36,161 nt of DNA. Origin: a virus. Positions 1 through 36,161 of this stretch are shown in pieces. The first letter of the stretch is position 1; each line of letters begins with the position of its first letter. The translations under genes and the position numbers were made by a program. The notes below the pieces were generated by a model, which worked only from the letters and a program-made list of their open reading frames with translations, made no database searches and was not told the origin of the DNA. Location of the stretch: IMG/VR virus record IMGVR_UViG_3300002448_000161. One strand, written 5' to 3'.

Positions 1-162
1 CTGCAATTTCAGGGAGAATTGCCCCTTGTGGCAGCCGGTGGCTGATCTCCGGTGGCGGATGAGGGCGTTCTGGAGGTAGCCCATATCCAGCAGTGCCTGG
101 TCCAGCTGTCGGTAGCCGGTTCTGGTGGTGGTCAGCTTGTATTGCAGGCTGGTTGCTGGCAT
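1..162 (-). CDS. tnpB: TnpB, element 0, N-terminal 54 codons (truncated by window edge; not in ORF track)
   Basis: Manual translation from ATG 162: MPATSLQYKLTTTRTGYRQLDQALLDMGYLQNALIRHRRSATGCHKGQFSLKLQ; 32/54 identical to the N-terminus of the TnpB at 9036-10388. Confidence 0.9.
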   Translation of the reverse strand, partial: MPATSLQYKLTTTRTGYRQLDQALLDMGYLQNALIRHRRSATGCHKGQFSLKLQ

Positions 163-253
163 GGGCGCAAGCTCCTGGGTTGACTGTATGTCGGGTACTG
201 TCAGTTGGCAATTAGCTGCTGTCAGTGGGGCTTGAAGAGTAGCGGAATTTTCT
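1..253 (-). mobile_element. TIR-bounded tnpB element 0, upstream end only
   Basis: tnpB start plus AGTAGCGGAATTTTCT at 238-253, identical to the upstream end of element 2 (13604-13619) and at a similar distance from the ATG. Confidence 0.8.
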
Positions 254-280
254 CCTCTTTGCCTCTGGCTTTCCTGATTT

Positions 281-1168
281 TCAGCGCGTGTGCTGCAGGA
301 TCAGCTCGGCGGTGTCGGAGTCCTTCAGGTCCAGGAACAGGGTTGTCGCCGTGGTCTCAGCGTCGCCGTCGTCTCCGGCGTCGTCCTCGGTGAAGTGGAT
401 CATGCCGGGTATGCGGTGAGGCTCAGCCGGCTGGCGGCTTGCCGCGTCGAACTTGATGCTGGCCGTCCCGCCCATGACCTTGATGGTGGCGCCGTCGTTT
501 ATCACGTCGGCCACGTCCTCCTCTCCGCAGCAGGTCTCGATGGCCTCGGTAAGCCGCTGGTGGTCCAGCGCTCCCGCGGGGTCGGGCGCGGTGAAGCGTA
601 CCTTGACCGGTTCGCCCTCTTCCAGGAGTTGGCTGGCCATCAGGCCGTCACATTGGAAGGAGCTCTCGGCGCTCGTCCCGCCGGTTACGTCTTCGTCCTT
701 TGCTGACGCGGCTTGGCCGCCTGCCTGGACGTGGTTCCCCTTTTCCTGCGCGGCCTCGTGGCCGGCGTTGTCCGTGGTGTCGCCCTCCGGTTCCAGGTCC
801 ATTCTGGGTGTCCAGTCCGTGAGGCCCCAGGTGTCGTTGCCAACGGCGTAGAAGCGTTTGTTCTGGTCGCCGGACATGTGACTGCGGATGTTGTGCGGGG
901 GATTCTCTCCGGGGACCAGTATTCCCTCGGCCTCCAGCCGGGTCAGGATGTCCTTGGGGTGCATCGCCCTTCCCTCGGTCTTGAGCACGTTCTCGATGTT
1001 GCTCTTCAGGACGTCGCCGGGGTTGCGGCGCAGCTCGCTGTCCTCGTCGGTGTTGGTGTAGAAGCTTATAACGCCCCGGAAGTGGTTGGCCAGGGAGTTC
1101 AGCCTGGTCAGCTCTCCCTCGATGCGCTGGAGTTGCTGTTTCATCTGCCTGATCGTGCCTGGATTCAT
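281..1168 (-). CDS. Protein with HARE-HTH/RNAP-delta-like winged helix
   Basis: Coiled-coil N-terminus, then IENVLKTEGRAMHPKDILTRLEAEG...NIRSHMS...RFYAVGNDTWGLTDW, a typical HARE-HTH pattern. Confidence 0.65.
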   Translation of the reverse strand: MNPGTIRQMKQQLQRIEGELTRLNSLANHFRGVISFYTNTDEDSELRRNPGDVLKSNIENVLKTEGRAMHPKDILTRLEAEGILVPGENPPHNIRSHMSGDQNKRFYAVGNDTWGLTDWTPRMDLEPEGDTTDNAGHEAAQEKGNHVQAGGQAASAKDEDVTGGTSAESSFQCDGLMASQLLEEGEPVKVRFTAPDPAGALDHQRLTEAIETCCGEEDVADVINDGATIKVMGGTASIKFDAASRQPAEPHRIPGMIHFTEDDAGDDGDAETTATTLFLDLKDSDTAELILQHTR

Positions 1169-1207
1169 TACTCTTGTCCTCCGGCCGCCTTCCTCGCGGC
1201 CGTAATC

Positions 1208-1546
1208 TTAATTTGGGGCCGCGGGGTCCTGGCTCGCGTCGTCTGTTCCGGTCCCGGGCGGCTTCTTCGATGGGTCCTTCTCCCGCAGCGCCGGGATAAT
1301 AATGCGCCACCGGGGCGTCTCCACCAGGCTTTCGGCCAGTATTTCTCCTGCCGACATATCGAAGTAGTGGTCCCGTTCTGCCTTGTCGGTGTCCTGCAGC
1401 AGGTCTGCAACGCACTGCGGACAGATTACCCCGGCCCGGTGGCCGCCGATTTCCTTCCTGGTATTTTCAAGCTGCTGGCGTAGCTCCTCGCCGCCCTTCA
1501 GGCGCCGGTGGCAGCCTGCCGTTTCGCACTTTTTGTAGAACGTCAT
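1208..1546 (-). CDS. Hypothetical Cys-containing protein
   Basis: ATG 1546 (MTFYKKCETAGC...ICPQC); fits the co-directional gene packing. Confidence 0.5.
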   Translation of the reverse strand: MTFYKKCETAGCHRRLKGGEELRQQLENTRKEIGGHRAGVICPQCVADLLQDTDKAERDHYFDMSAGEILAESLVETPRWRIIIPALREKDPSKKPPGTGTDDASQDPAAPN

Positions 1547-1593
1547 TGCCTTTTTGTCCCTTCCCGCCGGTCTGGTCAGGCGGTGCTGGAGCG

Positions 1594-2226
1594 TTAGCTC
1601 GTTGCGGTGTGCGGCACTACCTGCACGGCTCCGCCGTGCCATTTGACCAGCGAGGCCATCGTCGCTGCGCTGTCGCCTCCGCTCGGTGTCTCCTGGTTGT
1701 TGCAGCCGTAGTTGGGCAGGATGATCATCCCCTGCGCTCTCTTTTTGGATCTCTGGCGGAGCATGATCAATGCGGTTCCCCCGTTCAGCCGCCGGTAGGC
1801 GGGGTCGAAGCCCATCCAGCTTTTGTTCTCGGGTACCGTGGTCACGGTCATGGTGAAGTCTTCACCCGTCCTGTCGAGCGTGGCGATGACCAGCTCCTTC
1901 CGGGGGTTGAAACCGTTGCTGCTCTTTGCTGACAACTCGCCCAGGGCCAGGTCGAACAGGGCTGCCGGGGTCATGCTGCCCCAGCTGTCCGATTGCAGGG
2001 TCATCCTCAGGTTTTCGTTCCGTACTCTCTGCCGCAGGTATTCGGCGTCCCGCAGGGCTGTTGGCCCGGCCTCGTCGCTGGCGGAGGCGTTGCCTTGCTT
2101 TCTGGTCCCAGGCGAGTCGTCCATCTGCCGGAGCAGCGTGATCGCTCTTTCGATCCGGTCTGGTTCCGGGACTCCGGGCCATACTGCCATCTCGTTGTCG
2201 TCGGTTATGTATTCCGGCAGTTGCAT
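1594..2226 (-). CDS. Hypothetical protein
   Basis: 210-aa ORF with AAGGAG RBS upstream. Confidence 0.6.
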   Translation of the reverse strand: MQLPEYITDDNEMAVWPGVPEPDRIERAITLLRQMDDSPGTRKQGNASASDEAGPTALRDAEYLRQRVRNENLRMTLQSDSWGSMTPAALFDLALGELSAKSSNGFNPRKELVIATLDRTGEDFTMTVTTVPENKSWMGFDPAYRRLNGGTALIMLRQRSKKRAQGMIILPNYGCNNQETPSGGDSAATMASLVKWHGGAVQVVPHTATS

Positions 2227-2256
2227 TTGCTTTTATGCTCCTTTGTCTCGCGTTCC

Positions 2257-2327
2257 GGGCCCGGCCCGCTCCCCTGGCTTGGCCCTGCTTGGAGGAGGGG
2301 GCTTTTGCCTGGCGGCGGGCCGGGCCC
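2257..2327. repeat. Perfect 13-bp GC-rich inverted repeat with 45-nt spacer
   Basis: GGGCCCGGCCCGC (2257-2269) / GCGGGCCGGGCCC (2315-2327), intergenic, followed by TTTCTTTTG on +. Confidence 0.7.
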
Positions 2328-2337
2328 TTTCTTTTGT

Positions 2338-3039
2338 TCAGTCTGCCAGCGCCGGCCCTTGTTCAGTGGCGTCTGGGCCTCCGTTGTTCGCAATGTAGGT
2401 CCTCAGGATGATCTCCGGCGCTATCCTTAGGGTGAAGTCTTCCAGCGTTTCCTGCTCACCGTCGTCCCTGGTCAACCGCGTGCTGGCTGCCAGCATGATG
2501 GGTCGTCCGAGGGCGGTTATCGTAATTGCGAAGACGGCGTCGTCGTTCTCTCCTTCCTTGGAGCCGCCCGGGCCTGTGCGGTCCGTTCTGGATCTCAGCT
2601 CTCCGGCGTTTTCGCTGTGCACTCTTCTCTGCTGTTCAGCCACGTTCTGGCTGGTGTCAGCCCTGACGCTGATGATCAGGTCCCCGACGGTGCAGTGGGC
2701 GTGGTGATCGTCGATCTGCCAGGCCAGCTTCAGTTGGCCCTCTGTCCGGCGCCGCGCGTCCCGGAACAGGCTGGGCGGTACCCGCAGCGCGAAGGCCTGC
2801 AGCGGCTGCGCCGCCCCGTGTTCTATCTCGTCCATGAGGCAGAAGTTGGTCATGCAGATCTGGCCGTCGATCCACCCGCGGATGATGATTCCCGGGGTAT
2901 CGTCGTCGGGTTTATCCCGGGTGTGGTTCAGGGTACTGGTTGCCGCCTCGGCCGGAATTTCCATGCCGTTGCTGTGGCCGTCCTGTTGAAAGGACGTCTG
3001 GAAGGTGCCCCAGGTCCCCTCGCGGGCCTCCAGTTTCAT
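2338..3039 (-). CDS. Hypothetical protein
   Basis: ORF open to 3126; ATG 3039 has an AGGAAGAGG RBS. Confidence 0.55.
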   Translation of the reverse strand: MKLEAREGTWGTFQTSFQQDGHSNGMEIPAEAATSTLNHTRDKPDDDTPGIIIRGWIDGQICMTNFCLMDEIEHGAAQPLQAFALRVPPSLFRDARRRTEGQLKLAWQIDDHHAHCTVGDLIISVRADTSQNVAEQQRRVHSENAGELRSRTDRTGPGGSKEGENDDAVFAITITALGRPIMLAASTRLTRDDGEQETLEDFTLRIAPEIILRTYIANNGGPDATEQGPALAD

Positions 3040-3178
3040 TTCCTCTTCCTGCCAGGTCAGCCGCCCGGCGCGGGGCGTCCAGCCGTTGATCGATGGTTGG
3101 TCCCGTTCCGGCGTATCCCGATACATTCTTGTGTCGTCCTCGCTTTTTGGTGGCGGGCTGCTCTGCTTGGGCCGCCCG

Positions 3179-3556
3179 TCAGCTGAAGAATTCCAGGGCC
3201 TGCAGCTGGCTTTCCTTTCGGGCGATCTCGCCTTTCAGTCTTTCCTTCTCGCGGTCGCGGGCGTTGCTGGCGGCCTCTGCCGTGCAACCTTCGATGACCT
3301 CGTGTAGCCGGTTTACGGCCGCCTCAATGTCCGGGTAATTGTGGGTCGGGATTTCCTTCAGCTTGACGTTCTCCCGGCTGCGATCCAAGACGGAGAAGGC
3401 CATCAGCTGCCACTGGCTCTGCTCGGCTGTCACCACGGGTGTCATCGCTGTCTTGAACCGGATGTAATCGTTTACGCAGCTCGCCGTGATGTCCTCCTCG
3501 CTTGCCGGGTTGTAGCTGAGTCTCAGTCCGTTTTTGTAAGTCTTTGTTTTTTGCAA
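3179..3556 (-). CDS. Hypothetical protein, C-terminal coiled coil
   Basis: 125-aa ORF with a charged helical tail. Confidence 0.55.
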   Translation of the reverse strand: MQKTKTYKNGLRLSYNPASEEDITASCVNDYIRFKTAMTPVVTAEQSQWQLMAFSVLDRSRENVKLKEIPTHNYPDIEAAVNRLHEVIEGCTAEAASNARDREKERLKGEIARKESQLQALEFFS

Positions 3557-3626
3557 GGCGGTCCGTCCCCTGTCGTTTATTGGTTAGCTTAGCGTTGCAG
3601 CCTTCTGCGGCAATTCAGGCGGGGGG

Positions 3627-4229
3627 CTACTGGACGCAGCTTCGGCCGTTTATGGTAAAGCCGTCGATTTTCACGCCGGTTAGCAGTCGGGTGGCTGCTT
3701 TCTCGGGCTCGCCGGTCTCGTCCAGGTGGTTTTTCAGCGCGGTCAGCAGGCGGCCGAGGACGTTTGTGCCGCTGTAGCCGCCTGGCACTGGCCTGGCGCC
3801 CCAGAAGGGGTCCCGGTGCGAGTTCTCGACGATGTCCCGGTGTACTGTTTCCCGCAGCGCTCGCTCGAACTTGGCTGGGTGCTGCATCAGCTTGATTGCC
3901 AGGGTCAGCGCCATGGCCTGGATCCTCAGCTGGTCCCAGCCGGCCATGGGCTGTACCGGCTGGTCGTAGGCGGCCCGCTTGGCTTCCATGCCGGATCTGG
4001 CCGCTGCGATGCTTCGCTGGATCTCCGGGTGGTCGGGGAATTTCATTGCCTGGTACAGGCCCTCCGGCCCCTGGAAGGTTAGCCCGTTCACCTTGAGCGG
4101 GTATCCCCAGGTCATGTTGGAGAGCTGGCCGTAGGCGTCCTTGGAGCGCCGGAAGGCGGCTGATCCGGTTAACTGGTAGTTCCTGTGGGCCAGGTCCGAT
4201 TCTATGTCTGCGACAGTTTCTATCTTCAT
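3627..4229 (-). CDS. NADAR (YbiA-like) family protein
   Basis: Motifs LSNM..YPL, EGLYQAMKF, WDQLRIQAM, IVENSHRDPFWGA, GTNVLGRLL; AAGGAGG RBS. Confidence 0.9.
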   Translation of the reverse strand: MKIETVADIESDLAHRNYQLTGSAAFRRSKDAYGQLSNMTWGYPLKVNGLTFQGPEGLYQAMKFPDHPEIQRSIAAARSGMEAKRAAYDQPVQPMAGWDQLRIQAMALTLAIKLMQHPAKFERALRETVHRDIVENSHRDPFWGARPVPGGYSGTNVLGRLLTALKNHLDETGEPEKAATRLLTGVKIDGFTINGRSCVQ

Positions 4230-4300
4230 CTTTGGTCCTCCTTCGGTGTCTTTGTTTTTGGTCGACTCCGAAGGGCGTGGGGCCTGGCGCCAGCCGGCCC

Positions 4301-4732
4301 TTATCCTTCCTCGTTGGCGGCTCTGGACTTTTCTTCCTTCAGCCTGCGCCGGTGGTCTTCGAACATACGGCTGATCGTTTTGTCCCTCTCGATGTCGGCC
4401 TTCATCTCCTTGGCCGTCAGGCCCCGGATGGTTGCTGGCAGCGCCTGGTAACCGTCTCCTGTCGGGATGTGGATCAGCCGTATTGGTTTGAAGCTGGCTA
4501 CGTAGTAACGCGCGTAATTGTCGGCTGCAGGGGTTTTCCAGACCCGGTCGGGGTCGAGCCGGTTGAACGATTCCTCTTCTTTCGTGTTATGTTCCCGCCA
4601 GCTGGCGCATTGGAGACTTTCCTGGTCCTGGGCCATTGTGCCGTCGGCGTCGATTTCGACGCATGTGAGCGGGTTGTTTCGGTCCGCGTTGCTCCAGTGG
4701 CCCGGTGGGTAGCCGGTTATGAGTTTTGGCAT
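4301..4732 (-). CDS. Hypothetical protein
   Basis: 143-aa ORF with GGAGGAAGG RBS. Confidence 0.6.
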   Translation of the reverse strand: MPKLITGYPPGHWSNADRNNPLTCVEIDADGTMAQDQESLQCASWREHNTKEEESFNRLDPDRVWKTPAADNYARYYVASFKPIRLIHIPTGDGYQALPATIRGLTAKEMKADIERDKTISRMFEDHRRRLKEEKSRAANEEG

Positions 4733-4763
4733 TGGGGTTTCCTTCCTCCAGGTCTGGTGTCAG

Positions 4764-5345
4764 TCAGGCCGGTTCTTCGCTCAGGGCCCCCACCCACAGC
4801 AGGATGGTGGTCCTGACCTCGCCGTGGGCCTGAGCGGCCAGTTGCAGTCCGGTGGGGCCTGGCCGCTCCACCGCCGCGCGGTGCGCCAGCGCCGCCTCCG
4901 CCGTCCTCAGCATGAGCACCGCGGACCAGTCCATCAGTCCCTTCTGTGTAGCGGATTCGTCAAGAGTCAGGGTATGCGGCATGGGCTGGTGGGTGCTCCG
5001 GTACTGGCTGCTGGTGTATCCAAAGTGGTGTTCGACACTTTCGGCGTTGAGGTATACCAGCGCCAGCGCGTTGAGGAGCTTGTTGCGGCAGCTCCTGGCC
5101 TTTGGGCCGCCTCGTCGTACATCGCCGGCCTGTTCGGCGGCGCTGCTTGCCTCTGCGGCGCACCGGACGTTGTCGAAGGCTGTGTATATCCCCGGGCTTT
5201 TGTCCCTGATCCTCCGGCCGGACCTCAGGGCCTTCTGCCAGTCCTCGTTGTCGTCGGCCTGGGTGATGGCCTGAATCCTCTGTTCCAAGTGCTGTTCCTC
5301 CTCTGATTCACCTGCCTGGAGGCCGTGGCCGGCTTTCTTTGCCAC
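4764..5345 (-). CDS. Hypothetical protein
   Basis: 193-aa ORF in the co-directional array. Confidence 0.5.
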   Translation of the reverse strand: MAKKAGHGLQAGESEEEQHLEQRIQAITQADDNEDWQKALRSGRRIRDKSPGIYTAFDNVRCAAEASSAAEQAGDVRRGGPKARSCRNKLLNALALVYLNAESVEHHFGYTSSQYRSTHQPMPHTLTLDESATQKGLMDWSAVLMLRTAEAALAHRAAVERPGPTGLQLAAQAHGEVRTTILLWVGALSEEPA

Positions 5346-5402
5346 GGCCCGTGGGCGGCTTCGGGTTGTTCGTTTGCCTCGCTGTTCGAGTCCGTCAATT
5401 TT

Positions 5403-5654
5403 CTATTCTCCTTGGTCTTCAGATTTCTCTTCGATCAGTTCCACGCAGTAGGGCGGGACCTTGTCGATGCGCGCTTTGATGTGGCAGGTGGCGCACCCCT
5501 CGGTTATGAGGGAGTAACCCTGGCGCTTGTTCTCAATGCGGCATATCGTGCCGGCGGGTATTTCGTACAGGCCAGTCCTCACTTTCTGCAGGAGTCTCAC
5601 CCGGCGGCCGACGACGTCTTTTTTGCTGAGCTTGCGGTACTCCGTGTAGTTCAT
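5403..5654 (-). CDS. Small beta-rich protein with CxxC; paralogue of the repeats in 11528-12037
   Basis: VGRRVR..EIPAGTICRIENKRQGYSLITEGCATC..IDKVP. Confidence 0.65.
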   Translation of the reverse strand: MNYTEYRKLSKKDVVGRRVRLLQKVRTGLYEIPAGTICRIENKRQGYSLITEGCATCHIKARIDKVPPYCVELIEEKSEDQGE

Positions 5655-5676
5655 GGCGGCGCCTCTCGTTTCTGCT

Positions 5677-5955
5677 CTACCTTCTCTGTTCCGCGAGGGC
5701 CATTGCGTCGGCTCTCATCCGGGTGTGGTCGATGGTCAGGGTGAACGGGCTTTCCAGCTCCTGCTGTCCCAGCTGCCGGCGCTCGAGGCTGCTGCCGACG
5801 GTGAGGTGCCTCTGGCTGCCGTCGGGCGCGGTGCAGCTGAGGGTCAGGCAGGTCAGTTCCACGTTGGTGTAGCCTCTTTCCTCCATCGCCTGGTGCAATG
5901 CCGCCGCGCTGCTGCTGGTCGCGTCCGCGTTGATTGTTATCTTTTCGACTGCCAT
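5677..5955 (-). CDS. Hypothetical protein
   Basis: ATG 5955 with AGGAGG RBS. Confidence 0.55.
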   Translation of the reverse strand: MAVEKITINADATSSSAAALHQAMEERGYTNVELTCLTLSCTAPDGSQRHLTVGSSLERRQLGQQELESPFTLTIDHTRMRADAMALAEQRR

Positions 5956-5968
5956 CTGCGGCCTCCTG

Positions 5969-6511
5969 TTAGTCGGTCTCAGTTTCCCGTTCGGTGCACC
6001 CGGCAGTGACGGCCTGGTGCCAGTTCTCCGCGTCCCGCTTGAGGCTTTCCAGGCGGCTGGCCGCCTTTCTCCGGCCGCCCGTGTCGTTTCGGCCGTGGGC
6101 CACGTCCATTTCCAGGTCGTGGAGCGCATCCACCGCGTGAACCACGTGGTTGTTGAGGTTCATCATGCGCTGTACGGCCTCTCCGTAGGTCGCGCATCTG
6201 CCCGGCCCAGGCATTCCGTCGCTGTCCGTCTTCGGGGCTTCCGCCGGGCCTCCCAGCTCGGTGGTCAGGTCGTTGGCCTGGTTGTAGAGCCGGGCCAGCG
6301 CTTTCAGGTATTGGCCGTGGCTGGCTCCCGAGCTATCCAGCTGTTTTCCCTCCCAGGCTATGTTGCGGGCTATCATGGCCGCGAACCGGTTCAGCGCTTC
6401 GGGCCCCTGGGGCGCGTCCCTTCGCGTCTCGGGCGTTCTTCTGGCCTCGGCGAGCATGGCCTCCAGCGGGGGCGGCGTGTATTCTTCCTGGTCCCGTCGC
6501 TGTTCGTACAC
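5969..6511 (-). CDS. Hypothetical protein
   Basis: 180-aa helical ORF, AAGGAGG RBS. Confidence 0.6.
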   Translation of the reverse strand: MYEQRRDQEEYTPPPLEAMLAEARRTPETRRDAPQGPEALNRFAAMIARNIAWEGKQLDSSGASHGQYLKALARLYNQANDLTTELGGPAEAPKTDSDGMPGPGRCATYGEAVQRMMNLNNHVVHAVDALHDLEMDVAHGRNDTGGRRKAASRLESLKRDAENWHQAVTAGCTERETETD

Positions 6512-6578
6512 GGCATTTCCTCCTTTGGTGTCGCCTTGGTCCCGCAGGGTTTCGGGCCCGGTTACTGCTGGCTTACCG

Positions 6579-7223
6579 TTAGAGCTCGTACCACAGCCCG
6601 TTTCTTGAGCTGGCGAGTATGGATCCGTCGGGCATTGTCCAGCTGGGTTGCTGTCCGTCGGTGTTCCGTTTTCCCGCGTTGTCCAGGTAGTTGTCGGTTA
6701 CTTCGAACCGGGCCGGGTCTACGCCGCTGTGGAAGGCGGCCAGCGCTTCATGCAGCCTTTCGGCCTGTGTGTTGCGGACCGCGTCCGTGGCTTCGTAGGC
6801 TTCCTGTATCACCTTCAGGATCGTTGCCCGCCCGCACTCGGTCCGGTAATGCCGGCAGTGGTTGCAGCCGTCGTTCAGGCAGCTGAGGTCAAATTCACAG
6901 ATGATTTCCCATGCTGTGAAGCTCTCCTGGCACTCCGGGCAGGGCAGGCGGAAGCAGTGGCAGTTCAGCACGCTGCGTTCTCCCTCGCAGGTGCAGTCGT
7001 CACTTTTCGGTATCGTCCAGGAGTTGTCGAGCAGATTAACCCAGACTTTCTTGTCCTGGCTGTTGAATTCCAGGCCGTCGAACCGGTAGATGGCGACGCT
7101 TATTCCCTCATGGTTGGTTACGCTGGAGGCGTTAGCTTCCAGCTCTTTCACCTGCGCTTCGCTCAGGGTGATCCGGTCGTCCAGGAAGTCATAGGGGTGA
7201 CTCTTCGTTGTCTTCGTTGTCAT
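6579..7223 (-). CDS. Hypothetical Cys-rich protein
   Basis: Several CxC and CxxC motifs; AAGGAG RBS. Confidence 0.6.
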   Translation of the reverse strand: MTTKTTKSHPYDFLDDRITLSEAQVKELEANASSVTNHEGISVAIYRFDGLEFNSQDKKVWVNLLDNSWTIPKSDDCTCEGERSVLNCHCFRLPCPECQESFTAWEIICEFDLSCLNDGCNHCRHYRTECGRATILKVIQEAYEATDAVRNTQAERLHEALAAFHSGVDPARFEVTDNYLDNAGKRNTDGQQPSWTMPDGSILASSRNGLWYEL

Positions 7224-7241
7224 CGTTGGGGTTAGTTCTCC

Positions 7242-7586
7242 TTACTGCGAGTCGCGTTTGACCGTGCATTGGGCCCGGGTCCGGCCGTCCAGGGTGTTGT
7301 GCAGCCCGAGGGCATCCTTTATCGTTGCCCGGCAGGCGGTGCCGTCCTTGCTGTGGACGGTGACCGTCTCTCCGGGCTGCGGCAGCGGCCGGTTCCAATC
7401 CCAGTAGGCCTGGATCTTGTTGATCCCTTCGGCCCGGTTCCAGGTCCAGTAACCTGGGGCCAGCTCCGGGCCTCCGCCTTTATGTTCGCAGTCGCCGCAG
7501 ATTGTTTCGTCGGGCCGCGCCCGGAAGGTCCTTTGGCAGAGGGCGGATGCTTCACGCTGGCTGCGTCGGGTGTATTCCTGGTTCAT
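7242..7586 (-). CDS. Hypothetical protein
   Basis: ATG 7586 overlaps the rnhA stop (ATGA coupling). Confidence 0.55.
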   Translation of the reverse strand: MNQEYTRRSQREASALCQRTFRARPDETICGDCEHKGGGPELAPGYWTWNRAEGINKIQAYWDWNRPLPQPGETVTVHSKDGTACRATIKDALGLHNTLDGRTRAQCTVKRDSQ

Positions 7587-8278
7587 GGCCGGATTTCGTT
7601 TCGGAGCATGGCCAGCCGCCTCTTGAAGTCCGGGAAGTCGCTGGCGTTCTCGGCCTCGTCGAGTATGGCGCTGAACAGCGCCTCGGCGCTTATACCCGGG
7701 CTGGCGGCCGGTTCCTGAACTTCCTGCCGGCTGGACGGCCTGTTGTCGCCTTCCTCGGTCAGTCCGCTGGGGTCTTCGACCATGCTGCGGGGGTTTCCCA
7801 CGCTGAGCCAGTAGTCGCTGCAGGTCCTGGCGAACTGGGACTCCCGCACGGCCAGGCGGTCGGCCTCCTCGTTGAGCGGATTCCCGTCGTGGCCTCTGAC
7901 CCAGGTGAAGCTGGCGTCCACCTTTTTGGTGACTTCGAGCAACGCCTCCCACAGGTCGCGGTTGAGCACTTCCTTTTTCTGGGCGGTCTTCCACCCGTTC
8001 CGCTGCCAGCCGGCCAGCCAGCCGTCGTTGAAGGCTTTGGTGAGATATTGGGAATCGCTGTAGACCTCCACCCTGGGCCGGTTCTCGCCTTCGATGTCCG
8101 CGATGACCTTCAGGCCTTCAAGCACTGCGGCCAGCTCCATCCGGTTGTTCGTTGTCTTCGGGTCGCCGCCGGTGGCGTAGATCCGGTCGCGGCCGTCTCT
8201 TATGATGATTCCCGCGAACCCGCCCGGTCCCGGGTTTCCCTTACAGGCTCCGTCGGTGTGTAGTTCGTAGGTTGCCAT
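7583..8278 (-). CDS. rnhA: Ribonuclease HI with C-terminal extension
   Basis: TDGACKGNPGPGG, TTNNRMEL, YSDSQY, WQRNGWKT, WVRGHDGNPLNEEADRLA; all catalytic acidic residues present. Confidence 0.95.
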   Translation of the reverse strand: MATYELHTDGACKGNPGPGGFAGIIIRDGRDRIYATGGDPKTTNNRMELAAVLEGLKVIADIEGENRPRVEVYSDSQYLTKAFNDGWLAGWQRNGWKTAQKKEVLNRDLWEALLEVTKKVDASFTWVRGHDGNPLNEEADRLAVRESQFARTCSDYWLSVGNPRSMVEDPSGLTEEGDNRPSSRQEVQEPAASPGISAEALFSAILDEAENASDFPDFKRRLAMLRNEIRP

Positions 8279-8453
8279 GTCGTTACCTCTCATGTGGCGC
8301 CGCCGGCGCCCTTGATTGAAGATCAGCGGGGGGCTTGTGTCCCCCTGCTTTTGTCGCTCTTCTCCAATCCGTCCGGCGCACTCTGGGCGCCGGATAATAT
8401 TGTTCTCTATACCCTCGGGCAAGCCTGCTCTGTGGCTCTGGGTCTCCGGCTTT

Positions 8454-8776
8454 CTATCCGGCCGGAGCCGTTAATTCCGGGCTGCAGTGCAGCTCGAAGT
8501 ATCTCTGCCAGCCGCCGCTGGGCTGGTAGGCCGGTTCCAGGTCAAGGCCCGTTTCTATCTCCCTGCGCAGCAGCTCGATGGTCAGCGTGCTGGGGCCCGC
8601 GCAGTCGGCGCCCCGATTGCGGTGGGCTTCGCACATGGGGCAAACGCACTCGCAGCCCGCCGGGTCATGCCCCCTCTGCAGGCCATCAGCTCTTGGATTC
8701 TCTTCAGCGCCGCGTGGTAGCCCTGACGGAAGCTTCCCTCGTCCTCGGCGTTGCTTGTGTTGTAGGGGTTGGGCAC
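8454..8776 (-). pseudogene. Small Cys-rich gene split by a frameshift in a G5 run (~8672)
   Basis: ORFs 8582-8776 and 8454-8636 join as ...ACRGG-HDPAGCECVCPMCEAH if one G is added; could be a sequencing error. Confidence 0.5.
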
Positions 8777-8958
8777 TTTTGCTGCTCCTCTGCCCGCTCT
8801 GGCGGCCGGCTATTCATTGTGGTTGTGAGACCTTGCTCCGCGCCAGTGGCACGTGGCATAGCGCCCTGGGGCGCGTCAGTCCTGGCTGCCTTCCTGGCGC
8901 CGGCTCCCGGCGCCGGCTTTTTCCAGAACTCCTCGTATTTTGCCCTTCTTCTGAAGAT
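8704..8958 (-). pseudogene. 3' part of the HTH gene interrupted by element 1
   Basis: Reads IFRRRAKYEEFWKK..., in frame with 10483-10735 once the element and one repeat are removed. Confidence 0.75.
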
Positions 8959-9135
8959 TAGAAAATTGCGAAACTCTCTGCTTTTGGCTGGGGCCTCTTG
9001 CCTGAGGGTTTTTGCGGTCCTGCGTGCAGCGCCGGTCACGGTCTGGAAGCTAACGCTTCCAGCCCTGCCTTATGCGCTTGCTTCCCCGTGGGGCTTCCGG
9101 CGGCACGTCCAGGCCGTCCCGAGGGACGGTTTTCT
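8959..9135 (-). ncRNA. Putative omega-RNA scaffold of element 1 (boundaries approximate)
   Basis: Conserved with elements 2 and 3; overlaps the tnpB 3' end; hairpins at 9043-9062 and 9114-9129. Confidence 0.6.
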
Positions 9136-10388
9136 GCCCTGGCCAGGAGATTTAATCCCTGGCGCCGGATGTTTTCCGCCGCGTTGACGTCGGCGTTGGC
9201 GGTGTGGCCGCAGTCGGTGCATTTGAACAATGCCTGAGACCTGCGGTTCGCTTCGTCTATGGATCCGCATTTACCGCATAGCCGGCTGGTGTTAATTGCA
9301 GGCACTGGTACCAGGGAACGGCTGTACCACTGGCATTTGTACTCCAGCTTCTGGCGTATCCCGTACCAGCCCTGGAACAGGATGGACCGGTTGAGTCCGG
9401 ATTTCTGCCGGACGTTGGTGCCGGGCTTGTCCACTGTGCCTCTGGCTGACCTTACCATGTTGGAAATGCGGGTGTCCTCGATGCAGACTACCTGGTGGTC
9501 TTTGACCAGTTGTGATGTAATCCGGTGCTGGAGTCCGGCAAGGGAGTCCTGGCGTTTTTGCTCTACTCTTCGGAGCATGGCCAGGGACTTGAGGTAGTTG
9601 TGGGAGGGGCCATCGGTCCAGCGGAATCTCCGCCTGGTCCGGCTGTTTGAGAGCTTGTGGGATACGAACCGGGCTCGGCCGTCCTTCAGGGCGGAGTCCC
9701 GCTGCCTTTGCATTTTCCGCCGCAGTCTTCGCATCACCTTCCGGTGTTCTCTGTCCTTCAGCCCGGGCACCTGGGCAACTTGTCCTGTTTGGTTCACGGC
9801 GGTCAGCAGGTGCTTGACCCCGGGGTCTATGCCCACCGACTGGTTTGGAGCCGGTTCCGGGGTTATTTCCTGGTTGAAGACCAGCAGGACGTTGTAGCGA
9901 CTCGGAGTGCGGGTAATCCGGATTATTCTGGGCTGGACCCCTTCAGGCAGACGGTTATTCGGCTTGAATTGGAGTCTGGGCAGCCCCTTGATGTGGACGT
10001 AACCCTTCCTGCCGTCCTCGGACAGCTTCAGGTGGCCTACTGCTGGCTCGGAGATCTCCATGGTATTAAGCCGGTAGGGGCTGCTGGTGCGGGGCCTGCC
10101 GCGCTCGGGTCTCTTAAAGTATTCGCTGAAGGAGGTGTTGACCCGTCTGGCTGCTGATGCCAGCAGTCTGCGGGCGTAGCGGTTATAGACCGGGTCGTTC
10201 CGGTTCAGGTCCGTCAGGTGGGCATTCTGCAGTTTCAGTGACCACCTTCTCCTGTGGGAGCCGGTGGCCGTATTGCGGTGCCGGATGAGGGCGTTGTACA
10301 GGTTTCCCATATCCAGCATGGCCTGTTCCAGCTGACGATAGCCGTGGCTGCTGGCAGTGGCCCGGTATTTCAGGGTGGCGGTCTGCAT
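9036..10388 (-). CDS. tnpB: RNA-guided endonuclease TnpB (450 aa, intact RuvC)
   Basis: RuvC-I VGIDPG, RuvC-II CIED, GLNRSIL.QGW, Zn finger CGKC/CTDC, RuvC-III NADVNAAENI; ATG 10388 aligns with the other copies. Confidence 0.95.
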   Translation of the reverse strand: MQTATLKYRATASSHGYRQLEQAMLDMGNLYNALIRHRNTATGSHRRRWSLKLQNAHLTDLNRNDPVYNRYARRLLASAARRVNTSFSEYFKRPERGRPRTSSPYRLNTMEISEPAVGHLKLSEDGRKGYVHIKGLPRLQFKPNNRLPEGVQPRIIRITRTPSRYNVLLVFNQEITPEPAPNQSVGIDPGVKHLLTAVNQTGQVAQVPGLKDREHRKVMRRLRRKMQRQRDSALKDGRARFVSHKLSNSRTRRRFRWTDGPSHNYLKSLAMLRRVEQKRQDSLAGLQHRITSQLVKDHQVVCIEDTRISNMVRSARGTVDKPGTNVRQKSGLNRSILFQGWYGIRQKLEYKCQWYSRSLVPVPAINTSRLCGKCGSIDEANRRSQALFKCTDCGHTANADVNAAENIRRQGLNLLARAENRPSGRPGRAAGSPTGKQAHKAGLEALASRP

Positions 10389-10482
10389 GTACGCCTCTGC
10401 TGGGGAGTTTATCTGGCTAGGCTTGCTTTCAGCTACGGCCAACTGTCAGTTCCTCTGTTTTTCAGAGTTTCGCAATTTTCTG

Positions 10483-10735
10483 TGAAGATGGTCCTGGCGG
10501 TTATGTTGAACTTGGCGGCGGCCTCATTCACTGTCAGGCCCTCGGCCTCAATGCACTCCCGCAGGTCCCGGTCCTGGATCGGTTTGATCAGGGTGCTGTC
10601 CTCCAGGCGGCATACGGGAAAGGGGCATCGCAGGCATGACGGGGCCAGGTGGCATCCCTGGTTTGGTGGCGGGGTCCCGAACCCCGGGAGTGCGTCGATG
10701 GGGACCAACGGCAGGGTCCTGTCTTGGCTGGTCAA
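10483..10735 (-). pseudogene. 5' part of a Cys-cluster + HTH gene interrupted by element 1
   Basis: GCHLAPSCLRCPFPVC...GLTVNEAAAKFNITARTIF; breaks inside the predicted HTH recognition helix exactly at the direct repeat. Confidence 0.8.
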
Positions 10736-10771
10736 TCCTGGCGCTCCTTGTGTCGCTTCTCGAGCCCTTGT

Positions 10772-11122
10772 CTAGGGCGGGGCCACGCCCTGCAGGCGGT
10801 CGCCGGGGTTTCGGAATTCGTGAAGCAGGGAGTCGATGTCCTCGAGGGCGTCGCCCACGCTGTTGTGCGAGCGGGTCTCGTAGTTGTCGGTGTCCCACGG
10901 CCGGTAGGCCGCCACCTTTATGACTTTGTCCTCTCGATCGGCGGTCGCCTGTCGACCGGCGCTGGTTGTGGTCACCTCGGCGATTCTCTGGCTGTGCTCC
11001 TGGTCCTTGACCAGGGCGTAGCCGTGCACTATCTCGTAGGCCAGGTTCGGCCCGGTAAGGTCGTGGACCCCGTCGATCAGCCTCTGGATGACGGGGCAGC
11101 TGGTTTCAGGTTTTTTGTTCAA
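10772..11122 (-). CDS. Hypothetical protein
   Basis: TTG 11122 overlaps the upstream stop; AAGGAG RBS. Confidence 0.5.
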   Translation of the reverse strand: MNKKPETSCPVIQRLIDGVHDLTGPNLAYEIVHGYALVKDQEHSQRIAEVTTTSAGRQATADREDKVIKVAAYRPWDTDNYETRSHNSVGDALEDIDSLLHEFRNPGDRLQGVAPP

Positions 11123-11520
11123 GGCTTGTGATCTCCTTCCTCCCGGCCGTCCTCGGCCTTGCGGCGCAGGGCTTCGGCCCTTCCCTTTGCGGTAAGCTGC
11201 CAGCCGCCGTCCTTCTCGTAGGCCAGGCCGTTCTTTTCCATCTCGATCATGGTTTCCTTCACGGCTTCCAGGTTGTGCTGGTGGAGCCCTTTTTCCACCG
11301 TCTCGCCGAAGGTCTTGGTGCTCAGGGACTCCGGCGCCTCCGGGTGTCGGTCGCACCAGTGCTGCAGCTGTTCCGATACCATCTCGGCCATGAGTTCCCA
11401 CTGGCTGGGGGCAACCTTGCTTATGTCCTTCGGGTTAACGGTCTCCAGCGCCCACGCCCATGCCCCCTTGGCTGCGTCGAGCGCTATTTCCTGGGCGTCG
11501 ATGTATTCGGTTATATCCAT
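11119..11520 (-). CDS. Hypothetical protein with C-terminal winged-helix-like segment
   Basis: EMEKNGLAYEKDGGWQLTAKG. Confidence 0.6.
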   Translation of the reverse strand: MDITEYIDAQEIALDAAKGAWAWALETVNPKDISKVAPSQWELMAEMVSEQLQHWCDRHPEAPESLSTKTFGETVEKGLHQHNLEAVKETMIEMEKNGLAYEKDGGWQLTAKGRAEALRRKAEDGREEGDHKP

Positions 11521-11527
11521 TCAGCTT

Positions 11528-12037
11528 TCAGTCTCCGTCGATGTGGCTGAGTTTGTGCCCTGGCACCTGGTGGATGTGGAGCTCCTGGCCGCAGGTCTCG
11601 CAGGGTTCGGTCCGGACTTCGTATCCCCGGTATTTTGCTACCACGGTTACCACTGTCCCGGCTGGCATTTCCGTCCACGCCGTTCCCAGGGGGACGTTGG
11701 CCCTGAATCTCTTCCCCAGTATGGTTTCGGCTTGGCCGTCGGACTTTCGTTCGTCCAGGACGTTTGCTGCGTTCAGCAGCGGTCCGGCTCCGCTGGATTC
11801 CGGTGTCGGGCTGTCGCTGAGGTCAACGGTGTCCGCTTTGACCCGGGATAGTATGACGACCATGCCGCACGCGGGGCATGGGTCTGTCTTGACGCTCAGG
11901 CCGCTCTGCTTTCCGGTTACGGTGCCGGTGGTCCCTTGCTTCATGGTCAAGCCCCGGTTGGCTATGTCCTGGTTCAGCACTATCCGCACCGGACTGGTCC
12001 CGTTGGCCCTGATTTTCAGGTATGTCTTCTGGTCCAC
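11528..12037 (-). CDS. Protein with two tandem beta-rich CxxC domains
   Basis: GTG 12037 with AAGGAG RBS; repeats ..GTTGTVTGKQSGLSVKTDPCPACG and ..GTVVTVVAKYRGYEVRTEPCETCG. Confidence 0.65.
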   Translation of the reverse strand: MDQKTYLKIRANGTSPVRIVLNQDIANRGLTMKQGTTGTVTGKQSGLSVKTDPCPACGMVVILSRVKADTVDLSDSPTPESSGAGPLLNAANVLDERKSDGQAETILGKRFRANVPLGTAWTEMPAGTVVTVVAKYRGYEVRTEPCETCGQELHIHQVPGHKLSHIDGD

Positions 12038-12039
12038 CG

Positions 12040-12121
12040 TCAGTTCTCCTTTTGGCTTGGTCTGCCCGCTGTGGTCAGCGGGTTGTCCGGGCAGCCGGTG
12101 TTGGTCCAGTATTCGCAATCC
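12040..12121 (-). pseudogene. 3' part of the small Cys gene interrupted by element 2
   Basis: The empty site reads ..HEPDCEYWTNTGCPDNPLTTAGRPSQKEN*, ending 2 nt before the next start codon. Confidence 0.7.
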
Positions 12122-12265
12122 TGGAAAATTCCGCTACTGGTGTAGTGGGTTCGCACGTGCAGCGCTAGCCGTTGGGCGTAGTCTCAACTACGCCTTCCTG
12201 CCTGGTGCGCTTTTTTCCTTGGGGATTCCGGCGGCACGCCCAGGCGGTCCCGAGGGATCGTTTTC
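12122..12265 (-). ncRNA. Putative omega-RNA scaffold of element 2 (boundaries approximate)
   Basis: Shares CGTGCAGCGC and TTCCGGCGGCACG with the other copies; 8-bp hairpin at 12175-12194 in the equivalent position. Confidence 0.55.
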
Positions 12266-13537
12266 TGCCCTGGCCAGGAGGTTCAGCCCCTGGCGCCGGA
12301 TATTTTCTGCCGCGTTGACGTCGGCGTTGGAGGTGTGACCGCAGTCGGTGCATTTGAATAGCGACTGCGATCTGCGGTTTCCTGCTTCAATTGAACCGCA
12401 TTGGCCGCATAGGCGGCTGGTGTTTATTGCCGGAACCGCTATGAAGTCTCTTTCGTACCAGTGGCACTTGTATTCCAGCTTGGTTCTCACGCCGTACCAG
12501 CCCTGGAACAGGATGGAGCGGTTGAGTCCTGCCTTCTGCCGGACGTTGGTGCCGGGGTTTTCCACCGTTCCACGGGCCGACCTGACCATGTTTGATATGC
12601 GGGTATCCTCGATGCAGACGACTTGGTGGTCTTTAACCAGTTGCGAAGTAATCCGGTGCTGGAGACCTGCAAGGGAGTCCTGGCGTTTCTGCTCTACTTT
12701 TCGGAGCTGGGCCAGGGTCTTGAGGTAGTTGCGGGATGGGCCTTCGGTCCACCGGTATCTTCGCTTCGTCCGTCCGTTTCCCAGCCTTTGAGAGACGAAC
12801 CGGGCCCGTCCGTCCTTCAGGGCGGAGTCCCGTTGTCGTTGCATCTTTCTGCGGAGTCTCCGCATTACCTTCCGGTGCTGGTTGTCCTTCAGCCCGGGTA
12901 CCTGGGTGGTCTCTCCTGACTCATTCACGCTGGTAAGCAGGTGTTTCACCCCCGGGTCTATTCCCACTGAATTCTTTGGAGCGGGAACTCTGGCAACTTC
13001 TTGGTTGAAGACCAGCAGGACGTTGAAGCGCCTGGGGGTGCGGGTTATCCGGATGATGCGGGGCTGCTCCTTCGGGGGCAGCCGCTCGTCAGTTCTGAAT
13101 GACACCCTTGGCAGTCCTTTGACGTGGATGTAACCATTCCTGCCGTCTTTGGACAGTTTCAGGTGGGCTACGGCCGGCTCGCTTATCTCCAGCGTATTGA
13201 ACCTGTAGGGGTTGTTGGTACCTGGCCTGCTGCGCTCGGGTCTCTTGAAGTATTCGCTGAAGGAGGTGTTGACCCTTTTGGCGGTGGATACCAGCAGCCG
13301 ACGGGCGTACTGGTTATAGACGGGGTCATTTCGGTGCATGTCCGTCAGGTGGGCGTTCTGCAGTTTCAGGGTCCACTGTCTCCGGTGGGAGCCGGTGGCG
13401 GTCAGCCGGTGTCGTATCAGGGCGTTGTATAGATAGCCCATATCCAGCATGGTCTGTTCCAGCTGGCGGTAGCCGTGCCTGCTGGCGGTGGCCCTGTATC
13501 TGAGAGTCGTTTTGACCTGTCGGTTATGGTCTGTCAT
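12188..13537 (-). CDS. tnpB: RNA-guided endonuclease TnpB (449 aa, intact RuvC)
   Basis: VGIDPG, CIED, CGQC/CTDC, NADVNAAENI. Confidence 0.95.
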   Translation of the reverse strand: MTDHNRQVKTTLRYRATASRHGYRQLEQTMLDMGYLYNALIRHRLTATGSHRRQWTLKLQNAHLTDMHRNDPVYNQYARRLLVSTAKRVNTSFSEYFKRPERSRPGTNNPYRFNTLEISEPAVAHLKLSKDGRNGYIHVKGLPRVSFRTDERLPPKEQPRIIRITRTPRRFNVLLVFNQEVARVPAPKNSVGIDPGVKHLLTSVNESGETTQVPGLKDNQHRKVMRRLRRKMQRQRDSALKDGRARFVSQRLGNGRTKRRYRWTEGPSRNYLKTLAQLRKVEQKRQDSLAGLQHRITSQLVKDHQVVCIEDTRISNMVRSARGTVENPGTNVRQKAGLNRSILFQGWYGVRTKLEYKCHWYERDFIAVPAINTSRLCGQCGSIEAGNRRSQSLFKCTDCGHTSNADVNAAENIRRQGLNLLARAENDPSGPPGRAAGIPKEKSAPGRKA

Positions 13538-13619
13538 TGCTTTCTCTGCTGTCGCCGGGAGTTTGTGCGAGTTAACCCGCTGCTGTTTGGTTAGAGTTTT
13601 CCGAGTAGCGGAATTTTCT

Positions 13620-13843
13620 CAATCCGGCTCGTGGTCGCTGCCGTCGAACCAGGTGGGGAGTCCCTCTCCGTCCTGCTCACATTCGCCGAACCCGTCGGTG
13701 CCGTCTGAGGCGGCGCGAGCGCCGCATCTGCTGCATGTGGGGGTCAGCTCTGCGCGTTCGGCTGTGATCCAGCTTTTCATATCCCAGTCATGGGGTCCCT
13801 TCGTTATCTGAGCGGGGTCGCTTATGTGGTTGCTCCCTGTCAT
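13620..13843 (-). pseudogene. 5' part of the small CxxC gene interrupted by element 2
   Basis: Its TGA is created at the element junction; continues in frame at 12115 in the reconstructed empty site. Confidence 0.7.
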
Positions 13844-13861
13844 TTTATCTTTGTCCTGCCT

Positions 13862-14242
13862 TCAGGCGGCTTTCGCTTGCGGCCGTGCCGCCATCCGTCT
13901 CTCCGCTTTGCTGGCTTCTTGGTCCAGTTCCTGGGCCAGCGCCTCCTGCTCTGCGAGGGCCTCGCCCGTGTTTGCTAGCCAGCGCTCGGCGCATCCCGTC
14001 AGGACGCTCCAAAGCGTCTCACGCCGGAGTTCGACCTGGGTCTGCGTCATCATGAGTCCGTGGCCCCTCTGGTCTGCTGCCAGCATCAGGTAGCAGTCGG
14101 CGTGGCCGGTTTCACCGCACATGGGGCACTGCGTGCAGGGACATCCTTCCTCGGTTTCTCCGCAGGTCTCGCATTTGAAATTGTTATCCGGCGGGCCGTT
14201 GCACCCCGGGGGATATCTTCCGTCAAAGATTGGACTGGTCAC
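13862..14242 (-). CDS. Hypothetical Cys-rich protein
   Basis: CETC..CPCTQCPMC..HADC; AAAGGAG RBS. Confidence 0.6.
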   Translation of the reverse strand: MTSPIFDGRYPPGCNGPPDNNFKCETCGETEEGCPCTQCPMCGETGHADCYLMLAADQRGHGLMMTQTQVELRRETLWSVLTGCAERWLANTGEALAEQEALAQELDQEASKAERRMAARPQAKAA

Positions 14243-14287
14243 CGGTACGGGCTCCTTTCTGTAACTGTTGTCTTGTTTCCCCTAGGC

Positions 14288-14563
14288 TCAGGGCAGGACG
14301 TCGCTCATCAATTTGAGAACGTCGTCCACGAGACTTCTCAGGCCGGCGCGTATTTTCTCCTCGTCCCGTTCCTCCTGGAGGCCGTCGGCCCGGTTCCGCC
14401 ACGCGCCCAGCAGGCGCGGCGCGTTGCTGTGGTTCATAATCAGGTTGATCCGTCTTTCGATGCGGCTGGCCATTCTTCTGAGCTCGTCCAGCGGCGCCTG
14501 ATCGATGGAGTTGTGGTACTTCTCCTGTTTCTCCTGGTTTACGGGCAGTACGGTCATGGTCAT
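14288..14563 (-). CDS. Hypothetical helical protein
   Basis: ATG 14563 with AGGAGGAG RBS. Confidence 0.55.
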   Translation of the reverse strand: MTMTVLPVNQEKQEKYHNSIDQAPLDELRRMASRIERRINLIMNHSNAPRLLGAWRNRADGLQEERDEEKIRAGLRSLVDDVLKLMSDVLP

Positions 14564-14766
14564 GGCGATTCTCTCCTCCTTGAATCTTCGATTTGCGGGG
14601 CTTGCCGCCCCCTTGTCTACCGTGTCCGTGATTCGGCTTCTGTCCGTGCCGGTTGACTCAGTCCTATTTCCGGCCCGGTCCGCTTGCGGCCGGGCTAAGC
14701 GCGGGTGTCTGGCCCGCCCGCTGGCCGTCTCCTTGGGAGCGGTCTTTGGTCGGGGAGTTCCCGGCG

Positions 14767-15060
14767 TCAGCCTGCCTTCAGGCGCTCCAGTTCCTGGAGC
14801 AGATAATGTTGCGGTAGGAACTCGTGCATGTGTTCCAGGTACCACAGATTGAACGGGTTGGGCCTCACCTCACCGTTGGCCTGGTATTCGGCCGGGAGTT
14901 TCTCCCACAGGTGGCGGCCGTGGTGGCGCCACATTTCCAGCCCCTCGTTCCGTTGGAAGCTTTGAGTGCATTCCGGGCAACGTCTTTCCCCAGTTATCTC
15001 TTCGCCGGACTCATTTGCTGCTGTGGTTGCGGGTTGTGCCAGTGTTTTTGGTTCGTTCAT
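14767..15060 (-). CDS. Hypothetical protein (CxxC...HH)
   Basis: 97-aa ORF. Confidence 0.5.
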   Translation of the reverse strand: MNEPKTLAQPATTAANESGEEITGERRCPECTQSFQRNEGLEMWRHHGRHLWEKLPAEYQANGEVRPNPFNLWYLEHMHEFLPQHYLLQELERLKAG

Positions 15061-15152
15061 TCCTTGTTCCCTGGTACCCTCCTTCTCTTGATCGCCCTGG
15101 TGTCGGCATGCTGGGCGTGATTCTCCGGGCTATACGGGTTCGTGTTTATGTC

Positions 15153-15182
15153 AAAACGAAGGGCCCCCGTTTGTCGGGGGCC
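15153..15182 (-). terminator. Intrinsic terminator
   Basis: Minus strand GGCCCCCG-ACAAA-CGGGGGCC followed by CTTCGTTTT, just after the 15217 stop. Confidence 0.65.
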
Positions 15183-15216
15183 TTATCTCCTTTTCTGTCC
15201 GGGTTTAGTTGGAGTG

Positions 15217-16890
15217 TTAGTTCGGGGTCAGCGTGCCCATCATGCTGCCGCTCAGCGTCCCTCCGGTCCTGGTACACGCTGTTGTGGTTGCGTTGCAGTC
15301 ATTTCTCGCGGGCAGCAGCAGGACCATTGTGGACCTCGGCTGTCCTGCGACCTTTATCCGCCAGTGGGCGCTGTTCCGGTGGATCGGCCAGGCCTCGGTG
15401 ACGCTGCCGTTGATGATCTGGAACATACCGTCTCTTGGATGGCCGTTCCCGACCCTAACCGGTTCGCTGAACGTGAATTCCAGGTAGGTCCCTGCTCCTG
15501 AGTTATGGCGGTCCGTTTTTTCGCTCCACGCGGCCGTCAGCGGCATCCTGAGCAGCTTGCTGCCGTTCTGGACTGAGATCTGGCTTAGCCTGGGGTCCGC
15601 GTGGTTGCCCGGGTGTCAATCAGGGACCATGCGTCTGGCGCCGTGTCGGGCTGGTACCTGAGGGTAACCGTGTCGCCTTTGTATATGGCCCGTTTCAGGT
15701 GGATCGTTACGCGTCTTCCGCTGTAGGTCAGGGACGTGGCCTGTATCCTCGCGTCGTTGACGCGGATCTGCAGGCTGTCGAGACCCCGCTGGTCCGGCGC
15801 CAGGGGTTCCATGTTGGAGCCGAAGCTCAGCCTTATGGCCTCGCCGTTGGCGGTTACGCTCTGCTGGTAGAGCCAGGGCTTGGTCGACTGGGCTCTGGCC
15901 CAGCGCTCGTTGGAGGGCGGTCCCGTTTCGGTTCCACTCTTTGCCTTGACCCGGACGCTGTAGCGTTGTCCCTGAACCAGATCCCGCAGGATGGCCACTG
16001 CTACCGAGTTTTCGGGCTCGACCAGGGTGCTATGCACCTGGGTCGGGTCGTTCCACGCGGCGGTTACCGGCTTCCATTGCAGGAGGTACCCGTCGATCTC
16101 GTCCTTCTTTTCCGTGGGCGGGTACCAGATGGCGTATATCGCGCCGGCGGCGGTTATCAGCTGCAGCTGTTCTGGCCTCCCTGGGGCGGTGGATGTCGCC
16201 GGCTCCTCACCGTCGTTGTCGTCCAGTCTTGCCCTTACCGTGAGTCCGCTTTCCCATCGGGCCAGCGTGTCGTAGGGCATTTCCGATTCCCAGGCGAGCT
16301 TGCTGCCGTCGGCTCCCTCCGCTTCGTTGAATTGCAGCGGCGCGTTGTCCAGGTAGAGGGTCCACGTCGCGTAGTCTTCCGTTGGGTCTGCCGCTGTCCA
16401 GCCTCCGTGGGCGTTTTGGCGGTAGAGCGTGGCTATTACCTGGCTGGTGCAGGGATCCACGCCGTGGATGCCTCCGGGGTGGTCAGCCGGGTTGCTGCTG
16501 GGCTTCAGGGTCAGGGTGTTGAGCTGGTAGGTCCTGCCCTCGTGGTAAAGGTTGTGTTTACCCGTCGCAACGGAACCGGCAGGGACTCGGCGTAGGTCAG
16601 CTTGAATTCGTCCCAGTCCTGCAGGCCGAGGTCCGCCATGGGCAGTCGCCGCACCAGAGGGTGCAGGGCTCCAGTGTTCTGACCTTCAGCTCTGCGCTCA
16701 CGTTGGAATACCTGGCTCCCGATCCCTGGTGGGTCAGTGTTACGGTCTCGTCCAGCAGGTCTTCGTCCGCGGCTGCGTGGAGGGTGATGCGTTGTCCCGT
16801 TCTCCAGTTGCCGCTCGTGAAGTGTAGTTGGGTTGGCTTTACCCCCAGGTTTATTCCGCTGTGTCCGGCTATTGTGACGGTGGTCCCGCC
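15217..16890 (-). pseudogene. 5'-truncated, frameshifted surface protein (Ig-like, fibronectin III, SwmB-like and C-terminal Cys-paired domains)
   Basis: LHFTSGNWRTGQRITL..DETVTLTH; FN3-like PGRP..WYPP..IDGYLLQWK..YSVRVKA; SwmB-like VTANGEAIRLSF..VTLRY; frame changes near 16645, 16575 and 15612. Confidence 0.7.
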
Positions 16891-16899
16891 CGTTCCGGT

Positions 16900-17386
16900 T
16901 CCCTCTGTCGTGTTGGTGGTGATTGTCCTGTGGGCAATCTTCCAGCTTGGTTTCCCCCTGCGGCACTTTCTGGTCCCTGGGAATGTGAGCTGGACTGAGG
17001 AGGGGCATCTTTTTGCTTGGCATATGATGCTCAGGAGCAAGTCTGAGGATGTGACCGTTATGGTTGAGCGGGATGACGGCTCGGTTACTTCCTATTCCCT
17101 TACCGATGAGGATCTGCCGGTTCCTCTTACCAGACGTCATCGTGATACCATTTCGGGCCGCGCTTATATAATGGTCCAGTATGCTCATGCGGTAGCGGAG
17201 CAACCCGGCGTTGAGGGTGTTTATTTTGACGTATGGGCCAGTCTCAACAGCCGTGAGTGGAGGCTCCTTATTGATCCGGAGGTGGATCTTTCCAAAGAGC
17301 CTCTTTTCTGGTTGGGTCATGCTCCGTGGGTTTTCCATGAGGATGAGGCGCTGAGGCGTGTTTATGCGGAGCCCGGGGGGTCCTGA
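16900..17386 (+). pseudogene. C-terminal fragment of an HTTM / vitamin K-dependent gamma-carboxylase-like protein
   Basis: FQLGFPLRHFLVPGNVSWTEEGHLFAWHMMLRSK...VWASLN.R..RLLIDPEVDL..PWV; N-terminal membrane domain absent. Confidence 0.8.
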
Positions 17387-17469
17387 AATTCTAACGTAGT
17401 TGGGTGGGTCTGGGGGGGCAAAGATGGTAATATCGGGGTGTAGTTATACCCCTCTGGAGGCTCTTTTCT

Positions 17470-17700
17470 ATGTCAGTTGAGTGGTCAGTTGCGACCGTTG
17501 ATATTGCCGTCGGCCGGGATGCCGACGGCGTCGATTACCTTATTTCCTGGTGTCCCGCCCGGGTGACCGTTGAGAGCGGCGAACCTTTCGGCTCCGAATT
17601 TTTTCCAATCTTTACCGGCGGTTCGTTTATGGTTACCAGTGAGGGCGAGCGGCTCGGTGTCTACGAGACTCTGGAGGCCGCCCAGGCCTCTATTCCTTAA
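17470..17700 (+). CDS. Hypothetical protein
   Basis: GGAGG RBS at 17456-17460; TGGTAATAT extended -10-like motif upstream. Confidence 0.55.
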   Translation: MSVEWSVATVDIAVGRDADGVDYLISWCPARVTVESGEPFGSEFFPIFTGGSFMVTSEGERLGVYETLEAAQASIP

Positions 17701-17736
17701 ACCTCGTAGTTGTTTTTTCCGCTGGGTGACTTTGTC

Positions 17737-18117
17737 TTAAATGATGGTCCCGTTGTACCGGTTCAGGGTCTTGCGGACGTCGTTCCGGGCCCAGGCCAGG
17801 TCGCGCCTGTAGATGTCCCGGTACTTCTGCCGGTGTTTCACCGCTCTGTCCAGCGTCCGGCGCCCTGCCTCCTGTGCGCTGATCTGCGCCACGCTGGTCA
17901 TCATCAGGAACCATTCGCAGCCGTTGCCCCGGCCGCTGGCATGGTCGGCGACTACATTTGCAGCGCTGGTGGCGTTCAGGTATCCCAGGCTCTCGCAGAT
18001 AAGGTATGCGGTCAGCAGCGGGTACCTGTTGAGCGCCTGGGCGCCGGTCATTGATTTGTGGTCCCTTGGCCTTGGCTCCAGCGTCGCTGTGGGCCTGTCA
18101 GTTCGATTTTCGTTCAT
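17737..18117 (-). CDS. Hypothetical protein
   Basis: 126-aa ORF. Confidence 0.55.
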   Translation of the reverse strand: MNENRTDRPTATLEPRPRDHKSMTGAQALNRYPLLTAYLICESLGYLNATSAANVVADHASGRGNGCEWFLMMTSVAQISAQEAGRRTLDRAVKHRQKYRDIYRRDLAWARNDVRKTLNRYNGTII

Positions 18118-18163
18118 CCTCGCTCCGGGTTCTTGTTTTGATTCCTTTCCGGTCGGCTGGCCT

Positions 18164-18988
18164 TTACTGGTAGCTGGCTGCGTTGTAGTCCAGCACCTTC
18201 TCCAGGAAGTCGTCCATTGCTTGGTCGGTGGTAAGGCCGTTGGCTATCGCGAAGGCGTAGCCTGCCGTCAGCGCGTCGCCCGCTCCGATGAAGTCGCTTC
18301 CGGCCGGTACTTTTATGGCCGGTAGGTGCCTCCTGTTTCCGTTCATCCAGAAGTCGGTCCGGCCGCTGGCCCCTTGGGTTACAAAGACCCGCGAGATTCC
18401 CATTTTCTGTGCGGGATTGTCGTCGGGGTCGAACCTCATTCTCCTGGCGAGAGCCTGTAGCTCGGCCTGGTTCATTGTCGCTGCGGTGATGCCTCTCATC
18501 CGTCCCAGCCTGGGTACCATTCCTTTCGTCGTTGCGTTGGCTATTATGTTACCGCCGGTTACGGCCAGCGCTGACAGGTCGTTGACGTCCAGGTAGAGGG
18601 AGCAGAGCACCATGTCGTAGTCCTTCCTAATGTCGCGGATTTCCTGTGCTATGCTGCCCGGGACTGGGAAGTGGCCCTTGGTGGCCGTCGGCTCCCCGTT
18701 TCTCACGCTTATGCGGGCCGTCCCTTCCCTGATGGCAGGTGGCCGTCCGTCGGCCAGTATCGCCGTTACTCCCAGGGTCGTTAGTGCTTCGTTCAGTCTT
18801 TCCTGCTGGGTGGGCGTTACTGGCGCCAGGAGTGTCACGTTGGCCTCTGCCCTGGCTAATTCCCGGGCCATGATGCCTCCGACGCCTCCGACTTGCTGTC
18901 GGGTCCTGCCGTCTTCCCTGGTTACGGTTTCCTCCATGACGTTGCCTACGACGAGGAATTTTGGTTCCCTGTTGGTGTTGGTTGTCAT
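18164..18988 (-). CDS. PfkB/ribokinase-family kinase
   Basis: LVVGNV, QVGGVGG, MNQAEL, VFVTQGASG, DFIGAGDA signature. Confidence 0.85.
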   Translation of the reverse strand: MTTNTNREPKFLVVGNVMEETVTREDGRTRQQVGGVGGIMARELARAEANVTLLAPVTPTQQERLNEALTTLGVTAILADGRPPAIREGTARISVRNGEPTATKGHFPVPGSIAQEIRDIRKDYDMVLCSLYLDVNDLSALAVTGGNIIANATTKGMVPRLGRMRGITAATMNQAELQALARRMRFDPDDNPAQKMGISRVFVTQGASGRTDFWMNGNRRHLPAIKVPAGSDFIGAGDALTAGYAFAIANGLTTDQAMDDFLEKVLDYNAASYQ

Positions 18989-19007
18989 CCCGTGGTCCCG
19001 CCTCCTC

Positions 19008-19349
19008 TTACCAGTTCCGCTTGCGGTGGAGTTTGCTCTTCAGCCAATCGAGCCCGTCCGGTGTACCGCACTTCTCCGGCCATCCTTTCAATGTTTCTTC
19101 CAGGCTCTGGTAGAAAATCTGGCCCGGGTCGGCGGGCCAGTATCCAAGCACGGTGATCGGCTCATTTAAGCCGTGGGTCCTTTGGTATATTTCTTCCGTG
19201 TCACGTATGTAGGAGACCTCAGCGGTGGTTCCGAGCCTGTCGATGCGCCACATTACTCCGTACAGGCATTCCCTGCTTGCTCGCCTTCGCGGGTCGTCGT
19301 TGTAGAAGTCCTCGAGGCTGGCGAAATCTATCTCGGTGTTTTGGCTCAT
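19008..19349 (-). CDS. Hypothetical protein
   Basis: 113-aa ORF, GAGGAG RBS. Confidence 0.6.
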   Translation of the reverse strand: MSQNTEIDFASLEDFYNDDPRRRASRECLYGVMWRIDRLGTTAEVSYIRDTEEIYQRTHGLNEPITVLGYWPADPGQIFYQSLEETLKGWPEKCGTPDGLDWLKSKLHRKRNW

Positions 19350-19376
19350 CTAGGCCGTCTCCTCAGGCCCCGCCGG

Positions 19377-20051
19377 TCAGGCGGCCATTTCGTTGTTGGC
19401 TCCGTTGGGTCTTTGGACTTCTGAGCTGTGGACGGTGAAGTTGTTGTAACTGTCGTCCTCGAGCACCAGGTGCTCCTTTCCCAGCAGCGTTATGACGTTA
19501 TAAAGCCTCCCCTCGAACCGTACCGTCTGGCCGGTTTTATAGTCATGTTTTGGCAGCGTGCTGATGGGCTCCGCTGGAGGGGCAGTTGCCCTGCAGGGCT
19601 TTGCAACCTCTTGGTTGCCCGTTTCCTCTTCGTAGGTATCTTCGTCTGTTCGGGGTTCTGCCCGTCCTGTGTCCTTGCCTGGGTCGCTGTCACTTTCCGG
19701 GGCGTTGGCCGGGCCGATTTCCAGTGAGAACGCGTCGTCAGGCGCAGGCGCCGTTTTCTCTGTCGTCTGTGGCGTTCCCTTGGCGGCCCGCTGGCTGGGG
19801 GCTCTCCTTGAGGTCTTCTGCGCGGCGGCCTCTCTTGTGGTCGCCGTGGCTGTCCTGTTCTTGTGGCGCCGGTTGGCGGTTTTCTCGAAGGCCGGGACCT
19901 GGTTGATCACGGCGCTCTGCGCCAGTCTGAATATGGCTGCTGCCTCGCTGGCTGTGTATACGTGGCCGTCGTAGGTGCCTTGGGCCATGGCCGTGGCCCT
20001 CTGTATTTCCTCCGGGCTCAGGTAACGGCGCGGCTTGGGTAGCTGGTACAT
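19377..20051 (-). CDS. Hypothetical protein (HTH-like N-terminus, beta-rich C-terminus)
   Basis: YTASEAAAIFRLAQSAV; GGAGGAG RBS. Confidence 0.6.
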   Translation of the reverse strand: MYQLPKPRRYLSPEEIQRATAMAQGTYDGHVYTASEAAAIFRLAQSAVINQVPAFEKTANRRHKNRTATATTREAAAQKTSRRAPSQRAAKGTPQTTEKTAPAPDDAFSLEIGPANAPESDSDPGKDTGRAEPRTDEDTYEEETGNQEVAKPCRATAPPAEPISTLPKHDYKTGQTVRFEGRLYNVITLLGKEHLVLEDDSYNNFTVHSSEVQRPNGANNEMAA

Positions 20052-20079
20052 TGCTCCTCCTTCCTGTTCTCTCTGATTC

Positions 20080-20255
20080 TAGAAAATTGCGAAACTCTCT
20101 GCTGTTGGCCGGGGCCGTTGCCCTGAGGGTGTTCGCGGTCCTGCGTGCAGCGCCGGTCACGGTCTGGAAGCTATTGCTTCCAGTTCTCCCTTATGCGCTT
20201 GCTTCCCCGTAGGGCTTCCGGCGGCACGCCCAGGTGGTCCATTGGGACCGTTTTC
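20080..20255 (-). ncRNA. Putative omega-RNA scaffold of element 3 (boundaries approximate)
   Basis: Close match to 8959-9135; hairpin CTGGAAGC-TATT-GCTTCCAG at 20164-20183. Confidence 0.6.
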
Positions 20256-21508
20256 TGCCCTGGCCAGGAGGTTTAATCCCTGGCGCCGGATGTTTTCCGC
20301 CGCGTTGACGTCGGCGTTGGCGCAGTGGCCGCAGTCCCGACATTGAAAGAGCGACTGCGACCTGCGGTTTGTCGGGTCAACCGAACCGCACTTTCTACAA
20401 AGCGGCTGGTGTTCATGGCCGGAACGGTTATGAAGTCTCTGTCATACCACCAGCACTTGTATTTCAGCTTCTGCCGGACGCCGTACCAGCCTTGGAAGAG
20501 GATGGAGCGGTTTAGGCCGGCCTTCTGGCGCACGTTGGTGCCGGGGCTCTCTGCCGTGCCCCTGGCCGACCTGACCATGTTGGAAATGCGCGTGTCTTCG
20601 ATGCAGATTATCTGGTGGTCTCTGACCAGTTTGCTGGTAATTCTGTGTTGGAGCCCTGTAAGGGAGTCCTGGCGTTTCTGCTCTACTCGTCGGAGCGTAG
20701 CCAGGGTCTTGAGGTAGTTATGGGATGGGCCGTCGGTCCACCGGAATCTTTGCTTGGTGCGCCCGTTGGATATTTTTTGGGAAGTGAAGCGGGCCCGTCC
20801 GTCCTTCAGGGCGGAGTCCCGCTGCCGTTGCATCCTGCGCTTCAAGCGTCTCATAACCTTCCTGTGTTGCTGGTCCTTCAGCCCGGGGATCTGGGTCACT
20901 TGTCTTGATTCATCTACGGCGGTAAGCAGGTGTTTCACTCCGGGGTCAATGCCCACTGAGTGGTTGGCCGCTGGTACTGTTGGAATCTCCTGATTGAAGA
21001 CCAGCAGGACGTTGAAGCGCCTTGGGGTGCGGGTGATGCGGATAATCCTGGGCTGTTCCTTGCGAGGCAGCCGCCCGTCAATTCTGAAGGACAGCCGGGG
21101 CAGCCCTTTGACGTGGATGTGACCCTTCCTCCCATCTTTAGAGACCTTCAGGTGATTGACTGCTGGTTCGGAGAGTTCCAGGGTATTGCACCGGTAGGGG
21201 CTGCTGGTGCGTGGCTTGCCCCGCTCTGGCGTTTTGAAGTATTCGTTGAAGGCGGTATTGACCCTTTTAGCAGTGGATTCCAGCAGGCGACGGGAGTAGC
21301 CGTTATAGACGGGGTCATTTCGTCGCAGGTCTGTGAGGTGGGCGGTCTGCAGCTTGAGGGACCACCTTCTCTTGTGGGAGCCGGAAGCGGCCATGCGGTG
21401 TCGTATCAGGGCGTTCCGTAGGTGTCCCATGTGGAGCATGGCCTGTTCCAGCTGGCGGTAGCCGTGGCTGGTGGTGGCTGCCCTGTATTTCAGGGTGGTG
21501 GTCTGCAT
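20157..21508 (-). pseudogene. tnpB: TnpB with a 1-nt deletion near 20400 (real or sequencing error)
   Basis: 1352 nt versus 1353 in element 1; the shifted frame continues CRKCGSVDPTNRRSQSLFQCRDCGHCANADVNAAENI...ASRP*. Confidence 0.9.
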
Positions 21509-21631
21509 TAACCCCCTCTTTTGTCCAGTGTATCTGGCCTTCCGAGCATTCAGCTACGGGCAACTGTCAGTCTCTCTGCTTTTCAGAGTTTCGCAATTTT
21601 CCCTGATTCGGCGCCGTCGCGCCGCTGTCAA

Positions 21632-22012
21632 TTAGGTATTCGGTACTTCGGCTTCCTGCCGGCAGGCGTGGCAGCCTTTCTTTCTGCCGTCGCCGCTGGC
21701 GTATCTGTAGGGCCGGTGTCTTTCGGGGCAGTCGGGCATCAGTGCCTTGAAGTTTTCGTCGGAGCAGGTCCCGCAGGCGTAGAACAACACGCGGTCTCGC
21801 TCGAATATGGGTGTGGGCTGCCCGTTCTGCAGTTCGAAGATCAGCCTTGTCCCGCCCATGCTGGCGCTGTGTATGCGACACGGGGTGGCGGTTACTCCCC
21901 GCCTGCGCAGCAGGCGCGGTCCCTCTCCTTCTTCCGTGTTCAGCAGCGCTGGGGTTTCCCCTCCGGATCTGCCGGTAACTATTTCTGTCGTGTCGAAGGC
22001 TTTGTCCGTCAA
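21632..22012 (-). CDS. Hypothetical Cys-rich protein
   Basis: CGTC..CHAC; AAAGGAG RBS. Confidence 0.55.
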   Translation of the reverse strand: MTDKAFDTTEIVTGRSGGETPALLNTEEGEGPRLLRRRGVTATPCRIHSASMGGTRLIFELQNGQPTPIFERDRVLFYACGTCSDENFKALMPDCPERHRPYRYASGDGRKKGCHACRQEAEVPNT

Positions 22013-22124
22013 CGGGGTTTTCTCCTTTCGGGTGTCTCCGGATGCGGGCTGAACGGCGAAGCCGCCCGAGGCGTAGGCCTGGGCGGCTTGATTCTTTCCT
22101 GGGGCTGCGGGTTATGGTGGCCGG

Positions 22125-22280
22125 TCAGGCCATCTTTCCCGTGCGGAATTTCTTCTTGCCGCAGTCGGCGCAGACCCCGGTGACCGCGTCCCTCCCATTT
22201 TTCATGACGACCTCCTGGAGGTCGTTGGTCTGGGTGGGCTTTTGGCACTTCAGGCAAAATATTTCCTTGGTAGTCGTCAC
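22125..22280 (-). CDS. DUF5679-like small zinc-ribbon protein (51 aa; not in ORF track)
   Basis: MTTTKEIFCLKCQKPTQTNDLQEVVMKNGRDAVTGVCADCGKKKFRTGKMA; the CxKC..MKNGR..GxCxxCG pattern. Confidence 0.8.
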   Translation of the reverse strand: MTTTKEIFCLKCQKPTQTNDLQEVVMKNGRDAVTGVCADCGKKKFRTGKMA

Positions 22281-22373
22281 TGCCTCATCCTCCTTGCCTC
22301 GCCGGCGGTAATTTGTAGGATCTCCGGCGCTTGCGCCCCATTATACAAGCCTTCTGTATCTGGCGGCTTTCGT

Positions 22374-22781
22374 TTAAGGCTTTTTCGCCGATGTGGGGGC
22401 TCGGGCGGCCGTTATGGCCGGAGTTTTTCCCAGACTTGCCTCCACGGCCATCGTGGCCGCCTTGATGTGGCGCGATGCGATCTGCCATTCCTCTTCGTCG
22501 ACCGCGTTCTCGGCCAGGCTCAGCTGCTCCTTCACCGTCCTGGCGCTCTGTTGGTGGGAATCTGTGTCCTCGACGGTCCCGTTCGTTGTACCCAGAGCCT
22601 TCAACTGGATTTCCAGCTGGCCTTCGGCGCGGCGCATGAAGGTCTGTGCCGGGCCGGCTGCCTTCTTTTCAACTGCCTTGTCGGCCATGATGAGATAATC
22701 CCAGCAGCATGCGGACAGCAATCTCATGTCGTCATCGTTAAACCTGTGGCCGGCGGTTGGGTTGTCCCCCTGTTGGGTCAT
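22374..22781 (-). CDS. Hypothetical helical protein
   Basis: 135-aa ORF, AGGAG RBS. Confidence 0.55.
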   Translation of the reverse strand: MTQQGDNPTAGHRFNDDDMRLLSACCWDYLIMADKAVEKKAAGPAQTFMRRAEGQLEIQLKALGTTNGTVEDTDSHQQSARTVKEQLSLAENAVDEEEWQIASRHIKAATMAVEASLGKTPAITAARAPTSAKKP

Positions 22782-22835
22782 TGTCTTCTCCTGCGGCTGC
22801 TTATTACCCTGTCGTTGGGCGCCTGCCTTGTTTAT

Positions 22836-23378
22836 CTATTCGTAGTGGGGGCGGCAGCTTGGGTAGTCCCGGCCTGGGTGGGGCTCAACGAGTATCCTCC
22901 TCAATCCCGCGGACAGGACTGAGGTCAGGGGCCATGCCCCGCTGTTTAATTCCTGGATGTAATCCTGAAGCATGAGGGCTCGTTCGTCGGCCTCCTGCTT
23001 CGTCGCGTAGGTTCCCAGGCACCTGATGTAAATCCCTGCGTTGAAATACCAGCCGCCCTCCTCCGGTCCGCCGTAGGCCTGTTTCTCGTGGTATTCGTTG
23101 ATGTGGTGAGCTGCCAGCGGTATCAGTCCCTCCACGCCCTGGTCGTTGAGTCTGTGCTCCGCGGTCCCGCTCAGGATGTATTCGGCTATCTGCCGAGCGT
23201 CCCTTTGCTCAGTTTCGCGGCACATCCATTGGTCAACCATCCGGTTGATCCCGTCGCTGGATTTGCGGTAGATTCTCACCTGCCAGCCGTCGCCCTCCTG
23301 GGCGGGTGTCAGCTCCATCTGGAGCCCTTCTTCGCACGTTGCTATCAGCTCGCGTGGGTCCTCTGCCTGTGCTTGCAT
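22836..23378 (-). CDS. Hypothetical phage-like protein
   Basis: YGGPEEGGWYF motif; AAGGAG RBS. Confidence 0.65.
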   Translation of the reverse strand: MQAQAEDPRELIATCEEGLQMELTPAQEGDGWQVRIYRKSSDGINRMVDQWMCRETEQRDARQIAEYILSGTAEHRLNDQGVEGLIPLAAHHINEYHEKQAYGGPEEGGWYFNAGIYIRCLGTYATKQEADERALMLQDYIQELNSGAWPLTSVLSAGLRRILVEPHPGRDYPSCRPHYE

Positions 23379-23407
23379 TGCGGTTACTCCTTTGGTCTTC
23401 TTTGCTT

Positions 23408-24856
23408 TTAATCCTGGACGGTTGCCAGATCGTCGATGCTTACGCCCATCCAGCTGGCCCGGTCCGTGATTTCGTTTTCGTCGATGTCTTCGAGGTGGGA
23501 GATCGAGATCTCCCCCAGCTGGAGCAGGAATTCCGCTGCTTTCGGTGAGAGTTCGCTCATCTCTCTTGCGCGGTAGCCTGCTGCCGTCTTGGCCGGGGCC
23601 AGTAGTTCTATTGCCCTGGCTTGCCAGTTCTCTCTGATGCAGCCGTTGGTCGGGACCAGCGCCAGCTCCAGCGGGAAGTCTATTTCATGGCACTCGTAGC
23701 CTTGAGTGCATTCGGCCCGGGTTCCCATGTGGCTTATGATCGGGCTTTCCTTACCCATCAGGAGGTTGATGTCCCTTTGCGACGCGTTTCCCCTGACGGT
23801 CAGTGTCATGTTTCCGTGAGACTCGCGGCCGGTCAGGGCTCGGAAGGCTTCGGCGCTTCGTTCCTCGTCCAGGGTTGTATTTATGGAGTAGGTCTGCTCG
23901 TGGCCGGATTTCCTTTCCTCCGGGGTTGGATTTTCCTGGCTGGTCGGGCTGGTGGATAGCACGGCGAGGATCTCGTGCTGCGTCATCCTGGTTATGACGG
24001 CGTCGGCTACCTCGTCGGCGTAGTCCCACAGGTCCTGGCTCAGCTTTGGTGGGATCTGGAACCTCTTGGCGGATTCGTCAATCCGATTGCGTACCTTCTG
24101 ATGGGCGTCGTATATTTCCAGCAGGTTTAATTCCCGGTCCTGGACCCTGCCGTCGGCGTCCTCTTGCTGCTCTCGTATGAAGGCAGCGATGTTGGCCAGC
24201 AGCTGGCCCCTACTCGGGATCTGGAACAGCGGTTTGTCATCGCTGTTTGCTACGGCGCCGCGCCCGCTGGGCTTCTTATTCCGCGTCGCGGTGTTCGGGT
24301 CGTGGGCCCAGTCCGGCAGTCCGTAAATTGGATTGACTGTGTCCTTGGGTTCCCACATTACCGTGCCCGTTAGGGGGTCGTCTCCCTGGAACAGCGTCGG
24401 CCTGGCTCCTGTGTTTGGGATTCCCCAGCCCTCGTCGATGCAAAGGATTGTGCTGTTGTCCGGTCCGGTGTGCAGCGTTCCTCTTTCCGGAGGCATCAGC
24501 GGGTCGACCTTCCCCGCGCCTGCGGCGTTCAGTGTCAGGATTGTCCTGAGCCGGTCCGTGGATCCGCTGGCGGTGGTTCTAACCCGGGCGTAGCTTTTGC
24601 CCAGGTATTTCTGTTGCACCGCGCTGCTGGCCAGGCTCCAGGCTTGCGGGTCGGGCTCTCCTGATTCGCCCTGCATTGAGATTCGGAGGTGTCCCTGGTC
24701 GTCGTAACCCTGTCCGGCCTGCATCGCCGTTCTGGTGCACCATAGAAGCTGGTCCCATGCCGGCTCGGTCGTTTCGACCAAGATCCTGCCGTCTTCTTCG
24801 GTGGCCGTCCACCCGAGTTCGCCGGCCATCTGCAATACTTTTTCTCTGTAGTTCAT
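23408..24856 (-). CDS. Hypothetical multidomain protein
   Basis: 482-aa ORF; C-terminal ~160 aa resemble the neighbouring protein. Confidence 0.7.
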   Translation of the reverse strand: MNYREKVLQMAGELGWTATEEDGRILVETTEPAWDQLLWCTRTAMQAGQGYDDQGHLRISMQGESGEPDPQAWSLASSAVQQKYLGKSYARVRTTASGSTDRLRTILTLNAAGAGKVDPLMPPERGTLHTGPDNSTILCIDEGWGIPNTGARPTLFQGDDPLTGTVMWEPKDTVNPIYGLPDWAHDPNTATRNKKPSGRGAVANSDDKPLFQIPSRGQLLANIAAFIREQQEDADGRVQDRELNLLEIYDAHQKVRNRIDESAKRFQIPPKLSQDLWDYADEVADAVITRMTQHEILAVLSTSPTSQENPTPEERKSGHEQTYSINTTLDEERSAEAFRALTGRESHGNMTLTVRGNASQRDINLLMGKESPIISHMGTRAECTQGYECHEIDFPLELALVPTNGCIRENWQARAIELLAPAKTAAGYRAREMSELSPKAAEFLLQLGEISISHLEDIDENEITDRASWMGVSIDDLATVQD

Positions 24857-24868
24857 CCTGCTCCGTGG

Positions 24869-25387
24869 TTAATCTGTGGAATGGGCTTTTATGAGGTCTG
24901 TGGTCTTGAGGCCGATCTCTCCGGCCCGCCGGATGATTGTTGCGATGTCGACGTCGTAAGGTCGTGAAGGGTCCAGCCTGCTCAGGTCCAACAGCGCTCT
25001 GCCGGCCTCCAGGGTCAGTTCGTGGATTTTCAGCTTCTGCCGGTTATAGAGCCCTGACACCCTCCGGTCGGGGTCTTCGGCCGAGGCCAGCGCTGTGGCT
25101 GCCCGGCGCTGCCAGGATAAGCCTTCGCTGGTGGCATGTTGGATCGTCATTTGGACGTTTTTCCCGGAGCTGTCCAGTGTTTCTATTCCCAGGTGGGTGA
25201 CCATCTGCTCTTGGTCGCCGAACAGCTGGCGGAATTCGGCCTCGGTGAGGCTCCCTTTCAGGGTCAGCACCGTGGTCTTGTGGTGTGGCTTTTCGGGCAG
25301 GAGCTTGGTGATAATCTCATTGGCGGTGGAGTTGGGAAGTGGGGCGATGATGGGGTAGCGGGGCTGGTCGTGGTCATCCAATTGCAT
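24869..25387 (-). CDS. Hypothetical protein, paralogue of the C-terminal domain of 23408-24856
   Basis: ATG 25387 with AAGGAG RBS. Confidence 0.65.
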   Translation of the reverse strand: MQLDDHDQPRYPIIAPLPNSTANEIITKLLPEKPHHKTTVLTLKGSLTEAEFRQLFGDQEQMVTHLGIETLDSSGKNVQMTIQHATSEGLSWQRRAATALASAEDPDRRVSGLYNRQKLKIHELTLEAGRALLDLSRLDPSRPYDVDIATIIRRAGEIGLKTTDLIKAHSTD

Positions 25388-25414
25388 GGCTCCTTGTGTT
25401 GCCAACGGCTGTCT

Positions 25415-25771
25415 TCAACGCCGCTGGTCGGGACTTCTGTCCTCCTGTTCAGGTGAGGTTGCCCCTTGGCGGTGCCGCGTCCGGAGGGAGCTTGCTGCCA
25501 GGATTCCCTTAATGATCAGGGGGTACAGCGCGGTTACGATGGTCCAGGCGGTGAGGTATTCCCAGGCTGGCGTTCCGCCGGTGGGAGTGCCTGTTTGGGC
25601 CAGGTCTACGAGCTCGGTGATCTTCACCGTGGCCAGCGTGGTCAGCGCCGGCACTATGGCCCAGCCGGCGGTTACCGTTTTCCTTGCCCGCATCGGCAGG
25701 TCCAGGTTTCCAAGCGGGTTGATGCGCTTGAGTCCTTCGGTCAGCCTTGTCCAATGTCGGGTGGCGTTCAT
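25415..25771 (-). CDS. Putative membrane protein
   Basis: Two hydrophobic segments; ATGA coupling to the upstream gene. Confidence 0.55.
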   Translation of the reverse strand: MNATRHWTRLTEGLKRINPLGNLDLPMRARKTVTAGWAIVPALTTLATVKITELVDLAQTGTPTGGTPAWEYLTAWTIVTALYPLIIKGILAASSLRTRHRQGATSPEQEDRSPDQRR

Positions 25772-26298
25772 TCCCTCGGCCTGATGGGCAGCTGCTCTGG
25801 CTCCAGCTCCAGCTTGATGGAGTTAAGGTCCAGGTACTCGTCGGAGACGTGTCTTTCCGTTCTGGTTCTGTCGTCCTCTACCGTCACTGTGTAGTTGAAT
25901 TTGACCACGTAGTTGACCGTCACGGCGCCGGTGCCGGCGGGTAAAAGCCGGTAGGTGAGGTGGTTGGTGACCGTCCGGACTTTCTCTCCGTTCGGTCCGG
26001 TGGGTTCCTCTGTTGTGGTTGCCCTACGTTCCTCAGGGACCTGCAGGTTAAGGTCCAGGTTATGCCTTTCCATGAGGTGGGCTTGCAGCCGGTCTTCCAT
26101 TAGCGGCGCTGCGCTGCGCCACCGTTCCGCTGCGATGTGCGCCGGCAGGGTTGAGATGCCCTGCCCGATCAGCCATAGGACTCCGAAGAGTATTGTCAGC
26201 GTCCCAGCCAGTGTGAGCGCTGTAAAGAGCAGGACTGAGAGGACCTGCCTGGCGCTGACATCAGCTGTGATCAGCCTCTCGTAGTGTGGGCTTATCAA
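25768..26298 (-). CDS. Putative membrane-anchored protein
   Basis: N-terminal hydrophobic stretch; GGAGG RBS. Confidence 0.6.
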   Translation of the reverse strand: MISPHYERLITADVSARQVLSVLLFTALTLAGTLTILFGVLWLIGQGISTLPAHIAAERWRSAAPLMEDRLQAHLMERHNLDLNLQVPEERRATTTEEPTGPNGEKVRTVTNHLTYRLLPAGTGAVTVNYVVKFNYTVTVEDDRTRTERHVSDEYLDLNSIKLELEPEQLPIRPRE

Positions 26299-26319
26299 TT
26301 TGGCGCCTCCGGCCCTGGT

Positions 26320-26796
26320 TTAGCAGTAGAATCCGTCTTGGTCCTCGTCTTCTCCGGCTGGGGTATCCCAAGCCTCGTCGGTGGGACCCGTCTGGCTGGC
26401 CGTGAACTCCTCCTGGTAGGAGGGCTCCGGCCCAGGTTGCAGGGGTTCGTCCTGGAAGCGGAACCAGGGAATCAGGTCGTAGTCCTCCCTGGGTACCTCC
26501 CAGATTGTGTCTCGGCAGAGCAGCAGCCGGATAATTTTGGGCGTTTCGCTTGCCAGCTCTGGTGATTTCACGGTCTTGACCGGTCCGGTCGCCGGCGGCC
26601 CGTGGGGGTTGTCCAGGAGCTGGCAGCGGACGTAGTTCATGTCCTCGCCGGTGTCGGCCTCATACACTGCGGCCGTGTACGTTTTTTCGCCGATGGTCTT
26701 CTCGATTACGATTATCTTGTCGTCCACCGGCGCCGGCCAGGCTTCTCCTGGCTCGAGCTTGATCCGCACGTAATGGGGTTGGCAGCTTTTTTCCAT
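26320..26796 (-). CDS. Hypothetical protein
   Basis: 158-aa ORF with acidic tail. Confidence 0.55.
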   Translation of the reverse strand: MEKSCQPHYVRIKLEPGEAWPAPVDDKIIVIEKTIGEKTYTAAVYEADTGEDMNYVRCQLLDNPHGPPATGPVKTVKSPELASETPKIIRLLLCRDTIWEVPREDYDLIPWFRFQDEPLQPGPEPSYQEEFTASQTGPTDEAWDTPAGEDEDQDGFYC

Positions 26797-26841
26797 CGTT
26801 TTTGGGTACCTTACTTTCAGTTTGGATTCCGGTGGCGGCCG

Positions 26842-27204
26842 TCAGGCCCGCATGACCTCGACGCCGGCGGCCCTGGCGCGCTTTATCATATCGTCGGTGC
26901 CCGTTTCGCCGGGGAAGGCTACCACCAGTTCAGGCTTGCCTTCGTCCAGCATCTGCTGGTTTCGGTCGAACCCTGCCCGGTAGTTTACGGGTCCGGCTGG
27001 GCCCTTGGGCCTCCAGTTGGCCGGATAGGCCCGGCATTCAATGCCATGCTCTTTGGCGTATCTTCCCCCGAGCCGGTCGGCTCCCTTGGCAGCGCCGTGA
27101 ATTATGAATCGGGGTTCTATTTCGTTCAGCACCTCGGAGACGTGCTGGTAATTTCCGTAGTTCCTGCCTCCACACACGAGTATCTTCAATCCCTTTGCTG
27201 GCAT
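26842..27204 (-). CDS. SLOG superfamily DUF2493/YspA-like protein
   Basis: ILVCGGRNY, IIHGAAKGAD, YPANW, AGFDRNQQML, VVAFPG..GT. Confidence 0.9.
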   Translation of the reverse strand: MPAKGLKILVCGGRNYGNYQHVSEVLNEIEPRFIIHGAAKGADRLGGRYAKEHGIECRAYPANWRPKGPAGPVNYRAGFDRNQQMLDEGKPELVVAFPGETGTDDMIKRARAAGVEVMRA

Positions 27205-27282
27205 GACTGCTCTCCCTCCTGCTTTTTCGGATCCTTGGCCACTCTGACGCGGCCTATCCGCAGGAAGGCCGTCATTTCGCCT

Positions 27283-27882
27283 TCATGCCTTTAGCCTGGC
27301 GCTGCACAGGTGGTAGTCGCCGATGGGGATGGCTCGTGCCTGCCGTATTACCAGTCCGTTGCGGTAACCGTGGATATGGCTGGGCTGGCGTAGCGCGATT
27401 CTGAGGAAGTCGTCCATTTCCTCCCGGTCATTGATCTTGCCGTGGAACACTAGGGGGACGGCACTCATGTTCAGGGTCTCGGCTAGGAGTTCGGTTTCCT
27501 CCCAGCTCAGGATTTTGTTTTCGTCCACTGCCGTGTGGAGGTAGAGATTGTCGTCGGTATCCTCGCGCCGGTACCGGCTGTTGGGTCCGGTCCGGAGCGC
27601 CTGTCCGTGGAGCGTCTGCTCCAGTCCCAGCGTTTTCCAGCCGTGGCTGGACTGGGCGCTTGTCAGCCAGGGGTCTCCTCCCGTGGATCCGGCGTCTACC
27701 GGCAGCGCCTTGCCGTCGGTTATCGCTATCCGGTTTCCGCTGAGGAGTTCGGTGATGATAATTTCCTCGTTGAGGAGATTTCTCGGGCGCAGCTGCACCA
27801 CGTCCGTGGTGTTCTCCGCCCCGGTCAGGGGCCAGAGGGGTATGTGGGGCAGCTGGGTTGCTCTTCTTGATTGCATTGTCAT
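27283..27882 (-). CDS. RNA-ligase-family-like protein with substituted catalytic motifs
   Basis: Layout PHIPLWP..IIITELLSGN..LHGQAL..LSWEETELLAETLNMSAVPLVFHG..NGLVIR follows bacterial/phage RNA ligase proteins but lacks KxDG; alternative start 27945. Confidence 0.6.
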   Translation of the reverse strand: MTMQSRRATQLPHIPLWPLTGAENTTDVVQLRPRNLLNEEIIITELLSGNRIAITDGKALPVDAGSTGGDPWLTSAQSSHGWKTLGLEQTLHGQALRTGPNSRYRREDTDDNLYLHTAVDENKILSWEETELLAETLNMSAVPLVFHGKINDREEMDDFLRIALRQPSHIHGYRNGLVIRQARAIPIGDYHLCSARLKA

Positions 27883-27920
27883 GTTCTGGTTGTCCTGTTG
27901 GCCGGTGCACGGCCGGCCCT

Positions 27921-28454
27921 TCAGTTCTGGTTGCAGAACGGGCATAGTGTAGCGTGCCTGGCCAGTTTGGCCACGGTCTCGCTGGTTATCCGCATTTTTT
28001 GGGCAATCTCCGACCTTTTCATTCCCCCGTTTCTGCAGGCCAGGTATTCGGTCATGTCGAACTGGCTGTGGGTCCCTTCCATGAGCTTGATTTCGTTGAG
28101 GTAGCTGGTGGCGGTGGTCCTGTTCAGTTCCGTTGACACGGCTATTTCCTCGCTGGTCCTGCCGTCGGCCTGCATTTGGGCTATTACTGCCAGCCAGTAT
28201 TTCTTCTGGTGTACCTTCTGGGTATTCTTTGCGCCGCTGAGGTTCAGGTTTTTCTTCCAGTCCTCGGCCTGGTCCTCCCGGTCAGTTACGTTCTTTGCGA
28301 AGTTCTTGGTGTCGCCGCAGTGTTTGCACTGCCCTCGGCAGAAGCCGTCTTCGTCGGCCTCCTTCTCGACGATCCAGTGATGGGCGCAGCCTTTCTTTGC
28401 CCTTGCCTGTCTGGGCTGCTTTTTTCTTTCCGTCGTCGCCGCGGTCTTGAGCAT
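27921..28454 (-). CDS. Zinc-ribbon + HTH protein
   Basis: CAHHWIVE..GQCKHCG; HTH-like GRTSEEIAVSTELNRTT and GMKRSEIAQKMRITSETV. Confidence 0.65.
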   Translation of the reverse strand: MLKTAATTERKKQPRQARAKKGCAHHWIVEKEADEDGFCRGQCKHCGDTKNFAKNVTDREDQAEDWKKNLNLSGAKNTQKVHQKKYWLAVIAQMQADGRTSEEIAVSTELNRTTATSYLNEIKLMEGTHSQFDMTEYLACRNGGMKRSEIAQKMRITSETVAKLARHATLCPFCNQN

Positions 28455-28630
28455 CGCTGGCCGCTCCTTGCGGTGCCGTGGCTGGCCCGCTGGTTTTCCC
28501 GTAGTTTACTACGAACTCTCGGGGCGGGGTTTTTCCGAACCGGCGATTGTCACTGACAGTTGCCGCTTGACGCGTGTGTCTGCGACGGTCTTAATGTACC
28601 CATCAGGTCTGTTGTATTAGCCTGCGAAAT

Positions 28631-29380
28631 ATGGGGGTGCCTGTGTCTGAGCGTTCTTCAATCGAGTGGACCGATTCCACCCTGAATCCGGTTACGGGTT
28701 GCACCAAGGTCAGTCCGGGCTGCGCCCACTGCTATGCTGAGGCTGTGACCCTGCGATTCAAGCGGGGCCCGGCCTTCCTGCCGGGGGTGTCCGAGGTAGT
28801 CTTGCATTCCGACCGCTTGCGGCTTCCTCTCTCCTGGCGGCGCGGCCGCCGCATTTTCGTGAACAGTATGTCCGACCTCTTTCACGAGGAAGTGCCTGAC
28901 GAGTTCATCTTGGAGGTCTTCCAGATGATGCAGGCGGCTGACTGGCACGTCTTTCAGCTCCTGACCAAACGGCCGGAGCGTCTTCTGGCGATGTCTTCCG
29001 ATTTACCGTGGCCGTCGAATCTGTGGATGGGGGTATCGGTCGAGAACCAGTATTGGGCCGACCGGCGGCTTCCTCTCCTCGTTGAGGTTCCTGCTGCGGT
29101 ACGCTTTGTGTCCCTGGAGCCGCTGCTTGGTCCGGTGCAAATGGGTTCTTCCCTGTCCCGTCTTCACTGGGTTGTCGTTGGCGGCGAGAGCGGCCCGCGG
29201 TGCCGTAAGATGCAGGCCTGCTGGGTCCGGTCGGTTCGGGATGCGTGTGTTTCGGCGGACGTGGCCTTTTTCTTCAAGCAGTGGGGTGGCTTCGTACCGG
29301 CGGCCGGTGGCCGTGAGCTTGACGGCCGCGAGTGGTCTGAGTTTCCAGCCCCCTATCCTGGCTCAGAGTCTTCCCTTTAA
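28631..29380 (+). CDS. Phage Gp37/Gp68 family (DUF5131) protein
   Basis: SSIEWTD..NPVTGCTKVSPGCAHCYA, IFVNSMSDLFH, LTKRP, SLEPLLG, WVVVGGESG, FFKQWGG; alternative GTG start 28643. Confidence 0.95.
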   Translation: MGVPVSERSSIEWTDSTLNPVTGCTKVSPGCAHCYAEAVTLRFKRGPAFLPGVSEVVLHSDRLRLPLSWRRGRRIFVNSMSDLFHEEVPDEFILEVFQMMQAADWHVFQLLTKRPERLLAMSSDLPWPSNLWMGVSVENQYWADRRLPLLVEVPAAVRFVSLEPLLGPVQMGSSLSRLHWVVVGGESGPRCRKMQACWVRSVRDACVSADVAFFFKQWGGFVPAAGGRELDGREWSEFPAPYPGSESSL

Positions 29381-29410
29381 GGGTCAGGTTGCTCTGCAGG
29401 GGTGCTTTGG

Positions 29411-29439
29411 GGGGCCCGTATTCGTGGGCCCCTTCTTTT
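29411..29439 (+). terminator. Intrinsic terminator
   Basis: GGGGCCC-N8-GGGCCCC followed by TTCTTTT, downstream of DUF5131. Confidence 0.7.
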
Positions 29440-29451
29440 GACCGGCCGGTC

Positions 29452-29589
29452 TTAGATGTCGATGTGGTTGAGCCGGATCATCTCCCTCTCGCGCTGGCTG
29501 TGGTAGCCGCCCATCTCGTTGGTGACGTGGGGGGTCGGAAAGGTCATGCTCTTCAGGTGGCTGGCCAGCTTGTTTATCAGGTTCTTCAT
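29452..29589 (-). CDS. Small hypothetical protein (45 aa; not in ORF track)
   Basis: MKNLINKLASHLKSM...IDI* with GGGAGG RBS. Confidence 0.5.
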   Translation of the reverse strand: MKNLINKLASHLKSMTFPTPHVTNEMGGYHSQREREMIRLNHIDI

Positions 29590-29647
29590 GGTTCGAATCC
29601 TCCCTTTTTTTTGTTAGAATCTCTGTTTCGGGTATTTGCGCCTGGAC

Positions 29648-29848
29648 TTAACGTTGGTGCTGGGCGCAGGGCTCCTCGTTCCAGTAGGCGAAGCCGCATT
29701 CGGGGCACAGGGTGCTGGCTTCGTGCAGCTGGTGCTCGGTGAGGATCTTCTGGCCGCGGGCCTGCTGTTGCTGCCCGGGCTGGGCTCTCACCTTTTCCTC
29801 GCTTTGCTGGGCTGGCGCCTGCGGCGCCATGAGGTTTGGTTCGGTCAC
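29648..29848 (-). CDS. Small hypothetical CxxC protein
   Basis: AAGGAG RBS; CPECG..C..H. Confidence 0.5.
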   Translation of the reverse strand: MTEPNLMAPQAPAQQSEEKVRAQPGQQQQARGQKILTEHQLHEASTLCPECGFAYWNEEPCAQHQR

Positions 29849-29884
29849 CGTTTACTCCTTCTTTGGGGCGGGCGGTCCTTTATC

Positions 29885-30421
29885 TCAGGGCCGGTCTGCC
29901 CCGGCTGTTTTCAATTTCATGTAGCAGCTCACGCAGCAGTAGAGCTGGCTGGGCCCGTCGCTGGCGAAGTATTGCTCGCAGCCCAGGCACTGTCGGATGG
30001 CCGCGGTGTTGCGGCCCCGGGTCGTGGTAATCACCAGTCTAGGCTCCCCGGGCCCGGGACGGGCCGGCGGAAGCTTTGATTCTCTTATTGTTCTTCGGTC
30101 CTCGCCGTGCGGCAGGCTGGACCTGTCCTTAATTCCGGCGATGGATGGCCGTCTTTCTCTCGGCGATTCGAGGGCGTCGGTTGCCCTGTGGGGGTCTATC
30201 TCTCCAGCTGTGGTTGGTATGCTCGCTTCGCAGCGTTCTCCGTTGACCGGCGTTGCTAGCTCTATGGCTTGGTGGTCCTCGGTGGCCGTCTTCGGGCCGG
30301 CATCGCTCCTATCGACGTTCCTGGGCTGCAGCAGTTCCTTTTCCCTGCGCTGCTCTGCCCGGTTTTTGGCCCGTCTTTGGGCCGATTTGCTCTCTTTCTT
30401 CTTCACCTGGGGCTTTTTCAT
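29885..30421 (-). CDS. Hypothetical protein, basic N-terminus and C-terminal Zn finger
   Basis: CLGC..YCCVSC; GAGGAG RBS. Confidence 0.55.
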   Translation of the reverse strand: MKKPQVKKKESKSAQRRAKNRAEQRREKELLQPRNVDRSDAGPKTATEDHQAIELATPVNGERCEASIPTTAGEIDPHRATDALESPRERRPSIAGIKDRSSLPHGEDRRTIRESKLPPARPGPGEPRLVITTTRGRNTAAIRQCLGCEQYFASDGPSQLYCCVSCYMKLKTAGADRP

Positions 30422-30573
30422 GGTGGTACTCCTCTTCGGGGTATGTGCTGTGGCAGCAGAATTCTTGTCATCTGTCTCCGTCTCTCCGTTCCGTATTCAG
30501 GTTTGGAGTCGCGTCGGTTCTTCGCCCGTCCGCTGGGCGGGGGCTTGCCCTTTTCCGGTTAATCTCTTAATGG

Positions 30574-30593
30574 GAAGGCGGCTTCCCGCCTTC
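30574..30593 (-). terminator. Hairpin downstream of the SRAP gene (possible terminator)
   Basis: GAAGGCGG-CTTC-CCGCCTTC; weak U-tract. Confidence 0.4.
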
Positions 30594-30634
30594 TTAACCG
30601 GCCGTCTTTGGCCGTTTTCCTTGTGGCCTTCTGG

Positions 30635-31291
30635 CTAATTTCCGGTCCGCTGGATCAGTTCGGGGCCGTCGTTTCCGGCGTTGTTCACCCTGTTGCTTAC
30701 CCGGTGGAATTGGATCAGCTCCGCCGGCGTCGGTTTGAGAAGCTTTGCCAGCTCCGCGCCGCGGTCCGCTCCGGCCTCGAGCCACATGTCTATCGTGTTG
30801 GCAGTGAGGATTGCCGGCATCCGGTGGTGGATCCCGCGCAGGTTTTCGGAGCTGTCGGTCGTGATTATCACGACTGAGATACTGTGCGGTCCCGCTGCAT
30901 GCCTCTGCCTGACCATCAGCCCGGCCATGGCGAAGGTTTCGCCGTCCGCGGTCGATACGAAGTGGGGGCATGCCTTGCCCCGTTCCCTGGACCATTCGTA
31001 GAAGCCGTTGGCCGGTACGATGCATCGGCTGGCGCGGAAAGCCTGGCTGAAGGTGGGCTTGATGGTAAGCGTTTCGCTCTTGGCATTGATCAGTGGCTTT
31101 CCTCCGTCCCTGTTGGGGAGTCCCCAGCGACAGTTCTTCATGCTCCGACCCGTCGGGTCGCTATAGATCACGGGCACCAGCCGGTTGGGGGCTATGTTGT
31201 AACTGATGTAGGGTTCGTCGCTCTGGGTGCGGAATCCGAATCGGGCCTGGAGTCCATCGCTGTCTGCGGTCAGCACGTACCTACCGCACAT
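30635..31291 (-). CDS. SRAP (YedK/HMCES-like) abasic-site processing protein
   Basis: MCGRY start, YNIAP, INAKSET, RCIVPANGFYEW, IHHRMPAIL, VSNRVN. Confidence 0.95.
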   Translation of the reverse strand: MCGRYVLTADSDGLQARFGFRTQSDEPYISYNIAPNRLVPVIYSDPTGRSMKNCRWGLPNRDGGKPLINAKSETLTIKPTFSQAFRASRCIVPANGFYEWSRERGKACPHFVSTADGETFAMAGLMVRQRHAAGPHSISVVIITTDSSENLRGIHHRMPAILTANTIDMWLEAGADRGAELAKLLKPTPAELIQFHRVSNRVNNAGNDGPELIQRTGN

Positions 31292-31391
31292 TGGGCGTTC
31301 CTCCTGTTGCTGGCTGTGGCTTGACGGCCCGGGCCGTTATGGGCCCGGGCTTTCTCAATTCGATGCGGTTGCTGAGATTCTTACCGCCGGA

Positions 31392-33470
31392 TCAGGCGGC
31401 CTTCATCCGTTCGAAGAACTCTTCCTCGGTTATGATGGGAATATTCAGGCTTCGCGCCTTGTTCAGCTTGCTGCCGGGCTTCTCTCCTACCACCAGCAGG
31501 GTGGTTTTGGCGTTGACAGAGCTGGACGTGTCCCCGCCCTGTTGGTGGATCAGTCTTTCAACGTCCACCCGGGTCATATTTTCAATCTTCCCGGTCACCA
31601 CGACGTTCTCGCCGTCGAACCTGCCGTGCTTAACGGTCATTGTTTCCTCCGTTATCTTGATTTGGTTCGCCTCTTCTGTTTGGTCAGGGCTGACCAGGCC
31701 CTCGATTGCCCTGACGCCGCAGCGGCGCATTATTTCCACCGTTGCCCGGACCTCGCGGGACGTGAGTCCCATCCTCATGCTTTCGGCAATCTTTGGTCCT
31801 ATTCCCTCCATGTTCAGGAATGTGCTCGGATTCTCCCGGATCACCTGGTCAACGCTCTGATAGCGTGCCGCCAGTTTCCGGCAGACGCTGCGCCCCATTC
31901 TCTCGATGCCGAGGGAGTAGAGGACGTTGGCTAGGGGCCGGTTTTGGGACTCGGCCAGGCGCTCCTGCAGGTTGCGGGCGTTCTTTGGCCCGGACCCGGG
32001 CAGGCTGGCCAGTTGGCTGAGGGTCAGCAGGTATAGCTTGGCGGCCGAGCGGTTTTCCGCTGGCCGTTCCGGGTCGTGTTCCACGTCCATGGCCGCGATG
32101 GCTTCGCACATCACGTCTCCGATCCCGTCGACGTCCATCGCGTCCCTGCCTACCAGGGATTTGATCTGGGCTGGCAGCCTCCCGGGACAGTCTGTGGCGG
32201 CGCACCAGTGTCCGGTTTCGCCGGGCTTGGTGGTTACCGGTCCCTCGCAGTCCGGGCAGTTTGATGGCATTTTGAATTCCGGCATGGTCTCGGCCTGTCG
32301 CGGCGACGCCGGCCCGGTTACCTGGGGTATCACGTCCCCGGCCCGTTCGATGACGACCTGGCTCCCGGCCCGGATATTCTTCTTCCGGACGTCGGTCTCG
32401 TTGTGGAGGCTGGCCCTCTCGATGGTTACGCCGCCGATGTGAACCGGCTCCAGTACCGCCACCGGGGTTAGCCGTCCGAACCTTCCCTGGCTTATTTCGA
32501 TCTTTTGCAGCGTGGTGATTGCCCGTTCGCTGGCGAACTTCCAGGCGATGGCCCACCGGGGTTCGTGGGAAGTTGCGCCGGCGGCCTCCTGCTGCTTCAG
32601 GTCGTTGACCTTGAAGACTACGCCGTCGATGTCATAGTCCAGGTGGTCTCGCCGGTCCTCGATGGACTGGAAGGCCCTGATCGCCTCCCCTTCGTCGGCG
32701 CAGACCAGCGTTAGCGGGTTGGTCGGCAGTCCCAGGATGGACATCCAGGACAGGGCGTGCTCCTGGGTCTTTATCGGCTCGGGCGGATTTTCCAGCGTGT
32801 AGGCGTAGAAGAGCAGGGGTCTGCGGGCCGTCTCCGAGGGGTCCTTTTGGCGCACTGCGCCCGCCGCGCCGTTTCGCGGGTTGGCCAGCGGTTCCTCGCC
32901 CCGCTCTGCCCTTTCGGCGTTGTAGATGGCGAAGCCGCTGCGCGGCATGTATATCTCGCCCCGCACCGCCAGTACGGCGGGCACCTCTCCGATCAGCCGT
33001 TGGGGTATTGCGGGAATTCCCCGCACGTTCTCGGTTACGATCTCCCCGCTGGTTCCGTCGCCCCGTGTTGCGGCCAGCGCCAGGTTGCCCTGGTGGTACT
33101 CCAGTCTTATTGCGATGCCGTCGATTTTGGCCTCGGCGGTGAGCCGGCCCTGGCGGTTTACGCTTTTGCTCCGCAGCCAGCTCCGAAAATCCTTTTCGCT
33201 GGTCATGTTGCCCAGGCTCAGCATCGGCTCCGGATGCTTCGTTGTGCTGAACTGGGCGCTGGGCGCCGCGCCCACGGTCCTTGTCGGAGACGTCGGCTCC
33301 TGGTAGCCGGTCTTCTCTTCCAACTCCTTTATCTGGCGGATGATATCGTCGTATTCTTCGTCGCTGATCTCTGGCTGGTTGGCTAGGTAGTAGAGGTGGT
33401 TATGCCTTCGCACCTGGGCTTTCAGGTCCTCCAGCACCGCGTGGTCGTCATCGGTCCGGGTCATGGTCAT
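31392..33470 (-). CDS. ligA: NAD-dependent DNA ligase
   Basis: KIDG, ATRGDG, VRGEIYM, ANPRNGAAG, DGVVFKV, RAGDVIP, Cys4 finger, HhH repeats, C-terminal BRCT. Confidence 0.97.
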   Translation of the reverse strand: MTMTRTDDDHAVLEDLKAQVRRHNHLYYLANQPEISDEEYDDIIRQIKELEEKTGYQEPTSPTRTVGAAPSAQFSTTKHPEPMLSLGNMTSEKDFRSWLRSKSVNRQGRLTAEAKIDGIAIRLEYHQGNLALAATRGDGTSGEIVTENVRGIPAIPQRLIGEVPAVLAVRGEIYMPRSGFAIYNAERAERGEEPLANPRNGAAGAVRQKDPSETARRPLLFYAYTLENPPEPIKTQEHALSWMSILGLPTNPLTLVCADEGEAIRAFQSIEDRRDHLDYDIDGVVFKVNDLKQQEAAGATSHEPRWAIAWKFASERAITTLQKIEISQGRFGRLTPVAVLEPVHIGGVTIERASLHNETDVRKKNIRAGSQVVIERAGDVIPQVTGPASPRQAETMPEFKMPSNCPDCEGPVTTKPGETGHWCAATDCPGRLPAQIKSLVGRDAMDVDGIGDVMCEAIAAMDVEHDPERPAENRSAAKLYLLTLSQLASLPGSGPKNARNLQERLAESQNRPLANVLYSLGIERMGRSVCRKLAARYQSVDQVIRENPSTFLNMEGIGPKIAESMRMGLTSREVRATVEIMRRCGVRAIEGLVSPDQTEEANQIKITEETMTVKHGRFDGENVVVTGKIENMTRVDVERLIHQQGGDTSSSVNAKTTLLVVGEKPGSKLNKARSLNIPIITEEEFFERMKAA

Positions 33471-33560
33471 GGGGTTGGCCCTCCGTTGCAAAATGGAGCG
33501 GGGCGCCCCGGTTGGGACGCCCCGCTTCTCGTGGTTGCTTATTCTTTTTTTAGGATTCCG

Positions 33561-34100
33561 TCAGTCCCTCTCTTTGTTCTGGTTCTGGTGGCATAGCCGC
33601 ACTACTCCGGCGGTGCCCAGGGCTCCCAGTGAGCTTGCGGCGCCCATCTTGCTCCACGCGCAGACCAGGTCTATCCCGAACCGGGTGGCTTCGTGCTGTT
33701 CGGGTCCGTAGGGCAGCCCCATCAGCCACGCCCAGTGGAGGACTTCCCTTGTCGGTGCTATCAGCAGGTAGACCACCGGCAGCAGGCTCATGGTCACTGC
33801 CAGCCCGTACCATGCCCTGGTCAGGTGTTCCAGCGCTGAGCGGTTTTTGGGGCTGTCAGCTTCATCCCTTGCCCTGCCGGTCGCTGCGGCGCACCAAAGG
33901 AATATTCCGGTCGTAACGGCGCCGGTGGCGAGCATGAAATATACCGGGTGGACCGGTCCGATCAGGTTGTAAATCCACCTGGGATCGGTCGTGAGGCCTA
34001 CGGTCACGCTTAGTCCAGTCAGGAGGCCCAGCTTCAGCGCTGTTCTGGAGAGTTCCGGAAGTCCGTCCCTCGGCGCGTTGCTCATGCCGAAGTCCTTCAT
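33561..34100 (-). CDS. Putative integral membrane protein
   Basis: About four hydrophobic segments; ATGA coupling. Confidence 0.6.
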   Translation of the reverse strand: MKDFGMSNAPRDGLPELSRTALKLGLLTGLSVTVGLTTDPRWIYNLIGPVHPVYFMLATGAVTTGIFLWCAAATGRARDEADSPKNRSALEHLTRAWYGLAVTMSLLPVVYLLIAPTREVLHWAWLMGLPYGPEQHEATRFGIDLVCAWSKMGAASSLGALGTAGVVRLCHQNQNKERD

Positions 34101-34576
34101 GGCAGGCCCGCCACCTGCCTGGCCAGAGGTCGGAGGATGGTGCCCGTATCGTAGTAATCCCGTACCAGCTCGCCGGTGCTTGATTCGATGCAGGTCATGC
34201 AGCTGACGGAGGTTATCCGCGCGTCGCTTTCCCTTTCCTCGCTCCTGATCCCCGGGCTCACGTAGTGTTCGAAGGCGCCGGAAGTCTCGCTCATTGCCCC
34301 TTCGATCCTGTATTCGGCGTGGTTATCCGGCAGGTATATGAAGGCGTCGCCTCCCTCCTCGCTGAGGGCGTTGTTGCCGCACCGGCGGCAGTTCAGGATC
34401 ATTCCCTCGAAGGCTGCGCCTATGGCCATGTGCCAGCCGCTCTCTGTCTTGGTGGCGCTCCGGCTGATGATTGACATCCCGTGGTTGCAGGAGTCGATGT
34501 CGGCGTTGATCCTGAATTCCTCCAGGGTGTGGAGTCCGGTGCAAACCACGACCATGTTAAAGGTCTTTTCCCTCAT
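34097..34576 (-). CDS. Hypothetical protein (two CxxC)
   Basis: 159-aa ORF. Confidence 0.55.
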   Translation of the reverse strand: MREKTFNMVVVCTGLHTLEEFRINADIDSCNHGMSIISRSATKTESGWHMAIGAAFEGMILNCRRCGNNALSEEGGDAFIYLPDNHAEYRIEGAMSETSGAFEHYVSPGIRSEERESDARITSVSCMTCIESSTGELVRDYYDTGTILRPLARQVAGLP

Positions 34577-34922
34577 CTTTTATTTTCACTTCCTTGGCTT
34601 CGTTCTTGTCCCGGCATGGCTGTATCCGGTCGCTCTTGAGCGGACCGGTCATGACGTGCCCGATCAGGGCTCTCCGGTAATAGCTCTCCCGGGCTGGCTG
34701 GTTCTTCCGGCCGAGCTGGATGCTGCCTCCTGCGCCCTTCATAATCCTGCCGAAGCGCAGCCATTCAGACTTGTTTTCCTGCTTGTAGGTTACGGTCGCG
34801 TCGAGCCGTTTTTCGTCTCCTTCCACTAGGGTTGCCCAGATGGTTATCCGGTCGGCTCGGCCTTTGCATTTCAGCTCGACGTGTTCGATCAGCATTTTAC
34901 GAGGCTTCACTTTGGATTTCAT
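34557..34922 (-). CDS. Hypothetical basic protein
   Basis: ATG 34922 coupled to the upstream stop. Confidence 0.5.
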   Translation of the reverse strand: MKSKVKPRKMLIEHVELKCKGRADRITIWATLVEGDEKRLDATVTYKQENKSEWLRFGRIMKGAGGSIQLGRKNQPARESYYRRALIGHVMTGPLKSDRIQPCRDKNEAKEVKIKDEGKDL

Positions 34923-35080
34923 TGCAGTGCTGCCCCCAGGTGCTGGCACCCGGCGTTTATCAGGCTGACTCCGATGGCTATCAGCGCGACCTGAAGTATC
35001 AGCCTGCCCAGCGCGCTTCCCTCCTGGGAGGGTTCCCTCTCTTTGTGGTCTTCAGGTTTGTAATCAGGTGTCGACGACAT
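34919..35080 (-). CDS. Small single-TM protein (53 aa; not in ORF track)
   Basis: MSSTPDYK..LILQVALIAIGVSLINAG..LQ*; AGGAGG RBS. Confidence 0.55.
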   Translation of the reverse strand: MSSTPDYKPEDHKEREPSQEGSALGRLILQVALIAIGVSLINAGCQHLGAALQ

Positions 35081-35177
35081 GACTCTGGCCTCCTAGACTG
35101 GCTCTGTTCCTGTCGCCCGGCAGCCCTGCTATGCGGGCTGCTTTCCCGATTTCTCCCCTTTCTTTTCTTTCTTTCTC

Positions 35178-36161
35178 CTAGCCGGGCTCGGTGAAGCTTT
35201 CCATGATGGCAATGGCGTCGGTGCTGTCCAGCTCCTCGTTGCCCCGGCAGATGGATATGGTTACGGCGTAGCCGCTTTCCTTTGCCGGGTGCAGCCGGGA
35301 CCTTGCGAGCTGTACCCTGGCGTTTTCCCGGCAGCTTCCCAGGTCGATCTGTCTGAGGAAGCTCACCCGGATTACGTTCTGGCCGTTGGAGTAGGTTCCG
35401 TATGCGCTCTGCTGGCTGTAGGTGGTCCAGTCTCCTGCCTTGCTCAGCAGCTCCCGCTGGATGTATCCGTCAGCGAAGCCCGCCAGGGAGGTTCCCTTGC
35501 TGACGTCGTACCGTTGCACGGTTATCCGGGTCTCGTCCTCCAGGTCGCTGGCTATGGTCATCCGCTCATCCTCGGTCCAGCTCACCCAGCGGGTGGGCGC
35601 CTTTATTTCGAAGCCGAGTGTTTCGCTGACGTAGGTCTCCAGCTCTCTTGGGACCCGGGTGGGCGTAGGCGTAGGTCCCGGCGTGGGCGGTACTTGTGTC
35701 GGTATCGCTGTTGGCGTCGGGCGGCGCGTTGCCGGTGGCGGCGTAGTTGGTGTCGGAGCCGTTGTTGCCGTGGGCAGCGCTGTCGCTGTCGGTTTGGGGG
35801 TCGCCGTTGGTTCCGGGGTTGCGGTGGCGTTCCGTAGCGCCTCTGCCACCGTTGTTGCCAGTGAGCTCTGCGGCACGGTGTGCTTTGTCCCGGCGTCTGA
35901 TTCCAGTTCCGCGGAGCGGCTGGTTACCGGCGGGGTAGTCCCTCGGTCCTCTGCCCTGGTACGGCTGTTCTGGAGCTCCTCGCGCCGTTCCTCCATCGCC
36001 CTTGCGATTTCGTCCAACCTGGTTTCCAGGTCGTCCGCGGCATCGTTTGGCGCGTCGGCTTGGTTTGTTTCAAGTACCGGCGTTGGCGGTTCGGGTGGCG
36101 GCACTGCGGTCGCCAGCGGTGGCAGCGGTACCTCTGTCGGCGGTTGCTCTGACGGCAGCAC
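35178..36161 (-). CDS. Probable exported protein with Pro/Thr-rich linker and PsbP-like C-terminal domain (5' end outside window)
   Basis: PTATP repeats followed by YVSETLGFEIKAPTRW...IMESF. Confidence 0.7.
   Translation of the reverse strand: MLPSEQPPTEVPLPPLATAVPPPEPPTPVLETNQADAPNDAADDLETRLDEIARAMEERREELQNSRTRAEDRGTTPPVTSRSAELESDAGTKHTVPQSSLATTVAEALRNATATPEPTATPKPTATALPTATTAPTPTTPPPATRRPTPTAIPTQVPPTPGPTPTPTRVPRELETYVSETLGFEIKAPTRWVSWTEDERMTIASDLEDETRITVQRYDVSKGTSLAGFADGYIQRELLSKAGDWTTYSQQSAYGTYSNGQNVIRVSFLRQIDLGSCRENARVQLARSRLHPAKESGYAVTISICRGNEELDSTDAIAIMESFTEPG

Follow-up and report, generated by a model that had tools for sequence, protein, structure and literature searches.

The window, the whole 36,161-nt stretch of DNA analyzed here, holds three complete elements that carry only tnpB and the left end of a fourth element that is cut off. 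A motif scan found the end motif 7 times in the window compared to 0.01 occurrences expected. The elements, their terminal repeats, and the flanking target duplications are located as follows.

238..254, minus strand: element 4 left terminal repeat; the remainder is off the contig
8952..8958, plus strand: TGAAGAT target duplication, right-end side of element 1; start of the predicted guide
8959..10482, minus strand: element 1, 1524 bp, tnpB only; empty site in runs X18 and X20
8959..8975, minus strand: element 1 right terminal repeat, 17 bp; terminal A, versus C in transposase elements
10466..10482, minus strand: element 1 left terminal repeat, 17 bp
10483..10489, plus strand: TGAAGAT target duplication, left-end side of element 1
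10490..10491, minus strand: CC immediately 5' of the element 1 duplication; candidate TAM, putative role
12117..12121, plus strand: AATCC target duplication, right-end side of element 2
12122..13620, minus strand: element 2, 1499 bp, tnpB only; CCGCTACT end variant; empty site in X18 and X20
12122..12138, minus strand: element 2 right terminal repeat
13604..13620, minus strand: element 2 left terminal repeat
13621..13625, plus strand: AATCC target duplication, left-end side of element 2; minus-strand CC next, 13626-13627
20074..20079, plus strand: TGATTC target duplication, right-end side of element 3
20080..21603, minus strand: element 3, 1524 bp, tnpB only
20080..20096, minus strand: element 3 right terminal repeat
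21587..21603, minus strand: element 3 left terminal repeat
21604..21609, plus strand: TGATTC target duplication, left-end side of element 3; minus-strand CC next, 21610-21611

The element copies are 75-79% identical in pairwise DNA comparisons. The original prediction described perfect inverted repeats of 15-18 bp; the inner 15 bp are perfect, but over 17 bp the numbers of matching positions are 16, 15, and 15. The flanking repeats are real, and with symmetric 17-bp ends they read TGAAGAT (7 bp), AATCC (5 bp), and TGATTC (6 bp); the earlier CAATCC and CTGATTC each include the first base of the element. The fourth element end, first placed at 238-253, was confirmed as the 17-bp repeat at 238-254. 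The chance of an exact duplication of at least 5 bp is p = 0.0027 per site. Tabulation of 18 complete tnpB elements gave an exact duplication in 7, a duplication with two mismatches in 4, and none in 7, so duplications are not universal. Rows L126 (an insertion identical to L125) and L155 (a different repeat) were removed before counting, and rows L130, L132, L133, L134, L066, and L158 were left out of the counts because matching ends were not found.

The tnpB genes are located as follows.

1..162, minus strand: tnpB 4, 5' part; first 54 codons
9036..10442, minus strand: tnpB 1, 468 aa as called from TTG; D206, E322, D418, and a C4 zinc finger present
12188..13537, minus strand: tnpB 2, 449 aa; D194, E310, and D406 invariant in 60 aligned homologues
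20273..21508, minus strand: tnpB 3, frameshifted near 20399; zinc finger and RuvC-III out of frame

As predicted, tnpB is the sole gene of each complete element, and each matches PF01385 and PF07282. The RuvC D-E-D triad had been considered intact throughout. It is in frame, together with the C4 zinc finger, in elements 1 and 2 but not in element 3, where the frameshift amounts to one base; X7 and X13 carry one extra base at that point. Several tnpB copies are frameshifted or truncated. The triad and the zinc finger are invariant among the 60 homologues, down to 49% identity. The tnpB 3' end lies 77 bp from the element end in element 1 and 66 bp in element 2.

Copies of the locus in other sequencing runs document the mobility of the elements. 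X18 and X20, which belong to one study, have single long contigs that read through the element 1 and element 2 target sites without the element, and at each site the duplicated sequence is present once. At the element 1 site, position 8951 is joined to 10483 and the 1531 skipped bases equal 1524 + 7; at the element 2 site, 12115 is joined to 13620 and the 1504 skipped bases equal 1499 + 5. In independent runs (X7, X9, X10, X13, X18, and X20), other copies part from the window at 8959, 10481, 20079, 21601, and 254. These points fall within about 2 bases of the element ends. The empty-site joint of element 3 was not found in the four runs searched, and pairing four half-elements at contig ends by their duplications gave no match. 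The elements are real mobile units whose ends are 17-bp inverted repeats and whose insertion sites are duplicated over 5-7 bp.

The ends identify a candidate source of the mobilizing enzyme. In related Dehalococcoidia genomes (G018, G019, G374, G395, and others), elements bounded by GAGAAAATTGC[GA]AAACT code for a protein that combines DUF772 and DDE_Tnp_1 domains, and these transposase-encoding cargo elements bear the same 17-bp ends. The catalytic D, D, and E are present, and conservation across 120 homologues is at least 93% at D141, D233, and Y345-R348-E352-K359. The IS1182 family is described as having inverted-repeat ends, passenger genes, and a duplication that is present or absent (PMC12056078, PMC5678879). 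The transposase resembles this family in its DUF772 and DDE domains, repeat ends, passengers, variable duplication, and best NCBIfam match, NF033551. It differs in scoring under the cut-off (148-154 bits against 270, although this model ranks first among the 12 matched; the next-best, IS5_4, gave 92-103 bits against a cut-off of 140), in protein length (about 410-425 aa versus 488 model positions), and in being only 23-30% identical to its best PLSDB plasmid matches, several of which are named IS1182.

The tnpB and transposase elements agree in end variant and duplication length. Elements carrying tnpB between ATTTCGCTACT-type ends coexist with transposase elements of that end type in G404, G466, G488, and G496, and the right ends of the two in G404 match at 16/17 bases. 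Transposase elements have duplications of 6-7 bp (n = 6) with one end type versus 8-10 bp (n = 4) with the other; the corresponding lengths for tnpB elements are 7, 5, and 6 bp versus 8, 7, and 9 bp. In G488, a tnpB element with an identical left end is nested within a transposase element, with the nested tnpB truncated and the transposase split over two frames. The transposase family (E <= 1e-30) is present in 13 of the 17 genomes that carry this TnpB clade. A transposase element with the exact CCGCTACT end of element 2 was not found among the loci fetched. Because the ends are shared with an IS1182-like transposon, the tnpB elements likely depend for movement on the enzyme of that transposon, supplied from elsewhere. 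These data support the original proposal that a DDE-type enzyme acts in trans to move a non-autonomous TnpB element, and the partner is very probably an IS1182-like DDE transposase.

The region from the tnpB 3' end to the right end was analyzed for RNA structure, and the predicted scaffolds are located as follows.

8959..9119, minus strand: predicted omega-RNA scaffold, element 1; tnpB 3' end to right-repeat tip (alignment A3)
12122..12250, minus strand: predicted omega-RNA scaffold, element 2
20080..20240, minus strand: predicted omega-RNA scaffold, element 3

A conserved structure with compensatory changes extends from the tnpB 3' end into the right repeat. In the RNA alignment, pairing in helix 12-17/96-101 reaches 99%, and three of its base pairs covary. 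The right repeat itself takes part in a second helix, whose covariation is 0.63 versus 0.20 in shuffled alignments, with 0/500 shuffles as high. A pseudoknot with the repeat tip found no support, since neither of the two registers examined scored above shuffles. The single-sequence fold of the element 2 3' region gave z = -1.07, and an Rfam search with the predicted scaffold returned no match. The course of the structure into the right repeat is the one expected of an omega-RNA.

The target sites have a one-sided signature. CC lies directly 5' of the exact duplication at 6/7 tnpB left ends versus 0/7 on the right side. Controls, for which only pairs with an exact duplication were kept, have CC at 5/20 left ends (Fisher p = 0.009 versus tnpB) and on either side in 7/20 (p = 0.033); this test was devised after the pattern was seen and covers 7 related tnpB elements. 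The initial either-side test was not significant (6/14, p = 0.16). Duplication length ranges over 5-10 bp, so the CC keeps a fixed position relative to the duplication edge and not to the element end. The last right-end base also distinguishes the elements: it is not C in 23/24 tnpB elements and is C in 18/20 others, a change that may be one inherited event. The seven predicted guides (16-mers) have no perfect second site in the genome; they have only matches with 1-2 mismatches, none preceded by CC. The CC next to the duplication may be a TAM.

The idea that the same transposase acts in trans on TnpB as passive cargo, with CC reflecting a target preference of the transposase or a C-rich strand, is the strongest alternative, and we consider it unlikely. 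The same ends enclose PIN toxin-antitoxin pairs and other cargo, C at position -1 is already favored in controls (20/40 ends), the background frequency of CC on that strand is 0.125, and the damaged tnpB copies fit a passenger. Against it stand the invariance of the triad and zinc finger, the covariation of an RNA helix with the repeat sequence, and the confinement of CC to the left side. A second alternative is that the elements are mobilized by another enzyme encoded in the genome, for example one of the distant DDE transposases of contigs C8, C37, and C50, or by an unknown integrase. The cognate transposase was not found by three methods in the element's own assembly (97% complete, 58 contigs), which does have other DDE transposases; the best profile match, at 42.8 bits, was to a distant one. 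However, a scan allowing two mismatches found no end motif near the C8, C37, and C50 transposases, and the identical ends and matching duplication lengths indicate the IS1182-like clade. Repeated genes may also have been missed by the assembly, given that contigs end within several elements. Movement by another enzyme is very unlikely.

Our preferred reading, that the tnpB-only elements are mobilized in trans by an IS1182-like DDE transposase and that their TnpB is RNA-guided, is probably correct as a whole; its TAM and homing steps could equally well prove right or wrong. The model starts from the observed element ends and duplications, the empty alleles, and the finding that transposase cargo elements of relatives have identical ends. 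The IS1182-like transposase would recognize the 17-bp ends, insert the element, and create the duplication. The omega-RNA would cover the tnpB 3' end and the right repeat, and because it would run through that repeat its guide would be the duplication plus the downstream flank. CC, duplication, and flank would occur together only in the empty allele, and TnpB likely cuts element-free copies of the site with CC just ahead of the duplication. Since only the empty allele would offer the full target, its cutting and subsequent repair on a filled template would maintain the element or let it spread. Such spread would be among copies of the large extrachromosomal-type DNA that bears the element; no virion genes were found among 66 long host ORFs with Pfam or 30 with PHROGs. 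The altered last base of the right repeat would protect the filled site from cutting.

A more far-reaching version is conceivable, although we lean against it. TnpB would be fully fitted to IS1182-like ends, with the right repeat in the guide RNA and its tip changed against self-cutting. Since the transposase would have little sequence preference, the nuclease would filter the outcome, and homing between occupied and unoccupied copies of a giant extrachromosomal element would be open only to insertions just 3' of CC. The same shell would have been entered by two TnpB lineages with only about 30% identity.

The suggestion of a possibly undescribed TnpB-transposon pairing was too strong, since DDE-paired and solo inverted-repeat TnpBs are already known. 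In Altae-Tran 2023 (PMC10691335), six DDE-associated TnpB branches have inverted terminal repeats, solo TnpBs share these ends, and IS630 is the partner named in the text; the supplement gives DDE-5 ends a TA motif 8 bp upstream. A review lists ISL2, IS630, and IS1031 as DDE partners (PMC13565253). The present elements are like DDE-1 to DDE-6 in the inverted terminal repeats around tnpB, like DDE-associated TnpBs in having solo ends near-identical to those of transposase elements and a tnpB 3' end no more than 250 bp from the element end (66-77 bp here), and like DDE-5 in a short motif upstream of the end (CC here). They are unlike the DDE-associated loci of Altae-Tran 2023, selected for a DDE gene within 1000 bp of tnpB, in that the window has no such gene; one was seen only in the nested G488 locus. 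The IS1182-like partner also differs from the named partners, a distinction from DDE-1 to DDE-6 that is drawn from published descriptions and may conceal overlap with one of the six branches. Such a partner is not named in the literature passages on DDE-TnpB pairings, and the titles and abstract openings on IS1182 and TnpB point to no such pairing. The novelty lies in the partner family, in a duplication of variable length next to a CC at a fixed position, and in an RNA helix formed with the repeat itself.

TnpBs of IS200/IS605 (IS1341 group) and IS607 share the RuvC D-E-D, the zinc finger, and a structured right-end RNA, which is predicted here. The review describes both groups as lacking terminal inverted repeats or target duplication, and IS607 as having GG ends and a serine recombinase (PMC13565253). 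IS607 membership is ruled out by the terminal repeats and the duplications with empty alleles. That these are ordinary IS1341-type (IS200/IS605) solo tnpB genes with chance repeats, or an assembly artefact, accords with the match to general TnpB models but can be dismissed, because IS200/IS605 lack the 17-bp repeats and 5-7-bp duplications, the end motif far exceeds expectation, the empty alleles carry a single duplication copy, and other genomes show the same anatomy. Eukaryotic Fanzor DDE transposons likewise place a TnpB-family nuclease inside inverted repeats with duplications. According to the review, the Fanzor catalytic E stands six residues before the zinc finger and the 5' duplication belongs to the TAM (PMC13565253); here E310 stands 67 residues ahead of zinc-finger C377 and the candidate TAM lies outside the duplication. 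The accompanying TnpB tree came from a quick search with no Fanzor or reference TnpB among its sequences, and L150, probably a two-hit chimera, was ignored.

The review, dated 2026, suggests inflexible target recognition by TnpB as a reason why DDE-TnpB pairings may be rare in prokaryotes (PMC13565253). The element family provides a direct test of this idea because the same sites occur naturally with and without the element, and it offers same-end controls with and without tnpB and a specific TAM prediction. It adds a clade of TnpBs of about 430-470 aa, possible editors, for which a C-rich TAM of two bases is predicted and a predicted RNA scaffold is defined. An end-motif scan of viral contigs gave 44 single matches, about chance level by estimate, with none paired in the 3-kb flanks. 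A metagenome scan with a single protein query gave 1 weak locus among 85 candidates. The clade occurs in 2/301 genomes in a class-wide and again in an order-wide sample, the element's own genome counted, and in 17/200 genomes of the family sample.

The window contains seven occurrences of the end motif, where 0.01 would be expected. Element ends were defined as symmetric 17-mers, after the transposase elements of relatives, and this definition gives the following features:

8959-10482 (-), element 1, complete, tnpB as its single gene
12122-13620 (-), element 2, complete, tnpB as its single gene
20080-21603 (-), element 3, complete, tnpB as its single gene
238-254, left end of element 4, the remainder of which runs off the contig

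The three tnpB-only elements and fourth end of the original prediction are retained, and their terminal repeats, described there as perfect, are identical at 16/17, 15/17, and 15/17 bases in elements 1, 2, and 3, respectively. Because the ends are taken as symmetric 17-mers, the target duplications read TGAAGAT (element 1), AATCC (element 2), and TGATTC (element 3); the first is as originally given, and the others replace CAATCC and CTGATTC. The TnpB of each complete element scores above the NCBIfam guided_TnpB cut-off, and an alignment of 60 homologues shows no variation at D194, E310, or D406 or in the C4 zinc finger. The RuvC D-E-D triad had been called intact in all three elements, which fails for element 3: a one-base frameshift near 20399 puts its zinc finger and RuvC-III out of frame.

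The elements are true insertions. Contigs from X18 and X20, two sequencing runs of one study, contain the empty sites: 8951 is joined to 10483 at element 1 (1531 bases skipped), and 12115 is joined to 13620 at element 2 (1504 bases skipped). The skipped bases at both sites are exactly the element plus one duplication. In six runs, the element ends are the points where other copies part from the window sequence. Flanking repeats extend to further copies in part: the duplication is exact in 7 of 18 complete tnpB elements, has two mismatches in four, and is absent in seven. An exact duplication flanks 14/20 other elements with the same ends. Two transposase elements in the relative G404 (L234, L235) have swapped flanks, the pattern expected from recombination between copies, and such recombination is one way to lose a duplication. 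Insertion of IS1182-type elements with or without a duplication is described in a passage of PMC12056078. Elements of this family also adjoin one another with shared or abutting duplications (L230:1583-1765, L232:5084-5093, L261:6252-6274), which may be a preference for insertion beside existing ends.

The exact end motif is present in 10/40 relatives. It bounds a 5.8-kb element in G018 and a 4.0-kb element in G019, both encoding a DUF772 + DDE_Tnp_1 protein and cargo; these are the longer, transposase-encoding elements envisaged in the original prediction. The best NCBIfam model of the transposase is IS1182, and it is termed IS1182-like because its score, 148-154 bits, is below the cut-off of 270. 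The protein has a conserved Y345-R348-E352-K359 spacing, the YREK signature of the IS4 superfamily. This transposase family is found in 39/150 genomes of the host family and, at a looser cut-off, in 13/17 genomes with this TnpB clade, which are kin and not independent. Within G404, G466, G488, and G496, ATTTCGCTACT-type ends occur on both tnpB and transposase elements. Duplication length tracks the end variant in the transposase elements (6-7 versus 8-10 bp) and in the tnpB elements (5-7 versus 7-9 bp). Two results count against this partner: its gene was not found in the window's own assembly, and the exact end variant of element 2 was seen on no transposase element. In another relative (G022, L080:8915-10152), an IS1182-like gene ends in a stop codon that overlaps an end motif. 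This motif is oriented away from the gene, and no partner end was found for it.

Known TnpBs are the basis for placing the guide beyond the right end, and by analogy with them the predicted guide would consist of the duplication and the flank downstream of it. An alignment of 20 right-end regions centers on a helix formed by columns 12-17 and 96-101, which is 99% paired and includes three covarying pairs. A second helix, predicted by RNAalifold, uses the terminal repeat as its 3' strand. The covariation score of this second helix is 0.63; shuffles give 0.20, and slid positions do not exceed 0.26. Because the right-end sequences are related, the covariation in both helices reflects few independent events. 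A pseudoknot at the repeat tip had no support in the two registers tested.

The candidate TAM, the TnpB recognition motif, was placed directly 5' of the left-end duplication because the guide was taken as the duplication plus downstream flank. CC occupies this position in 6/7 tnpB elements with exact duplications, the seventh having TC, and in 4/4 with mismatched duplications; it is found on the right side in 0/7 of the exact set. Same-end elements lacking tnpB served as controls and have CC in 5/20 on the left (p = 0.009) and 7/20 on either side (p = 0.033), in a post hoc test with C at -1 already favored in controls. With the smaller control set used at first, p was 0.024 (left) and 0.16 (either side). 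At the final position of the right end, just before the guide match of a filled site, 23/24 tnpB elements have A or G and 18/20 others have C. This non-C base would fit a model of self-TAM avoidance; it could also be one inherited change. In the proposed mechanism, the IS1182-like transposase likely inserts the cassette in trans, TnpB and its RNA would cut empty alleles showing CC, duplication, and flank, and the element would be maintained or spread when a filled copy serves as the repair template. Natural versions of this large element include both filled sites, as in the window, and empty ones, as in X18 and X20.

The element family is real and well bounded, and its kind is already known. 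The sections of Altae-Tran 2023 (PMC10691335) compared describe six DDE-associated TnpB branches with inverted repeats and solo TnpBs sharing the ends of these branches. The supplement portions compared note, for DDE-5, a TA motif that lies 8 bp upstream of the ends, and they mention IS1182 once, within a list of profiles. The TnpB partners named in the compared part of the review PMC13565253 are ISL2, IS630, and IS1031, whereas the likely partner here is IS1182-like. Among the papers listed for IS1182 and TnpB together, PMC5678879 included, no title or abstract start indicates this pairing. The IS1182-like partner is named in none of the DDE-TnpB literature compared; the Zenodo tables, Fig. 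4, and ISfinder lie outside that comparison and may bear on novelty. The elements combine a likely partner family unnamed in the literature compared, a terminal repeat inside the predicted RNA, and a testable candidate TAM.

Six listed runs with the entire stretch are labeled sponge metagenome and could be where it originates, and the relatives with names are Dehalococcoidia. The window contig has a strong AT skew, as do contigs C28, C29, C34, and C56 of its assembly (G000), and encodes a sliding clamp, ribonucleotide reductase, helicases, ArdC, and DNA ligase. No virion genes were detected among the ORFs scanned on it, and we infer that it represents a large element, either plasmid-like or integrated. 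Complete tnpB elements number five in the genome, and four more are present as halves at contig ends; skewed contigs carry eight of these nine. The skewed contigs (window 1-36161 with C23, C28, C29, C34, and C56; ~285 kb; AT skew 0.22-0.36) carry replication and repair genes, a virion gene was not found on them, and they are possibly a giant plasmid-like element. Several homologues sit on 480-1050 kb contigs, each with more than one paralogue. Opposite-strand genes in the window are a VKGC lumenal-domain fragment at 16661-17386 (+) and a DUF5131 gene at 28631-29380 (+). The block 15182-17420 is skipped or replaced in runs X7, X18, and X20 and is therefore variable.

The same ends also bound small transposase-free cassettes, three of the four with exact 6-bp duplications. 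Those at L002:2298-3179, L003:2375-3672, and L078:7675-8567 carry PIN-type toxin-antitoxin pairs, and that at L004:3696-5446 carries a PaREP1-like gene and an unknown ORF. On C56, L012:3203-4778 and 9480-11053 encode a TnpB 29-30% identical to the window's inside the same shell. The first of these elements is identical to element 3 over 46 bases at the left end and 21 at the right, and the sequences suggest a cargo swap or second capture. Another Dehalococcoidia genome (L155) has a distant TnpB (30-32% identical) with a different terminal inverted repeat and perhaps another partner. Another TnpB-like gene (L006:2642-4315; G000:C28:42641-44314) is 31% identical and aligns an H with the RuvC-III D. 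It is directly followed by a CRISPR-like array of five 29-bp repeats and four 32-bp spacers, an arrangement that may be an incipient type V system or a borrowed mini-array. Within the same assembly, spacer 3 has matches on C48 and C49 (29/30) and spacer 4 has one on C37 (27/29), and CAA precedes the matches of both spacers.

What the first reader, a model, noticed from the sequence alone, without database searches (positions are those of the whole stretch)
8932..21614. Shared GNRCC motif 5' of every duplication: candidate TAM, with predicted guides
On the tnpB-sense strand the 5 nt before the TSD are GGACC (10490-10494), GAGCC (13626-13630) and GCGCC (21610-21614); element 0 gives GAGGC if its TSD is 7 bp. 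Established: TnpB guides derive from the flank just beyond the downstream element end and need a 5' TAM. Inferred guides begin ATCTTCAGAAGAAGGG, GGATTGCGAATACTGG and GAATCAGAGAGAACAG. Only the empty allele would carry motif plus full target, so TnpB homing logic would be compatible with TSD formation. A GC-rich TAM would be useful for genome editing. The sample is small and the background GC-rich.
Basis: partly seen in the sequence, partly recalled or inferred. Interest (0 to 1): 0.72.

Follow-up and report, generated by a model that had tools for sequence, protein, structure and literature searches.

The report
TnpB homing inside inverted-repeat transposons
In a sponge bacterium, small jumping elements carry an RNA-guided nuclease gene between inverted-repeat ends, and copies with an intact insertion scar nearly always sit right after one short GC-rich motif that is likely the nuclease's recognition signal, so each would cut only uninvaded copies of its own site.

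Summary
Elements 1-3 are tnpB-only elements between terminal inverted repeats, with 7, 5 and 6 bp duplications. The same ends flank IS1182-like DDE transposases, cargo elements and 161-bp MITEs across this Dehalococcoidia family. In 8 further TnpB elements with exact duplications, the 5 nt upstream read GNRCC in 4, RCC in 6 and CC in 7. In 92 same-family elements without tnpB, GNRCC occurs on 2 of 184 sides (p 2e-5). A third of those controls sit 8-9 nt from a sigma-70 -35 box, so the transposase does not appear to supply the motif. GNRCC (core RCC, -1 C in 11 of 11) is therefore likely the TAM, probably enriched by homing. No cleavage, RNA or confirmed empty site is shown, and 15 of 25 two-ended TnpB elements lack an exact duplication. 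DDE-linked TnpBs are known; this geometry was not found in print.

The parts
8959..10482 (-). Element 1, 1524 bp, tnpB only, ends CAGAAAATTGCGAAACTCT ... AGAGTTTCGCAATTTTCTA; splits an ORF with a helix-turn-helix-like stretch (recognised by eye)
   Evidence: loose ends in other runs stop at 8959 and 10482; removing the element and one duplication gives 96+82 open codons
9036..10442 (-). tnpB of element 1 (TTG start; ATG at 10388); RuvC D/E/D and C4 zinc finger intact
10483..10489 (-). Upstream duplication ATCTTCA (downstream copy 8952-8958)
10490..10494 (-). Candidate TAM GGACC
   Evidence: enrichment
8959..9142 (-). Predicted omegaRNA scaffold of element 1, overlapping the ORF end; pseudoknot strand AGAAAA 9130-9135 pairs with 8960-8965
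8943..8958 (-). Predicted guide ATCTTCAGAAGAAGGG, starting with the duplication
   Evidence: start inferred
12122..13620 (-). Element 2, 1499 bp, ends GAGAAAATTCCGCTACT ... AGTAGCGGAATTTTCCA; splits an ORF
   Evidence: 80+25 open codons across the empty junction
12188..13537 (-). tnpB of element 2, 449 aa, D194/E310/D406 intact, 81% identical to element 1
13621..13630 (-). Candidate TAM GAGCC (13626-13630) plus duplication GGATT (13621-13625; downstream copy 12117-12121)
12106..12273 (-). Predicted scaffold (12122-12273; pseudoknot strand 12261-12266, one A-C mismatch at -2) and guide GGATTGCGAATACTGG (12106-12121)
20080..21603 (-). Element 3, 1524 bp, intergenic, 79% identical to element 1; tnpB 20273-21508 frameshifted near 20399 in this assembly
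   Evidence: three other runs carry one more base at 20399
21604..21614 (-). Candidate TAM GCGCC (21610-21614) plus duplication GAATCA (21604-21609; downstream copy 20074-20079)
20064..20263 (-). Predicted scaffold (20080-20263; pseudoknot strand 20251-20256) and guide GAATCAGAGAGAACAG (20064-20079)
1..254 (-). Element 0: upstream end and start of tnpB, cut by the contig end; duplication unknown

Best explanation
These are solo tnpB elements between IS1182-like inverted repeats, likely moved in trans by a DDE transposase; the GNRCC motif just outside the upstream duplication is likely the TnpB TAM, the guide is predicted to begin at the first duplicated base, and each copy would therefore cut and home into only the empty version of its own site. 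Shown: ends, duplications of 5-10 bp, intact RuvC, shared ends with IS1182-like transposases, a co-varying RNA fold, and one-sided motif enrichment restricted to tnpB elements. Inferred: the transposase inserts near sigma-70 promoters or with little preference. The minority of tnpB insertions that land directly behind a TAM become working homing elements (TAM + duplication + right flank = target), spread or persist through break-induced recombination even inside genes, and come to dominate what is assembled. Filled sites would escape because the right junction lacks the TAM and the left junction offers only 5-10 contiguous matches.
For: Upstream side of 8 independent sites: CC 7, RCC 6, GNRCC 4. 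Downstream side: CC 0 of 11. Controls: CC 34, RCC 13, GNRCC 2 of 184 sides; Fisher p 9e-5, 1e-5, 2e-5; counting either side of a control element, p 4e-3, 5e-4, 3e-4. Over all 11 sites -1 is C in 11, -2 C in 10, -3 a purine in 10 and -5 G in 9. Both well-supported inverted-repeat TnpB clades (13 and 5 of 44 rows; about 30% identical to each other) show it. Control elements in the genomes that hold TnpB copies lack GNRCC (0 of 42 and 0 of 28 sides), as do the 10 transposase-carrying elements (0 of 20 sides, read by eye). 30 of 92 controls have TTGA 8-9 nt outside the duplication, and 23 of the 31 such sites (30 controls plus L061) have a TAnnnT box at spacer 16-18. The one TnpB site of this kind (L061) is the one without CC. 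RNA fold: 95.7% of 440 cells paired, 14 of 22 pairs with changes on both sides, 0 of 500 shuffles as high. The pseudoknot helix is 96.7% paired and follows the repeat subtype; -1 pairs in 3 of 24, like -1A of ISDra2 (PMC10097598, passages). The right terminal base is A or G in 25 of 31 TnpB right ends, against 9 of 184 non-canonical control ends. ISDra2 TnpB needs about 12 TAM-proximal pairs (PMC10097598). Retention and gene drive by TnpB are shown for IS605 (10.1101/2023.03.14.532601, passages; PMC11870625, abstract). Elements 1 and 2 interrupt reading frames.
Against: No cleavage or RNA data. The test set is 8 sites, and 4 of them miss the full GNRCC (GAGTC, GACCC, ACACC, CAACC). 15 of 25 TnpB elements with both ends have no exact duplication of 5 bp or more, against 16 of 69 controls. 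Among 20 left flanks without a duplication GNRCC is not enriched (1 of 20, p 0.61), RCC is borderline (10 of 20, p 0.06) and CC+purine is weak (11 of 20, p 0.03). Controls already lean to C at -1 (76 of 184) and to CC (18% against about 11% background). The composite L265 has AGACC before its outer duplication although its inner guide cannot target that site. No cognate transposase was found in G000. Left ends of TnpB elements are also relaxed (10 of 31 non-G), so the terminal-base argument is not specific. Promoter avoidance by TnpB elements is not significant (1 of 11 vs 30 of 92, p 0.10). Selection would have to enrich sites well over tenfold from a 1-6% background.
Confidence: 0.55

Rival explanations
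1. Same TAM and guide, but the TnpB-RNA complex itself steers the transpososome to TAM-adjacent DNA, in the role that promoter-bound RNA polymerase seems to play for the other elements.
For: In both routes one edge of the duplication is fixed to a landmark (8-9 nt from the -35 box, or 0 nt from the motif) while the length floats from 5 to 11. Near-complete enrichment (CC in 10 of 11) is a lot to ask of selection. The outer site of L265 is AGACC.
Against: A diffusible protein should also shift MITEs and cargo elements in the same genomes, and these show GNRCC on 0 of 42 and 0 of 28 sides. L265 is one case, RCC occurs on 7% of control sides, and its inner tnpB is truncated. RuvC is kept intact, as expected for cutting.
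Confidence: 0.17
2. A transposase variant not identified here prefers GNRCC and orients the element, and TnpB has co-evolved the same TAM, as in IS605 and IS607.
For: Matching transposase and nuclease motifs are the rule in IS605 and IS607 (10.1101/2023.03.14.532601 and 10.1101/2023.11.20.567912, passages). The true mobiliser of elements 1-3 was not found. Controls lean to C at -1. The L265 outer site fits RCC.
Against: TnpB elements with the motif use at least four end subtypes. Controls of the two subtype classes scored show GNRCC on 1 of 80 and 1 of 104 sides. Control ends with a non-G terminal base have CC on the opposite flank in 2 of 9.
Confidence: 0.17
3. Fanzor1-like geometry: the TAM extends into the duplication (for example RCC plus its first purine) and the guide starts one or more bases later.
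For: The first duplicated base is a purine in 11 of 11 (9 A, 2 G) against 101 of 184 in controls. In Fanzor1 the 5' duplication is part of the TAM (PMC13565253, section 6.2).
Against: The pseudoknot pairs -2 to -7 with -1 free, the ISDra2 arrangement in which the guide follows -1. The flanks are A-rich on this strand. The duplications share no other sequence.
Confidence: 0.07
4. The motif is a compositional or sampling artefact and is not a TAM.
For: Small n, GC-rich DNA, and no GNRCC signal in left flanks that lack a duplication.
Against: Same-strand local background is 1.4% for GNRCC and 5.9% for RCC (binomial p 3e-6 and 1e-6). The signal is one-sided, and the three discovery sites were left out of the test.
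Confidence: 0.04

Closest known systems
DDE-associated TnpB branches DDE-1 to DDE-6 (Altae-Tran et al. 2023, PMC10691335)
   Same: TnpB within inverted terminal repeats, 3' end within 250 bp of the end, solo copies sharing ends with transposase-bearing elements (section on transposase associations, read in full).
   Different: The named partners are IS630, and ISL2 and IS1031 per the review PMC13565253. IS1182 occurs only in a profile list of the one supplementary file held. The section read gives no TAM, no guide start and no duplication geometry. Additional Files 10-11, which I could not see, may cover this clade.
IS605/IS1341 TnpB (ISDra2, ISGst2) and IS607 TnpB (CboTnpB)
   Same: RuvC triad and zinc finger; omegaRNA overlapping the ORF end, with a pseudoknot to the last scaffold bases; guide from the right flank; TAM at the left flank.
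   Different: Those elements have no inverted repeats and no duplication, and their transposase itself picks the TAM. Here there are repeats and 5-10 bp duplications, the pseudoknot uses the repeat, the motif lies one duplication away from the left end, and same-end elements without tnpB ignore it.
Fanzor1 in eukaryotic DDE transposons
   Same: TnpB-family nuclease in elements with inverted repeats and duplications.
   Different: Fanzor1 reads the 5' duplication as TAM, keeps the 3' copy in the scaffold and has lost the pseudoknot (PMC13565253). Here the duplication is predicted to be the guide seed, the pseudoknot is kept, and the RuvC-II glutamate is in the canonical place (E310, zinc finger from C377).
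p-MULT3 (TnGBS/ISLre2) and some p-MULT4 (ISKra4) elements (PMC3942029)
   Same: Insertion at a fixed distance upstream of sigma-A/70 -35 boxes (13-17 bp from the end there; 13-16 here in 25 of 106 sides).
   Different: Those are Mutator-type enzymes with 8-9 bp duplications. Here the enzyme is DUF772 + DDE_Tnp_1 and the fixed distance runs from the outer edge of a variable duplication.
RdCas12n (PDB 9J09, PMC12216341)
   Same: Best solved-structure match of the clade profile (E 1.5e-41, C-terminal part).
   Different: CRISPR-associated with an A-rich PAM; no array at these elements.

Membership tests
TnpB (OMEGA nuclease) | RuvC D/E/D triad and zinc finger | tested here: met
   GIDPG/CIEDT/ADVNA and four cysteines in elements 1 and 2; NF040570 170-178 bits against a cut-off of 100. 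Element 3 is frameshifted in this assembly.
TnpB (OMEGA nuclease) | Structured omegaRNA at the right end with a terminal pseudoknot | tested here: met
   Covariation; computational only; no Rfam match
TnpB (OMEGA nuclease) | RNA-guided, TAM-dependent cleavage | not testable with these tools
   needs a TAM library
IS200/IS605 (including IS1341) | No inverted repeats, no duplication, Y1 transposase with hairpin ends | tested here: not met
   Repeats and 5-7 bp duplications; the 1.5-kb elements hold tnpB alone
IS607 | Serine recombinase, GG termini, no duplication | tested here: not met
   Ends are ..CTA and ..CCA, with duplications
IS1182 | Cognate transposase matches the family model | tested here: inconclusive
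   DUF772 and DDE_Tnp_1 above Pfam cut-offs; the best NCBIfam model is IS1182 at 151-153 bits against a cut-off of 270, hence 'IS1182-like'
IS1182-like elements of this host family | Same terminal repeat flanks the transposase gene | tested here: met
   The 8 closest of 30 transposase loci carry the repeat upstream; 10 transposase elements with both ends and a duplication
IS1182-like elements of this host family | Transposase present in the same genome | tested here: not met
   None in G000 at E 1e-40, at E 1e-70, or by tblastn at 1e-3; the assembly is 97% complete and breaks at repeats
DDE-1 to DDE-6 TnpB branches | Placement in a named branch | not testable with these tools
   Branch sequences and Additional Files 10-11 are not held
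Fanzor1 | Duplication inside the TAM and scaffold, no pseudoknot, RuvC-II E next to the zinc finger | tested here: not met
   Pseudoknot present; E310 lies 67 residues before C377
p-MULT3/p-MULT4 | Mutator-type transposase | tested here: not met
   Pfam and NCBIfam give IS4/IS5/IS1182-type models only
p-MULT3/p-MULT4 | [quoted passage not shown] | tested here: met
   30 of 92 non-TnpB elements; works like, not a member

The most novel reading that the evidence does not exclude
A transposon TnpB and its RNA act as a targeting factor for a DDE transposase: they take over from promoter-bound RNA polymerase and place the element exactly behind a TAM, so that every new copy is born with a working homing guide. 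This would be a minimal, CRISPR-free forerunner of Cas12k-type guided transposition.
Probability: 0.17. Interest if true: 0.9.

Novelty: new variant of a known kind. Interest (0 to 1): 0.7.

Why it matters
A 2026 review (PMC13565253, section 6.2) treats it as unclear why and how RNA-guided nucleases persist in prokaryotic DDE transposons, which duplicate the target and need not choose a TAM. This family offers a concrete solution that can be tested: TAM outside the duplication, duplication as guide seed, and scaffold pseudoknot rebuilt on the inverted repeat and co-varying with it. It also separates nuclease motif from transposase preference, which coincide in IS605 and IS607, because MITEs and cargo elements with the same ends are a built-in control. 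In practice it predicts a C-ending TAM and a complete omegaRNA for 450-aa nucleases with 175 relatives at E 1e-60 or better. GC-rich motifs are not unique (TGGG for CboTnpB; C-rich PAMs for some Cas12f, PMC12216341 abstract). Promoter targeting by an IS1182-like enzyme was not found in the papers searched and is a finding of its own.

Tried and rejected
Mutator/ISKra4 transposase as partner: suggested by the promoter spacing, rejected once the gene inside the repeats proved to be DUF772 + DDE_Tnp_1. A first pseudoknot guess (GGAA after CCGCC) paired only 70%, and my script test of it had an index slip; it was dropped for the helix. Single-sequence folding of element 2's RNA was not above shuffles (z -1.2); two relatives were (z -3.9, -5.4). 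Rfam: no match. Viral collection: one weak TnpB hit and 46 single repeat-like matches with no TnpB or transposase. Metagenome scan: 78 of 80 loci were distant TnpBs, 6 with a single repeat-like hit and none with a pair; these were left out of all counts. Empty sites: no joint that skips an element in 4 runs. Two contigs in runs X19 and X20 align from 21603 to 21720 only, which is what an empty element-3 site would give, but their next letters were not displayed, so this is not counted. Loose left flanks from single contigs gave GAGCC 7 nt out, AAGCC 6 nt out, and one with no motif; not counted, because duplication and cargo are unknown. No RNA holder listed. Spacers of the CRISPR-linked relative L069 found no usable target. 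No solved structure for the transposase. The AlphaFold job had not finished at six collection attempts, so no model was used. Earlier notes of this scan: nothing found.
Full report
Setting. The window is the minus strand of contig C23 of G000. The best-matching runs are sponge metagenomes, and the closest TnpB relatives lie in records titled Dehalococcoidia or Chloroflexota. C23 is strongly strand-biased (AT skew 0.36) and carries a phage- or plasmid-like gene set.

Observation. All three 5-mers, their coordinates and the three guides are correct. Each element is about 1.5 kb, holds only tnpB and is bounded by inverted repeats. The repeat GAGARAATTSCGMWACTC occurs in 42 of 151 family genomes, with no hit for the reversed control. 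It bounds 161-bp MITEs and cargo elements whose duplications fix the terminus at the base before AGAAAATT. The window's duplications are therefore 7, 5 and 6 bp. Contigs from other runs diverge at 8959, 10482, 20080 and 21601-21603. Removing element 1 or 2 with one duplication restores an open frame. Element 0 cannot be scored.

The transposase. ORFs inside the repeats include a DUF772 + DDE_Tnp_1 protein whose best NCBIfam model is IS1182, below its cut-off. Relatives occur in 80 of 203 genomes, the 8 closest of 30 loci examined carry the repeat upstream, and 10 elements have transposase, both ends and a duplication. One composite, L265, holds a split transposase and an inner tnpB element. 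No copy was found in G000, so movement in trans is inferred.

Test of the motif. TnpB relatives were collected from 203 genomes with three queries (27 genomes at E 1e-75 with the alignment). Ends were called with a weight matrix and a duplication required an exact match of 5 bp or more. This gave 11 TnpB sites, 8 of them outside the window; one (L340) carries a later insertion inside it. Controls are the 92 paired elements without tnpB that had an exact duplication among the regions I fetched. They were picked as close pairs from pattern listings that were cut short, so they are a sample; L332 contributes two nested elements. The 8 test sites read GAACC, GAGCC, GAACC, GGACC, CAACC, ACACC, GACCC and GAGTC. 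That is GNRCC 4, RCC 6, CC 7, against 2, 13 and 34 of 184 control sides (p 2e-5, 1e-5, 9e-5) and local backgrounds of 1.4, 5.9 and 11%. The downstream side has CC in 0 of 11. The -1 base is C in 11 of 11. Both supported repeat-bearing clades show the motif (quick tree; one origin is not shown). Against this: 15 of 25 two-ended TnpB elements have no exact duplication, and their left flanks show only a weak CC signal and no GNRCC excess. Recombination between co-oriented copies would give such hybrids, but I did not show it.

What the transposase prefers. In 30 of 92 controls a TTGA lies 8 nt (GCGAA-type ends, mostly) or 9 nt (CGCTA-type, mostly) outside the duplication, facing away. It is followed by C in 28 of 31 sites and by TAnnnT at spacer 16-18 in 23 of 31 (the 31 include L061). 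This is a sigma-70 promoter consensus (established knowledge). L061, the only TnpB site without CC, is the only TnpB site of this promoter type. Controls in genomes that also hold TnpB copies have no GNRCC. The motif therefore tracks tnpB and not the ends, although controls lean mildly to C at -1.

The guide start. Twenty right ends share a four-helix fold: 95.7% of cells paired, 14 of 22 pairs with changes on both sides, and 0 of 500 shuffles or any slid register near it (the structure was read from these sequences, which favours it over slid controls). The helix that matters joins a purine run in the loop of stem 1, at the end of the ORF, to positions -2 to -7 of the right repeat. It changes with the repeat subtype: AGAAAA/TTTTCT, AGGAGA/TCTCCT, AGACGA/TCGTCT, AGGCGA/TCGCCT. 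The support comes mainly from the 13-member clade; in the other clade the helix was partial or not located. Position -1 is mostly unpaired and is A or G in 25 of 31 right ends. In ISDra2 the pseudoknot pairs -5 to -3, -1A is stacked, and the guide follows (PMC10097598, passages). The guide is thus predicted to begin at duplication base 1, which on the empty site follows the motif directly.

Mechanism. On an empty site TAM, duplication and right flank are contiguous. On a filled site the full guide match follows TTCTA or TTCCA, and the motif is followed by 6-7 contiguous matches in the window and 5-10 across all 11 sites; ISDra2 needs about 12. I infer homing or retention as shown for IS605 (10.1101/2023.03.14.532601, passages; PMC11870625, abstract), acting as a filter on insertions that the transposase makes without regard to the motif. 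Direct steering by TnpB and an unseen motif-specific transposase remain open. L265's outer site (AGACC) is the one observation that favours them.

Comparison. DDE-linked TnpBs with inverted repeats, including solo copies, were reported by Altae-Tran et al. (PMC10691335; passages, one section and a term search of the one supplementary file held). The review PMC13565253 (passages and section 6.2) lists ISL2, IS630 and IS1031 as partners and describes the opposite geometry for Fanzor1. Promoter targeting is described for Mutator-type p-MULT3/4 (PMC3942029, parts 2-3 of 6). A GC-rich TAM is known for CboTnpB (10.1101/2023.11.20.567912, passages). The closest solved structure is RdCas12n (PMC12216341, passages). 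Searches (listings and abstract starts) showed no report of IS1182-linked TnpB, of this TAM and duplication geometry in prokaryotes, or of promoter targeting by IS1182. A term search of one 2026 preprint found none of six terms. The library lacks most subscription papers, and unseen supplements may cover this clade.

Verdict. A real, reproducible, TnpB-specific motif with independent structural support for the guide start, in a known kind of element but with an undescribed geometry. Activity is untested. New variant of a known kind; interest 0.70.

Noticed in passing
L029, L030, L032, L033, L037, L039, L050, L225-L263, L332-L353 (G handles): IS1182-like elements and their MITEs sit 8-9 nt upstream of outward-facing TTGAC-N17-TAnnnT promoters in 30 of 92 cases; the distance is fixed to the outer edge of a variable duplication.
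   Followed up: yes
G000 contigs C23, C28, C29, C34, C56: About 285 kb with AT skew 0.22-0.36, against near zero for the large contigs. In the window nearly all genes lie on one strand, with NAD-dependent ligase, RNase H, SRAP, NADAR, SLOG and RNA-ligase-like genes. Looks like a large mobile island and holds most TnpB copies.
   Followed up: no
L069:2926-3505; L066, L067, L068: Nearby TnpB relatives without inverted repeats are followed by CRISPR-like repeats; L069 has an array of about ten repeats directly after the gene. Possible TnpB-to-Cas12 intermediates close to the repeat-bearing clades.
   Followed up: partly
L265:1562-8117 (G182): 6.5-kb composite with an 8-bp duplication that holds a split IS1182-like transposase and an inner, truncated tnpB element with its own ends.
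   Followed up: partly
window 20399: The frameshift of element 3 tnpB is not shared: contigs of three other runs have one more base here.
   Followed up: no
G000 C56:35202-36777 and 41479-43052; L053, L055, L057, L059, L071: Many TnpB elements have both ends but no duplication, some still with RCC 6-8 nt before the left end; unexplained (recombination between copies, or decay).
   Followed up: partly
L058, L061: The two longest duplications among TnpB sites (9 and 10 bp) both miss the full motif; a long duplication behind a perfect TAM might be self-targeted. Two cases only.
   Followed up: no
L206 and L218 (G190): Two copies share the first 8 nt of their right flanks (AAACTACA) although their left flanks differ.
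   Followed up: no
G000 C13, C24:18695-20445, C28, C43: Cargo elements and orphan ends of the same repeat family in the window's own genome; the C13 element holds a two-gene pair that looks like a PIN toxin-antitoxin module (recognised by eye).
   Followed up: partly
window 15585-17386: A fibronectin type III protein and, on the opposite strand, a vitamin K-dependent carboxylase lumenal-domain fragment; not covered by contigs of the related runs laid.
   Followed up: no
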